Positions 1 through 64,000 of a stretch of 64,000 nucleotides of DNA are shown here, piece by piece. The stretch covers positions 1-64,000 of the forward strand of contig MEDY01000120.1 of assembly GCA_001724265.1 (NCBI GenBank). Direction: 5' to 3'. The DNA comes from Rhizaria sp. SCN 62-66 (taxonomy: Eukaryota). The notes beneath the pieces were generated by a model. That model was not told the origin of the DNA. It searched no databases and saw only the letters and a list, made by a program, of their open reading frames with translations. The number at the start of each line of letters is the position of its first letter. Positions within the stretch are counted from its first letter, which is position 1. Made by a program: the position numbers and the translations under genes.

Positions 1-403
1 GCTGATCACCAGTCAGGGCAGCACGAGCACGACGCTTAGCAGCGCGGTTCACACCAACGTTGGCATCAGCGACGACGGCTGTGGGGAGAGCTGCAGTGAC
101 GTGCCCATGGGCACTGGTACCGGCATGATGCTGGCTGACGCTACCACCGACACCGACATCGACCCGAACACTGACACGGATACCAACACAGAAGACGGCG
201 GTAGTGCCAGTGACAAGAGCAGCGACAACCACGCCGACATCATCGCGGGCGTCGTCGTCGGCGTCGGCGGCTTCCTCGTCGTCCTCGCCGTTGTGCTTAT
301 CGCGTGGTATAAGAAGCTCTGGTGCTTCTCTCAAAAGGGCACTGCTAGCAAGAGCGCCGATATCGAGATGACTGGCATTGGCACCAGTAACTACGACGTT
401 TAA
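1..403 (+). CDS. 3' end of a type I single-pass membrane protein (5'-truncated by the window)
   Basis: The frame is open from position 2. It has a Thr/Asp-rich stalk, a TM helix IIAGVVVGVGGFLVVLAVVLIAWY, a KK stop-transfer and a short tail ending at TAA 401-403. Confidence 0.75.
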   Translation, partial: LITSQGSTSTTLSSAVHTNVGISDDGCGESCSDVPMGTGTGMMLADATTDTDIDPNTDTDTNTEDGGSASDKSSDNHADIIAGVVVGVGGFLVVLAVVLIAWYKKLWCFSQKGTASKSADIEMTGIGTSNYDV

Positions 404-2120
404 GATGGCGACGTTTAAGATGGCAGTTTCCACCATCTTGGCAATGCCGAGTCTTTTTCATCGGCATTTTTTTTTCAATCTGAACATTTATTCAAAACCT
501 TATCAGTCTTAATGATATTATCTGATATTTCTGCATGGTGACAGTAGCTGTAAGCGAGTGGTAAACTACGTGCTGTGATATCACTCGCACACCTGTCGTT
601 GAATCATCTTTATTTTTATTTTTCATATTTTTGTATCTGTTTGTTGATGAGCGGTTGACGTTTGTCACCAAACTTTTATTCACGTTCAAATGTATGCTCT
701 CCGGTGCTTACATCATATTCCCCTGTATCCGTGTTCATGTTCACCCTTCTCTCGCATCTGGTGAGAAAGGCGCGTTTCCTCCTCACAATCGTCGTTTTTT
801 TGTGTGATATCTCATCGTTCTACTCTCACTTTTGCGTGCGATAGTGCGATTCGGATACGACAATCAGCGATATTGTGCTACTTGTGCTCTTCAAAGATAC
901 TCATTCACGTTGATCATGACTTTTTCTTTACAACTGTACTCTTGATGTTTTGCTGACATGGTTGCGCGGTTTAACTGCCAATCGATGTGAGCACGCTTAT
1001 ATGATCATATTTTTGTTTTGTTTTGTTTATTCTGCATAGTACAACTTTTTGCTTATATGAAGCGAGATTCAGGTTTAGTTCATCTTAGTACCTGTGAGTA
1101 CTGCTGATAGAGCTGTTCCGAATCCGCGTCATTTTTGTTGATATAATGTTGCTTATTTGCTAGTATGAGACTCATGTATGGGTTGTATCGTTGTTATATG
1201 TGTTTATCACCCTCTTGTTGGATCAACTCCACTGTACGTGTCTTATTTGCATCGATCATCATGCAATCCACTGCTAGCATAACATATGTTTTCTCTGTGG
1301 ATATCGTGATTGCGATGCCTACATAACGCAGTTCGGAGAACATCAAGCTTTCTTGATGTACAACTATAACAACTACTATGACACACATTTAACTCACTGT
1401 TACGCTCCAGTTTATCATTCTCGCTGAGCACACCAATTTTGTCTACGAGAGCCCATAATCCAACGCAGTTCTTGATCAATTTGATCAGAATCTTCTTGTT
1501 TTCTTTGGCTTTCTCATGGAGAAGTTGCAGGATATGTTCTTCCTGCTACTTGCCCAATTTTTGCATCCATCATCGCGCGACGCGCGATGCTTCCTTCGTC
1601 ATGTTATATGACCGACAAAATACACTGAAACTGTATTTGTTTCTCCTATCGAAATAGTATGTCACCCCCAATGCTACATTGAACACGATGCTATTCTTGT
1701 TTGGAACGCGTGATTTGTGACACTCTTACGCGTGCGTTCAGAGTGACAATTTGTATGACTTTGTAATAATTGCGGTAGTAATTGAAACGAACGCCAGCTT
1801 TTCACTGGATAGTAAGAAATGTTGAAGTCTCTGTCTCTCCTCCCGCAGCCCAAGGTGGATGCGAAAAAAGCACTGTCGAAAATGCCGCAGCCTACGAAGC
1901 AGGCATGAAAATACCGAGGTACCACGTTGGTGCCTTGGCGAAAGATGATGATGATGAGCCGGCGAAGGATGAGGATGAGTCGGCAAATTTCACAACTGAA
2001 TGTTCCATCGTCTACCCAGGAGAGGAGAAATGTGGAACAAATGTGATTTATTCTCGGTTATTTTGATCATCAAAAGTTGGTGGCATTGAACGTTTTGCAG
2101 AATCTAAGCGTCGCTTCTCC

Positions 2121-2138
2121 GTGTGTGTGTGTGTGTGT
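2121..2138. repeat. (GT)n microsatellite
   Basis: A run of gtgtgtgtgtgtgtgtgt is seen directly. Confidence 0.9.
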
Positions 2139-2403
2139 TTGACGTTGCGTCTCAGTCCAACCAAGACTACATTCAGTCATCAACACACGTGGTGACACGA
2201 ACACGTAACACGCACACTTACATAGCATCATCTGCAAATACGGTACAAAAACACAAACTGGTTACAACAGCACTTCTTCAGCGCGCTCTGTGAAATATAT
2301 GTTATTCTTCTTTTCTTATCGTGCGAATAAATACGCACTATTTTTGTTAACTCGTACGCAATTGTACTCAAAGGATGTAAGTGCGACACTGTAAGTGTCG
2401 CAC

Positions 2404-5400
2404 TTACTTCTTGTTCTTGTTCTTATTCCCCTTCTTGTGGCCGTGGCCGTGGCCGTGGTGAGACGCGGCAGAGGCGGCGGCCGCAGCGGCGACGGCGGGC
2501 AGCTCAGAGACAGCATCGATCTCACGGCTGATCTCGGCCAAGACTTCCTCGTCCTCCTTGGCCAGCCCGCTGACCGAGGCAGCCTCCTCAGCCTCCTCCT
2601 GGGTCGCCGCCGCCGCAGCAGTCTCAGCCTCGGCCTCAGCAGCCTCAGCAGCCTCAGCGGCGGCCACGGGGGCAGCGGCCTCAGCCTCAGCCTCCGTCTC
2701 CGCCTCCGTAGCCTTCGCCTCGCCCGCCTCAGCGTCACTCGCTTCACTAGCATCGCTGTTATCGGCGCTAGCAGCAGCGCTGGCGTCAACCTTATTGTCC
2801 CAGAAGAAGACCCCCTTGACGGCCTGCAGCAGCGCCGCGACGTTCGCCGCGCCGGCCGCCACCGCTGCGTTCTCGCTCGAGGCTTCCTTAGCCCGCAGCG
2901 CCGCTGCCAGGTCCGCGGCCAGATCGCGCGCGTCGGCGTTGATGGCGGCGAACTCGGTGTGCACGGCGTAGTGGCCCGACGCGACGGCCAGCTCGCGGGC
3001 ACGCGCGATCGCCAAGTCAAGCCGCGCGCGGAGCTCGGCCAGCGCGGGCTCCAGCGACTGCACGCGCGCCTGCAGAGCGGCGGCCGACGCGGCGGCAGAG
3101 TCCTTGGCGGTCGCAACGGCGGCGGCGGCCGAGTCCTTTGCGGAAGCAACAGCGGCCGTCGCATTGTCCTTGGCGGTGGCGACCGCAGCGGTGGCGTTGC
3201 CCTTGGCAGTGGCGACCGCGGCGGTGGCCTTGGTCGCGGCCGTGGCCACAACCGCGGCCGTGGCCGCCACGGCCGACGCCGCGGGCGCGGGCGCGTGTGC
3301 CAGCGCCGAGTCCGCCGACGCGACCGCGAACTGCGCGGACGCCATGGCGACCGAGGCGAGCGCGGCGCGGACGCCCGACAGCGCCGCCTGCAGCGCAGCG
3401 GCCCCGGCGGCGGCGCGCTCGGCTGACTGCGCGCTGACCGAGGCGGCCTGCGCGCGGACCGAAGCCGCTGCGGCCGAGGCGGCGTCGTGCACGGAGGCGA
3501 CCGCCGTGGTGGCGCTGCTGTGGACTGAGAGGGCCGTGCCGTGGACCGAGGCCGCGGAGGACTGCGCGGCGGCGACGAGGTCGCTCTGGGCCGCGGCGAG
3601 CGTGGCCTGCGCGGCGGTGAGGCGTGTCTGCGCGGCCTGGTAGGCGGTCTGCAGCTGCTGCGTCGCCGCGGCCGCGCTGTCGACGACGTCGATGCCCGTG
3701 AGCGCGCGGATCTGCGGCGACGACAGGTCGCGCAGCGCCGTCAGCTGGCGGGCAGACGCCGCGCGCAGCAGCTGCAGCTGCGAGTGCAGCTTCGCGGCGA
3801 CGCGGGTCGACGCCACGGAGCCGACAGCGCGCAGAGTCGCGGGCGGGGCCGCGGCGGAGGCGGCGGCGGAGGAGCTGTCCGTGGCGGAGGCCGCGAGGGC
3901 CGCAGCGTCGGCCGGGTCGGCGGCGTCGGGCAACTCGGGGCCAGCGGCGACAGCGGCAGCAGCAGTAACCGCACTCGCGCTTGCAGTCGCAGTCGTGTTG
4001 TCTTCGTTGTTAGCCTCCTCAGCGTGCGCGTTAGCGGCGGGAATGAAGCGGTCGACGACGGCAGCGGTCCTGTTCACCAGAGCCTGGTACGAGCCCGACA
4101 CATACGCGGCGACGTAGCCACGCACCCTCTGCAGCGCCGACAGCGACGACAGGTAGACTGCGTGCAGCGTGAGGTGGCCCGCTTCGTCGACGCGGAGGAT
4201 GGTTGAGATCTGCCGCAGCTGCTGCTGGGGGCGGTGGACGACGGCGGCGACGGCGGCGGCGTGGAATTCGCGAAGCGGCTGCTCCAGTGCGGCCGAGTAG
4301 GACACACCCAGGCGGGTGCGCATGGCCGAGAGGAACTCGGCCACACTGGGAGGCGCAGACGCAGCGGACGACGCAGCAGGGGCAGCGGAGTCAGAGACAG
4401 CAGCAACAGCAGCAGCAGTCTCGGCATCGGGTGTGAGCTTCGCTGCGTCGTCGTCACCGTCATTGGCGGGGACAGCAGCAGTCGCAGCGGAGGAAGAGGA
4501 GGGCTTGAGGGAGCGGAGCTTGTCGAACTGCTCGACGGCGGCGTTGTAGACTGTGAAAAGACACACACAAAAGAAGGGATGTCACACGAAAACGTGAGTG
4601 AACTAACAAAAATATTACATAAAATACATAAAAACAACTCTAATTGCACAGAATAATATAGTATTATGCTACTTGTCATTTATCTTGATACACAAAACAG
4701 TATATAGATATAAGGCGTACCTGCGGCGGCGGGGGAGGCGACGTGTGCCTTAAAGACCTCGACGACCGAGGCCTCATAGGCGGTGGCCAGATGGGCCCGG
4801 AGGATGACCGTAAGTTCGGCCACGTCCACGGCGCCCTCGGGGGTGCGGGGCAGAGCGGCAGACAGGCCAGTCAGACGAGCCTACAGGAACAAAGCAAGAG
4901 CAAACAAGATCAAAGCAATAGGCGTATGCGAGAGAAAGATGAGAATATCTCAACAACATATCATCGTGTGACAATAAAACTTAAGCACAGCATAAACAAC
5001 ACTAAAATTCATCAATATAATGGAAACACAATTAAAATAGCAGTTATATATCTTCGCGAGAGCGCACGTACCTGGATGGCGGTGAAGGTGGCCTGCGCGG
5101 CCGTGGTGAGCCGAGCGTCCCACACCTTCGCCAGCTGGGTCTTGACCACGGCAAGGAAGTCATCGTACTTGACCTCCGTGGCCGCCGCCGCCGCGCTGGC
5201 GGCGCTGGCCGTGGCCGTGGCCGCGGTGGTCGCCGCAGAGGTCGTTGCGGCGCGGGCGCGGGCGGCGGTGGCGGCCGTGGCGGCGGCGGTGGCGGCGGCG
5301 GCGTCGGTCAGCTGGATGTAAGCCACTGTCGCCGTCGAGACAAAAAAGTCGAACGACTGGCGCGGATCGAAGCGCGGCAGCAGCACCGAGTCCACGGTCG

Positions 5401-6037
5401 CGATCCACGCCTCGGGCAGCACCGCCGCAGCAGTGGTTGCCGTCGCAGCCGCCGTCGCGGTCGCGGCGTTGGCGGCGGCGGTGGTGGCGACGGCGACGGC
5501 TGAGTCGACCGCGGTCTTGGCAGCGGCGGTCTTGGCCGTGGCGGTTGCGACAGCCGAGTCCACGGCAGTCTTGGCGGCGGCGGTGGTGGCGGCGGCGGAG
5601 GAAGCGAGTGACTCGACCTTGGTGTCGAGCGTGTTGACGACGGGCTCGACGGAAGAAGTGTAGAGCTTCTGGGCGTAGGGCTGGGACTTCTTGGCGATCT
5701 CCTCAAGCTTGTCGATGCCGTAGTTGAGGTAGCGCGAGCGGTCGTAGGCCTTGTCGCGGAGAGTGCTGTACAGCGACAGGGACGAGTCCCACAGCGAGTG
5801 CAGGCCCGACGACACCATTTGGCCCTGCTGAGAACTAGCAGAAGCGGAAGCAGACGCAGCGTCAGCGGTGGCCTCAGCGGCAGCGCCGGCCTCCGCCTCG
5901 GCGGCAGTCTCGGGCTCGGGGGCAGCGCCCTCAACAGCAGCGGCGTTGTTAGCAGCGGCGGGGGCTTGTTGTTCCTGCGCCGTGGAGGGCGCGGACGCGG
6001 GGATAGACGCGTGCTTCTCGGGGGTAGCAGAGTCCAT
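2404..6037 (-). CDS. Perilipin/PAT-like, Ala-rich lipid-droplet protein candidate, ~1090 aa; exons 6037-5072, 4880-4721, 4550-2404
   Basis: Two introns (GTACG..TAG and GTACG..CAG) join three exons in phase. It has a PAT-like N-terminal segment (MVSSGLHSLWDSSLSLYSTLRDK...YLNYGIDKLEE...VEPVVNTLD) and tandem 11-mer repeats (AAVATAKGNAT/AAVATAKDNAT/AAVASAKDSAA/AAVATAKDSAA), and ends in TAA. The gene model is solid; the function is inferred. Confidence 0.6.
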
Positions 6038-6658
6038 CTCTGTAAAAAATGCGAATATAATAAAGAAAGTTGATGGGAGTGAGAGGAAAAGTGTGTAGGA
6101 TGCAAAGCGTGAGATGAACGGATGGAGGTGTGTTCAAGTGTCGTGGACAAACTTTAAAGCGAGATTAGACGACACAATCAAACGCATTGCGGATACTTGA
6201 TGAGTCTTTACAACTTAACTGCAAGTAAATGATATGTTTTACTGCTCATATTTCGATAATGGCGGCTTTGAATTGTAGATAATTCAATTCGCCGTTTGAT
6301 GCATGATTTTCGACGTCGTGCCACTCTCTCAAACAGGGTTAGGCCGCCATCATCCAAACGGCGAAAAGTGATTTGTGGTTAGAAATGAAAACAGCTTGTT
6401 TGGCAGCATAAACAACATTAAATGAAACCAGAGTTTGTCAATATGTGTGCTTTATTACCGCAGTAATACAAATACTGCAATAAAATATCATAAATAACTC
6501 ATCAAAGCACACCACAACACAAACACTCGGAGAACGACAAAGCGTAACCAGGTCGTAAACATCAAACCAAAGCCTTTTTAACACGAGACATACAGAATTA
6601 TTGAGACACAGCAACTATACACAGCTTTGACGGTAAAACAATAGGCAACACCTCGCGC

Positions 6659-7606
6659 TCACTTTGTGACCCAAGGGAAGATGTAACGCTGGACGAAGCT
6701 GTCAGCGGTATAAGTGGGGTTATAGTTATAAATGAGCGCCTTATGCTCCTCCTCGTGCGGGAACTTGTGCCCATTGTTGCGCGTCTCATTGACGAAGAAG
6801 TTGGCCATCTGCTGCGAAGCCCACACAGCCTCAGCCGAGTGCGCAATCGCCTCATGGAACGTGCCGTCCTCGTCGCGAGACCACTCGAAGTTGTTCTTCT
6901 CCGGGTGCCATTGGACGGCGTAGACGGGCCACGTCGCGTGCTCGATCGTGCTCACAAACTGCCCGCCGTCGACGTCGATGTTGGTGCTCAGGAGACGAAA
7001 GCTCTTCGCCAGCTCGGACCGGTCGAACGACGTCGTCGAAACGCCCCAGTTGTGGTTGTTCATCGTGACGGCGAGGGCCTTGGAGCTGAAGATACCGCGC
7101 TGGTCGGCCGTCATGCCGCCGAAGAGACGCGACTTGCGCTCGAGACCGGTGAAATCGAGCGCGACCGACGTGTTTTGCAGCTTGTGTGCGGTCAGCAGAG
7201 AGTGGTTGCGCGCGAAGTGCATCGACACCCACTGGAAGCCCATACACGTGCCCCACACCGGGAAGTAGTCGCCGTTGGCGTTTGCCTCCTCGGCGAGGCT
7301 GAGCGCGTGGGAGACGACCTTGGGCAGCTCCGCGCCGCCGCCGGGCAGCAAAAGCCCGTTGATGCGCGAAAATAGCGTCGTCATGTCCGCGATGGGGTAG
7401 TTATACGGGATCGGGACGACGCGCGCACCGGCGGATTCGAGCCACTTAACGTATGACGCGGCGAGGTACTGGTATTCGGGGTCCTTGGCGAGCGGCTGGG
7501 CGAAGATGCCGATCACAGGGGCGTCATTGTAGCCGGCGGCGGCGCCCGTGAGCACGGCGGCCAGCACGGCGAGCGCGAGCGAAGCGAGGAACGAGCTGAA
7601 ACGCAT
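6659..7606 (-). CDS. GGH: Gamma-glutamyl hydrolase (peptidase C26), secreted/lysosomal, 315 aa, intronless
   Basis: Signal peptide MRFSSFLASLALAVL, plus motifs PVIGI, YLAASYVKWLESAGARVVPI, NGLLLPGG, catalytic PVWGTCMGFQ and QWHPEK. Ends in TGA. Confidence 0.95.
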   Translation of the reverse strand: MRFSSFLASLALAVLAAVLTGAAAGYNDAPVIGIFAQPLAKDPEYQYLAASYVKWLESAGARVVPIPYNYPIADMTTLFSRINGLLLPGGGAELPKVVSHALSLAEEANANGDYFPVWGTCMGFQWVSMHFARNHSLLTAHKLQNTSVALDFTGLERKSRLFGGMTADQRGIFSSKALAVTMNNHNWGVSTTSFDRSELAKSFRLLSTNIDVDGGQFVSTIEHATWPVYAVQWHPEKNNFEWSRDEDGTFHEAIAHSAEAVWASQQMANFFVNETRNNGHKFPHEEEHKALIYNYNPTYTADSFVQRYIFPWVTK

Positions 7607-8159
7607 CTCACAACTAAACATTGGAGGTAATAAGGCGCAAAATGTGTGCGAGAGCGAAGGTGAGGTCGTGAGGTGATGGATTGCAGTGAGGGAAAGGCGA
7701 TGACGCGAGAGAACGGGGAGTTATTGAAGACTGCGGAGTGGGGTCTCTGGCGGGAGGAATAGATGCGCGTTTGAAGAATGTTGATTTCAAAACATGTACT
7801 ATTCAAGATGTTTTTACGCCGAGATGCAACGCAAATTCACATATCACAGCCGCAACATGTGTTTACAGCCACTCAAAATTGTTGCACGTCGCCTCCCCCA
7901 CAGTCGCCACAGCCACCCGACGAGCCCCAGACCGGAGCAATCGGCTCGTTCCGCCTTTGGAATGAAAGGAGCTGTGAGGAGGTGGGAGTACGGGTATTTC
8001 CGCTCGTTCCGGAACGAAACAAACGCCAGGACCAGTTTTTACTTGGTGTTTTGTTTCTTTCTTTTTTTCCTCACTCCTTCCACGCGCAGTCCTGCCCTTC
8101 TGCAGCGCATAAAACGCGACGCCCCCCAGGAGTGAGAGGCAGATATCACGCCCCCACTC

Positions 8160-10315
8160 ATGAGGCCCTTCGCCTCCGTCGTCGGCCTGGCCCCCAGCGG
8201 GCCCGGCTCGGCTCCGGTCCGTTTTGCCGACGCCCACAAGCACGGCACAGCCGCGGACATCTTTCTGCGGCCTCAGCTGCCCCCCATGTCGACGCCGCTG
8301 AGGCCCGCCAAGTTCAACTACGGCCGCCACGAAGCCCCTGTCCAGTTCCGCCCCAACGGCTCCTTCTGGGCCGCTAACGGGCTCGGACCCGTCGTCTTCT
8401 CCTTCCTGCTTATTTTAGCTCTTATTGCAGCGATGGCCGTGCCCTGGACGTACCAGACGCAGCGTGTGGTGCACAACGGCGAGACCTGCAGCTGGGTCGA
8501 GATGCGGTCGTGGTCGCGGTTCTACTGCCGAAAGACGCTCGCGCCCGCGGCCTGCGACGACGTCTTCCGCTCCGGCGCCGGGCGCTTTTGCAGCGAAGCG
8601 CTGTCCACGGACGCTGACTCGCACGCCGCGAGCACCCGCGCCAGACTCCATCTCACCACGAACACGCACGCAAACTCACTAAGCAACAGCAACAGCAACG
8701 GGAATCTCGGTGATGACCTCATGTCGGCCTCTCTGCTCGACACGCACAACACCCACACGAGCGCGGCGAGCGGCGGCGCGGTGCCCTCTGCGCAAGCCTC
8801 GACCCCGATTGGCGGCTTCACTTACTTCACTCGCTCCCGCAAAGGCTTAACTTCTCACGCCGACGCGCTACATGCCCGCGACAGCGCCCTAAACTCTGCC
8901 AGCAAGGGCAGGCACGCCCCCCCCGGCTCTAACACTGGCGCTGAGGCTGCTGCTGCGGCGGCGGCGCCTGGCATCTCCCTCTCTGAGATGGCCCTATCCG
9001 AGCTCTCGATGACCGACTCTGCCGCTGCGTCGGTCGGCGGCGGCGAAACCCTGCTGGCACAAGTTCTCGCGGCCGACACCGACGAGTCCGGGTTTGACTG
9101 GCGGTCCGCGCACCGCGCGCTCAACGTCGACGACGCCGCGTTGCGGTCCTTGTACACGCGGTCGGCGGTGCTCATGGGCTGCGCACTCGTCGCCGCCATC
9201 GGGCTCCTGCTAGGTACGAACAGATATCTCACCGTATCAAATACTCTCTTGAATTAATTGTATATATTTCCACGTTTTTTACATTATGAATCTACATTCG
9301 AATTTTTTTTAAATGTCTTGATATTGTGGAGATATACTCACTTTTGCACTTTGACAACTCTCTCTGTTTGAGTAACGTAGGCTTTGTGGTGCGCTGTGTG
9401 GCGCCGTCCAAGGCCGCCCGCACGTCTTGGCACGTCGCCATCGCCCTTGTCGGCGTCGTTTGCCTTGCCCTCGCGCTGGTGACCTTTGCTCACGGCCACC
9501 CCGCGGCGCACCGCCGCGCCGTTGAAACCTTCCCCCGCGTCCCCGGCGCGCCCCCCTCCGTCACTCTCTCCGCTCCCCGCGCTGGAGAGCTCTCCCCCCC
9601 CGTCCCGGCCTTTCCCGGCGGCGGCAGTGCGCAGTGCGGGTTCGGTCCCTGCGTCTCCTTCTCAGGCTCGGCCCCCGGAGGCGTACCGTCGCCTGTCCCT
9701 GCGGGCGCCGTCGCCACACTGGCCTGGGGCCCCGCGGGCTGGTCCGTGGCGCTGGGCTGTCTCGCGCTGTTCGCGGTGCTGGCGCTGTGGGCGACGCGGC
9801 ACGGCGACACCGTCTCCGTCTCAGCTCTCCAAGCCCACGCCCACGCCGCGGGGGGCGCGAATAACATCGTGAAGCAGCGGCAGCAGCAGCGGCAGCAGCA
9901 GCAGCAGCGGCAGAAAGCGAAGCAGGCGCTCGCTCAAGCTCAGGCCCAGGGACAGGGGCAGGGGCAGAAGGGCGGTCGTGTTGCTGCGAGCGGCGCGGCG
10001 AGGACTGCTGTGGCCGCGTTCAACAACAACGAGATCTCGCTGTCCGAGGGCGAAGTCACCAGTGATGTCAACAGCACCAGCAGCAGTAATTACTATAACG
10101 CTGCGAACTCACGGAACTCGCGGGCTCAGTCCCAGTCCCAGACTCAGTATCAGCAGCGTCTGCGCAATGCAGTCAGCGGCGCGGGCTCCCATAGTCACGG
10201 TCACGGTGGCATTGTTCTAAGCAGTGTGAGCGTGGTTGGTGCCAGTGGCAGCGGCAGCGGCAGCGCCAGTGCGGAAGTAAGGGCGGCTGCGGCCGTGGGT
10301 AATGCGATTCGTTGA
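8160..10315 (+). CDS. Four-TM claudin/PMP22-like membrane protein, ~662 aa; exons 8160-9213, 9381-10315
   Basis: In-phase GTACG..TAG intron. TM1 ends in ..MAVPW, followed by a W/Cys-containing loop, TM2, TM3, a CGFGPCVSFSG loop and WGPAGW before TM4, then a Gln/Ser-rich tail. Ends in TGA. Confidence 0.6.
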
Positions 10316-11157
10316 AGGTGGTTTTTGACAGCGGAGTACTCCCATGTGGAATAGTACATTTTATGCATGTACTCACATTTGATCGAGGCGTGCGTGAAAG
10401 CATGGCTTCGAAGTGATTGTGGTTTATATCTAAAGCACTCGAGTGGCCGTGTTTCGCAAAACTTATCACCGAAAATACAATGGTTCACTCGTGTCATCGA
10501 AATATCGCGTCGAAGAATGAAATCAAGTCAATAGAATATATAAACATGTTTAACTGAATAGTTTAGCAAGCTTTCAATGTGACCTCTTGTCATATTTGCG
10601 CTAAAGCTATAAACACATTTTGCCGGCTGTGCGACTTAAACAAATGTGCTTCTGCCTCACGTTGCTAATGATCCAAGCCGTCACATAAGTATTGAGCAAT
10701 CAGCTTCATATGAGATCTGTAGTATTTGCATGGTGATGCAATGCGTTGGTGTGTGTATTTATGTGTGTGTGTCATGTTACAGACTGTGTTAGGTGTCATA
10801 ACTAAACCCAATGAAAGAACATTGTCAACTATAGGGCATGTGCATTATCTTGAATAGCAACATAGAAACAATTAAAAAAGGCATAGATTATAAAAAAGAG
10901 AAAATGCTGTACAAAGACATTGAGACAAAGTTAAAGAAAATGAATTCAGGAACGGAGACAATGTGAAGCAACTAGCGTGCGTGTGTGTGCGTGTGGTCGC
11001 ACCTTCCAAACAAAGAATAAAAATACAAACGCGAGACAAAATATCAAGCGAACAGTCGCGTATGTACAGCTTTGTGATCAACTTGAACTGACTCGAAACA
11101 ACAAAGCCGTGGTCAGTCAATGTTGCTTTCTGCTTACTTGCTTACTTGCTTACTTGC

Positions 11158-14100
11158 TTACTGCGCGCGCAGACGCAGTCCTGCAAGTCCGCTGTCGCCA
11201 CCATCCTTGTCACCGTCCTTCGCACTAGCGTCGTCATCGTCGTTTTCCTTCTCGTTCTCGGTGTTCTTGTCGTTGCCTGTCTTAACCAGGCTGCCCTTAT
11301 CAGCATCAGCCTCGGCCATAGCAGGAGCAGCAGCAGCGGCGGAGGCGGAGGCGGCGGCAGCGGCAGCGGCGGCGTCAAGTGCAGCGCCCAGCGCCCTTGC
11401 CGCAGCGGCGCCGGTGTTCGGCGGCTTAACTTCCTGCTGCTGCGGCTTAACATCAGACGCGGGCCCATTCGCCGCCGCCGCCTTCGCTGCCGCCTTAACT
11501 GGAGTAGCGGCCGCAGACGCAGACTGACCGAGCCCACTGACAACAGGCGCGGGCGCACTGCGGCCGGCACTGCTACTGCCGCTGCTGTTGTTCTTGGCAG
11601 TGCTGGCGCTGGTCTTAGCGGGGGGGAGATCGGTCTCGCCCCAGTAGCCGTAACCGGAGTCGTAGACGTCCTCCTCGTCGTCGTTCTTGACGTGATCGGC
11701 GGCGCTCACCGCAGCGGAGCCCGCCGTGCTGCGACGCTGCCCGCTCACGGCCGCACCGGCGTCGGCGTCGGCGTCGGCGTCAGCGTCAGCGTCGTCGAGG
11801 GGCTCAAGCGCGTGGGCAGCGAGCGTCTCGTGGTACTCAGCAGGCACGCGCAACGACGAAGTCAGGCGTTCCATGAGTCCCGGGTCGAGGCGCAGGTTCA
11901 CCACACCGTCGTCGGTAATGGAAATCTCCGAGGAATTCTCCGAGCCGGCCAGCGAGTGCTCCGAACCGGCGTCGGATAGCGCAGGCGTGTCGCGGCCCCC
12001 CGCGCTCGTCACACCGCCAGCAGCAGCACCAGCAGCACCAGTGTAGTCCGCAGTCGCGGGAGTAGTCGCAGTAGCCGAGGAAGAGAGCGCGCCGGCGGGC
12101 ACAGCAGCCTTGGCCGCGTTGGCGATGTTGCCGTGCGAGGCGGAGGCGGCGCGGGGGCGCGGGCGGGCCGTGGTCATCACCTCAAAGTTGGCCGGCGCAG
12201 TCACCGGCACGTTGCCCTCAGAGAGCGTCGCAGGCACCTTGGCCAGCTCGCCGTCGAGCGCAGCGGCGCGGGCGGCAGACGCGGGCCCGCTGACGCTGTT
12301 GCGCGCGGACGTGTTCGCGCTGCCGGAGCCGGAGCCGGAGTTGTAGATGGTGAGCCGCTGCGGGCCCTGGTCCGATGCCGAGGCCGGGAGGCGCGGAGAG
12401 GCGAGTGCCATAGCCACGGCCGACTCCTGCATTCTCTTGATCACCTCGCCGTCCTCGCTGTAGTCGCCACCGGCGGCGGCGCCTGCGGCCGTGGCGGCGG
12501 CAGAGGCGGCCGAGGCGAGGAGCCCGCGGCTGCCGCGGCTGCGCATGCGCGCCACGGCCGCCGCGGCCTTCTTGAAAACCTCGGGGGAGAAGAGGCGCAA
12601 GGACTGGAACTCGGAGCCGTAGATGCGCGGGCCCAGGTCGTCGACCAGCTTGCGCACGCGCAGACGCAGCTGCTCACGAACCTGTGAGGAGAGTTCACAA
12701 GAAAAACAAGTATTACAAGAAAGATATGCAACTTGGTGAGATATGCATGGAAGGTTATTAAAATAATATCAATATACAAACATGCTAAAACAAACATAAT
12801 TACCACTCAAAATATGCACACTAAGACTCTGCTTAGCTAACAACAAAGAATAAAGTTCGCTTTGCTCTCAGCAAACGTACCTCGCGAATGGCAGCGAGCT
12901 CTCCGCCTGACGCGTCTGTGACGGCGAGGAAGAGCGGTTTGAGCGAGCGGATGATGTGCATGCCCGTCTCGGTCGCGCGCACGCCGGCCCACATCATGAC
13001 TGGCTGCAGCACCGCGAAGTTGCCCCAGAAGGCGAGCGGGGACCGGCCGAGCGCGTAGCCGACGAGCGCGGCCAGCGTCGGATAGACCACGAGCGTGAGC
13101 GGCACCAGCGACAGCGACGTGATGACCTTCCACGACGCCAGCACGTCCTTGGCGGCGACCTTGACCGTGCTAGCCTTAAGCGCCTCCGAGGCCTTCTTGT
13201 GCGAGATTGAACGGGTGACGACGATGATCGGGATGTTGAGCAAAACACCCGGCACGGCAAGGAGCACAATGAGCACGGCGCGGAAGCCGCGCCATGCGAG
13301 CTTCAGCGCGGCGCGGGCGCGAGAGTTCACAGTCAAAGCGACCTAAAACGCACGCAATAGACGAAAGAGTGGCAAAACATATAAGTAATGATATAAGCGC
13401 TGTTTAAAGGGGATATAACACAACACACTATAAAACACACGTAGACATATATTATTTACATATAACTCAAGAATTGTCGTACAATAATTAAAGTACAGAG
13501 AGATATCCCACATTTTGTTTTTAGATCGTACCTGGTGGTCGCGGAGCCCGTACGTCTTGAGCAGCGCATTGTAGGCCATCACCTGCCCTGCCACGTCCGT
13601 GACCTCTGGGTCGTCCTTGACCTGCTCGTAGGCCTCTGCAAAGCGGCGGATAAGCACGACGGCGAGCTTGGGCGGCAGCCGCACTCCTTCAGGCTGGTAG
13701 AGGCGGCGGACGGCCCACAGCATCTGCAGATGGGACCAGGACGGGGCGCTCACGGTCACCGCCTTGAGCGAGTCCTTGATGATGTCCAGCAGAGAGTTGC
13801 ATGCCTCGATTTTCTCGGACCCGCCGGCGCGGTAGCGCGCGACGAGCTCCTGTCGGAGAGTAATGCAGCAGCAACAACAAGCGTTGGTAAAGGGTGTACA
13901 AGATAGGAATGTGGATAGGTGTACAGCAATATGTGAGCGAGTGTCAAGCATGAAAATAAGATTTGGGATACAATAAGAACAAAAATATCATCGATATATC
14001 ATTTTGGCATGTCGCTATTCAAGTCCAAACATTGATTTGGCATCGACAAGTGTGCTTCATTAAGATGCTCCAAAGCGATACTGGAGTAGACGTACCTGAG

Positions 14101-15621
14101 GCAAACCGAAAGGGTCTCCGAACTCAACGTATGCGCGGCCGCGGAAGCGGTGACCATGAAAGTAGTTCATGCCGACACAGACAATCTTGACGTCAAGACC
14201 AGGATGCTTGGCAGCGGCGCCCAGGGCCATGATCGCGACACTGTGAGTTAACCAGGAACAAAGCAAAAGACAAGAGGGGTAATATCCATTGAGTATGTGA
14301 TTGGGCTCGTATAAAACTATATTTACATGTCGAAATTATAATAATGAATATTATACTCTTATTTTAGTCATATTTTTCCATATATCATCGAGAAATATCC
14401 CTTCAATTTCGCTCTGCTTGTTTGTTTTGCATTTTGATAGAGAGATTTAAACACGTACCCAGCCTTGAGAGGGAGCAGCTCAGTGCGGTCGTGCGAGCCA
14501 CCCTCGGGGAAGATGCCGACGCAGTCACCGGCAGCAAGGCGGGACCAGACTGCGCCGAAAACCTGCATAAATAGAAAGCAAGGAGAAAATGAGAGAGCGA
14601 AAAGCGATTGTTGTGAGAATCGATTCTGAATGACGTCAAAGTCGCTTTAATTGAAATCATAAGCATATTTAAGAGTATAAACAACGCGTACCTGGTCCTG
14701 CTTAACCTTGGGCACGCGCTTAAACGACACGGGGGTCGTGAAGTCGCCGTTGGGATGCGCAGACTTGAGTGTAATCGTGGTCGCCGTGATGCTCGCAATG
14801 GGCAGCACTTCGCTTGCGATCATGATCGAGTCGGTCGCTGAAAACACCGTTGTGAAGTCGGGAGTCGTTGCGGCGCCGCTCTGGCCCGCCTTGGCGTCTT
14901 TACCGCCGCCGCTGTTGCCCGCGGTGGCAGGTGTGTTGACGGCGGTGACGGTAAGGCCGACGAGCGTGACCTTGCCCGGGACAGCTTTGGCCAGGTCCTG
15001 CGGCCGCTCGACGGGGATTGACCGCTGGGCGCGGGCAAAGGTGCCGATAAGGCGCTGGTGGTAGGACTTTGCGGCGATCAGGAATGACACGGGCCGCGGC
15101 ACGAACTGCTGCATGACGGCCGGGTCAAGGAACTGATTGGCGTGGGGCGCGCACACGAAGATGACGGGCCCCTCGGCGGGGATTGAGTGGGTGTTGCGCG
15201 AGTCAATGTCGCGGAAAAATACGTGCACGATGAGCGAGGTAAGCAGCGAGACAAAGAGCTCGAGCGAAAGATGCTCACGGTAGGCGAACAGCAGGCAGAC
15301 GATGCCCGAGACGGCGGCGATGAAGAGATACGGGAAACCGAGGTAGTTGAGGCCGAACATGAGCAGTGCGAGCGCGGGGCCAAGCATGAAGGCCGCGACG
15401 TCCACCGGCATGTGCGACTTGGACGCCAGCGGCGCATAGGTCGAGGACGAGCCCGCGGAGGCTGGAACAACAGCACTGCTACTGCCGCCAGCATTCATGG
15501 GGAGGGTGAGGGCGGAGGCGGAGGTGGGAGAGACGGAAGCCATCGTCGCGTGCGACTGCTGCTGTTGCTGCTGCTGAGGGCCCAATGTGGCGGGGTCAGC
15601 GGGGGCTGGAGCAGCAGACAT
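11158..15621 (-). CDS. GPT2/SCT1: Glycerol-3-phosphate/DHAP acyltransferase, fungal Sct1/Gpt2 type, ~1160 aa; exons 15621-14692, 14562-14459, 14240-14096, 13849-13532, 13342-12881, 12681-11158
   Basis: Motifs GPVIFVCAPHANQFLDP, FLIAAKS, IPVERPQD, GIFPEGGSHDRTELLPLKAG, GMNYFHGHRFRGRAYVEFG and STVKVAAKDVLASWK. Five in-phase GTACG introns; ends in TAA. Confidence 0.92.
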
Positions 15622-16779
15622 GGTGCGTCCGTTGCGTGTTTTTGTCGCTGTGTCGCGCGCGAGAAAGGGAGAGATATCTCGGCGATAGACAGGGAGACTG
15701 GGGGAGCTTGGGCGTGGTGCGCGCCGGGCGATGCCGATGGGGTAGCAAACGCGCGGCGAAGGCGGGGAAAGCACAGAAGGTGCCCGGGGAGCGCGGAAAG
15801 CTTGTGCGGGTGGTAACTGCGGGAAGTAAGGAGAAACGAGGCGGGTCGAGGGGGGTTAGGAACTGCAGCAAAGGACGATGATGGGGCCATGATTGGGTAG
15901 ATAACAACAGCATGCATAGACACTGTATGCAGCGTTGACGCAAAGGGAAAAATAATTAATGCATAAATCGCGGTTACTTGTTTGTACAAAGTCCGGCACT
16001 CGCAGAATCGGTCGACATGCCTCTTTATATCAACTTCACAGATATGAGAGCAGCTGACAAATAAAGACAGCCTTCACTCGCCCAAGATTCCAAGACGGGG
16101 ACGGTGGCCACCACAAACGCTGTTCGCCTCCGCAATACCCACGATTTCACCACCTATATCGACTTGATAACACTGCATCCTTTCCAAGATTAGTTGTCAT
16201 ATATGCAACGTGAATAATGTTGGCGTTTGGTATGTTAACTTCAGATTGTTATTCTATAAATCGTGAAACCTGAAAGTGTTACATGACTGAAATTGCATCG
16301 TAACAAAAATGTGCTACTATAATCGCTGCTTGTTGTATTACTACAAACGCGTGTATGGAAAACAGAGAGTACTTTGTGTTATGTGTACATCATTATGCTG
16401 CTGAAAAGGAAACTATATCAAAAAATCATGTCAAACAACACATGAGTAGCCAGCTACTCATTGCTGCTGTCTGTGGTTATTGGGTATTGGTAATTATGAC
16501 AAATGTAAGTACTTATACGACGCGTGTGTAAGTGTCCATGGTTGACTATCGACTTGGCCACTCCACTAAACCTTCCTTGCACAACTGCCATCAAAGCACA
16601 GTTAGTAAACAAACTAAACAAAACAAACACAAAACAATGTTTTACGCGTATGCGATGAGCTATTGTACCGTCTTGTTTTGTCTTGCGTGTGTTTTTTATA
16701 CGCACACGAGACGTCCAAGTCATGAGTTCACTAGTAACCCATGACTCACGTGTTACCGCACACCACACGTGTCACTTAC

Positions 16780-17647
16780 TTACGCCTCGAGGGGCATGTC
16801 GGTGGGCACGTTAAGGGCATTGCGCGTGCTCTTGCCGTACGTGTCGCCGAACCGGAACTGCTCGCCGCGGACAAAGCCCGAATAGCCGGGCACGTGGTAC
16901 TGCGGGCGCGCGCCCGCGCCGAGCGAGCCCGTGTTGGCGAGCGCGGCGGCGTTGGCGTCGGCGCCGAAGGCGGAGGAGTTGGCCCCGTTGCTGTTGCTGC
17001 TGGACTCGTAAGAGAGGGAGGAAGGGGCCTGGGGACCGGAGTGGGGAACGATGCCGCCGTGCGAGCCGTTGGGGCGCTCGTTCCAGAGGTCCTTGCCGCC
17101 GGGGGCAGCCTTGGGGAAGTTGTAGCCGAAACCCTGGGCGGAAGGGACGGCGGCGGCAGAGTTCTGGCCCTGGCCCTGAGTCTGGTTGAACTGGGAGTTG
17201 TTGCTGGCGCTGCTCTGAGTCGAGGCGTAGGCGCCCGCGGTGCGATCAAAGGCGGCGTAGGCCGTCTGCTGCGCGTTGGCGTAGGGCGCGGGCTGGGCGG
17301 GCTGTGAGGTGTTGAAGAGATCGACACATGGTGATAATGATGGGAAGATACAAATGGGAAGATACAAATGAATATAGCATAATTATGTTTGATGAGCGAT
17401 GGATAAAATCGGATATGCATAACTAAATGTAAATTGGTATTTAAACATCAAAGAAACTTCGGTCTAGTGTCGAGTCATCAATGTCAATTGCCGTGGTTTA
17501 ATAAAGAGTGAAACGTACGCCATTGTGAGACTTGTCGTAGGTGCCCTTGTAGTGGAACATGGGCTGCTCCTGGTGCGGCGAGATAAACTTGCGGCGGTCA
17601 CGGAACGTGTCGGAGTAAGTGGAAGTCCACGCGGAAGGGGTCGTCAT
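16780..17647 (-). CDS. FAM166/CIMIP2-like ciliary microtubule inner protein (PYG-type motif), 216 aa; exons 17647-17519, 17301-16780
   Basis: C-terminal motif YHVPGYSGFVRGEQFRFGDTYGKSTRNAL. N-terminal exon MTTPSAWTSTYSDTF is joined by a phase-0 GTACG..CAG intron. Ends in TAA. Confidence 0.72.
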
Positions 17648-18631
17648 AGGAAACGAAGGCTATAGCAGTCAGTCAAAGAAAGAAACGAAGAAACGAAGAT
17701 AGGTGGTGAGTGATGAGCTAAAGAGCGAGAAGGTTGCATGCATTAGACTGATAAATAAATGAATAATACAAGTGAAACCTTGTTGTTGCAGTTGTTTTCT
17801 GCATTGAAGTACTGAAGGTTGCTCTGTCAAAAGATGTTTTGCTATAGAAAATGCATGATTTGTGGAGGTGACATGGGCGAGTTTCGGGGATGGCTTGGAG
17901 CCCATGGGTTTCGCCACAGATAACCATGATTTTGCGCATACTTAGAGATATAATTGAGATACAATGTGCATAAGTAGTTTAATAAAGTAAATCACTTAAA
18001 AACAGTTGCTTCTAAGGTCTTTTTACGTCATTTAGGAACTTGTCGAATCGGCCGCAGAGAAACGACTCTCGCTTGCCTCGAGCGAGCGGAGCCCACCCAC
18101 CGCCGACGAGTTTTTCGGCCCAGAAAATCATTTACAATTTCAAATCAGCATAAATTACATAATATATCTAGCCTAACGCATGGATGTGCTAAAAATATCG
18201 CGTTTTCTTGTTCTAACACAAACATTATTGTCTTAAACCGGAAGGTAAAACTTGTGAAGAGAGTGTATACTATTGAAAAATGCGTTTGATCTACACGCAT
18301 CGACGCTCCTCAGACGGCTTGCAACTGATGAAACAGGCTCAAGCACGCAAAATAAAGCATGAAACAACATAATGCAAGGACAACTATACCATGTATCACA
18401 CATGATCTGCTATACCAAGTGTTGAACTCGAGACATAGCAACTGTGACCCGCTAGAGTGCGACTAAGCAACCAGTGTTGACTTAAACAAACTCACGAAAC
18501 ACTATATAAAACAAGCCTTCATACGGCACCAACATGTTGCCACTCACTAAATAACTCAAAATCTAAATAGAAACTCAGAACTCTCACTTGAATGTGAAAA
18601 CACCCGTTGAATAAGGCGCACATATTCGCGC

Positions 18632-19367
18632 TTATAGCTCGAAATTGGCGGTGAGGGACACGGCCAGGTGCAGGCGATCCCTCTCCCCACTGGCCACGGC
18701 AGTCATATGCGTCATGAGAGACGCGCCGGCCTCGGCGGTAACCACCTCGGGCAGCTGCTGCGCCGACCGGCCCGCCCTCCGTCCGCTGCCGCCGCCGCTG
18801 CTGTTGTTGCTGTTGCTGCTGCTGTTGTTGTGGTGGGAGGCGGAGGAGATTGTGTTGAGGGCAGTACCGGCAGCGTTTGCGCTTGCGTAAGGGCCCCGCA
18901 ATGCCTCGACGGCCGACAACAAGACGTCTGCGGAGTCGATTTGCATGCACAGACGCTGCCACGCCACGTTGCAGCTCTCCGCCTGCGCAAGAGCAGACGC
19001 AGCAGCAGCAGTGGCAGTGGCAGTGTTGGCCGAGTTGTTGGATGGGAGATGGGCGCGGGGGTAGGAGCTCTGCGCAAAACAATGCAAAAACAATATCACA
19101 GATACAAAGTATTGTGAGATGTCGATAAATAGTCGAGATTTATCGAGAGAACTTTATTCGAGTGAGAAAATGATGGAGCTGTAGTAAACGTACGTTGAGG
19201 GCGCGCTGGTATGCATCGATGGCGTCAACAACATGAAGTAGAGAAATCTCAGTCGTGGCAGTGCTGGCAAGCGGGGCCGACTGCTGCTGCTGTTGTTGCT
19301 GCTGCACCGGGTAGCCCTGCTGCTGCTGCTGGAGCTGTTGCTGTTGGGGGTGGTACTGAGGTTGCAT
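18632..19367 (-). CDS. Hypothetical poly-Q helical protein, ~203 aa; exons 19367-19194, 19069-18632
   Basis: GC-rich coding-like exons joined by a phase-0 GTACG..CAG intron, with amphipathic helices (EISLLHVVDAIDAYQRAL; AWQRLCMQIDSADVLL). Ends in TAA. A 5'-UTR intron at ~19615-19377 is probable. Confidence 0.65.
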
Positions 19368-19728
19368 GACCGCCCCTGAGCGAGAAACAAGATATGGGAT
19401 TTGAACACAAAGATGGTTAGTTGGAGCAATATAATTAACACATCGCAGAAGTAGCATATGTTGAAACAAGGATTTATTGCTGGCATTTCGAAACAACGAT
19501 GTGAATGTGGTTTGCTGGATTGGTTGACATGGGCTTGTGGTCGTTCGGCGGGGGTCCCTGCGCCGACACAGGCAGAGCCACAAACCCAAAACCGCGATCG
19601 CAAAACATATCGTACACCTTCAAATGAACGTCAAATGCGCTGCAATTGCTCTACCTGGACCTATTTTGCGTAGTTCTCTTACTTTTCTTTTTTCACTTTG
19701 CTACACTTGCCTCTGATTCAGACGCGCA

Positions 19729-22490
19729 ATGTCGTCTTCACAAGCCGCAAGCGCTGGCTAGGCCATCGCTGCCGCACCCGCCGCCGCCGCGCCCGCCGCT
19801 GCCGCCGCCGCTGCCCTTCCCGCCGTTCCGGCCGGCTACTCCGTGATTAAGGAGGGCCAGGCGTTTGTGCTCGTCCCCAAGGGCAACAAGGTGTTTTACA
19901 ACCCTGTGCAGGAGTTCAACCGTGACCTCTCGATCCTCGTCCTCACCCAGTTCGCCAAGCTCAAGGCTGAGGAAAACGATGCGCGCAGTACGTCAAACGC
20001 TTAAAACGACGTATATGCTTCAACATACCGTTAGATATTTGTGTGGTCTATTTGCAGCATTTCTTTATTCTCTATTGCACTCATATGGTAAAGCTTTGTA
20101 TCCACTCTGCGATCCGCTCACGCACTTGCCACCACACTCTCATTCCCGCCCACTGATATTTCCCTGCCACTAATCCTCAAACAGTTGCCGCCTGGCGCTC
20201 TCGCCGCGCCGCCGACCTCGCCAAGGAGGCCGCCAAGTCCTCCGCCGCCTCTGGCGCGCCTACCGACGCCGACGCCGCCGCCGCAGCCGCAGCCGAGGCC
20301 GAGGCCGCCGCAGCCAAGCTTCCTGTACCTGCCCGCATGCAGTACAACGGGCTCCGCGTCTTCGAAGCGCTATCGGCGTCGGGACTCCGCGCCATCCGCT
20401 ACTTTAAGGAGATCCCGGGGCTGCAGACGATCCACGCCAACGACTTGGACCCCGCCGCCGTGGCGAGCATCATGCGCAACGGCTCCTTCAACGGCCTCGA
20501 TCCGACCCGCTTCATCGCCTCGCAGGTACGTCGCGAAACAAGAGATATATATCCAAATTTTTTTGCACTTTAAAGTATGAAATGATTATAATCATAATTA
20601 TTTACTTGTTATCTCTCTCTCTATCAAATTTCATTGCAAAAACAAGTTTATCTGTATGCTCATTCAACTTGATCTCTCTTTCTTCTTTTCTTGCTCCTCT
20701 CACGACACGACACGACCCGACACGTTAAACACAGGGTGATGCGCTGACAGTGATGTACGCGAACCGCCCCACGTCGCAGGCGGAGCGCTCTGCCGCCACG
20801 GCCGCGGCGAAGGCCCTGGACTCTGGCTCCCTCGCCCACTGCAACTTCGATGGGACGCCTCTGCCCCCGCCGGGGCTTAAGGTCTCCAGCCTGGGGCTGC
20901 AGCCGTGGGACGTGATCGACCTCGACCCCTACGGCTCGGCCGCACCGTTCATCGACGCGGGCGTGCAGACGGTCGACGACGGCGGGCTCCTCCTCATCAC
21001 GTGCACCGACATGGGCGCGCTATGCGGCAACCACCTCGAGACGACGTTCGCCAAGTACGGTGGCATGCCGGTCAAGACGCACGCCTGCCACGAGGCCGCC
21101 GTGCGGCTTGTGCTGGGCATGGCCGACCAGGCCGCGGGCCGCTACCAGCGCGCCATCGTGCCGCTGGCGGCCTTCTCGATCGACTTCTACCTGCGCGTGT
21201 TCGTACGCGTCTATGCGCAGCCGGCGCAGAGCAAGCTGGCGTGCGGCAAGCGTGGGTACGTGGCATATTGCACCAAGTGCAAGACGAGCAAGAGCTTCAC
21301 CGCGGCCAAAGTCTCCACGCGCCCTCCCCCCGCCGCTGCCCCCGCTGCTGCTGCCGAGCAAACAGCTGGCGTTCACGATAACACTGAGTATCGTGGCAAG
21401 AAGAACAACCGCAAGAACAACATGAAGCAAAACAACAACAAGCAGAACTCTGCGAATAATAAGAACAAGAGCATGACTGACGTTGATGCTGTTGCCACCG
21501 AGGGTGCCGACAACGACGACGACGACGATGACGCTGACGCTGAGAACACCAACGACGCCGCTGCCCGCGGCACCGAGCTGAACCCCTGGGAGCTCAACGG
21601 CATCGCCAACGACGAAGTGCACAACCTGCGCTTTACGCCCTCGCTGCTGCCCGCGGACGTTGCCCGCTGCTGCGCGCACTGCGGCGGCGCCGTCAAGCTC
21701 GCTGGTCCCATGTGGCTGGCGCCCATGCATGACCAGGCGTTCGCGGCGCGCTGCCGCGGCTACCTGCGAGAGAACCGGGCTAAGTTTGGCACTGCTGCGC
21801 GAATCGAGGGCTTCCTCACGATGGCCATGACCGAGCTTCCGGACGCGCCGCTGTACTGGCTGCCGTCGTCGCTTGCCAACGTGCTGCACTGCCACACGCC
21901 CACCGTCACCGCCGTCGCCAACGCCGTCCGCAACGCCGGGTTCGAGTACAGCGAGACGCACTGTGCACCCGGATGCTTCAAGACCAACGCCCCCGCCTCG
22001 TTTGTATGGGACCTGATGCGCGCGCACGTCGCCACGGTGCCGGCGCTCAAGCTGCCCGTGTCGATGGGCCTGTCCCGGGCACAGTTGCTCGCGGGCCTGG
22101 GCCACTCTGCCACTGCCACTGCGACGGCGGCGGCGGCTGCGACGGCGCCCGCGCCTGGTGTGGCGATCACTAAGGAAGATGGCACCGTCGTGACTGTGGT
22201 GGAGGCCGAGGCCGCTGACAAGGAGGATGCCCGCTTGGAGGCTGCTCTGCGCTCTGAGTCGGCTGCTTACGCTGCCGAGCTCGAGGCCGAGGCCAAGACC
22301 AGCGCCAACAGCGCCGCCGCTGCGGCGAGTGCGAGTGAGCTGACGGCTGAGGAGAAAGCCAAGGCTAAGGCGGAGGCAAAGGAAAAGGAGCTCGACCGCC
22401 AGAACAAGCTCCAGAGCCTCTCCTTGTCTGTCGTCAATACCATTGCGGCGAACCGCGCCACGGTGGCCGCCGCTATCACCAGCATGACTC

Positions 22491-22537
<47 letters not shown>

Positions 22538-23522
22538 GACACTTCTGTCGTGAACGTGGCTGCCCTTGTGGAAGAGCTGGCCAAGAGCGGCAAGGCGCCC
22601 GGAGTAATTCTTTTGGCCCAGCCCATGACGCACAGCATCGATTTTAGCGCCAAGGGAGCCGGCGCCCGCGCCGCTGCCGCCGCTGCGAAGTACGTTTAGA
22701 TATTATTTTAAGGTCGCCATCGATATTGACATTCGTTTATTGTTTATTGCTATGTTCTTGTGTATTTATGTGTTAATTGACTTGTTATCGAGTTTTTTCT
22801 TTTCAAAGTCTCACATTGATGCGCTCTAAACCCTCTTTTGACACTCTTCCTACGCGTTGCTTCACGCTCGCATTGAACCATCTTGCTCTCTTCACATTGC
22901 TTTGCTTTGCACCTCTGTCTCAACAGGAGTGGCAAGGCTGCGACGACGACGGAGAGCGGCAAGCGCGTGCGCGTCCACTTCCCCAACCCGACCCCCTTTT
23001 GGGGCCCCAAGGCTGCTGCTGGCATCTTTGCCTCCGACAAGACCTACGACAACCCGAACATCGCGACTGTAACGGACAAGACGGCCGCGGAGGAGGCCGA
23101 GGCCGCGGCTGCGATTATGGCGGGCAACAAGGGCGGCGTTAGGTACGGCTATGCTTCCGATATCATCGCCTATATATCACGACGTGATAAATCAGCGATC
23201 ATAAAAGAGCACGATGATGACAAGACGAAGACTTGAACAACTCGAATTTGCATACTCCTCGCTTATATTGCTCCTATGTTGGCATTTAGCAATTGATATG
23301 TATAGATCGCATGAAAATCCATTTGTATTCTGACCATTACCCGCTCACTCGAATATCTATGCCCTTGAATCTTTGTTTTAAACTCTTTGCAGTGGCGGTG
23401 ACCAGACTGCCGAGATCGTTGCGTCCATGGTTGCAGCTCAGCGTGCGAAGCAGCTTGCCAACCAGGCCGGCAAGAGCAGGAAGCGCGCCGCGCAGGGACC
23501 CCCCAGCACTGACAACGAGTGA
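19729..23522 (+). CDS. TRM1: tRNA (guanine26-N2)-dimethyltransferase, ~966 aa; exons 19729-19987, 20185-20525, 20735-22689, 22927-23142, 23393-23522; in-frame TAG at codon 11
   Basis: Motifs IKEG..VFYNPVQEFNRDLSI, FEALSASGLRAIRY, ANDLD, DVIDLDPYGS, GGLLLITCTD, CHEAAVR, SIDFYLRVFV, CTKC..CAHC, GPMW, ELPDAPLY, SETH, KTNAP and FPNPTPFWGPK. Four in-phase GTACG introns; ends in TGA. Confidence 0.95.
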
Positions 23523-24025
23523 ACTCACTGGAGCTCGTAGTGATGATGAAGGTCTTATCTAAGTTGCTTACAAGAGTGAAGGGCCAGTGTTTGTTTTTTA
23601 GAACATGATTATAAGATATATACAGAAGCTTTAAGATTAATAACGAGTCAAAACAATATAGCATTATTTAATTGTTCTCCTTCTGTCATAATACTCTGAA
23701 ACAATAAGATATGACAGAAATATCTCTTGTTTAGTGGTAGATTTGATGTGTGTAACAGAGAGTGTGCGAGCGAGTGACGTAACGGATGGACTGAGCCGAA
23801 AGTGGCACTTCTATTTGCATGTGGTATGAAGCGATTTTACCGTTGACTGAATTGAAACGGACGCACAAGTATTTTATGTAGTATTTAGTATCGATTTTTT
23901 AATGCGTATGTGAAACATCGAAGTCTAGTGTGCTTACCAAGTCCTTTGCTTCTGCCTCTCCCAACTCGCGCTTGCTGCCCTTGTTCGCCCCACTTTGGCA
24001 GCGCTGCGCCGCTCGGTTCCGTCCC

Positions 24026-24576
24026 ATGCAACCCCTCGCGTCGTCCAAAACGATCTACTCCGACACGACGACGTACGTCAAGGCGGACCCCTCTGCGACC
24101 GAGGTCATCTTCGAGGCCGAGCTCTCTGCCAGTGAACAGGCAGCCGTCAACGCGCAGCTCGTACGTCCCAATGTCTCTTTCCTCAACAAAGTGTCGCTAT
24201 ATATTCCTAAACACGTGTGGGTTCTGACTCTAACATGTTATAATTTCTATTATATTGTGCCTACTGACATTTTTTTGATATGCGCTTATCTGTGATCTTG
24301 TACGTGTGTTTCTGGTTGTCTGGTTTGTTTCAGGACGAGCTCCGTTTCAAGAACGAAAAGTACCTCCGTGCTCAGGCCGACCTCACAGGCATGCTCGACG
24401 AGTTTGTCCAGGCCGCGCTCCGCGAGCAACCCACCGCTGCGCAGCTCACCGGCTTTGCTGTCGACTATTTCGCCGTCCAACGCAAGCAGTTTGCGTCTGC
24501 TCCTAACAGTGCCAGCAACAACGCCAACGGTACTGCCAACGCTGGCGCTGGGGCTTCGAGTGTTTCCACGAAGTGA
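24026..24576 (+). CDS. RIIAD1: RIIa dimerization/docking-domain protein (RIIAD1-like), 125 aa; exons 24026-24160, 24334-24576
   Basis: LSASEQAAVNAQL|DELRFKNEKYLRAQADLTGMLDEFVQAALREQP..LTGFAVDYF fits the RIIAD1 pattern. Phase-0 GTACG..CAG intron; ends in TGA. Confidence 0.75.
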
Positions 24577-24990
24577 ACGAACACACTGATATCATGTGTA
24601 TATGCATGTACAGTATCCCATCATAGGCTTTTGGGATGCGGTAGAGTTTGGTAGCAGGCTGCTTTGCGGAGGGAAAGCATGTGTGAGTCAGGCCACGACG
24701 TGGTAGCCGTTTTGGCAAACCCGGCAATTGGCGATATTAACGCGCGTCTGAGAATTTAATGCTTGGATATTTTTATAAATCTGCGCCGAATACATAGTTT
24801 AGAATTGAATTTACCCCGCCAATGTTTAGTCGTCATGAGTTGTGCGCTCGGAAAGAGGGTTAATGGCCGCCATTTCGAGTGACCGTGGGCAGCGTCCAGT
24901 CCGACTCGGACCGGGGGCAAAGTAAAGGGAGACGATTAACTCTGCAGTGAGAAAGGGGCGAGGAGACGTCGTCTAGTGACTCATTTCTCG

Positions 24991-26445
24991 ATGAAGTTTC
25001 TTCTTAGTGTGTTGGCCATTGTTGTGGCGGCATTTTGCGTCTCTGTTGAGGGTGCTATGTCGCAGGCTGAGGCTCAAGCCAAGGCTGAGGTACGTCAACA
25101 AAAGCAGCTCTCTTCTTTCTCCCCTTTCTCTCCCTCAAGCGCTCTCTCTTTTATATACCACACTGCTAACGCGCTCACTTGATTGCATTTGCTGGATTTT
25201 ATGGATGTTATTTGTTTTTACAGCTCGACGCGTCGCGCTTCACCGCGTACGTGGACCGCTTCTACCCGGGCGGCCGCGAGGGCCCCCACAAGGACACGAT
25301 CGCCATGATCGCGCACGGCCTGCGCCGCCAGGACATCTCGCTGGCGTCCCTTGTCCAGGTCGCCGAGTCCATTACGGCCATGACGCACGCCCACGCGGAG
25401 GCTGAGGCGGAGGTCGACATGGAGGCCGAGCTCGATGTCGAATTGGACAATGAGCTTGAGGCCTCTACTGAGGCTGAGGTTGAGACTGAGGCTGAGCTTG
25501 ATTTTGAGCTCGACGCCGAGGCTGACACTGACGCTGACGAGGAGGCTGACGTTGACGCTGAGGCCCAGGCCGCGGCCGACGCCGAGGCTTACGCCGCCGC
25601 CGAGATCTTCACTGCCGGCGCTATGGAGGCCGAGGTTGACGCCGAGGCCGAGGCCGAGGCCGAGACCGAGACCGAGACTGCCGCGGTCACCGACGCTAAC
25701 GCTGAGACTGAGCAGGAGCAGGAGTACGAGACCGGCGCCGACGCCGACGCTGACGCTGACGCTGAGGCTGAAGCTGAGGCTGAGGGCGAGGCTGAGGGCG
25801 ACGAGATGTCTTTCCTAGAGAAGCCTCCCTCCGAGAGCACCGCCCCCGCAGCCTCGGGCCCCAACGGCTCCACCAAGTCCGTCGAGACGGCCGGGAACCC
25901 CGCCGCCGCGGCCCCCGCCGTCGACACGGCTGCGCCCGGCGCCGACGCCAACATGCGTGGCCCCAATGGCTGCCTCGTGCACAACGGGCTCGAGTGCAAT
26001 GGGCAGCGCGCGGGCAAGTGCGTGCAGAGCATCTGCCACTGCATCGCCGGCTGGACCGGCATCCGCTGCCAGGTACGTGTATTATCCTCGATCAGACTCT
26101 TGCCGCTCCTGGCGCTATCACTCGGATGGCAAAATGTTATAAATGTGAAGATATCATGTTTGTTCCGTTCATTATGGACATGAGCGTTATAATAGTTGAT
26201 GTTTATTTTGCATTTACTCTTATTGGGCCTAATTTTACTTCATAACTCGTTCATTTATTCTCACTTATATTCTATTTGTTCTTTCTTGATGCCTTCTTGT
26301 TGCCTCCTTTTGCGCGACTACTGCTCTATCTTCCGTCTTCTAGGTCGAGTGGTCCCTTGCGCGCCTGAACCCCTACACCGGCCTGGCCGAGGCCACTCCG
26401 GAGTGCGGCAACACGGTGTCGCAGTACCTCTCCACCTGCAACTGA
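24991..26445 (+). CDS. Secreted protein with an acidic Ala/Glu/Asp linker and a C-terminal EGF-like domain, 349 aa; exons 24991-25089, 25224-26072, 26344-26445
   Basis: Signal peptide MKFLLSVLAIVVAAFCVSVEG, an (AE/AD)n tract and a six-Cys EGF pattern CLVHNGLECNGQRAGKCVQSICHCIAGWTGIRC. Two GTACG introns; ends in TGA. Confidence 0.8.
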
Positions 26446-27070
26446 GTGCGTAAAGTGTAGAAGCTGAGTTGGGCGACGAAGAGCTGTGGCTAAGGGTTCG
26501 GGGGAATGATGTAAGTGCGCGCATGGGTGACAGATATAAGAGTCCCTATGTACGCGCAAGAATGAGCGTATATTAATCAAGATGAAGATGTACAAATAAC
26601 AACGAATACATAACAGAAAATATTAGCAAGGCAAGAACATAGCACTTGAATCGATACATGCTACGAAGTTTGTGTTGAACGCGAGATGAATCATGTATTT
26701 AGAGTTATTATGGTTAAGAGGCGACAACATGTATACACATGTAGCTGTCTGTGTATACAGGTGCAACTAGCTCAAACTAAGAGTAGGCGATCACAACAGC
26801 GCTTGTGATAAATACTACGGGAATTAGAGAGGCTGTGTTGTGTGGAGGTTGTTGATTGGTGAGTGATTGGTGAGTAAAACAAAATTTAAAAAGTTTTCAA
26901 AAGAAAAGCACACAGAATATACGAAAGTTTACTAAAATATCATCAAAAATATTACAATATAGCCAGAGCAAGTGGTGTCTCAAAAACACTCGCAGTCTTG
27001 CTCTGGCTCAGTCGCTTTTCAGTCCCTCTTCACAGAAAGAATTTATCTTCAGCTATTTACGCCGACACAC

Positions 27071-30000
27071 TTAGTGCGCGCCCTCCTTCCCCTTCTTGTG
27101 GTGACCGTGGGCGTGGGCGGGCGCCCGCGGCTTATCCAAGTCGCCGTCCATGAGCGCCTTCGCCAGCGCGGGCGGCAGCGGGGCCGGCTCCGCGATGGCA
27201 GGCAGCGCCAGCGCCCAGGCCTGGAGCTTCTGGTAGTAGTAGGGCGCGAAGAAGCGGTAGTAGCTGCGCCAGACTGCCCAGACGACGAACATGGCCATGA
27301 CGGCAAGTAGGAAGACGAGCCAGAGCAGAGTGGAGTTGTAGGAGAACTGAAGCAGCCCGTACGTGTCCGGGGAGAAGGATGAGAAAAAGACTAGCGACAG
27401 GAACATGTAGACGGCGATGAACAGCGCGATGCCGATGGCCCAGACGAGGACGGAGATCCAGGAGATAACGTCGCACTCGGCCAGCATGACGCAGTTGACG
27501 AGCACGATGACAGCCCAGCACTGCATGTTGCCGATGGAGAACAGGTCGAACGTCTTGCCGGAGCCAGCGTCGATCTCAGGCCGCATCGCGCTGTAGAAGG
27601 TGAAGGCGTAGACGAGCACGGACTGGATCGTCGCAACGGTGAGCCAACGCAGCAGCTCGGGCACGGTATAGCGCGTCTCAAGCTTGTTGTACTTGTACGC
27701 CAGAGGCGCGCGCAGCAAGAGCCGTTCGTGCGCGTCGCGGTCGAAGATGCCGATCGAGAGCGGCTGCAGCGAGGTGAAGGCGAGGTTGTAGAGCGACATG
27801 AAGTAGGAGCTCGCGACGATCTGGCCCGAGTAGTTGTCCGAGAAGGCGAACCACACGACGGGCAGCACGAAGACGAAGTTCTTCCACAGGGACAGCATGA
27901 CGACCTTAGACGTGCGGTTGAGGTTGTAGCGGCCGTGTACAAACAGCAGCCGCTGCAGGTGCGCGAACCGGTGGACGACGTAGTCGGCGGACATGGCGGC
28001 GTGCGAGCCCTCTTTGCCGAGGATGCCGATGCCGACGTGCGCCTCCTGGATCATCGACACGTCGTTGGCGCCGTCGCCAATCGCCAGGCACGTGTGGCCG
28101 AGCTCGCGCTTGACAAGCTGCACCACCAGCGCCTTCTGCTTGGGCGCGGAGCGGTACGTCACGATCGTCGCGCACGCCAGGAAAAAGCGCAGGAACTCCT
28201 CCTTGCAGTGGGTCAGCGCCGTCTCGAGCGTGTTGCCCGACAGAATCGCCACGAACACCAACGGCTTCGTCGTTTCGCCACTCTCAGAGGCGGCGTCATC
28301 GCTATTGTTGCTCTGAGAAACCTGCTTGTTCTTGCTCTTGTTCAGAGTGGCCATCTCGATGCCCGCCTCGTCGGCGGCATTGCTCCCGCTGCGGAGACTG
28401 CTAGCGTTGGCGCCAGCGTTAGCGTTGTTGTTGTTGTTGTTGGCGTCATTGGCACTGGCGGGCGCGGGACTGAGGGGCAGGTCGATCGCTTCGTCGTCGC
28501 CGGCGTCCGAGGGCCTCGACACCCGCGTGCGGATGCTCTGGCTGGGCTTCCCGGCGGCCTCGATGAACGCCAGACAGGCCGTGAGCGAGCGGCGGCACAC
28601 GTCAGCGCGCAGCTCGGCCTCCTCCTCGGGCGGCAGCACTATGGCGGGGACGGCGGCGCCCGCGGCGGCGGGGCTCAGCACTGGTGAACCCGTGACGGGG
28701 CCGATCGGCGACGCCATCGCCGCCAGCGCCTGCTGCTGCAGCGCCAGCGCGTCGGGGTTCTGCGCGATGTAGCGCTCCAGCCGCTGCGCGTGCTCCTCCT
28801 CGGTCGGCGTCGCGGTCACGTACAGCCTAGAGTTGGTTGTGAAAAAATCAGTTTGAGTTATATCGATGTGAGTTTGGTGCAGTGAAATGATAAACTCTGA
28901 ATAAATCAGTGTGAAATACATATAATTCATTGAAATTGTGCTAGTTTAGTATGAATTGCAATAGATATACAGCAAGCGACATACCTGGTCATGTGCTCCT
29001 GGAGGATGTGGCACTCAGCCGAGATGGTCTCGGCCGTCTCGCGCTTGTCGCCGGTCAGCACGACGACCTTGACGCCCGCGGCCAGTAGCGCGTCGACGGT
29101 CTCTGGCACGCGCTCCTGCATCTGGTCATTGACAGCCGAGATGCCCAGCAGGTCGAGCCCGCGCTCAAGCTTCGCGAACGCCGCCTCCTGCGCCGCCTCA
29201 CGATCGCCCAGCGAGGTATTCGCCGCGGAGTACACCGCGAACCAGTCGTCGAACTCGGCGGCGGCCATGACGCGGCCCGCGAGCACAAGCGTGCGGGAGC
29301 CCGTGGCCGCGAACGTGGCGGCCTGCTGCTCGGCGCGCGCCAGCAACGCGGCGCCCTCGGCCGACTCGGAGTCGCACATGGGCAGCACGGTCGAGTCCGC
29401 GCCCTTGATCAGGAGGTAGATCGCGTCGGTGGCGTCGCAGCGCACGACCAGGTCGGACCGGCGGCGCGCCGAGCTGAACTCGAGCGAGGCCAGGACCGAA
29501 AAAGTCAGCACTGCGGCGGCGGGGACGGCGACGGTGGCTGAGGCCTCGGCGGTGTGGGCGCCGAGCCCAGAGCCTGCGGCGGCGTCGCCAAGCCCGCCGG
29601 CGCTGCTGCTGCCGCCACCGTTGACGTTGACCTCGACGTCGAGGACATCCGGCGGCCGGGAAGTCACGCCGCCGCCGCTGCCGGAAGTATAGCCGCCCTG
29701 TTGGATGCCGAGCCCCTCGGTTCCTGGAATGTAGCCAGAGGACAGGGCTCCGTAGTCTTCGTCGGCGCCAGGCTGCTTGAACACGGACGCAGAAGACGAA
29801 CCAGCGGTATTGTTGTTGTTGTTATTGTTAATGTTAGCATTGAGAGGGCTCTTTTTGACGTCGTTGCTGTTGGCGTCGCCGCCGTTGTCATCTTCGGAGT
29901 AGCTCGTGCAGAGCAGCTCCAGGTGGTCGCCGAGACGGCGGAAGAGCATCAGCCCTGCGCGGTAAAAGGCCTCACACAGCGCGATCTCGTCGGGCGACTG

Positions 30001-33000
30001 CGACTGGAACTGCCACTGGCCCGTCTCGGCGTCCAGCACGGGCTGCACGCCGTTGTTGAGCAGCATGTTGTAGGCAAACAGCAGCTGCCGCTCGCGGACG
30101 CGGTTGGCGCGGAACCCCTCGGCCGCGGCAGCCGCCACAAGCGCCGTCTCGTCGGGCTGGAGGGCCTCCCAGGCCGCCGAGACTGCGGGCGGAGGCGCCA
30201 CGGCCTGCGTGGGGTGCGTAGTCGCGCGCGTCGGCCGGCAGTGCACCGGGGACAGCGGCTCGGGGGCGGAGGACGAGACGGGAGACGCCGCCGCGAACGC
30301 AGAGCTCTTGTTGCTGCTGTTGTTGCTGTTGGCGTGGAAAGCGAAAGGCATAGCCTTGATGATGACGTCGGCGAGGGCGTTGACCGTGGGCATGCCGGGG
30401 GTGCTCAGACTCAGGTTGGACGCGGAACCACTTAGATTGTGGCCCTCCGCGTCAGCGGCGCCGTCAGCGTTGGCACCCTTAGACTCGCCGTCAACAGCAG
30501 ACTTGTTGCTATTGTTGTTCTTGTTCTTGTCATCATTGCCGTTGGCGCCATCCTTGTTGTTCAGCCGGTCAGGCACGTCCTGGAACAGAGTGCCCGCGAC
30601 AGACACGTACGCCAGCTCCATCTTGTTCTGCGTGAGAGTGCCCGTCTTGTCACTGAACACGTAGTCGATCATGCCCAGCTCTTCGTTCAGCGCGCTCGTG
30701 TTGACGCGCATCGCCTTGGGCTTGGTCGAGGGCGGCATGTCCGGGTCCTTCCACAGGAAGCCCTCGTCCCACTCCATGAATTGGGCCTACGGTGAGGTAT
30801 AACACGAAAGCGATGAGAATTTGAGGGTAATATAAGCATGTGTTGAAAACAAGATAGTGAATTCGAATAAAATATGGTTAAACCCGCTGTGAAAATAAGT
30901 TTAACAACAATTCAAGATTATCAAAGCACATAAAATTTAAATGTAGAGAAAGCGTACCTGTCCGACTTTGACGAGTTCGATTGTGACGTAGAGCGAAATG
31001 GGAACCATCCAGGAATAAAGCACGTAATGCGTAAAGAAGGACAGCAGCCAGCCGACGAAGCCGCCCTCGTAGATGTCCATGACGTGCTCGAACTTGCTGT
31101 TGACGACGAGCGAGATGGACGGCATGAGCAGACAGAAGATGAGGTTGATGACCATGATGATGATGATGAACGTGTTGAGCTTACGTTCGAAGCGGCTAAA
31201 CTTAAACTGCGCCAAGTTACGGTTCAGCATCATCTTGGTCTCGCCGCCCGTGTACACGACGACGGCGTTGACAAAGGCCGTGTTGGCCAGAGATGAGCCG
31301 CGCAGCAGCAGCTGCTTGTGCGACAGCGAGTGCATGTACCTCCCCGCCCCGTCAGTATGGGCGCTGACCGCCGTCGCGGGCAGCTCGGGCACGATGGCCC
31401 CGCCGGCGGCGCCGGCGACGACAACTGCATTCGCGTTGTTATTGCTATCGATGCTCTCGCCCGAGTTGGGCGCGAGGGCGAGTGCGCCCTTCCACTCGTG
31501 CATGTTGCTCGACGGCGGCTCCGCGGTCACCGCGCCCTGCAGGTGCACGAGCCCCATGGGCTGGTGCAGCGCCAGTGTGGCCGCCGGCGACGACTTGGGC
31601 TTGGGCACGGCCTCGCCGTCGAGGTTGGCCGTGTTGACGAACGCCAGGCCGTCCGCAGAGGAGGACGACAACAGAGCAAGGTCGGCCGGGAACTCCTCCC
31701 CGTCCAAAATGCGGACGATGTCGCCGACGCGCAGGTTCGCCGAGGCGACGCGGTCCCACCACTGCACGCCCGCCTCGCGCGTGCTGCCAGCGCCGCCAGT
31801 CACGGCGCGCGCGGGCACGGCCGCGGTGACGGACCCGCCCGCGGATCCCCCGCCTCCTTTAGATGAGAGGCGCGAGACGGTCCGCGTGAAGGACGCGCGG
31901 CGGCCCGCGGCGCCTGTGTTGACGCCGCTCGTGCTGTGGTGGCCGCCGCCGCCGCCGCGGTGGGCGAAGGCGCCCAGGCCCAGGGCGACGCCGAGACGGG
32001 AGCGGCGCTCTGAGGCGGCGGCGGCGGCGTCGACGTTGCCGCTGCAGTCATTGCTGTTGTTGTTATTGTTATTGTTGCTCTGCTTGTGGTTGTTGCCGAG
32101 AACGACAGCGTCAGGGTCTGACTCCACGTTGTTATTGTTGTTGTTGTTGTTACTGCCGTCGACCATAGTGACTGTGGGCAGGCCTGCCGCGGCCACCGTG
32201 GCCACGGAGCCGTCCTTCGCATGGCCGTGCCCGTGGGCAGAGTGACTGTGAGCGCTCTCGACGAGGGCGTAGTCGGGCTTCGGCAAACGGGCCAGCACGT
32301 CGGCCTCGGTCACGCCAGTCACGCCGTTGCGCTCAGCCTGAAAACGACAGAAAAGATATGAAAAGATATGGAACGTGAGGTATAGGCACTCCAAGAGAAA
32401 ATTAAATGTAGATATAAAGTGACATTTTAAAAGCCAATACATCATACCACCTAAAGACATAATTGTCACTCCAACAAGAGATAAATCGATGATTTAGCAT
32501 CTGAAACGTACGCGGTCGAGCAGGGCCTTGCAGACGGTGGAGCGCGTCCTCAGCACGAGGTAAGTACGCGCGTTGGCGGCGTGGTCGGCGCGGTGACGGT
32601 TCCAGTCCTCCTTGGCCTCCTTGATGGCGGTGACGGCGAGGATGATGAGGAGCGGGATGAGCGACGAGTAGATTGGGAACGGTGACACCCCGGGAATCAG
32701 CTGGATGATGACGATGATGAGGAAGTATAGGTTCGCGATGCGCCGGAACTGTTCGAACAGGTTCAGCGGCAGGAAATCCCACCACCGGTACTTTGAGGTC
32801 TTGATGAAGTTGGATGCGAAGGCCTTGCCGGAGCCGTCGCCGCCGCGGTGGAGCTCCCGCTGCTCCTGCTCCTGCTCCGGCGTCAGCTGAGACGGTGAGC
32901 AACCTCCGTCAGCGTGGGGGTGACCGTGGGCAGCGGGCTGACTGTGGGCGAAGTGACGCAGCTCGGAGACCGTGAGGGGCTTGTTGGCGGGGGCGTTGTT

Positions 33001-33630
33001 GATGATGATGCGGCGCTTTCCAGCCTTCTTCTTACCATCCTTCGCATCCTTACCATCTCTGCCATCCTTGCCCTTGCCTGACTTCTTGTCACCGTCCTCC
33101 TTAGCAGCAGCGGCAGTGGCGGCCGTCTCAGTCTTAGCGCTGCCCTTGTGGCTGTGGATACCACCCTCAGCGTTGCTGCTGCTGCTACTGCTGTTGTTGT
33201 TGTTGTTGTTGTTCGCAGCAGCAGCGGCGGCGGCGGGGGCTGGGTCTGCGCGGACAACGAGGCTGAGCGTCGACAGCTGAGGGCCCTGCCCCTGCTCCTG
33301 CTGCTGTTCGGCGCTCACATTGCTGCTGTTAGCGCTGTTGTTGAGGGAGAACTGCTCCTCGTCCTGGTCGGTGATCGGCTGGACCGCCGAGGGCTTGATG
33401 CGCGCACTGGGCGGCATTTGCGGCGACGGACGGCCCGAGGCCTGAGCGCCGGCGGCGGCTGCGGCGGCAGAAGACGCTGCCGGGAGAGGCAGAGAGTCCG
33501 GGGGCGAGTTGCTGCTCGCGCTTGTCGCGTTTGTGGTGTTTTTAGCGCTGTGTGAGTCGGAGGCCGATCCGACAGGGTCCTCGGGGCCCGGAGGATTGGG
33601 GGACTGTGGCGGCGGCGGGAGCTGGGACAT
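27071..33630 (-). CDS. P4-type ATPase (phospholipid flippase), ~2018 aa; exons 33630-32512, 32337-30958, 30786-28985, 28826-27071
   Basis: Motifs SNFIKTSKY..FLPLNLFEQFRRIANLYF, EEFPADL, NLDGE, LLLRGS, VPISLYVTIE, NEELG, FSDKTGTLTQN, QSPDEIAL, LEFSSARRR, KGADS, LTGDKRETA and AIGDGANDVSMIQEAHVGIG, plus a C-terminal TM bundle. Ends in TAA. Confidence 0.97.
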
Positions 33631-34568
33631 TCACCGCCGACAAGGGCTCAGGCTGCGGGGACGCGCGGAGGGCGGGCGAGCACTCGGGGCGTCGGCGTCG
33701 GTGGGGAGAAGGGCGCTTGCGGGACGGAGCGAAAGCGGGGGCGACAACGGGGGTCGTTACTGCGGTGAGTAGGGGTTTGGGCGGGGGAGGCGCGCTTGCG
33801 AGCTCAAGCGGGGGCCTGGTGAGAGGAAAAGTGGATGAAAGGAGAGAAACGCTGAGAAGCGGTGTCGTGCAGGGGCAGAGGCAGGCGCGGGAGCGAGAGA
33901 GGGCGAGAGCAAGTGGGCAACGGGGGGCGGTCAGAGGGAGTGACGAACGGCGGAGGACGAGGAGGGGTGGGCAGTTAAGAAACGCCGAAGAGATGTAAAT
34001 CAAGGCTTTAAGGCGTAAAATTAAAAAATGTGGTATCATACAAGAGTTTCTATCTGAGGAGCTCTGTAAAAAGTGTCCAAGAGCAATACTTGCGGGTACA
34101 AATGCGGGGTTCGAGAGACTGTCGTTCATGTGGCGTCAATCTTTTCGACGACGGAGTCCCGCGCCACGGAGACACGTTCGCTGAAAGTTCTAAAACAAAT
34201 GAAGACTCATACAAGCTGTGTTCTGCGCAGCCAAACAATACAAAACCGACTGCTCGTTCCCATCGACGAGTGGCAGCCCCTTTGGGTCAGAAAACGTCTA
34301 CCTTCTCGACTACTGCTCGAGGCGGTCTGCTCACAGTCACCACAGGTCACCAGGCCAGGTCACTGCTTGCCATCAACAACGTGAGCGGGTGCAACCAGAG
34401 GCACCACTGACACGAGATAGATTGTGTCATGTATTTCCTAGGCAAATTCTCCAAAAATGTATCATATCAACTTGTTTTCTATTTAAATGAAGCGTCTATA
34501 TATCTTTTCATCAGACAATCCCGCACACAAGGACATAGTCACGAACTGAGCTAAAGAACTAAACTCAC

Positions 34569-37500
34569 TCAATATCCATGATTATGTTGCTGCTGATTCT
34601 GCTGATAGCAGCTCTCCGCCCCCGCCTGCTGCTGGTGGTACTGATGCTGCTGTTGCTGCTGCAGGTCCATCGCGGCCTCGGCCTCGGGCACGCGCTCCCG
34701 GAGGAAGCGGAGCACGGCGACCGGACCCGCGGCGACGACTGCGGGCCGGACCGCGCGCAGCGGGTTTCCGCCCAGCAGCAGCGCTGACAGCGCGGGCAGC
34801 ACGGCCTCGGTGGCCAGCCGCGGGTCCACGGCCGTCAACGCGTTGTTGCTCAGGTCTAGCACGCGCAGACGACCGTGGGCCGCCACTTGAGAGCCAGCCC
34901 CAGCGCCAGCGCAAAAGCCTGCGCTGGGGTCTGTGAGGGTGGGGAGCTGGCCGGGGGGCGGCGGGGCGAAGGCCGCGAGCGCGTTATTGTCCAGGTAGAG
35001 CTCGGTCAGCACCGGCAGCGCCCCGCGCCACAGCGAGTCGGCCTCGCGCACCGAAGTTAAGCCGTTGCCCGAGAGGCGGAGGACCGTGAGCGCGCCGTGT
35101 CCGCCCCAGCGGCCGCCGCCCATCAGCCAGTCCAGGTCCAGCTCGCCAGTCAGCGAGCAGTTGGACAGGTCCAGACTCGCCAGCGCCGGCAGCAGCGACA
35201 GCAAACCCCACGGAAAGCCCTGGGTGCGGCGTTAAAATACAAAAGGCAGCATAAAACAACTACTTGTGAATGAACTAGCGTGAAAAGCATAGTAGAATTT
35301 AAATTATGTGTTTTCATCTTTTAATATAAAGTTTTGTTTTCATATGTCATTTTCGCCGATCCCCAGTCTAAACACTTTCTGTGAAGTTCGAGACTTGACG
35401 TACCTGTGCATTGTACCCTCGGGGCGGCGCGGGCGCGCGGGCGCAGTGACCGAGGGGGTTGCCCGCCAGCGAGAGCGACCGTAGCGCCGCAAACACGGCC
35501 GGATTGCGCGGCACCTGCGCCGAAGACGGGGAGTCATCTGACTGGGGGATGATGCCGCGGGGGACGCAGCGGAGCCCGTTGCGGGTCACAGTCAGAGCAG
35601 CGACCGCGGGTGACAGCGCTGACGGCGCCGAGAGGGCGTCTAGGCAGGCGCTATCGGCGTCCAAGTCCTCCGGGGACACCGCTGTAACCGTAGCGCTCCT
35701 GCTGCCCGCGAAGCGCGGCGCCTTGCTCCCGTTCGCACTGCCGCTCCCGCCGCTGCCGCCGGCCTTGTTGGCGGATCCCAGGTTGTTGTTGTCGAGCGCG
35801 ACCTCGAAGACGCCCTCCCAGAGCCCCAGCGGCGTCAGCAGCGCCTGGTCGGACACCTCGGCGGGCACGCGCGTGAGCCCCAGCGAGGACAAGTCCAGCC
35901 GCCGCCCGCCCCCGGCGCCGGAGCCAGAGCCGCCGCCGCCGCTGGCGCCGCCGCCGCCGGCCGCGGCGCGGAGGGCCGCGACGACGACGCCGGTGCCCGC
36001 GGTTGTCGTGCCGGCGTTGACGGTGGCTGAGCCGTATCCTCCGTCGCCACCGCCATCACCGTCGTTGTCGTTGCCGGCCGCGTCCTCGAGGCGGGAGCAG
36101 AGCCAGAGCTTGAGCTTTGTCGCCCCGCCAGCGCGGATGTGCGGCGGCACGGCCCGCAGCGGGTTGCCCTCGAGCGCGATGCGGCTGAGCGCGGGCAGCG
36201 CGCCCAGCGCGGGCGGGAGGTCGGAGATGTCGTTGGAGGCGAGGGAGAGCGCGGTCAGGCGGCGCAGACCCAGCACGGCGGGCGGCACGGCCGGGAGCCT
36301 GTTCTCGGACAGCGAGAGCGTCGACAGCGACTGGCACGATAGAAGCGTGGACGCGTCGGTGAGGGCGTTATGCGCCGCCGACAGAGACTCGAGGCGGTGC
36401 TCGAACCGGCCAGCATCGCCGCCGCCGCTGCCGCCGCCGCCGCCGCTGCTACTGCTGCTGAGACTGGCCGTGTTGCCGGTGGCGGCGGCTGCGAAGGAGG
36501 ACACGGGCAGCGTGGGCAGCACTGGCAGCGCAGCGAGCCCGTTGAAGCTGAGGTCGAGGGTCCGGAGCCCCAGTAGCGGCGCCAGTGACGGGAACGGGCT
36601 GACCAGGTCGTTGTGCGACAAGTCAAGCCGCTCCAGGGGCGCGAAGCCGCTGACGGAGGAACCGGTAGTCAGACTGGGGGCGGGCTGCGGCAACGACTGC
36701 AACAGCGGAGCCAGGGCCGCTGAGGAGAGGTTGTTGTGGGAGAAATCCAGCAGAAGGAGCGACTGCATGCACGCAAAACTACCGTTGTTGTTATTGTTGT
36801 TGTTGCTTCCGTTACCGACAGTCGCCTGTTTGCTCCTCGCTTGCGCGAGCCGTGAGCTGTTGCCTCCGAACAACAAAGCCCCTTGCTGCTGTTCTTGCTG
36901 TTGCTGATTGCCATTATTACCGCCGCCGTCGCCGTCGTCGTCGTCATCGAGGTCTTGTTCGGTGAAGAGTGCGGCGAGCCTGTTGTTGCTGGCCGTGAGC
37001 ACCTGCAAGCCGGCCCGCGCGCCCAGAGCCGCGGGCAGCGCGGCCAGCGCGTTGCCGTCGCAGTGCAGATGCGTGAGCGCCGCCAGCGCGCCGACCGCGG
37101 CGGGCAGCCGCTCGAGCCGGTTGTTGCGCACCGAGAGCACGCGCAGCAGCGGGAGGCCGCGCAGCAGGGCGCCGGGCAGCCCCACCGAGGAGAGCGCGTT
37201 GTTGTCGAGCGCGAGGGAGGTGAGGGCGCCGCCGAGGGACGACGCGAGAGAGGCCGGCAGGGACGTGAGCGCGTTGCTGCTGAGGTCGAGCGTGACGAGG
37301 TCGACAAACTCCCACCACCGCGCGTCCCCGTCCGCCGCCCCCGCCTCCTTACCATGGGGATCGGTGTTGTAGTAGTCGAGCAGCACGGGCGGCAGCTCCG
37401 TGAGCCGGCAGTTGGCCAGCGACAGAACACCCGACGACCGGCCCGCGAGCAGCCGCGCCCTCACAGCCCCGGCTCCAGCGGCGCCACCGCCGCCGCTGCT

Positions 37501-38448
37501 GCTGCCCCCGCTATTGTTGCCTGCAAAGCCGCGGAGGGAGCTGCGGGCCGGGAGCGCCGCCGCTGCTGCGTTAGGGCGAGAAACGGCGCCTGCATGCGCG
37601 CGCGCATTGCTCGCGCTGTTGTAACGAGAGTTGGTGTTACTAGGTGGAGATAAAGGGGCGTCTGTCTCGGGCAAAGGAACAAATGACCACGGACTCGCGC
37701 TGTTGCCGCTATTAGCACTGTTGTTGTTGTTGATAGCGGATGCGCGGACGCGGCTGACGGCGCTGGGGCGGGCGGCGGCGCCGCTAGCGCTCGCGTTAGA
37801 GGCGCTAGAAACGATGGCACTGTTCGTGTTTGAGACGGGGCGAGTGATGCGAGACGCCGCCGCAGTCGCCGCTGTCGTGGTCCTGTTAGCGCCAGCGCCA
37901 GAGCCAGCGCCAGTGCGCAGGCCAGTGCCAGAGCGGACGCCGGTGGGTGCGGCGCCGCCAGCAACGCGAGCGGCCGCGCCGCCGCCAATAGCGTTCGAGC
38001 TCGTGCCAATACTGTTAGAGTAGCCGTCGTCCGCGTACGGTACGTTCGCACTGGACATACTACTGTTGTTGTTGCTGGTGTTGTTGCCAGAGAGCGACTG
38101 GCGGCGTGCGTTGGCGCGCGCGAGGGCGGCGGCGCGCGCGGCGGTGGAGCTCGGCGCGCCCGCACCGGCACTACTCGCACTCGCACTATTGTTACAGCCC
38201 GCACTCGCACTCACACGGTGAGCGCCTGGGCCTGAGTGGGACGGCGTGAGCGGGGTGACTCGGCTCGGCGCCGGCAGGCCAGTCGAGCCAGAGCCGAGCT
38301 GCGAGTGCGATTGCTGCGAGGGCGGACGGAGGCCGGAGGCGCGCGGAGCGGGAAGGCCGCTGGACGTGCTTGCAGTGTAGTTGCTGCCGCCGTAGCCCGC
38401 TGCGGAGGGGCGGGAGGAGCCCGCCATGGGAGGGTTGCTGCCACGCAT
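34569..38448 (-). CDS. LRRC40: LRRC40-like leucine-rich repeat protein with a long disordered N-terminus, ~1231 aa; exons 38448-35404, 35219-34569
   Basis: SGVLSLANCRLTELP, RWWEFVDLVTLDLSSN, many LxxLxLxxN repeats and two cap motifs (LEGNPLRAVP..GGATKLKLWLCSRL and GNPLRAVRPAVVAAGPVAVLRFLRERVP). Ends in TGA. Confidence 0.78.
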
Positions 38449-38744
38449 CGTCGGCAATGCTGAAGCCGCTTAGTTAGAGAAGATTTAAGAGGTCTTAAGA
38501 AAATTCAAAATAAGAAAATAGATATAAGTGTTAGAAATGGCTATATATGATTCTCACATGCGCGGTTGACGATTAGTTATGTGGGGACAGTCTGTTGTTT
38601 GAATGCTCCTCGAAGGTCGAGAGTCGTTGGGATGGAAAGGATGTCCAAAATTGCAATATATGATGCGTCATGGCTTGATCGTATAAGTTCGATCTGGATG
38701 CGTTTTGCGAAGTAAACCATGGCCAGAATACTAATATTCAAATT

Positions 38745-41700
38745 ATGTTTTCCAAATCTGTGTTCTTCCTGCCCCACAGCAATCCCCAACCTTCCCTCAG
38801 TACAGAGCAGATCCTGTCCGTCCTCATGAGCAGGCCCGCTGCCTCAGCAGCAGCCTTCGTCTCTGCCCCCGCTGCCACAGCCTTGCTTGCACCTGTAGCA
38901 GCGACGGCGGCGTCGCTGGCAGAGGAGCGCGTGCGCACGGCGGCCTTTGCGGCGCGGCTGCAGGCCATCCAGGCGCTCGCTCGGGGTGAAACACTGGCCG
39001 CGAGCAGCAGCAGCAGCAACCACAGTGGTGCCAGCGGCAGTACCGCTCGCGCGAGTGCCACCAGCAGCAGCACCAGTGTGGCCGGCCGTGGCAGCAGCGA
39101 CAATAGCAGCGCGCGCAAAGCTAGCCTGAGCCGCAGCGCAGCTGTCCCTGGTGCTGTCCCTGGTGCTGCCCCAGCTGCTGCTGCGTCCGCAGGCTCTGGC
39201 GGGGGCATTTTGACCGAGCTCGAGTGCTTTGCTGCTGCCGCAGTCGTCGCTGTTCTGTTGGGCCGGCGGTCGACGCGCTCACGGTCACAGTTGCATCCGC
39301 GGTCAGAGCTTACGAGTGACGATGCGGGTGCTGTCACTGTCGCGTATGCCAGCGGACACGAATGCCTCGAGCTGTCCACTACTGTGGGTGCTGCAGAAAA
39401 CAGCGCCGATGCTGAAGCTCGCATAAGTAGCAGCAGAGGCCACAGCAGCAGCTGCAGCTGTTATGACGCTGTGATCGCGCCTGCGCTCGAACGCTGTCCC
39501 GCTTGCCATCATGGCAATCGCCATAGCAGCAAAGGCAGCAGCAACAGCAGCTTTAGCAGCGGCAGCAATACAATGAGTGATTGCAGTCAGCAGCAGCGGT
39601 CACAGTGTGAACACTGGCGGCCGCCGCGCTGCGGCTGCTGCGCACAGTCCCTTGCGAGCGACAGCGACTGCTCACGGTCACTTGTCAGCAGCAGCAGCTA
39701 GTCGCGCCCGCAGCAACGCCCGCGGGCAGCTGGGCGTGATGCCACAAAGACGCACTTCTTAGAGTCAGCAATCTATTTCAAGCCACCTTCTCCTTTTGAC
39801 TCGGCGTCATCAGCCACGAACAACAGCGGCAACGACGACAACGGCGGCAACGCGGACGGCGATGGCGACACCGGTGTGTCGTCCGTCACTGCGCCCGCGG
39901 TCACCGCGCTCTGGCTCGAGTGTGGGTCCGTGCCGCATCACGCATCTGCCCACAGTCACTCAGCAAGTTACAGTGGCCCTGAAACTGAGGCCGACACGGA
40001 CACTGATAGGGGCTTGCAGTGGGCTGAGGTGTGGGTGACTGTGAGCAGCCGAATCAGCTCGCGATCCCGCTTAATTGCCGACGGCGCCTCCTTAGATATG
40101 GACGGCGCCCCTTTAGACTTGGATGAAGATGTAAGTGCGAGCTTCTGTGTTGCGCGCGTGCCGCTGCCGCCAAACTCGCAGCTGCCGCTGCTGCTGCCGC
40201 CTCAGAGCAACGGCGCGCACGCAAGCAGCGGCAACAGCGGCGTCGTAGGGGCGAAAGGGGCAAAGATGAGCAGCAGCAGCTACTGGGGCGAGGTTGGCGG
40301 GAAGGCGCGCGCTCATGTGCTCACTTACAATCTAAGTACCTCCAGCGACAATCGAAACACGAATGCTCTATATCGCGGCAGCAATCAGGACGCATCACGC
40401 GCGAGTACTACCAACATTCTAAGCGTCTATGGCAACGACATCAACAGTCCCAGCCGCAATGAAAACGCGTCCAAGAACGATCGCCGCAATCACGACAACA
40501 GCAACAACAGCAATAACAGCAACACAAGTCTTGTAAGCAAGCTGGGATTGGGACCGGGTCAAAGGCTGATGCCGAGGCCGCTGCCGCCGCCGCCGCCGCC
40601 GCCGCTGCCCCAGTCCCAGCCACGTCAGCCCCAGCAGCAACAACAGCAGCAGCAAGAGCTTGCGCGCGAGTGGTTGCGGCAGCAGAACAGGCAGCGGCTG
40701 CTCCGCGGCGGCCGGCCCATTGCCACAGCGACGACGGCGACTGCGGTATCAACCGCGGTGGCAGCGAGCGCTGCCTTTGGTCGCCGAGCCCCGGCCCCCC
40801 CTCTGAGCAGCACCGGCGCGAACGGCGCAAGCTCTCGCAGCCGTAGCCGCAGCGGCGACGCCAACGCCGACTGCGAGTGCAACGGCACGCGCAGTGCTGC
40901 GGCGCCTGCGGTGCGCAGTGGGAGTTAGGACGCAAGCGGTCGATATGGCTACTTGGCACACTCGCGCTCGCGCTCTAACTCTAGCTCTCGTGACCGAGAC
41001 CGTGACCGTAACCGTGAGCAAGCAGCGAAGGTAAGTGGGCGCGCAGGCAGCGACTGTGAGCGTGTGCGCGTCAAAGCATCTGCCCACAGTCGCTCACCTA
41101 GTGCTCACCGTCCCTCTCACGGCCACGCTCGCAGTCTGAGTCGCAGTAACGGCATCGCCAGCCGCAACGCTGTCACGAGTGCTACTGTCACCGTGGCGAT
41201 TGCGAGCGATACGGAGGACTGCGATGATGATCGTAACAACAGTGCTGCAGATGCCGACGATGGATTAGAGCAGCATCTACAAGCACAACCGCAGCAACAA
41301 CAGCAGCAGCAGCAGCTGCAGTCGCAAGTTGCTGGGTCTGCTTCTGCTGCTCTTGATTACTATGCTGCTCAAGACACTGACAACGGCGTTAATGTCCATG
41401 AAGGCGAAGGCACGTTTCCGCTTGACGAGGCCGACGTCAGCAACATTGCAGACGCGGAGGCGGCTGCGCTCATGCATGCCTGGCTCGCGGAAAGTCAGAG
41501 CGCGTATGAAGACACTGAAGACGCTTCATGCGGTCAAAGTCAAGCCGGCTCTAATCATGTCGATGCGATGCAAGAGCAGCAGCAACAGCAGCAGCAGTAG
41601 CAGCAACATCACAGCGCTGAGCAGGAGCAGGAGCAGGGGCAGCACCACAATAGCCTAGACCGTGATGTGTTGAGAGCGCTGGACCTGCTGGGCCGGGCGC

Positions 41701-44374
41701 CGCGGCCGCAGCCGCTGCTGCCGCTCCTGTTGCGCTGCGCACAGTCACCTGCTGGCCGTTTGCAGTCACATGCTATGAGTACACAGCCATCTGCTGCCGT
41801 TGATACAGATGTATCTGTGAATGACAACGCTGCCGTCACGCGACTACAGCAGCAGCAGCCGCAGTACAGCTACGACGCGTTGTTTGAAGCCGGTGCAGAC
41901 AACGCCAAGGGCTACGGTGATCCCAACGCTGCTGCTGGTGCTGTGAATCCCGCTCTGGACACGGCTGTGGCGGCCGCTGTGACTGCCGCCTTCGCGCACC
42001 CGTCTCCAAAGCCTAGCACTCGCGCACGTGATAATGCGGCTGCGTGGCAGCAGCGCGGGGGCGGCTTGGCTTTGAATGCCGGTTTGACTTCTCCCATTGG
42101 CGGTTTCTCATTTCTCAACAGTGACAACAATGGCGTAGCTTCACCTGGCGGCTTAACTTCGCCGTACTTTATTCGCAGCAACCTGCAACACTTCGACAAC
42201 AACAGCAATAACAACAACCTTTACGCCAATAGCACTAGCAACAGTCGGAGCGGCAGCAGCGGCGTCCACGACGCCAGCCACAGCGGCGGCCTCCCGAGCG
42301 ACTGTGAGCACACTGCGGGCGGCGAGTCGTTTCTCTACTCGCCCGCGCCGCATCAGAGTGACCACATCAGCAAAAACAGCAACGGCGACAGCGGTGTCAT
42401 TCGCGGCAGCAGTCACAAAAGTCCGCGCACCGAGCTGATGCACGCGAGCACAGACACAAACACGCCTCTGAAGAACGACCGCGACGTTGACTGGAGCAAC
42501 GACGACGCTGGCGACGCTGGCGCTGGCAGAAACTGCGACCCCGCGCTGGACGAGTGTCCGCCGCAGTCAAGGCCGCAGTCGCTGCTGCCGCGGCCCACGG
42601 CGAGTCCGTTCGCTGCCGCTGCCAGTGCCCACAGTCACTCTCGGGCGCAGTTGCAGGCGCAGGCGGGGGCGCATTTGCGGTCTCAGCTGTGTGCTGCGAC
42701 AGGACTGCCACAGCAGCTTGTGGCCGCTCCGAGTGCAACCAAAACGCATGTGCAAACACAGACGCAAGATTCCTTTGCTCCGAATGTTCCTGGGTCAGTT
42801 CTTGCTCCTGCCTCTGGCGCGGCCTCAGTGTCCGACGCAGTCACCGCAAGTGCCTGTGCGCCTGTGAATGATTGTGCGCCTACTCGTGAGACTGCAGTAT
42901 CTCCGGTAGCCTCCGCAAGTGAGGCCGACACCGACATCAATCGCACTGCTAGCGCCCCTGCAACGCCGACGCCAACAGCTATGGCCCCAGCGTCGCCTGC
43001 AACGGCCCCCATCAGCTCCACATCCGCATCCACGGCCACGGCCACTGCCACGGCTACTGCGAGAGCCAATGCCAGTGCCAATATCGATAACGCCGCCGCA
43101 CCGTCCCCGGCCGCGCTGGCAATGGCCCAGGCCCGCGCCGCGGCCGCGCGCGTCGCCGCCACCGCCGCGGCCGCCGCCGCCCGCGTCACCGGCACTCGCG
43201 CTGGCGCACTGCGCCCGCGGTTGCGGCTGCGGCGCCGAGCGTAGTGCTCGAAGTGACGGCCGCGAGGATCGCTGCCAACGCGCACGTCGGTGTCGGGGGG
43301 CTAGCGCTATCGTGGGTGCGCAATCTAGCGCCACCGCCGTCCATATCAGACCTGAAGCAACGGCAGCCGATGCCGAAGCTTGACTCTCCCGCGACTGCTG
43401 CGGCTGAAACTGCAACGGTGACCGCGAGTGACTGTGAGCGGGCGCGGTGGGGCGGCGCGGACGAACTTGAGAGCATCAGCAGCAGTCTGAACAGCAGCTT
43501 GAACGGCATTTGCAACGCCGACGAAGACAGTAATAGCTCTCAAGCGGCCTGTCTTGCCAGCAATGAAAGTGGCAGTGGCAGTGACATCAGTGGCGATAAG
43601 AGCAATGAAACTCCCACTCATGCAAATGCAGCTGCGGACCACAGCGGCGAAAGCGCTGGTGTTGCGGATATTGCAACTGATACTGCAGGCGCAAGTGCGT
43701 GCAACAACAGCCACGCTGGTGCTGATGAAAACACACACATAGTTGCAGGTAATGTCGTCTGCACCGGCAGCGATGCTACCAGCAACCACAACCATGACCA
43801 GGACAACTGCGGCGACTTTGACAACAGCAGCAGACTGTTCAGCAGCATTAGCGACGGCGACAGCAGCACTAGCAGTGAAAACGCGACCAACGAGTCCGGC
43901 AACAACAATCGCAGTGGAAGCAGCGCTGCCGTCACGACGGCTGCTGCAACTAAACCCACAATCACGAACGTTGCGCCCACACAAGCTTCCACACCGGTGC
44001 CCATGATCGCTGTCACTGCGCCCCCGGCCGCTCGGCTCAAGCCACTGCCTTCTCCTGAGACTGTCATTAAATCACAATCAAAAGCACAATCGCAGGCTCC
44101 TTCCCAGTCGCAGTCGCGCGTGTGCGTGTGCCCGTCTTTTGTCCCCGCGTACTTGTTGTCTCCAAACACTCCAATAACAACGCAGACGGCAGCAGAGGCA
44201 GACAGCGTTAACGCACGCACCAATGCAGCGAATGCTGTCAGCGAGACAGTGTGTGTGGTGCACTACTCGCTCCGGCTGCGGCTGCGGCACGAGGCCGCGC
44301 TGCTGCTGGGGGTTAACGAGAAGCTCCGCCAGCGGCGCCAGCGCAAGCTTCGGCCACAGCAACAACAGCTTTAA
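38745..44374 (+). CDS. Large hypothetical low-complexity protein (~1870 codons) with three in-frame TAGs (39699, 40926, 41598) and one frameshift near 43210; start uncertain
   Basis: Four ORF-track segments lie in the same frame, separated only by TAG, with no TAA/TGA and no AT-rich intron-like gap. The coding composition continues in another frame to TAA 44372-44374. Confidence 0.6.
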
Positions 44375-44945
44375 CGAGATTTGTCACTTAATCAGCTTGC
44401 ATACCACCTGCAGCGACACACCTACAAACATGAGCAAATAACATATAGCACTTGTTACATAAAACCAACCCGGAATACATACAACTTTACGTTTTGAACT
44501 ACACGAACGAAATAAACATACACATCGCAATCACGACAGCCAGCACAAGAGTACCCCTCTGCTCGTGCCTGCAAATTCTCTTAATCACGCCGTACACCGC
44601 GGGCAGCTTCTCCGCGAGCTCCCCCCCCCCCCCCCCCCCACGCCGCGCTGGCGAACTAGCGACGCGTACGACTAGTCGAGCCCCGCCAGCACGGACTGCA
44701 CCGACGCGCGCTCCTTAGCCAGCAGCGCCGGGTCCGCGCCGGCCTCGGACGCCGCGCCGCCCATCTCGGCGTCGGACTCGGCGCAGTCAGCGCGGCGGCG
44801 CGCGCCGAGTCGCGCGTTTTGCGGTGTCGAGCGCGAGCTCGTCGGCAATGCCACAGAAGCGCGAGAGAAACTGCCGCTGCCACTTCCACGCGGCCGTGAG
44901 GGTGCCCATGGCGGAGAGGAGCAAATTTGCTTGTGCCAAGACCAA

Positions 44946-44965
44946 CATCATCATCATTATCATCG

Positions 44966-45054
<89 letters not shown>
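44946..45054. repeat. (CAT/ATG)n trinucleotide microsatellite, ~36 units
   Basis: Seen directly, with two variant units. Confidence 0.97.
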
Positions 45055-45055
<1 letters not shown>

Positions 45056-45617
45056 GTCGCCCAGCCGCGGCTCACGCAGCAGCCCACGCTGCCGCGATCG
45101 CGGCCGCCACCGCCGCCGCCGCCGCGGAGGCAGCGGTCGCGAGGGCAGCCGCTGCGGGGACAGCGGCCGCCGAGGCAGCCGATGGCACGTCCGCGGACGC
45201 TAGCGCGGACGTGCCATCAGCTGCCCGCGCGCGCACACGCAGGTAGCGCGTGCGCAGTGCCAGAGTACAGTCCGGACACTGCTTGTTGATCGATCTGAAC
45301 CACTTGCCAGGCCCTACAACGATAGCAAAGCACGTCTTTGGGTCCACATTGTTGCACCTAAAAGGATTATCCAGCTGGTGATCCCAAGCAACAGCGTAGC
45401 AATAAGCAACCGGGATCTTCCGGACGCGCACATTTGCGTCCCGAGCAACGCGAACCAGAAAACCATCAAACACCGACAGAACAGCAGTGTGGAGCTTATT
45501 AACACGCGTAGAGGCCTTTAAGTCGTCAACCGAAGGAGTAGTGCGCTTGACTTGAAAGAAAGTCGCGCGCATGTCAATTTCGACTAGCTTTGCTGCGCCT
45601 GCAATCTCGGCCTTGCT

Positions 45618-45666
45618 CTTGTCCTTGCCCTTGTCCTTGCCCTTGTCCTTGCCCTTGTCCTTGCCC
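45618..45666. repeat. 12-bp tandem repeat CTTGTCCTTGCC x~4 (GKDK peptide on the minus strand)
   Basis: Seen directly. Confidence 0.9.
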
Positions 45667-45880
45667 TCAGGCACAACAATCTTGGCGATGTGATACGCGT
45701 CAACAGCCTCGTGGCATTAGCTCTTAAGGCGCCTACAAGAATCAAAATTGACCTCGTCAAGCGCGGTGGAGACTCCGTCCTTTGTAATGGCACGTGCTAA
45801 TCATTTGCTAACCTGGATAATTATTTATGTTCTGTTGATTATAGCTCCACCAGAAAAGTATACACGTGTCAACGCGGCAC

Positions 45881-48800
45881 ATGGACGCCGACGAGCCGAC
45901 CGCGGTTTTGGCTCTCGCCACCAACGAAGTCTTTCTCGTCTTCCGCGACAGTACCGTCCTCATCCTCCATGAAGGTTTGTCAAATACGTCACCTTTGTAG
46001 TAACTCAGTAGAAATGGCGCTTGCATTTCCCCACATGCACTGTATCCCCCTCACCCCTTGCTCCTTGTTATCCTCCTCTCGTGGCTTCATTGTGTTTAGA
46101 CCCCAGTTACTTCTCTTTCGCGGTCGCCGCAGCCGACGGCAGCGGGCTCCGCAGCCTCACCAAGCACGTTTCGGCCTCTTGTCTTTCCTCTTTGCGCCAC
46201 AAGCTCGCCCATGCAGTCGCAGCACGCAACTCTTTGTGCGTATACGCGCCCTCTCTTATCATCCCGCCTCCACTTGTACTTAACGCAAACATCGCAAACA
46301 CGATTCGCAATCCTGCTGGCGCTGTTCCCACTCGCGGCGCGGGCGCTAACCACAGTGTGGGGGCTGTCAGTGTGTGCGAAAGTGTGATTGACTACGCAGG
46401 TGTCTATCAACACATTTGTTCCACAACAGCTGCAGCAGCAGCAGCAACACCTCACAACCTCAGCACTCCGAGCGCTGCTGTTGCTGCGGCGGCGGTCGAG
46501 GGCATTGCTGCACTGCTGCCGCCGCCGCAGCGCCTGGCCGACTGGCCCCGCCTTGTTGCCGACGCGTTTGCCTGGCCTCAGCAGCACCAGCAGCAACAGC
46601 AACAACAGCAGCAACCGCAAGAGGCTGTGAGCAGTCGGAGCAGCAGCAGCAGCAGCTGCAGTCGCAGTGGCAGTGGCTCTCACGACAATAGCGGAGTGAC
46701 TGTGAGCAGGTGGGCCGGCCGCGCGCTGCGCCAAAGCGACCTCGCAGCGCTGCCGCTGCTTGCTCCCACGCACAGCCACGGCCACTGCCACGGTCACGGT
46801 CCCTCTGGTCTTTGGGGCGCTCCCGGCGTGTTTTCGTGGATGACACTGACTGTGCCCCTGACAACGGGCAGCACGCAAGTCAAGCCGCGTAATCATAATC
46901 ACAACGGCGTCGACGAGCACCAAAGTGAACCCGCCGATGGTAATGGTCACGATGCTGGCAATGTCAGCTCTCTGGCAAGCGAACTGCATCGAATGCAAGC
47001 CGCCATCGCGCACTCGAACACACTCATCAATGCTAACACCGCTGACAACACCGCTTTCGCGCACAACCCTCACACTGCCGCTGGCGCCGACGCCAACGGC
47101 TATGCGTAGCAGCAGCGCGCTCCGTGCGCGCAATGGGCGCGAGTCGCTGTGCTGCGGCTCGACGGGGGGCTGCCACCGCGGCCGGGGCCCGTGGCGCTGC
47201 CGCCGCTGCTCCCGCTCTCCATCGCCCCCGGCAGTCCTAGCCGCAGCAGCAGCAGCAGTGAGGGCGAGAGTGCTTTTGCGAGTCGCAGCGGCGCTACCGC
47301 TGCTGCTGCTGCTTCTGCTGTCGCAGTCGGTGCAGGGCCGTGGCTGTGCGCATGGGCTCTACCGCCTCTGGAACAGCCCCTCTCACACTCGCGCTCGCGC
47401 AGTCACGGCCACGGCTACGGCCAGAGCCGCGGCCTTAGCTCCCGGCAAGAGCGTCACGACGCGGCGATTGCGCGTCTGGCGCTCACGCTCGCGCAGTCAC
47501 TCTCTCTGAGTCCCGACAGCCCGCACAGCAGTCAGGCGAATTGCAGTCAGGCGAGCAGCGGGGCCCACGCGGAGCACGGCGACGGCAGCGCCAGATGCAG
47601 CGCGAGATGCAGCGCGAGCGAGAACGACTCTCTCGCCACAGAGACCGCTGCCGCCGCCGCCGCCGCTGCCGCCGCCGCCGCCGTGCGCATTGCTGTCGCG
47701 GCCGCCGTGGCCGCGGGCGCCAAGGTCTGCGCCCTGTCGCTGCCGCTGCGCGGACTTGTGGTGGCGGCGGCGCCCTCGCAGACGGGCGCGCGCCTCGTTG
47801 CCTGGCGCAGCAACCGCCGCGACTGCAGCAGCAGCAACAGCGACGGTGACAGCAAAGCGCACAATGCCGCCGGTGCTGCGGCGGCGAGTCGCAGGGCGAG
47901 TGCCGGAGGGGTGTGGGTGCTTGAGCTGTCGCCGTGCGCGGGCACTGGCGGGCCGGGCGCGGGCATGCTGGGCCCCGGGTCCTCACTATGGGCGCTCAGC
48001 GCGGCCGGCGAGGGTGTGCACGGTCACGCCGCGGGCTGGGAAAGGGTTGGGTACAAGGTATGCGTGCGCTCGCAACGTTGATGTAATATCAATGAAATTT
48101 TAGTTGAATCAAATTGAATGATTTTTAGTGAATTGTGTGTATTTATTATCCTGGTTCAACACAATAGCCTCATTTCAACCTATCTATCTCATTTTAATTC
48201 GATTACTGTGCCCCTCACACTGCACCACTGCAGAGCCGCGCCCTGCTCGAGGCTCTGGCCCCGGTGTGCGGCTTTGCGGCCGCGCTTGAGACCCGCTGCT
48301 GCGACGCCGCCTACGCCCACGCTGACGCCGCGGCCGTGCAGTCTGGAGCGGGGTCTGGAGCGGGGGGGGCGCGGTGCGGCACGATGCAGCAGTGCGTGAC
48401 GTGTGGCGCGTTGGAGCCCGACTACACGGCCGCGCTGACCGCGATCGTGACGCCGCCCCCTGTCTCGTCGTCGTTATTATTCAACAACAACGAAAACACG
48501 GACCCAGGCCTGCCCGGCCTCGACTCTGGCTCTACTCTCTCCACTGCGAGCGAGACTGCGGGTGCATGTGCGAGTGCGGGTGGTAAGTCAGCTGCTGCAG
48601 CCGCGGCGGCTCGGGCGGCGGCCGCGGCGGCGGCCGTGTTGGCGCCGGCGCGCGTGGTGGCCGAGCAGTCCGTGCCGGGCGTGGGGCTGTTCACGCTGCA
48701 CGGCGACGGGCGCGTGGCGGCGCGGTATTACGACAACACACTCGTCAAACTCACTGACGACCACGCTAACAGCGGCGACCTCGGCCGCGGCAGTCACGGC

Positions 48801-49514
48801 CACGGTCAGAGCCAGAGCCAGAGTCGGAGTCGGACGCAGGGCCAGGACCAGGGCCATGACCAGTGCCCGTCTCAGGGCGTGGCGGTGGTGCGCGGCGCGG
48901 ACGGGGTCACGGTGACGGTGGCCACGGCCCTGGTGCTGCGTCTGCTGCGGCAGTACGAGCGCACCGCGGACGCGGTTACGGCACACAGCAGAGCGGACGC
49001 AGCAGCTGAAGCGGCAGCGCGGGCGCTGATGACCGGCGCTGACACTGGCGCTGGCACTGGCGCTGACACTGGCGCTGACACTGGCGCTGGCGCTGGCGCT
49101 GGCGCTGGCGCAGAGGCTCGGACTGTGGTAGCTCCAGTGCCCGCGGCGCTGGCTGCGGCGCTCGGTGCAGCGCTAGCAGAGGAATACCCCGTTGAGGACG
49201 AGGAGGACGATCTGGATAAAGGCTCAGCTTCCCGCTCTAGCGACGCCGAGAGCGGCCCCGAACAGGCGCAGCGGCGCGCTGAGCGTGAGGCCGCGCGGGC
49301 GGAAGCGGTGCGCAGCGCAGTACGGGCCATTGCGTACGTTCTGCCCGCGCTCGAATTCCGCCGCTGGGCCGTGCAGAGCCCCGAGGAGCGCGCGCGCGCA
49401 GAACGGGAGCGCGTGGCGCGCGCCGCGGCCGTCGAGGCCTTCGTCGGCCGCCTCGAGCGCGGACTGGCCGTGGGACAGCAGGTCGACCGTCTGCGACGCA
49501 TTTTCGAGAATTAA
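45881..49514 (+). CDS. C5orf34-like protein (DUF4524/DUF4520-like), ~1110 aa; exons 45881-45974, 46100-48057, 48234-49514; in-frame TAG at 47107
   Basis: N-terminal MDADEPTAVLALATNEVFLVFRDSTVLILHEDPSYFSF...SCLSSLRHKLAHAVAARN and C-terminal EQSVPGVGLFTLHGDGRVAARYYDNTLVKL...YVLPALEFRRWA resemble the two C5orf34 domains (recognised by eye). Both introns are in phase; ends in TAA. Confidence 0.65.
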
Positions 49515-49717
49515 CGATGAATATTCGCTAATTGTTAAAAAGCAATTTGATATTTAGTTTTTCAACAGTAGTATGTATTTATATTTTATACTTTTATAAA
49601 TTTAGATAGTGCTTATGAATACAAAATTCTCACTTGAATACTTCTACCTCCCTTCGCTCGTGGGTGGTCGTGAGGAGTTGAAATGGGGTGGGTCCGGCCC
49701 GACTTCTGAGGTAAAGT

Positions 49718-49901
49718 AAGAATGTACTCGTTCAGGATCTTATGTATAGTCTAAACCACTAAACTTCCCTCCAACTTGTACGCGATCATATCAAAGTTGG
49801 AAGACGAAATATGGGCGCACTCGTTAAGCGAAACCGGCACTCCCCTCTTGTGGGGAGTGCCTTGAGGAGCAAAAACGCCTGTGCTGCCGGACCGACAACT
49901 T
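49718..49901 (+). ncRNA. U3: Divergent U3 snoRNA candidate (~184 nt)
   Basis: The 5' sequence AAGAATGTACT..TCAGGATCTTATGTATAGT looks like boxes A' and A. It has a terminal stem AAGTTG/CAACTT, C'-like GAAGACGA, stem TATGGGCG/CGCCTGTG, B-like AAGCGAAA, a 10-bp hairpin GGCACTCCCC/GGGGAGTGCC, C-like TTGAGGA and D-like CCGA, followed by a T-run. Confidence 0.65.
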
Positions 49902-50700
49902 CTTTTAATCAAACAACCAAAGCAAAAAAACAAAAAACAAAGATTCTCCGTTGTACGGGAAAGTCTTTGTTTTACACCCTCAGTCGCACATAGTTGCCTC
50001 TGTCACATTACAAACTCTATTGGTTTATTTCTATGCGTCCCTCGCAAAGTGAATAAAGCTGGATGGATGTAATATATGTATCCTTGGTTCATCCGTCTCT
50101 GCTCTGCCTTAATGCTGCGTGACGTGACGCGCTCTCTCAAGTATCACGGGATTGAGTCTAGACAAGCATGTGTGTTGTCGTGCAGAGTGCCTATTATGCT
50201 ATGGATGATGTACTGTGTATTCAATACTGCCACAGACTGACTGTGAATGTTTCCGCGGTTGCAACTCAGTAGCAACAGTGACAACGAGTGACTGATTTAG
50301 ACTGAAATGCCGTCATAATGCGACTTAATAGAGGGTACTGTACTAGAGAAGGATCTTGGTAGGAATGTTATTGCTTTAATATTAACAAACAGAACACTGA
50401 AACAAAGGTAATAAACACGAAGTGCAGCACGGGACAAGGCATCAGACAGCGCAGTTTGATCAGCTCAACAGCAACTAAAATGATGCGAACACATACGGAA
50501 ATGACGAGGCACCTTAAGCTAACGATCAAACGATAGCAAACAAATAGACAAAAACAGCAAAACAGCAAGCAACAACATTGGCAATGCTGCTCTGCGACAA
50601 AGATAAGCTTACGACATTGACAACAACACACGGAAAAGTGCATGAGCAAACTTCACACTCGCTCCTCAACGTGCGGCTGAGTCACGTGCGGCTCAACTTG

Positions 50701-52817
50701 TCAGTACACGGTGTCAGGCATGTCCATGTACTCGTAGCCGGCCCCGTAGCCCGTCACATTGCTCAGTGCGCTCGAACTCGCACTCGCAGCGTTCACGTCG
50801 CTGTTGGAGTTGTTCGCATGCGTGCTGCTGTTGCTGCCGTTGCTTGGCTGGATGTAGGTGGTGCCCGTGGCGGCCCTGACGCCCCCGCGCGCGCGGTTCC
50901 GCCACAGCACGTCCACGCCCACGGTCGGGTTCGCGGCGCTCGCGACTGCGCCGCTCCCAGTCACCATGGCACCAGCGCCAGCGCCAGCGCCAGCGCCACT
51001 GCTGACGCTGCCGCTGCTGCCATGGCTGCCGCTGACGTGACTAATACCGCTGGCGAAGCTGGTGTTGTCATTGTTGTTGTTGTTGTTGCTGCTGTTGGCA
51101 TAGTCGCCGTCGTCGTAGTCGTAGTTGTCCTTGCCGCGCCTGCCTCCCGCCCTGTTACTCTGGACAGCGCCCGCGCTGGTGGCGACGGTGGCGGTCATCG
51201 TCGCAGCCGTGGCCGCCGCCGCCGCCTCCGCAGCCTCGGCCTCAGCAACCTCGCGCGCGCGCGCTCGGTGCCGCGCCGCGCGGGCGTCGTCCGCGGCCGC
51301 GCGCCGCGCATTGGCACGCTGCTGTCGCTCGCGAGCCCTGCGTGAAAACAGCGAAAGGGGGGATATAGATGCGATAATGTTAGAACTTACGAATAAAAAT
51401 GATGTCAGAGCTCAATTACTCGATAGTACATAGTAATGCTGAACTGGATCTCAATATATCCTTATCTTAGATCTGTTCTGTGTCAACATAAGCACTTACC
51501 TTGCGTCGGCCTCCGCCAGTGCGACCCGTGCCGAGGCTAGCCGGGACTGCAGCCGCTCCCACTCGATCTGCGACCGCGGTGGCGCCCCTGCCGCCGCAGT
51601 GTTGGATGTGGCTGAGGCGGAGGGCAGCGGGGCCAAGAGAGGGCCGTTAGAGCCAGAGCAAGAGCCAGAGCCAGAGAGGGTGGAGCTTCCTGCGGTAGAG
51701 AGCAGTGATGCCGGGTGCTGGAGGGTGTAAAACAACAAAGATGAACACAAAACAAAACTGCAGTAAGACAAACAATACACTTTTACTTAATTTAATAATA
51801 ATAATTCACATGAATCCTATTTGACAACATATCCCAATATATAAACCAAACATAAGGAACACGAACACGAACCTTGCCTTGACTCCTGCCATGACCGTGC
51901 CCGTGACCGTGCCCCCTCGCACTCTGCGTCCCATGCGCTGCAGAGTGACCGTGATCAGTCGCCACACCGGCGCCCGCGCGAGTTTTGGCCTCCCTCTGCT
52001 CGAGCTGCTGAATGCGGGCCGCGACCTTGGCCTCCTCGGTCCTGACGGCGGCGACGGCGCCGCGCTGGCGCCTCTCGTCGAGCCGCAGGTACTGCGTGTG
52101 GCGCCACTGCTGCATGCGCGCAAAGCGGGCCTCGTAATCGGCGTCCGCGGCCGCCACGCCCCGCGCCAGCGACTGCAGGGCGGCGGCGCTGGCGGCCGCA
52201 TTGTTGGTAGCGCTATTAAGGGCGTTGTTCGCATTGTTGGCGGTATTAGCGTTGCTAAAAGCGCTGCTCGTGGGCGAGTTGTGGCTGTGGCTGTATGAGT
52301 GGCTGCCGTGACTGAGCGGGGGTGGCGGGGCGGGGAATGGCAGAGGCAGCGGCAGCGGCAGTGGCAGCGGGGAGGCGGGGGCGCTGGTCATGTGTGTGCT
52401 GCTGTTGTAGCTATTGTGGGAGGAAGGAAACGGCAGAGGCAGCGGCAGCGTGGAGTGCCCGCGGTAGGCAGCGCTGCCGCCGCCACTCCCACCCGCACTC
52501 GCACCAGCACTCGCATTGAACTGCTGTTGCTGCTGCTTCTGTTGCTGTTTGTTCTTAGGAGCCGGAGTGCGCGCCGGAGACACAGCAACCGCGGTATTGT
52601 TGTTCGCGCCACTGCCGTTGCTGCTGCCATTGGCGCTGCTGCTGCTGCTGCTGCTGCTGTTCGCGCTGTTGTTGCTGTTGCTGTGCGCGTGCTTGTTGGA
52701 GCCGTTGTTGAGCAGGATGCTGTTGCGGGCGACCGCGCGGGGCGTGGCTGGCAGCGCGGGGTACCGGTCCAGCCCGGCCTGCCACCCGCCGGAGGCGCGA
52801 GTCGGCGACAGGGACAT
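50701..52817 (-). CDS. Hypothetical low-complexity coiled-coil protein, 599 aa; exons 52817-51873, 51717-51500, 51337-50701
   Basis: Three GC-rich exons join in phase. It has coiled-coil stretches (DYEARFARMQQWRHTQYLRLDERR; QIEWERLQSRLASARVALAEADARARERQQR) and ends in TGA. Confidence 0.7.
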
Positions 52818-53399
52818 GCCGCGAAGCGAGGGCGCGGGTGCGGGGGCTCTCGGGAGCTGCGTCAGCGAGTGCGAAGGCGAATTGAAAAGGCGAAGAAACG
52901 GGCGGGAGAAAGAAGAAACTACTTCGCGCCGCAGAGGTATAATATTGAAAGCTGTAAGAGTGTTATTTGAAACATAAATCTGTTACATATGCTCAATCCT
53001 AGATAATCTTGTCGCAGAACGAAATTACGTGTCTTTATGTGAGAAATCGATGTGGAATTATTGTCCCGGTCTGATCGTTGTCGGCCGGCTTGGGGCACAG
53101 CGACGAGAGGTGACGCGAGCTCGGAGATTCCAAGTTGTGACGCTCGCCGAATCAACCGCCTGTGAAGATATCGTCCTAGTATATATTGTATTTAGTTACT
53201 TTAACTCATTTCCCCTTTTTATACATCTTGTGGTCTTGATATCCCTCGTCCTAGCCCGCGCCAAGCACATCGCTCTATCTCACAGCGGCAGCACTCTTTC
53301 GCGATCGAACGTTGCCGCTGCCGCCCGCAGTCACCCAGTTCAGCCTCTCCGCGCCCTTTTTGCGCCAACAGGCCCTTTGCGATCTGCAGTTGCGAGCGC

Positions 53400-56300
53400 A
53401 TGTCCCGCCCCGAGCACGCGCAGCGCGAGCTCGACCTGGACCTGGACGCGCTCGACGGCCTCAGCAGCAGCCTTGGCCGCAGCCTTGGCACCGCTAGCGC
53501 CAGCGCTAGTGGGAGTGCGAGCGCGAGCGCGAGCATCAACAGCAACGCGCGTCTCCGCAACGACTACGATGATGATGATGATAGTGACAGCAGCAGCAAC
53601 AGCGCCACGTCGGTGGTCCGCCCCTCCTCCCACGGCCACGCCCACGGCCACAGCCAAGCCCGCCGCCAGGCGCACTCGCACGCGCACTCCCAGTCCCACA
53701 GCATGTCGCCCCAGGCGCACCTGACGCAGCTCGCGCACAGCGGCGCGCTGTCGCACGAGTCGATCCCCGCGCGCGGACTGCTGATGGCGATGCTGCCGTG
53801 CTGCCCACGCGCGCCGCCCGCGTCGGCCGCCCGCGCGCGCGCCATCGCGGTCGCGCTGGCCGCGACGGTCACCATCGCGCTCGTGGGGCTCTACCTCTAC
53901 GCCGCCGCGCTCACGAACGCCGCCAACGCGGCGGCCGCGGCGGCGGGGCAGGGGGATAGCGGCGGGGGCGGTGCGTTGTCGGCGTCGCCGTCGTCGTGGG
54001 TTGAGACGCAAGGGCAGGCGCAGTCGCTGCCGCCAACGAGGGCGCACATGCTGCTTCATTTGGACGACTCACAGCAAAAGCAACAGCAAACTAGTAGTCG
54101 GCAGCAGCCGCTTTTTGCGCTGGCCTCGGCGCCCCCCGCGTTCCTGTACCGCGCTGGCGGTGGCGTCTCGCGTCTCACCGCCACTGCCACGGCCTCCGCC
54201 TCAGGCTCCGGCTCCGGCTCTTCTGATTCGAGCTCTGCCAGCGTTGCGGTCGACATGGCGCGCGCGCGGGCCCGCGTCTCGAGCGCCCGCCTCACTCTCG
54301 GCATGGGCGCGGTCACGCACAACCTAGGCATGCACAACGCAGTCACACACAACGTCGACAACGCGGGCGGGCTCGCACAGGGACGGCTTGATTTCGGATC
54401 CGAGGCCGACGCGTTGCTGGCCGAGCTCGTGCTGGGCCTCGAGCCCGGGCTAACGCGCCCCGGTGTAAGCGCCCCCTTAGACGGTCTAGGCGCCCCCTTA
54501 GCGGGCGTGAGCGAGGGCGCACTGGACGCGCTGCTGTACGGGACCTCGCTGCTCACGGTCACGCCCGTGGGGCTGCCGCAAGGAGTGAGCGTGAGCACCG
54601 CCCCCGCAATCGCGGTCGCCCCCGCAGGCGCAGGCTCTGCGGGGCACTTAGACGGAGCTAAGGGCGGCGCCACTGCTCCTGCTCCTGCTGCTGCGGCCGT
54701 GTTCTCCCCCTTACACCAGGCGGGGTCGCCGTTTGCACTCAGCTCGGCCAGCGCTGTCGTAAGCAGCAACAGCAACAGCAACAGCAACGATAAGGACACT
54801 GTGATCACGCTCAACGCGGACTACAGCTACAGCTACAGCAACAGCGACGGTGCCAGTGTTAGCGCGAGCGCGAGTGTGAAGGCGTGGGTGGCTGGCGTCG
54901 TAAGTCAGGCCGCGTCGACTCAAAGGCAAGCCGCCTTCTCTGCCCTCCACCGCTACGGCTGCCTTAACATGAATGCCACTGACTCTGGCGCTGGCGCCGG
55001 CTCGGTGCGCTCGCTGCTGTGCGCCGCCGCGGCCGCCGCCCAGCCCGCGGCGCTCTCGGGCCTCGCCGCCGCAGCCGCAAAGGCAGCGGACACGCGCGGT
55101 CGCGGCTCTGCGGCGGATCTAAGTGCCTCAGCGACGGATCTAAGTGCCTGGCCCGGCTGGCTGGCCGCGCAGGCCGCCCCCACCCTTACGCTGGCGCCGC
55201 TGGGCCTGGCCTCTCCGCCAGCGCCCCGCGCCCCAGTGCCAGTGCAGTCAGTCTCTGGCTCTCGCCCGAGCTCTAACAGTCGGAGCCAGAGCCAGAGTCA
55301 GAGTGTGAGTCACGGCTTCCGGTGGCCGGTGGTGGCGGCGCCCGCGTTGAGCGCGCCTGCTGCCGCCGCCGCCACGGCCTGGCCCTTTGCGCTGCCCACT
55401 TACACCGATGTGAATGCCGGCTCTGGTGTAAGTGGCGGTTTAAGCACCTCGGCGGTGACGATGGTGGCGATGGCACAGTTCATGCCTGCACAGACCACCC
55501 TTACACTCGCACCAGAGCCCGAGCCCGAGCCCCTTACATCGAATCTAAGTGGCAGTGTGCGTGGTGTCAATGCAGCGATGCAACTGCTCTCATCATTCCT
55601 CGCTCCAAACAACACATCTAGTGCCGACTCCAACGTCGATGCTAACGCCAAGGCGAACTATGATGTGACTGCCAAGGCTAATAGCGCTGTATGCGAGCGT
55701 TTCGAGCGCACTAACCCCGCCTGCGACCCGTTCAACTCGCACATCTACGCCCTCCTCGCACTGCAACTGCAGCAACAGCAACAACAGCCACTCTCTGTTC
55801 CGGCCGGCGACGGTGGCGGTGACAATGATAGCGATGGCGCAATCGCGCGGCTGCAGTTGTTGCACCGGCTGTGGCGCGCCGCCGCCGCCGCCGCGACCGC
55901 GCACGAGGCCAACGCCTACGCGGGGCACTTTTTCGGTCCTGCGCTGGCGAGCCCGGTGGTCACGCCGGGGGGCTCGCTGCTGGACGACGACGAGTACTTC
56001 GCGCTCGTCAACCGCGGCCTGAGCAACCTGGGCGACGACGACAGCCAAGGTAACTTCCACGACGACGAATCGGATGTCGACATCGTCGGGAATGACGAAG
56101 AGTACGGTAAGAACGCACAGAACGCACTCAGCGGGGGTGTTGCGCGGGCTCTCTCTCGGTTCGAGGTCGTGAACGCCGTTAACCACGCGGCCGACGCCGT
56201 GCAACGCGTCAACGACAGCTCGAGCGCTGCTGCCAAGAACTCGCGGGCCAGCTCTAGCGCGGCATCACTTTCACGCCCGTCTCTGTTGCGGTCGCGCCGC

Positions 56301-59300
56301 CCGCCGCCGCGCCAGCGCCGCTTCCGCTCCCCCGGCGCGGACGCGCTGGCCCGGGCGCTGTCCGCGCGCGCGGGCGACGCTGTGCTGGGCTGGGTGGCGG
56401 CGCAGGCGCTGCCCTCGACGCTCGACTCGACGGTGGAGCTGCGCGAAGAGGGCTGGGGCGCGACGGGCGCCGCGGCCAGCCGCGCGCTAGCCAACGCCGT
56501 CGCCGCGGCGCAGAGCCGCGCGGAGCGCGCGCGCGGCAGGGCGCTGCGGCGGCTGCGCGACAAAAGCAAGAGTAAGAGCAAGAGTAAGAATGAGGGCGTG
56601 GGCGCGGGCGCGGGCGTGGGCAAAGCGAGGACGTTGAGTGAGCTCTTTAACGAGCTTCGCAGTCAGAACGACGGCAAGCGCGATACCGACCCCGCGAATG
56701 CTGATGCTACTTACAACAACAACAACGACGACGACGACGACGACGCTGAGGAGGATGATGCCGACGAGGAGCAGAGCTCGAGCTTCGTGCTAAGCGCAGC
56801 CAGCCGCCTCCTCAATCTCCTGTCGCAGGCGGCCTCCGCCGCCAACACGCACACTCGCACCAACAATGCCAATGCCAATGCGAATACTATCTCCGTTTCG
56901 GCTGCGGTGAGCGAGATGCAAGCTGCGGTCACCGCTGCCCCCGCTGCCGCACGCGCGTTGGCGACAGCCGCGCTAGTCGAGGCCCTTCTGCACAGTGGCG
57001 GCCTAACTTCTCCCGCGCATGGCGGCTTAACTTCGCGACAAAGCGACGCGCCGGTGGAGGTGACGGAGCACAACGTCGAGGCGCTGATCAAGGCCGCCGC
57101 CGAGGCCGAGGCCGCCGCCGCCGCCGCCACGGCCGCCGCCGCCGCGCTGCCGCCGCTACCCGCGCTGGCCGCAGCGGCCGCAGCCGCCGCCAACACATTG
57201 GCCGCCGTTGCCAACGCCAACGCCGAGATCAGCAGCAAGGCCAAGAACAACAACGTGATCACCGCGAATTCCGACATCGACACCAACCTCGACTCTGAGA
57301 CTCATGACAGCGAGCGCACGGGTCCGTGGCACCTGCTGACCGCGGGCGGCCCCGTCGGCGCAGCGGCGGCGGGCTCGGCGCTGGCATCTTGGGTGCGCGA
57401 CGGCCTCGGAGGCATGCCCAGCTTCTTCCCCAACCCCCTCTTGGAGCACGCCGCGGTCCGCTTCGCGCACAGCTCGGTCGCTTTGCGCCAGCTGCGCAAG
57501 GCGCAGGAGGCGCGGAAGTTGCAGAAGCAGCAGCAGCAGCAGCAGGGCCAGAGTCAGATTCAGAGTCAGAGTGGAGGCGGCTTGACTTTCCTCTCGTCGT
57601 TTGCTGCGGAGGTGGAAACTGCTAACGACATGCCTTCGCTGCACCGGCGCAAGCTCAATCGAAGCAGCAACAACAACAACAACAACAATAGCAAGTTACA
57701 GTCAAAGCTGCAGTCTAAGTCCCAGTCCCAGTCCAAGTCTAGGTCGCAGTCGTCGTTTTCCTCACAGTCGCATCAGCAGCAGCTGTGCCGCGCCGCCGCC
57801 CGCGCGCGCGCGCTGCCTCTTGCCGCGGGCGCAGCGGGCCGCTACTGGGCTGAGCAGCGCGGTGGCAGCCACGGCGCGGGCGGCTCTATCTGCCTCGGCC
57901 TGCCCAGCGCTGCCGCCGCCGCCGCGAAGAGAGGAGGCCGTGGGGACGACTGGTGGCGGACGCGCAAAGAGGCGGAGAGTCTGCGGATGGACGACGGCTA
58001 CGACGACGAGGAGGAGGCCGAGGATGGTGACGAAGAGGACGAGGATATCAATTACAGCATCGATGCCAATGGCGGCAACGGCGACGACGACGACAGGGGT
58101 CCGGGCAGCGAGGAGCTGCGGCTCTGGCCCGGGCTCGCGGGCCCCCCGTACTTAGCACTTAGCGACCTCGTTGCGCACCAGACGAACAACAATCTAACTG
58201 CCTCCAGTGTCAGCAGCTCCCCGAGTCTAAGTACCCTCGACGGTCGGCTGCTCGCCGCTGTGCCCGACCTCGCCCCCCTTACACAGCCGTCTAAGTACCC
58301 CACCGCCGAGTTCAAAATCAAGCCGTACCGCCGCAGCTTCGAGACCGCCGCCGCCGCCGACGCCGCCGCCACCGCTCTGTCCGCCCTCACCACCAGCGCT
58401 GCCTCTGCTGCAGAGGCTAGCGCTGTCAATGCAGAGACTGTTGATGCGGCAGCTGTGCGGGCCGAGAGCGCGGGCGCGCGCGTGCCCCGCGCCCGCGCCG
58501 CCGTCGCGCAGTCGCTGCGCACACTCTACGGGCTGCCGGCGTTCGACCACAGCGCCGCGGGCACGAGCGCTCAGAACGCTCGCAGCGAAGGCAGCACTGC
58601 CAGCACTGGCAACACGGCGAGTGCGACTGCGAGCGCTGTGAGCGGCGTCATCGCGGTCTGGGCAGCCGGGCACCGCGGCGGCTACGCTGCGCAAAGTCAA
58701 GCCGCCGCGGTGCTCCGGGCTGTGCTCCTCGACCTCCTCCCCGCGCGGCCTAACTTCGACCACGACCACTCAGCGAGCGCGAGCCCCAGTGAGAGCGCGA
58801 TTGCGAGCTCGGATGCGGCGCCCGAGCCCGGCGCGCTGCTGCCGCTGGCGCTGCTGCCGCTTTACCCTTACCTCGTGTCGTCGCTCCCGCTGCCGCCGCC
58901 GCCCGGGGTCTTCGTGCGCTCCCCGCCGGCCTCCGCCTCGCTCCCTAGTCAGAGCGCCGCCTCTGCGGGCGGCGTGGGCGCCGAGGCGGCGGCGGCGGCG
59001 GGCGCGGCGGCCAAGCTTTCTGCGCAGGCCAGCCTCGACCACGCCGCGGGCAAACTCGACTCCACCGCCAGCAACGCTGACAGTGACGCCAACAGCGATG
59101 CTAACAGTGGCAAGGAGAGTATCGTGGAGCCCGCTGCGAACGCGAGCGATGACGGCGACGACGCCCACGTCGACACGCGCCCCACCGGCGCGCCCAGCAG
59201 CAGCAGCAGCGACAGCGACGCCGCCGCTGCCGATGGCACTGGCACCGGGCGCCTGGGAGATCGGCCCGTGGACGTGCGGTCCGTGCCGCTGCCGACGTTC

Positions 59301-62141
59301 CCGCTGGCCTTCGCGCCGGCGCCCGCGCGCGCGTTCGTGACGACGGGCGACATCCCCGCGATGTGGCTGCGCGACAGCACCAACCAGCTGCTGTCGTTCG
59401 TGTCGCTGCTGTCCTCCGACGCCGCGCTGCGCCGCCTCGCGCGCGCCACCATCGCCACGCAGGCCGCGCTCGTGCTCGCGGACCCGCTGGCCAATGCCTT
59501 CCGCTCGCCCGCGGCGGCGCGCTCGCAGCCCGCCGCGCGCGGGGGCTTTCGCGGCGCGCGCGCGCCCGGAGGCAGCCGCGACGGGCGCGAGCCCGAAGAG
59601 GGCCCGCTCGTCTTCGAGGGCAAGTTCGAGCTCGACTCGCTGGCCGCGTTCTTGCAGCTGGCGGGCGAGTACTACGAGCGCACGGGGGACCTGTCGGTCG
59701 CGACGGGGCCCGTGGGCGCGGCGCTCGAGGCCGCCGCGCGCGTCGTGGCGCGCATGCGCGAGGGTGGCGAGCAGGAGAGCGGCGGCGGCCGCAGCGGGGT
59801 CGACTTTGCGCAGCTACGCTCCACCGTCAACAACGATCGCCACGACAATGCGGGTCGCGGTCGCAGCGGCGGCGACATGTGTTGGGCTGACGACGGCATC
59901 GACCTCGTCAGCACTAGCTCGAGCTCGAGCTCGAGCTCGAGCGCGCGCGCTCGCAGTGACGAAGTGTGCGCTCGCGTCAACAGTCTCTCGCACGGCTTCG
60001 GCTTCAGTGCCAGTAGCGCCAGCGGCGCCAGCGCGCTGTCGCCGGCGGCGCTGCGCGGGCAGTCCTCGGCGGCGCCGTGGTACCGGTGGAACCGCGTCAA
60101 TACGCGGCAGACGGAGACGCAGTACGAGCACGGCTACGGATACCCTGCGCGCTCGTGCGGGCTCTCGCGGTCGTTTTTCCGGCCCTCGGACGACTCGCAG
60201 CAGCTGCCGTACTTGGTCCCCGCCAACGCGCACGTCACCGTCGCGCTGCGCAAGGCCGCCGTGCTCGCCGCGGACGCGCACAACTCACTCCTCGGCGCCT
60301 GGGCCGCGCAGGTCAAGCGCCGCGCCAACAGTGACAGCGGGAGCAAGACCACCACGAGCAGCAGCGCGGGCAGCAGCAGCGCGGGCAGCGCGCGTGTGGA
60401 CGGGGGCGCGGGCGTGAGCGCGCTGCTGGCCCACGCGCGGCTGAGCGCGCACCACACGCACGGACAGGCGCGCCGGGACGCGGGGCTCTCGCGCGCGCTC
60501 AAGCAACAAAGGCTGCAGCAACAGAAACTGCAGCAGGGGCAGCTGCAGCAGCAGCAGAGCACCGCCGCCGGCTCTATCGGCGATGACTCGCAGCTGGCGC
60601 AGCACGGGCGCTTGCGCGGCGGCTACGCGCTGCGGCCGCACCTCAGCGTGCGCGTGCCCGTTCACCTGCCCGCAGATCTCACCACAAACGAGAACGCTAA
60701 CTCTTCGGCGTCCGCGTCGCTGTTAAAGCGGCTGTCCGCGCCGTTTGTGCCCGCGGGCGCCGCGTACGCAGTGCTTCACTCCTCCATGATTGACCTGCCC
60801 CCGACGAGCAGCAACAGCAGCAGCAGCAACGGCGCCAAGAGTGCTACGGGTGCCGGAGAGCGCGAGCAGCTGCGCGTACTGTTCATGTACCCCGACAACA
60901 CGCTGCACTCGGCGCTGGCGGCCACGCGCGACGCAGGCACGCACGTCGCGCTGCTCAGCGCGCGCGCCGCCGCCGCCAGGGACGCCGCCGTCTGGGGCAG
61001 CGCATTTGGGGCCTTCGCGCGGCCCCGCTTTGCCCCCGCCCCCGCCCCCGCCTCCGCCTCCGCCTCTAGCTCTCACGCGACGCGCAACGACAGCGACGAA
61101 GACGAGGACGAGGCTGAGGAAGGATATGATGACGATTACGCGCTGCTGTCGCGCCGCGCGCGGTCAAGCAGCGGCGGCGGCAACGGCGGTAACGGCGGCG
61201 AGGAGGCGTGGACGCGCGCACCCAGCGCCCCGCACCTGCACCCGCTGACGGCGACGCCGCTGACGGGTCCCAGCAGCTGGGCCGTGCTGGCCGCGCGGCT
61301 GGACCTGCTCGCCGACGAAGTCGACCGCGGCGTGCGCGAGTGCGGCGCGGTGCTCAAGCCATCGCCCGCCGCCGCCGCGTTTGACGCCGACACCACCGCC
61401 GCCGGGGCGCTGCTGCGGAAGCAGGGCGCTGACAAGAGCAGCAAGAGCGCCAAGGGCAAGAGTGCTCGCGATAAGAGCGGTGATGATGAGAGTGAGTTTG
61501 CGTTTGAGTACGAGTACGCTGTGGAGCCCGCACCGGCGTACCTGTCGTACGAGGTCGACGGCTACGGCTCCAGCCAGTTCCTCGACGACGCCAACCTGCC
61601 CTCGCTGCTGTCGCTGCCGCATCTGTCGTACCTGTCGCCGTATGCGCCGGCGTACGCGGCCACACGCGCGCGCGCGCTGTCGCCGCGGTGGAACCCGTAC
61701 TACTTTCGCGGTGCGCACGTGTCGGGCGTGGGCGGCCCGCACATCGGGCTGCAGTGGGTGTGGCCCATGTCGCTCATCGTGCAGGGGCTCACGCTGCCCG
61801 CGCCGAGCCGGATTGAGGCCGCGCGGCCGCCGGAGCGCTGGGACGCGACGGACCGTGCCGTGGCGCGGCTGCTGGCGACGCTGACGCGCATGGCGCTGAC
61901 GGGCGGCTCGGATGAGCCGGGACAGGGCTACGGGTTCATTAAGGAGTCGATTTTGGTCCAGGACGGACCGACAGAGAAGCTGAGCGAGTTCACCAGGCCC
62001 TGGTTCGCATGGGCCAATGGCCTGTTCGGAGAACTTGTGTTGCATGTTGCCCGCACGCGGCCCTACCTCGTCTTCCATCCCAACGCCACCACTGGCGCCG
62101 TGTACAACCTCCCGCAAAAGAAGAAAAAGTCAGTTACCTAA
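53400..62141 (+). CDS. Giant intronless type II membrane protein with a C-terminal glycoside hydrolase family 125 (exo-alpha-1,6-mannosidase) domain, 2913 aa
   Basis: GH125 motifs FVTTGDIPAMWLRDS, DPLANAF, FEGKFELDSL, GLSRSFFRPSDD, YLVPAN, YEVDGYG..DDANLPSLLSLP, NPYYFRG, GGPH..WPMS, KES and FTRPWFAWANGLFGEL. N-terminal TM helix AIAVALAATVTIALVGLYLYA; ends in TAA. Confidence 0.92.
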   Translation: MSRPEHAQRELDLDLDALDGLSSSLGRSLGTASASASGSASASASINSNARLRNDYDDDDDSDSSSNSATSVVRPSSHGHAHGHSQARRQAHSHAHSQSHSMSPQAHLTQLAHSGALSHESIPARGLLMAMLPCCPRAPPASAARARAIAVALAATVTIALVGLYLYAAALTNAANAAAAAAGQGDSGGGGALSASPSSWVETQGQAQSLPPTRAHMLLHLDDSQQKQQQTSSRQQPLFALASAPPAFLYRAGGGVSRLTATATASASGSGSGSSDSSSASVAVDMARARARVSSARLTLGMGAVTHNLGMHNAVTHNVDNAGGLAQGRLDFGSEADALLAELVLGLEPGLTRPGVSAPLDGLGAPLAGVSEGALDALLYGTSLLTVTPVGLPQGVSVSTAPAIAVAPAGAGSAGHLDGAKGGATAPAPAAAAVFSPLHQAGSPFALSSASAVVSSNSNSNSNDKDTVITLNADYSYSYSNSDGASVSASASVKAWVAGVVSQAASTQRQAAFSALHRYGCLNMNATDSGAGAGSVRSLLCAAAAAAQPAALSGLAAAAAKAADTRGRGSAADLSASATDLSAWPGWLAAQAAPTLTLAPLGLASPPAPRAPVPVQSVSGSRPSSNSRSQSQSQSVSHGFRWPVVAAPALSAPAAAAATAWPFALPTYTDVNAGSGVSGGLSTSAVTMVAMAQFMPAQTTLTLAPEPEPEPLTSNLSGSVRGVNAAMQLLSSFLAPNNTSSADSNVDANAKANYDVTAKANSAVCERFERTNPACDPFNSHIYALLALQLQQQQQQPLSVPAGDGGGDNDSDGAIARLQLLHRLWRAAAAAATAHEANAYAGHFFGPALASPVVTPGGSLLDDDEYFALVNRGLSNLGDDDSQGNFHDDESDVDIVGNDEEYGKNAQNALSGGVARALSRFEVVNAVNHAADAVQRVNDSSSAAAKNSRASSSAASLSRPSLLRSRRPPPRQRRFRSPGADALARALSARAGDAVLGWVAAQALPSTLDSTVELREEGWGATGAAASRALANAVAAAQSRAERARGRALRRLRDKSKSKSKSKNEGVGAGAGVGKARTLSELFNELRSQNDGKRDTDPANADATYNNNNDDDDDDAEEDDADEEQSSSFVLSAASRLLNLLSQAASAANTHTRTNNANANANTISVSAAVSEMQAAVTAAPAAARALATAALVEALLHSGGLTSPAHGGLTSRQSDAPVEVTEHNVEALIKAAAEAEAAAAAATAAAAALPPLPALAAAAAAAANTLAAVANANAEISSKAKNNNVITANSDIDTNLDSETHDSERTGPWHLLTAGGPVGAAAAGSALASWVRDGLGGMPSFFPNPLLEHAAVRFAHSSVALRQLRKAQEARKLQKQQQQQQGQSQIQSQSGGGLTFLSSFAAEVETANDMPSLHRRKLNRSSNNNNNNNSKLQSKLQSKSQSQSKSRSQSSFSSQSHQQQLCRAAARARALPLAAGAAGRYWAEQRGGSHGAGGSICLGLPSAAAAAAKRGGRGDDWWRTRKEAESLRMDDGYDDEEEAEDGDEEDEDINYSIDANGGNGDDDDRGPGSEELRLWPGLAGPPYLALSDLVAHQTNNNLTASSVSSSPSLSTLDGRLLAAVPDLAPLTQPSKYPTAEFKIKPYRRSFETAAAADAAATALSALTTSAASAAEASAVNAETVDAAAVRAESAGARVPRARAAVAQSLRTLYGLPAFDHSAAGTSAQNARSEGSTASTGNTASATASAVSGVIAVWAAGHRGGYAAQSQAAAVLRAVLLDLLPARPNFDHDHSASASPSESAIASSDAAPEPGALLPLALLPLYPYLVSSLPLPPPPGVFVRSPPASASLPSQSAASAGGVGAEAAAAAGAAAKLSAQASLDHAAGKLDSTASNADSDANSDANSGKESIVEPAANASDDGDDAHVDTRPTGAPSSSSSDSDAAAADGTGTGRLGDRPVDVRSVPLPTFPLAFAPAPARAFVTTGDIPAMWLRDSTNQLLSFVSLLSSDAALRRLARATIATQAALVLADPLANAFRSPAAARSQPAARGGFRGARAPGGSRDGREPEEGPLVFEGKFELDSLAAFLQLAGEYYERTGDLSVATGPVGAALEAAARVVARMREGGEQESGGGRSGVDFAQLRSTVNNDRHDNAGRGRSGGDMCWADDGIDLVSTSSSSSSSSSARARSDEVCARVNSLSHGFGFSASSASGASALSPAALRGQSSAAPWYRWNRVNTRQTETQYEHGYGYPARSCGLSRSFFRPSDDSQQLPYLVPANAHVTVALRKAAVLAADAHNSLLGAWAAQVKRRANSDSGSKTTTSSSAGSSSAGSARVDGGAGVSALLAHARLSAHHTHGQARRDAGLSRALKQQRLQQQKLQQGQLQQQQSTAAGSIGDDSQLAQHGRLRGGYALRPHLSVRVPVHLPADLTTNENANSSASASLLKRLSAPFVPAGAAYAVLHSSMIDLPPTSSNSSSSNGAKSATGAGEREQLRVLFMYPDNTLHSALAATRDAGTHVALLSARAAAARDAAVWGSAFGAFARPRFAPAPAPASASASSSHATRNDSDEDEDEAEEGYDDDYALLSRRARSSSGGGNGGNGGEEAWTRAPSAPHLHPLTATPLTGPSSWAVLAARLDLLADEVDRGVRECGAVLKPSPAAAAFDADTTAAGALLRKQGADKSSKSAKGKSARDKSGDDESEFAFEYEYAVEPAPAYLSYEVDGYGSSQFLDDANLPSLLSLPHLSYLSPYAPAYAATRARALSPRWNPYYFRGAHVSGVGGPHIGLQWVWPMSLIVQGLTLPAPSRIEAARPPERWDATDRAVARLLATLTRMALTGGSDEPGQGYGFIKESILVQDGPTEKLSEFTRPWFAWANGLFGELVLHVARTRPYLVFHPNATTGAVYNLPQKKKKSVT

Positions 62142-62439
62142 CATATCTCGCATCAAATTCGGATTTGATCCGACGGATCAAATCCGTTTATTATTACTTT
62201 CTGCACGTATTAAACTTCGTTGTATGACGTTCGATGGGACGCACTCAACCTTAAGCTTACGACCAATAAAGCTTGATTTTCCTTAACATTCATGTCTGTG
62301 GGCATTGTTCAGCTTATTTCCATGTTGTTTCAATGTTGATATGCTGTTTTATGTCAACTTGAGTAGAAAAGGTGCATCACGCAACTATGACTGACTTAAG
62401 GTTCTCAATGATACTCTTATCGCGAATATTATGGATTCC

Positions 62440-62870
62440 GAACACAAAATAGATATTTTAAATTATTATTAAATATTATACAGTTAATATTTGTTTTTTA
62501 ATTTATAAAATGCGATTTTGATATGTAGTAATTAAAAATAAATTTAAAACAGGTTAACATTTATTATTAAAAATAAAAGTGATTAAAAAAATTGTTTTAC
62601 ATTATATCAATCTAATATACGACTTTACTTGCCCAGTAACGCTTTTTTACTAAAAGCGAAAAAAGACAACAACATTCGGCAAAGTAAAAGTTTATGGCTA
62701 AAAAACATATAAAATAAGTAATAACAATTATATTGCAAAAAATATTAATTAAAACTTAATGTATGAGAAATATTTCTTATTATGGTTTTATTTTTTTTAA
62801 ACAATATTGATGCAATTCAAAATATTAATAAATTTCATTTATTATTATTATTTGTGGGTAATATATTGAT
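62440..62870. other. Extremely AT-rich intergenic island with an imperfect inverted repeat
   Basis: There is an abrupt shift to near A/T-only sequence. A central hairpin CGCTTTT..AAAAGCG is flanked by ACTTTACTTGCC / GGCAAAGTAAAAGT. Confidence 0.55.
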
Positions 62871-63253
62871 TTAAGCCAGAAATCACGACTCTGCGCTGCT
62901 TTGAGGGCTGCTGATCGGAGCTTCGGAGCGTGACTTCTGAGAGCGCTTCTTTCGTCCTGGTTTTGGAGGTTATTAACACCGCTATTCGCGCTTAAACTCA
63001 AGACATTGGTTGTATTTATGTGTCTAAACTATTGTTTTAGTTTAACATTCACGGAATCGCCATTTTATACCATGTAGCGCGGTTTTTGATGAGACCTTAT
63101 GGTATCTTCCGAGGATCTATGTCTTTCATTTCGTCCAACTTACAGCTCCACAAAGAAACGATTCCTTTCTGCCACACCACTCACAGCACAGCTTACCTCA
63201 TCACTTTTCATATAATGCGCTTTTTTGTTTCATCCTCAAAGATCCGTCCGCTT

Positions 63254-64000
63254 ATGTTCCGCGCGAACAAGACCGCTGCTCGCGTTGTTGTTAAGAGCTC
63301 CGCTCGCCTCTTCTCTGCCGCTGCCGCCAAGTCGCCCGTGGGCTTCATCGGCCTCGGCAACATGGGTGGCCACATGGCCAACAACCTGCTCAAGAAGGGC
63401 AACGACCTCGTCATCTACGACGTCGTTCCCGCGGCCATCGAGAGCGTCAAGGCCTTCGGCGCCAGCGTCGGCCGCACCGTTACCGTCGCCAAGACGCCCG
63501 CCGAGGTCTCCCTCGCCGCGGACACCGTCGTGACGATGCTGCCCTCTTCCCCGCACGTCAAGGAGGTCTACGGCGGCGCCTCCGGCCTGTTATCCTCGCT
63601 TAAGGCGCGCACGGCGGCGGGCAAGGCGCCCCTGCTGCTGATCGACTCGTCGACGATCGCGCCCCCCGTGGCCGTCGAGGTCGCCGCCGCGGCGGCCGCG
63701 CACCCCGACGGCAAGGCCGTGATGGTGGACGCCCCCGTCTCGGGCGGCGTCGGCGGCGCCGAGGCGGGCACGCTGACCTTCATGGTCGGCGGCGAGGATG
63801 CGGGCTTCGCGGCCGCCAAGCCCGTGCTGGAGCAGATGGGCAAGAACATTGTGCACTGCGGCGCGGCGGGCACGGGCCAGGCCGCCAAGGTCTGCAACAA
63901 CCTCATCCTGGGCATCTCGATGACGGGCGTCTCCGAGGCCTTCAACCTGGCCGCCACGCTGGGGCTCGATGCGAAGGTCCTCGCGGGCATCGTCAACACC
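63254..64000 (+). CDS. HIBADH: 3-hydroxyisobutyrate dehydrogenase, mitochondrial (3'-truncated; alternative in-frame ATG at 63215)
   Basis: Arg/Ala/Ser-rich transit peptide, plus motifs VGFIGLGNMGGHMANNL, VTMLPSSPHV, IDSSTI, DAPVSGGVGGAEAGTLTFMVGG and GTGQAAKVCNNLILG. Confidence 0.95.
   Translation, partial: MFRANKTAARVVVKSSARLFSAAAAKSPVGFIGLGNMGGHMANNLLKKGNDLVIYDVVPAAIESVKAFGASVGRTVTVAKTPAEVSLAADTVVTMLPSSPHVKEVYGGASGLLSSLKARTAAGKAPLLLIDSSTIAPPVAVEVAAAAAAHPDGKAVMVDAPVSGGVGGAEAGTLTFMVGGEDAGFAAAKPVLEQMGKNIVHCGAAGTGQAAKVCNNLILGISMTGVSEAFNLAATLGLDAKVLAGIVNT

Follow-up and report, generated by a model that had tools for sequence, protein, structure and literature searches.

Does the eukaryote from which this DNA derives translate UAG while still ending its genes with UAA and UGA? 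The preliminary description of the window, the whole 64-kb stretch of DNA analyzed, had proposed a UAG-only reassignment, likely to Gln. Two parts of that proposal stand, in that all in-frame stops are TAG and no gene ends in TAG; Gln can be argued for at no more than two of the five TAG contexts. Judging from the sequence, we lean toward TAG being decoded as sense, whether reassigned or efficiently read through. One 64-kb stretch cannot prove that TAG is translated; all that was testable within it is consistent with a UAG-specific stop-to-sense change that keeps UAA and UGA as stops.

The main rival to sense decoding combines pseudogenes with chance. It holds that the code is standard, that two of the three affected genes (A and B below) are young pseudogenes or carry fixed nonsense alleles, that the third, TRM1, uses a near-cognate start or has an upstream open reading frame (ORF), and that the lack of TAG-terminated genes reflects chance or a habit of the lineage. 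We consider this combination unlikely, though well short of negligible, and weigh it below as each piece of evidence is presented.

In-frame TAG codons and gene ends

Five in-frame TAGs had been reported, at 19759, 39699, 40926, 41598 and 47107. All five were confirmed, each sharing the reading frame of the open stretches around it, and they sit in GC-rich exon sequence of three plus-strand genes: TRM1, gene A and gene B. Summed over our gene models (~15,400 codons), the in-frame stops comprise five TAG, no TAA and no TGA. The absence of TAA and TGA interruptions was correctly described; the other in-frame stops found in real genes are all intronic. An unbiased scan of the window for stops flanked on both sides by 200 or more open codons returned eight. 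Four of these were discarded: TAG 11977, TGA 59338 and TGA 37463 lie out of frame with, or on the opposite strand from, a stronger gene, and TAA 32496 lies in an intron of the P4-ATPase gene. The four that remained are the TAGs at 39699, 40926, 41598 and 47107. This open-frame scan took the place of local codon scoring at each stop, which was too weak in low-complexity sequence to tell cases apart.

Gene A (38826-44374), delimited by frame statistics and codon scores, is a low-complexity ORF rich in Ala, Ser, Gln and Asn that ends in TAA at 44372; it matches no Pfam family and lacks AT-rich introns. Its TAGs are codons 292 (39699-39701), 701 (40926-40928) and 925 (41598-41600). Across 38679-43199, the gene A frame contains three stops in 1507 codons, all TAG, and the other five frames contain 34-66; the same frame has the top codon score of the six in most 300-nt blocks of 38679-43178. 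The open frame switches between 43193 and 43256 (best fit 43193-43213), and the old frame is closed by a TAG at 43242 and, four codons on, a TGA at 43254. This switch, whether a true frameshift or an indel introduced in assembly, is a point in favor of the pseudogene account. It sits in a GCC-rich stretch (43139-43212) without cover among the listed independent contigs, and genes A and B show no other defect. A GC-rich intron at this position was considered and set aside, as reading by eye revealed no acceptor in the right phase.

Gene B is a C5orf34-type gene whose splice sites define three exons (45881-45974, 46100-48057 and 48234-49514). It had been described as ending at TGA 48079; this was mistaken, as that TGA lies in the intron at 48058-48233 and the real end is the TAA at 49512. 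Its TAG (47107-47109), found by the open-frame scan, falls in exon 2 at approximately codon 367 of ~1110, and is the single stop in the 652 codons of the exon 2 frame (46102-48057), where other frames have 5-19. Both introns are intact, and ~745 codons remain open past the TAG, including a conserved C5orf34-type C-terminal domain; each of these features weighs against a pseudogene. In exon 3, the match to the Pfam family PF15016 (C5orf34_C) is weak and sub-threshold. A search of 1.84 billion representatives with this exon found four matches (best E value, 1.7e-11), three of which pass the PF15016 cut-off. The corresponding search with exon 2, its TAG translated as Q, found no homologue among 7,999 scored candidates; low-complexity words swamp this search.

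The preliminary description also stated that the genes of the window never end in TAG (nine TAA and seven TGA among 16). Our own models agree, with no TAG, nine TAA and seven or eight TGA among only 16-17 modelled ends, one of which, that of the minus-strand ORF at 45072-45716, is doubtful. The chance of finding no TAG end is 0.02 if TAG normally terminates 20% of genes; it is 0.17 for none in 17 if the usual share is just 10%, a value that would suit the pseudogene account.

Assembly, introns and the start of TRM1

The possibility that the TAGs are assembly errors was addressed by comparing contigs from four sequencing runs, in which the listed joints arise from CAG and GCC repeats. This comparison covered three of the five sites, with the same TAG recovered at all three; 41598 lies in a CAG repeat at which the listed contigs break. 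Run X1 and run X3 contigs carry the TAG at 39699 unchanged, as does a 2,610-nt contig (locus L001) identical to window positions 37934-40543. A run X4 contig (40745-41567) covers the TAG at 40926, and a run X1 contig (45686-47636) that at 47107, in both cases without differences; depth on unique contigs of run X1 is ~35. The runs that repeat these TAGs come from at least two studies and date from 2015 to 2025. That TAG is the assembled allele at 39699 in runs from different studies argues against the pseudogene account. Locus L001 was the only hit of a metagenome scan with the neighboring leucine-rich repeat (LRR) protein, which returned no relatives. A scan of contigs from prokaryote genomes with a P4-ATPase exon, aimed at eukaryotic contigs that had been binned into MAGs, gave a sole match (L002), which was rejected as a bacterial P-type ATPase motif.

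Contigs from polyA-RNA libraries fall inside gene A (42225-42448) and gene B (46520-46869 and 47137-47430), to either side of the TAGs, and none of those listed spans a TAG. A further explanation is that RNA editing removes the UAGs, either by A-to-I conversion to UGG or by U-to-C conversion to CAG. Editing of UAG to UGG by A-to-I conversion has been described at premature stops in some filamentous ascomycetes. Such a process would be specific for UAG and would affect few genes. No RNA contig was reported to carry another letter at a TAG site, although none of those listed covers one; in the TRM1 tree, the organism does not group within the fungi; a Trp within the Gln run at 41598 would be odd; and the lack of TAG terminators would be left unexplained. 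We regard editing as highly improbable.

Splicing is unlikely to account for the TAGs. Verified introns in the window are AT-rich and 125-270 nt in length, with donors such as GTACGT, GTATGC and GTTTGT, and the earlier observation that no intron signals surround the TAGs was borne out. The longest AT-rich dip in gene A (38796-44343) spans at most 98 nt. One further TAG, at 46009, is intronic. Tiny introns ending at the TAGs were also considered, since the sites at 39699 and 40926 each have a GT 18 nt before them. However, these donors are unlike the GTAYGT type, this reading fits just two of the five sites, and all verified introns measure at least 125 nt.

TRM1, which encodes a tRNA m2,2G26 methyltransferase recognized by its Pfam TRM matches, extends from 19729 to 23522 in five exons defined by their splice sites (19729-19987, 20185-20525, 20735-22689, 22927-23142 and 23393-23522) and ends in TGA. 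Its TAG (19759-19761) is codon 11, 30 nt after the ATG at 19729. From 19762, the spliced model runs for 955 codons without a stop, and this otherwise intact state counts against the pseudogene account. The Pfam TRM match begins at profile position 3, 27 residues past the TAG, and there is no in-frame ATG between the TAG and the conserved domain. For this reason, TRM1 appears to need an ATG upstream of its TAG. The ATG at 19729, ten codons before the TAG, is the sole in-frame ATG upstream of the domain and coincides with a shift from AT-rich to GC-rich sequence. In three metagenomic TRM1 relatives, the same motif is preceded by a Met-initiated N-terminal extension of 13-52 residues, and two of these extensions are rich in Ala, Ser and Pro, as is that of the window's TRM1. 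Under the standard code, the in-frame GTG at 19843 or ATC at 19765, both downstream of the TAG, could in principle start the protein, as the pseudogene account would have it. We also considered a start provided by splicing. Reading 19369-19840 by eye, we found no ATG-initiated exon in phase with the sole acceptor after the TAG, which is that TAG's own AG. Among named proteins, the best TRM1 matches are fungal; in the TRM1 tree, the window's sequence is not nested within fungi.

Sparse TAG usage and the proposed decoding of UAG as sense

TAG is rare as a codon in this window, with five occurrences across ~20 genes, and four of the five are confined to the two low-complexity genes, A and B. In the best-conserved genes, TAG is absent from 6,373 codons; genes A and B hold four in 2,972. 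The latter genes also score only ~0.1 bit per codon, compared with 0.42-0.70 in conserved genes. These weak codon scores and the frame change in gene A are how a young pseudogene looks, and the pseudogene account further gains from the absence of TAG in conserved codons and from the lack of a Pfam family in those regions of genes A and B that carry the TAGs.

The TAG-only pattern claimed for the window was borne out; as a signal, it is weaker than had been assumed. A random single-base nonsense mutation in the CAG-rich genes A and B would be expected to yield TAG 50-58% of the time, so that the chance of four TAGs in four such events is ~0.06-0.11. Neither TAA nor TGA interrupts the 2,972 codons of these genes. 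A processed or decaying pseudogene would be expected to combine stops of every type with frameshifts, broken splice sites and an eroded frame-specific composition; we found TAG alone and one frame switch, with the splice sites of gene B intact and the imbalance of stop counts between frames preserved. Genes A and B may still be very young pseudogenes; the standard-code account as a whole would require three separate coincidences within 64 kb.

Another possibility is that UAG generally still acts as a stop and that programmed or leaky, context-dependent readthrough occurs at these sites, with reduced levels of full-length protein. A known readthrough context is CAR-YYA, which is partly resembled by the TAG-CAG at 41598 and 47107, and so small a number of sites would fit. 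However, the base following the TAG at the five sites is G, T, G, C and C, and their contexts share no motif. In addition, three readthrough events in gene A would leave very little full-length product, and the lack of TAG terminators would go unexplained. We judge this explanation improbable.

With respect to the amino acid, the Gln contexts on which the preliminary description relied exist at two of the five sites: 41598, within a CAG/CAA run, and 47107, both with CAG as the next codon. The other three are not Gln runs; four AGC (Ser) codons precede the TAG at 39699, and those at 40926 and 19759 have Ser/Gly/Ala contexts. None of the five falls in a conserved column, and the TAG of TRM1 aligns, within the low-complexity N-terminal extension, with gaps or Ala. 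Gln would be the simplest guess for UAG, because a single transition turns CAG into TAG and Gln runs surround two of the sites.

If UAG is sense, an uncultured, intron-bearing and probably flagellated eukaryote of wastewater-type metagenomes would translate this codon and terminate solely at UAA and UGA. The simplest decoding would involve a tRNA with anticodon CUA and an eRF1 that reads UAG poorly. Within the 64-kb window, ARAGORN detected no tRNA, there are no Rfam matches, and eRF1 is absent. Passage of ribosomes through UAG, the involvement of such a tRNA and eRF1, and the residue inserted are our inferences. The low usage of TAG points to a young reassignment or else to inefficient decoding, which only weakly constrained positions would tolerate. 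A more specific proposal goes further: in an unplaced, probably flagellated eukaryote that is common in wastewater reactors, the UAG-only sense code would be at an early stage of low usage and UAG tolerated mainly in disordered segments. We hold this to be evenly balanced.

UAG-only codes in other eukaryotes

If real, this would be a further case of a known rare kind, UAG-only reassignment. In the fornicate Iotanema spirale, nuclear UAG encodes Gln, and genes stop at UGA or, predominantly, UAA; UAG occurs in frame 204 times in 126 genes, also at conserved positions, which fixed the amino acid (PMC5304391). The window resembles this system in having UAG as its only in-frame stop, ends in UAA or UGA only, with UAA dominant, and a one-step path from CAG to UAG, and in the prediction of a tRNA(CUA) and a changed eRF1. 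It differs in that there are five TAGs in ~20 genes, not one of them in a conserved column, and that the two organisms belong to unrelated lineages. The uncultured rhizarian exLh reads nuclear UAG as Leu, as indicated by 384 UAGs in 71 genes that align to conserved Leu, and terminates with UAA (56 cases) and UGA (15 cases) (PMC5304391). It shares with our organism the UAG-only pattern, with in-frame UAGs and UAA or UGA ends, and the status of an uncultured protist that is not a ciliate, whereas the window holds no pointer to Leu. The same pattern of in-frame UAG only and UAA or UGA ends only established the UAG-only codes of exLh and Iotanema, which lends support to sense decoding here.

Other lineages offer more partial parallels. 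Phyllopharyngean ciliates have reassigned UAG and not UAA, with several independent origins (PMC11687900), a change of the kind proposed here. Unlike ciliates, with their AT-rich genomes and tiny introns, the window has GC-rich exons, introns of 125-270 nt and no ciliate features. In Amoeboaphelidium protococcarum, both UAA and UAG are sense codons for Gln (UAR = Gln; cited in PMC5304391 and PMC11687900). That stop-to-Gln change also arose in a non-ciliate, one near fungi, and fungi provide the best named TRM1 matches here; in contrast, UAA is the commonest terminator in the window (nine of 16-17), and its TRM1 is not nested within fungi in the tree.

UAG-only nuclear reassignments are found in very few lineages, and each new one tests whether eRF1 and wobble decoding couple UAA to UAG. 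Standard-code gene callers would mis-annotate the genes of this organism. If the reassignment is true, its low UAG usage bears on whether stop codons are captured via a phase of rare use, weak decoding and avoidance at gene ends, and an early low-usage stage of this kind would offer a snapshot of stop-codon capture.

In-frame TAG codons and gene ends

Reading of the sequence confirmed that the five TAG codons reported in the preliminary description (19759, 39699, 40926, 41598 and 47107) are in frame. Three of them lie in gene A (38826..44374, plus strand), a low-complexity ORF with no Pfam family, at codons 292, 701 and 925 counted from ATG 38826. Across 1,507 codons, the gene A frame contains three stops, all TAG, versus 34–66 stops in the other five frames, and its codon score exceeds theirs in most blocks of 300 nt. 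TAG 47107 falls in exon 2 of gene B, a C5orf34-type gene (45881..49514, plus strand) whose three exons (45881–45974, 46100–48057 and 48234–49514) were delimited by reading splice sites; its true end is TAA 49512, and TGA 48079 is intronic. The fifth, 19759, is codon 11 of the five-exon tRNA m2,2G26 methyltransferase gene TRM1 (19729..23522, plus strand), which starts at ATG 19729. A scan of the whole window, independent of gene models, for stops with at least 200 open codons on each side returned eight. Genes A and B account for four of these with the TAGs above; a fifth is a TAA within an intron of the flippase gene, and the other three stand out of frame with, or antisense to, a stronger gene.

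The earlier claim that gene ends are never TAG survived recounting, with some revision of the totals: 9 TAA and 7–8 TGA in 16–17 ends. Several ORF ends are run-ons into introns, and those exons were merged into longer genes before the tally; the doubtful seventeenth end belongs to a minus-strand ORF at 45072–45716. If TAG normally closed 25%, 20% or 10% of genes, all 17 ends would lack it with a chance of 0.008, 0.02 or 0.17, respectively. TAGs 22697, 35368 and 13343 were considered as ends of Pfam-supported ORFs and rejected, since all are intronic: the first two directly follow a GTACGT donor, and the third is its intron's own TAG acceptor. Exons of longer genes also pose as separate ORFs at 11158–15855 and, on the minus strand, at 2404–6133 and 50701–52982. 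The TAA or TGA ends of these apparent ORFs are run-ons into AT-rich introns, and naive ORF-end tallies therefore overcount terminators in the window.

Between genes A and B lies an odd GC-rich block (44560–45720) with no single frame throughout, a 22-C run (44618–44640) and a long CAT/ATC triplet repeat (44940–45055). A Pfam search with its doubtful minus-strand ORF, which ends in TGA, gave no significant family; an alternative minus frame, if it were the real one, would end in TAG at 44670–44672. It is possibly a mobile or foreign insert that has degenerated.

Coding sequence around and beyond the TAGs

Evidence from TRM1 and gene B argues for translation of the sequence that holds their TAGs. 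The 75 residues after the TRM1 TAG match the Pfam TRM profile from position 3 (E 3.6e-9), and translation of this gene therefore starts upstream of ~19840. The sole in-frame ATG in that region is 19729, before the TAG, and no other in-phase exon supplying an ATG was found in the upstream sequence read. The AT-rich leader gives way to GC-rich sequence at 19729, not at TAG 19759. Exon-1 ORFs of three metagenomic TRM1 relatives (78, 53 and 57% identity) are all M-initiated, the M lying 13–52 residues upstream of a shared VP-G motif, and the N-terminal extension is rich in Ala, Ser and Pro in two of the three, as it is here. The remaining 955 codons of TRM1 are intact. TRM1 and a divergent gene on the minus strand (ATG 19368) lie 360 nt apart (19369–19728), and in the TRM1 leader short upstream ORFs begin at ATG 19624 and 19635.

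A search of 1.84 billion representatives with exon 3 of gene B, 3' of its TAG, gave four relatives, the best at E 1.7e-11. All but one of the four pass the curated cut-off for PF15016, the C5orf34 C-terminal domain; the window exon scores 20.9 bits, under the 27-bit cut-off. Together with the gene model, this homology thus gives gene B a conserved domain, two intact introns and ~745 open codons after TAG 47107.

Independently assembled contigs from public sequencing runs and an additional metagenome cover three of the TAGs, in a comparison spanning 20 kb that takes in all of the TAGs but 19759. The region of TAG 39699 shows no differences from contigs of runs X1 and X3, which come from different studies, or from the JGI metagenome contig L001. 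An X4 contig matches the region of TAG 40926, and an X1 contig that of TAG 47107, again without differences; X1 is possibly the source sample, so the independence of its contigs is not full. The contigs listed break at the CAG run that holds TAG 41598. Contigs from the polyA library X6 map within gene A at 42225–42448, 3' of all three TAGs, and flank TAG 47107 in gene B (46520–46869 and 47137–47430); among the contigs listed, none from this library spans a TAG.

The source organism

Exons in the window are GC-rich (GC3 ~0.8 in conserved genes), and introns and spacers are AT-rich. Introns verified by reading splice sites are 125–270 nt long, with GTACGT donors, or GTATGC, GTTTGT, GTACGA or GTACGG, and YAG acceptors. 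Pfam matches comprise TRM1, a P4-type flippase, an LRR protein, GH125, a C26 peptidase, an acyltransferase and a ciliary inner-microtubule protein; this gene content therefore points to a cellular, probably flagellated eukaryote. Bioreactor, wastewater and activated-sludge metagenomes from several studies (2015–2025) contain matching sequence. Fungi provide the best named TRM1 matches (45–59% identity). In a maximum-likelihood tree of 24 rows, the window TRM1 groups with P0005, its nearest relative from metagenomes (63% identity), on a long branch of their own that falls outside a supported fungal clade (97/95). We treat the lineage as unplaced.

The TRM1 ORF of P0005 (683 aa) is unbroken across three intron positions of the window gene (20526–23392), which indicates that close relatives have gained or lost introns. 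At 53205–62141, an ORF of 2,978 codons runs without interruption; only its final ~400 residues belong to the GH125 alpha-mannosidase domain, and the remainder is low-complexity, with a high GC3 (0.82) and no stop of any type. In flippase exons (29932–30001 and 31150–31308), contigs from X4 and X6 depart from the window sequence at sites mostly multiples of three apart. A related population that differs mainly at third positions therefore also lives in this kind of sample.

UAG as a probable sense codon and the alternatives

We consider it probable that UAG is read as sense in the source organism. This reading accounts at once for the TAG-only stops, the TRM1 stop and the missing TAG terminators, and its price is very low UAG usage. 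TAG is indeed rare, as had been cautioned: 5 in ~15,400 modelled codons. Genes A and B hold 4 in 2,972 codons, and the best-conserved genes 0 in 6,373. None of the five falls on a conserved column, and homology therefore pins neither decoding nor the amino acid. The proposed Gln contexts hold for two of the five sites, which lie in Gln runs; one other follows four Ser codons, and two are among Ser, Gly and Ala. By analogy with known cases, a tRNA with anticodon CUA would decode UAG, and eRF1 recognition of this codon would be weakened.

It is less likely, if still a serious alternative, that the code is standard and that the TAGs reflect pseudogenes plus chance. Codon scores in genes A and B are weak (~0.1 bit per codon versus 0.42–0.70 in conserved genes), and gene A switches frame at ~43193–43213, in a GCC-rich stretch uncovered by the contigs listed; the old frame meets TAG 43242 and a TGA four codons later. 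This switch could be an assembly indel, and it is also as expected of a pseudogene. From the codons that genes A and B contain, TAG is expected to make up 50–58% of random single-base nonsense mutations, and four of four would arise with a chance of ~0.06–0.11, which is not decisive. However, a standard code requires several coincidences within 64 kb: two young pseudogenes (genes A and B) with TAG stops only, a stop ten codons past the sole usable ATG of TRM1, a conserved gene with no other damage, and no TAG among 16–17 terminators. Site-specific readthrough of UAG appears improbable, as the bases following the five TAGs (G, T, G, C and C) reveal no common context, and RNA editing at the UAGs we regard as more improbable still.

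Nuclear reassignment of UAG alone is described for Iotanema spirale (Gln) and the rhizarian exLh (Leu) (PMC5304391), and for several phyllopharyngean ciliates (PMC11687900). In PMC5304391, 204 in-frame UAGs are counted across 126 Iotanema genes and 384 across 71 exLh genes, far more than the five observed here. The aphelid Amoeboaphelidium has both UAA and UAG reassigned, whereas the source organism ends most genes in TAA. A literature search with partial journal coverage found no report of a UAG-only code in a wastewater eukaryote or a like lineage. If confirmed, the source organism would join the few known UAG-only lineages, with unusually low usage of the codon.

Follow-up and report, generated by a model that had tools for sequence, protein, structure and literature searches.

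In-frame TAG codons in TRM1 and two other genes of an uncultured eukaryote, and the case for UAG as a sense codon

Nuclear genetic codes in which UAG alone is altered are known from very few lineages. One is that of the fornicate Iotanema spirale, where, in the account of Panek et al. (2017, PMC5304391), UAG encodes Gln while UAA and UGA are stops. Among 119 complete transcripts in that report, 104 end in UAA, 15 in UGA and none in UAG, and 204 in-frame UAG were counted in 126 genes, many of them at hyperconserved Gln positions. The same source gives Leu as the meaning of UAG in the rhizarian exLh (PMC5304391), and UAG reassignments have been described in phyllopharyngean ciliates (PMC11687900). 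Stop codons can also be read under the standard code: in yeast, according to a preprint, a Q-stop-Q context promotes readthrough, tRNA-Gln decoding the premature stop in Gln-rich mRNAs (Leslie et al., 2026, PMC13192750). Here, a stretch of 64 kb (the window, meaning the whole stretch of DNA that was analysed) is examined in the light of these systems, the focus being an in-frame TAG near the start of TRM1.

The TRM1 gene and its eleventh codon

The spliced model of TRM1 has five exons and 967 codons, ends in TGA and contains a single internal stop, the TAG at codon 11, which follows a candidate ATG and nine sense codons (Table 1). A sequence-only reading had claimed that this TAG lies ten codons after the only plausible ATG, that no other in-frame ATG precedes the conserved block and that the rest of the gene, with its four introns, is intact, and all of this holds: past the TAG at 19759-19761, an Ala-rich GCC repeat leads in open frame to the TRM (PF02005) block, no in-frame ATG recurs before codon 138 (position 20337) and the remaining 955 codons are free of other internal stops. 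Introns 3 and 4 are backed by spliced contigs of run X5, introns 1 and 2 being predicted from GTACG...CAG sites and Pfam continuity. The TRM domain is full-length: exons 1, 2 and 3 match profile positions 3-44, 50-100 and 121-256 onwards, with E of 3.6e-9, 1.8e-14 and 3e-77, respectively (the first obtained on 19762-19986, with the match at ~19840-19965), and 869 homologues were found at E <= 0.001. Nine of 10 strain differences in exon 1 (19848-19956) fall on third codon positions, which argues that this exon is translated and under purifying selection. No second TRM-domain gene is present within the 64-kb window.

This TRM1 is most closely related to P0001 (67% identity by BLASTP in the best alignment, or 57% when the alignment is taken as a whole) and to P0122 (78% within exon 1). 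P0122 shares the position of the exon-1 intron: its ORF continues into GT-A-R-P, which is what a GTACGG donor at this position would give. In P0122, however, a plain ATG stands ten codons ahead of the block, whereas the window gene has a long Ser/Ala-rich N-terminal extension containing the TAG, an extension that is thus lineage-specific. An M-S start is also seen in five other gene models of the window. The ATG itself lies within an open stretch of just 14 codons (from the upstream TGA to the TAG), in which a chance in-frame ATG would not be improbable alone.

Three data sets establish the TRM1 TAG as real DNA. In two of them, both from other studies, contigs span the site with no difference (X3 record 2, 19602-22484; X4 record 9, 18850-19926), and since they carry identical letters the TAG is not an assembly error; nor did other data give CAG, an outcome that the sequence-only reading had named as fatal to its claim, as both independent contigs read TAG. 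An assembly or sequencing error, which the low coverage (~6-fold word depth) and the GCC repeat adjoining the site might bring to mind, is therefore exceedingly improbable in the face of contigs from two further studies that are identical over 19602-19926. A strain about 95% identical is present in runs X4 and X7. A metagenome scan for relatives' DNA yielded nothing beyond a 2297-bp fragment of this very sequence, which starts at window position 20117 and is devoid of the 5' end, and a scan of genome contigs for such DNA returned nothing. As for RNA, a relative's contig (X7 record 23) begins at 19784, that is, 3' of the TAG, and the depth seen over 19600-19784 in runs X5 and X7 consists of GCC-repeat matches of other organisms, no listed contig spanning this interval.

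Could the TAG be spliced out? All 22 modelled introns start with GTAYG (124-271 nt, GC 0.30-0.44) and there is no GTAYG donor on the + strand between 19214 and 19987, so no consensus splice removes the TAG, and the upstream exon joined to the AG at 19760-19761 that had been named as another refutation did not materialise. Only one candidate donor is in phase 0, and it would turn the ATG at 19413-19415 into a one-codon upstream coding exon, spliced (GTTAGT...TAG/) to 19762 with removal of the TAG. This exon has the right phase (0), its start codon is in a favourable context with A at -3 and G at +4, and six of the 22 modelled introns end in TAG/G, but its donor scores -2.2 bits, below all 22 introns (4.2-16.3 bits), none of which departs from GTAYG. 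Moreover, the intron would be 346 nt long (maximum seen 271) with a GC of 0.47 (maximum 0.44), its last 45 nt would have a GC of 0.58 (maximum 0.56) and no pyrimidine tract, and the exon would sit 46 nt away from the start codon of a divergent gene at 19367, all of which makes this escape highly improbable.

Alternatively, under the standard code, TRM1 could start past the TAG at a non-AUG codon (AUC 19765 or GUG 19843), the ATG at 19729 and the TAG at 19759 then delimiting a ten-codon upstream ORF. The AUC has G at both -3 and +4, the open stretch around the ATG is short, and 5' leaders can be GC-rich in this DNA (as for the GH125-domain ORF 53205-62141), so the rise in GC at 19722 need not mark coding sequence. 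Nevertheless, few near-cognate start codons are as weak as AUC, genes without any AUG start are rare, and the GUG has U at -3 and sits inside the conserved block. There is no stabilising structure downstream either, RNA folding of 19722-19870 revealing nothing unusual (z +1.48). Since such a start would also leave unexplained the TAGs found elsewhere, namely that of gene 46840-49514, which has 365 open codons before it, and three in ORF 38745-43256, we regard it as quite unlikely.

Table 1. Coordinates of TRM1 and of in-frame TAG codons in the window
Feature	Position	Strand	Remarks
ATG/GTTAGT, sole phase-0 candidate as donor of a coding exon farther upstream	19413..19421	+	Judged unlikely
In-frame TGA closing the TRM1 frame 5' of the ATG	19714..19716	+	
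Candidate TRM1 start codon	19729..19731	+	Purine at -3; N-terminus MSSSQAASAG
TRM1 exon 1	19729..19987	+	Ser/Ala-rich N-terminal extension with GCC repeat, then conserved block (Pfam TRM ~19840-19965)
In-frame TAG, codon 11 of TRM1	19759..19761	+	Same in contigs of runs X3 and X4
ATC, sole near-cognate start codon between TAG and conserved block	19765..19767	+	G at -3 and +4
GTG within conserved block	19843..19845	+	ORF start picked by a prokaryote-type gene caller (P0121)
TRM1 intron 1	19988..20184	+	GTACGT...CAG, 197 nt, GC 0.44; predicted only
TRM1 exon 2	20185..20525	+	Pfam TRM positions 50-100
TRM1 intron 2	20526..20734	+	GTACGT...CAG, 209 nt; predicted; absent from relative P0001, which is continuous across the junction
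TRM1 exon 3	20735..22689	+	Main TRM domain, E 3e-77
TRM1 intron 3	22690..22926	+	Spliced contig, run X5 record 20
TRM1 exon 4	22927..23142	+	
TRM1 intron 4	23143..23392	+	GTACGG...CAG; X5 record 21 is spliced here, with the joint fixed to within 2 nt
TRM1 exon 5	23393..23522	+	Ends in TGA 23520-22
In-frame TAG, ORF 38745-43256	39699..39701	+	Long low-complexity ORF
In-frame TAG, ORF 38745-43256	40926..40928	+	
In-frame TAG, ORF 38745-43256	41598..41600	+	Amid a run of CAG/CAA codons
TAG near the end of ORF 38745-43256	43242..43244	+	Four codons ahead of the TGA that ends the ORF if TAG is sense
In-frame TAG, gene 46840-49514	47107..47109	+	Followed by CAG CAG

TAG codons and gene ends across the window

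The TAGs at 39699, 40926, 41598 and 47107 lie in GC-rich sequence, open in a single frame, of two genes besides TRM1. In every segment around them, the frame with the TAG has no other stop and the best codon score of the six, the frames that do not bear it having 1-25 stops, and each TAG joins long ORFs in the same frame, for which the chance would be (1/3)^4 if these were separate units. Together with codon 11 of TRM1, these are in-frame UAGs in otherwise intact genes.

In gene 46840-49514, 365 open codons precede the TAG in the same frame. In-frame ATGs are confined to 46840 and 46993, both ahead of the TAG, and 47965, within the conserved block, and no GTAYG donor exists on the + strand between 44671 and 48057. 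Conservation was seen 3' of the TAG, where a relative's ORF (P0183) matches residues 564-682 (BLASTP, E 5e-16 pairwise), the whole-library phmmer search giving E 2.4e-7 over 544-682. A whole-library search with 46012-48057 found nothing but the window's own ORF and a single relative, the match to which again lies 3' of the TAG, and ESM Atlas gave no usable hit for the ORF 5' of it, the model of which is disordered (pLDDT 0.33). ORF 38745-43256 yielded no homologues, in a search swamped by polyQ words, and a frame change follows it at 43244-43370, which would fit a decaying gene. The idea that the ORF at 38679-43244 is the shadow of a minus-strand gene was rejected, as there is no long minus-strand ORF there.

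Two of five TAGs adjoin CAG codons, a placement to be expected if TAG means Gln and C-to-T changes are therefore silent, and the Q-stop-Q context (a stop flanked by Gln in Gln-rich sequence) is present at 41598, half present at 47107 and absent at 19759, 39699 and 40926. TAG is rare overall, with about six in roughly 14,500 modelled codons (the sum over the gene models of the window), all in disordered sequence. The 8135 codons of the best (conserved) genes contain none, against 228 CAG and 39 CAA, which is far below the count expected of a neutral synonymous codon. No Pfam domain spans a TAG in the 106 TAG-containing ORFs scanned (out of 173 listed, the off-frame ORFs of confident genes having been left out). 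Likewise, no TAG coincides with a conserved, alignable residue (Gln) in homologues, or falls in a Pfam match or alignable block, so that both the decoding and the identity of the amino acid are putative.

Gene ends are informative in another way. About 15 confident gene models (a small sample) terminate in TAA (nine) or TGA (six to seven), and UAG ends none of them. A doubtful minus-strand model at 44672-45572 could end in TAG. As a control, an in-frame TAA flanked by best-frame coding was found just twice, both times in consensus AT-rich introns, and a TGA never. Reading either as sense merely extends gene ends, beyond which the sequence turns directly AT-rich and non-coding: UAA and UGA retain their stop meaning. 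That TAA might also be sense was rejected because of this AT-rich sequence after each terminal TAA and the intronic location of both internal ones. A tRNA scan of the window found none, and an Rfam scan had no match.

The absence of TAG from these gene ends bears on two further explanations. The first is a change at the RNA level: A-to-I editing could turn UAG into UGG, U-to-C editing could turn it into CAG, or a spliced leader could provide an AUG at the AG of 19760-61. Stop-correcting A-to-I editing does occur in some fungi, as do AUG-donating spliced leaders in some animals, but there is no pyrimidine tract ahead of 19761, editing would leave the lack of TAG terminators unexplained, and this scenario is very unlikely. 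The second keeps the standard code and takes the TAG as a fixed nonsense mutation, with TRM1 a null or weak allele that low-level near-cognate readthrough or downstream initiation would leave partly active, and with the other TAG genes decaying or tolerating readthrough in Gln-rich contexts. Yeast trm1 deletion mutants are viable. The TAGs are confined to weakly constrained, disordered sequence, with the conserved genes spared, the frame change after ORF 38745-43256 points the same way, and random nonsense mutation in these genes would yield TAG more often than any other stop (55-61%), with the consequence that five of five being TAG has a P of about 0.05-0.08. The QXQ readthrough reported in yeast provides a precedent (PMC13192750). 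However, three of about 19 genes would have been hit, yet 1521 and 680 codons of open frame contain no frameshift, the other 955 codons of TRM1 are intact with exon 1 under purifying selection, the same allele occurs in three studies, and again the lack of TAG terminators is left unexplained. We consider this explanation unlikely, while giving it more weight than the other alternatives.

A candidate reassignment of UAG and its known counterparts

The sequence-only reading had proposed that UAG is a sense codon. Strengthened by the extra in-frame TAGs and the lack of a clear TAG terminator, this is now the best-supported single explanation, although no TAG lies at a conserved residue and it falls short of a demonstration. 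On the patterns seen in this DNA, we therefore lean, by a modest degree, towards UAG being read as sense (probably Gln), with UAA and UGA as stops. The organism would (i) translate UAG as an amino acid, most likely glutamine (an identity that we infer), and end translation at UAA and UGA, (ii) start TRM1 at the ATG at 19729, ribosomes reading the UAG at codon 11 and going on to translate the Ala-rich extension and then the methyltransferase domain, and (iii) decode UAG by a putative tRNA-Gln with anticodon CUA, or by strong near-cognate decoding, together with an eRF1 that may read UAG poorly. The rarity of TAG and its confinement to disordered sequence suggest that the reassignment is young or inefficient. 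For proof that TAG is an amino acid codon, 64 kb are insufficient.

The source is an uncultured, GC-rich, intron-bearing eukaryote of bioreactor and wastewater metagenomes, which is probably flagellated and is present in runs X1-X4. It is conceivable, and offered as a tentative proposal short of probable, that this inhabitant of wastewater bioreactors, of which no close relative has been sequenced, is in the first phase of turning UAG from a stop into a glutamine codon, with UAG already gone from gene ends and coming back sparsely, so far in disordered regions alone, while UAA and UGA are still stops. If true, the codon-capture or ambiguous-intermediate step would here be caught in nature. One more lineage, unrelated to the others and using UAG very sparingly, would then show a genome during or shortly after the change, which theory predicts but which has rarely been observed. 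There is a practical side as well, since standard-code gene callers will truncate or split the genes of this organism: in P0121 the TRM1 exon begins at an internal GTG, and in P0182 gene 46840-49514 stops short at its TAG.

How does this compare with known systems? The Gln-context readthrough of yeast, as described in the preprint, fits the TAG at 41598 (Q-TAG-Q), for which it could account by analogy, and partly fits that at 47107, but it is partial and at odds with the TRM1 context (Gly-TAG-Ala) and with the lack of TAG terminators (PMC13192750). In exLh and the phyllopharyngean ciliates, UAG is uncoupled from UAA, as appears to be the case here, but with other amino acids and in other lineages (PMC5304391; PMC11687900), the CAG contexts in the window indicating Gln rather than Leu. 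Iotanema spirale differs in the extent of UAG usage, with 204 UAG, many of them hyperconserved, in the published account, against about six in roughly 14,500 codons here, none conserved and with a decoding that is predicted (PMC5304391). The window organism is also set apart by its high GC, its spliceosomal introns with strict GTAYG donors and a gene for a ciliary protein. Nevertheless, Iotanema as portrayed by Panek et al. (2017, PMC5304391) is the system that it resembles in the nature of the putative change, with only UAG affected, UAA as the main stop and Gln as the likely meaning.

The TRM1 frame and its codon 11

The start of TRM1 is as the sequence-only reading described it: an ATG (19729-31), nine sense codons and then an in-frame TAG (19759-61). 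A TGA (19714-16) closes the frame upstream; after the TAG the frame stays open, first across GCC repeats that encode an Ala-rich stretch and then in the block matching the Pfam TRM family (PF02005). The rest of the gene is intact, codon 11 being the sole internal stop of a 967-codon spliced model, and no other in-frame ATG precedes the conserved block, the next one being codon 138 (20337). Spliced contigs of run X5 (records 20 and 21) bear out both introns at the 3' end, whereas the two 5' introns are predicted, intron 2 with support from a relative (P0001) whose sequence is continuous over that junction and lacks the intron. With TAG read as sense, TRM1 is a clean five-exon gene scoring 0.38 bits/codon, versus 0.26 for a chimeric standard-code model. 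Five codons past its terminator, the same frame reads TAG TGA TGA TGA (23520-23550).

A strain ~95% identical to the window was found in runs X4 and X7, and its listed differences fall mostly at third codon positions (9 of 10 in exon 1, 19848-19956, and 4 of 5 in exon 3, 20944-20963; 13 of 15 together). The exon-1 block is therefore translated and subject to purifying selection, and a TRM1 protein beginning as late as codon 138 is ruled out. Counted against UAG as sense is a close relative's TRM1 (P0122, 78% identity), whose exon 1 starts at an ordinary ATG, ten codons ahead of the block and at a position where the window reads GCC; the long N-terminal extension is therefore recent. Long Ala-rich extensions do exist elsewhere, since the TRM1 of another organism (P0124) has a similar one, with M-S at its start.

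Coordinates of TRM1 and of other features in the window
Feature	Coordinates	Strand	Terminator	Remarks
TRM1 exon 1	19729-19987	+
TRM1 exon 2	20185-20525	+
TRM1 exon 3	20735-22689	+
TRM1 exon 4	22927-23142	+
TRM1 exon 5	23393-23522	+	TGA
CMI2B-like gene	16780-17647	-		Small gene; C-terminus matches (E 2.1e-6) first 31 positions of CMI2B-like ciliary microtubule inner protein family
P4-type phospholipid flippase	27071-33630	-	TAA	~2018 residues, four exons, long low-complexity inserts
TAG-rich ORF	38679-43244			1521 codons
ORF with TAG 47107	45973-48081
Alpha-mannosidase ORF	53205-62141	+		Intron-less, 2978 codons; ends in metal-independent alpha-mannosidase domain (GH125, E 4.4e-96); no Pfam match in first ~2700 residues; ATG near 53400, after GC-rich leader

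Routes around the TAG under the standard code

An error of sequencing or assembly is very unlikely, since contigs of two further studies (X3 record 2, 19602-22484, and X4 record 9, 18850-19926) cover the site with 0 differences, and thus show TAG rather than the CAG that had been named as refuting. The window sequence is also present in bioreactor and wastewater metagenomes from several studies.

Splicing offers little more. Joining an exon that contains 19759-61 to 19762 keeps TAG in frame, therefore the sole escape is an upstream exon, in phase 0, that splices to the AG at 19760-61, which had likewise been named as refuting. The 5' splice site hardly varies: the 22 introns of our gene models, two of them RNA-verified, invariably start with GTAYG (20 GTACG, 2 GTATG); they are 124-271 nt long, with a GC of 0.30-0.44 versus an exon GC3 of ~0.8, and six end in TAG before a G. 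No GTAYG is found on the + strand in 19214-19987, and no in-phase ATG precedes those just upstream at 19190 and 19209. The palindrome ACGTACGT (19188-19195) reads GTACGT on both strands, its minus-strand copy being the donor of an intron (19193-19070) in the divergent gene. The single phase-0 candidate is an ATG-only exon, ATG/GTTAGT at 19413, which is highly improbable: its donor scores -2.2 bits versus 4.2-16.3 (leave-one-out) for the 22 introns, its intron would exceed their maxima in length (346 versus 271 nt), GC (0.47 versus 0.44) and GC of the last 45 nt (0.58 versus 0.56), and the divergent gene at 19367 has its start codon 46 nt away from it.

Initiation at a non-AUG codon after the TAG is unlikely, although one near-cognate codon, ATC 19765 (G at -3, G at +4), lies between TAG and conserved block. 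It is the only one, GTG 19843, ATT 19846 and AAG 19849 all being inside the block, and such a start would leave TRM1 without any AUG. The downstream sequence shows no unusual RNA structure. RNA editing, or a spliced leader that donates an AUG, has a slim chance of being the explanation.

Other TAG-bearing genes and stop-codon use

The ORF with TAG 47107, where TAG is followed by CAG CAG, repeats the TRM1 anomaly independently, because a conserved block lies downstream, with no ATG between and no GTAYG donor on the + strand in 44671-48057. When phmmer was run against the whole library of 1.84 billion representatives, an ORF of a relative, P0183, matched residues 544-682, downstream of the TAG (E 2.4e-7; by BLASTP residues 564-682, 37% identity, pairwise E 5e-16), and both stop at the same exon boundary. 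Two in-frame ATGs (46840 and 46993) precede the TAG, and a third (47965) falls within the block.

The TAG-rich ORF, for which no homologues were found, is open save for TAGs 39699, 40926 and 41598 (the last within a run of CAG/CAA codons), with neither TAA nor TGA. It is GC-rich throughout, without an AT-rich trough, and in each of four segments its own frame has 0 stops and the top codon-usage score, versus 3-22 stops in the other five frames. It ends at TAG 43242/TGA 43254, and ORF 43091-44374, which looks coding but uses another frame, overlaps it and runs on. For this stretch (43050-43420), GC-rich and without an intergenic trough, the candidate readings are a frameshift, the mark of a pseudogene, and a pair of closely spaced genes.

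These two genes merge with higher scores if TAG is sense. At each of the four internal TAGs, the long ORFs on either side share one frame, an outcome with a probability of (1/3)^4 under models of separate translation units (separate genes, trans-splicing or re-initiation). Of the window's in-frame stops with best-frame coding sequence before and after them, three are TAG (39699, 40926 and 47107) and two are TAA (14649 and 32496), both of these TAAs in consensus AT-rich introns; there is no such TGA. Modelling TAA or TGA as sense lengthened gene ends, nothing more.

Terminators in ~15 confident models are TAA (9), TGA (6-7) and TAG (0), and TAA is a true stop since the sequence past each terminal TAA is AT-rich and non-coding. 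The 0 of 15 for TAG has a P of ~0.01-0.09 at an expected share of 15-25%, which we counted against UAG as sense. One minus-strand model, 44672-45572, is doubtful and may have TAG as its terminator, but in its simpler form the terminator is TGA. At ~44950-45070 lies a long trinucleotide microsatellite (poly-Ile/poly-His on +, poly-Asp on -), of uncertain coding strand, the best frame being minus.

UAG as a probable sense codon, and known code changes

The proposal that UAG is a sense codon holds as the best explanation of the pattern, and we consider it slightly more likely than not that UAG is translated while UAA and UGA serve as stops. It is favoured because (i) TAG-specific in-frame codons occur in 3 of ~19 genes, in frames without frameshifts, (ii) two TAGs precede conserved coding sequence with no ATG between and (iii) there is neither splice escape nor TAG terminator. 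The CAG contexts point to Gln as its meaning; decoding would be by tRNA-Gln(CUA), or strong near-cognate decoding, plus an eRF1 weak on UAG.

Counted against this reading are the lack of homologues of the TAG-rich ORF and a TAG usage far below neutrality (~6 in ~14,500 modelled codons). The ten best coding stretches (8135 codons) hold 228 CAG, 39 CAA and 0 TAG, and no TAG sits at a conserved residue or within a Pfam match in the 106 of 173 TAG-containing ORFs scanned, a set without those in off-frames of confident genes. A leaky nonsense allele under the standard code is a minority possibility: past the TAG-rich ORF the frame changes (43244-43370), as it would in a gene undergoing decay, a random nonsense mutation in these genes would be TAG in 55-61% of cases (P 0.05-0.08 for five of five), and in yeast, readthrough under the standard code is raised by a Q-stop-Q context (PMC13192750). 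If UAG is instead reassigned, its rarity and confinement to disordered regions suggest that the reassignment is young or inefficient.

TRM1 is about equally distant (~54-57% over the aligned part) from its named matches, among them Ichthyophonus, Naegleria, Mucorales, animals, a choanoflagellate and oomycetes. The CMI2B-like match suggests that the organism builds a flagellum or cilium.

Among known systems, Iotanema spirale comes closest (PMC5304391); UAG alone is affected there, as is proposed for the window: it encodes Gln, the main stop is UAA, the second UGA, and no UAG terminators are reported. The same paper gives UAG as Leu in the rhizarian exLh, and UAG reassignments are reported in phyllopharyngean ciliates (PMC11687900). 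The window organism differs from these: its exons are GC-rich, its AT-rich introns begin at a strict GTAYG donor, and it has a gene for a CMI2B-like ciliary protein. If our reading holds, this would be a further case of a known kind of code change, one that is especially interesting because it appears to be at an early stage, with ~6 TAGs in ~14,500 codons versus the 204 in-frame UAGs in 126 genes given for Iotanema in PMC5304391.
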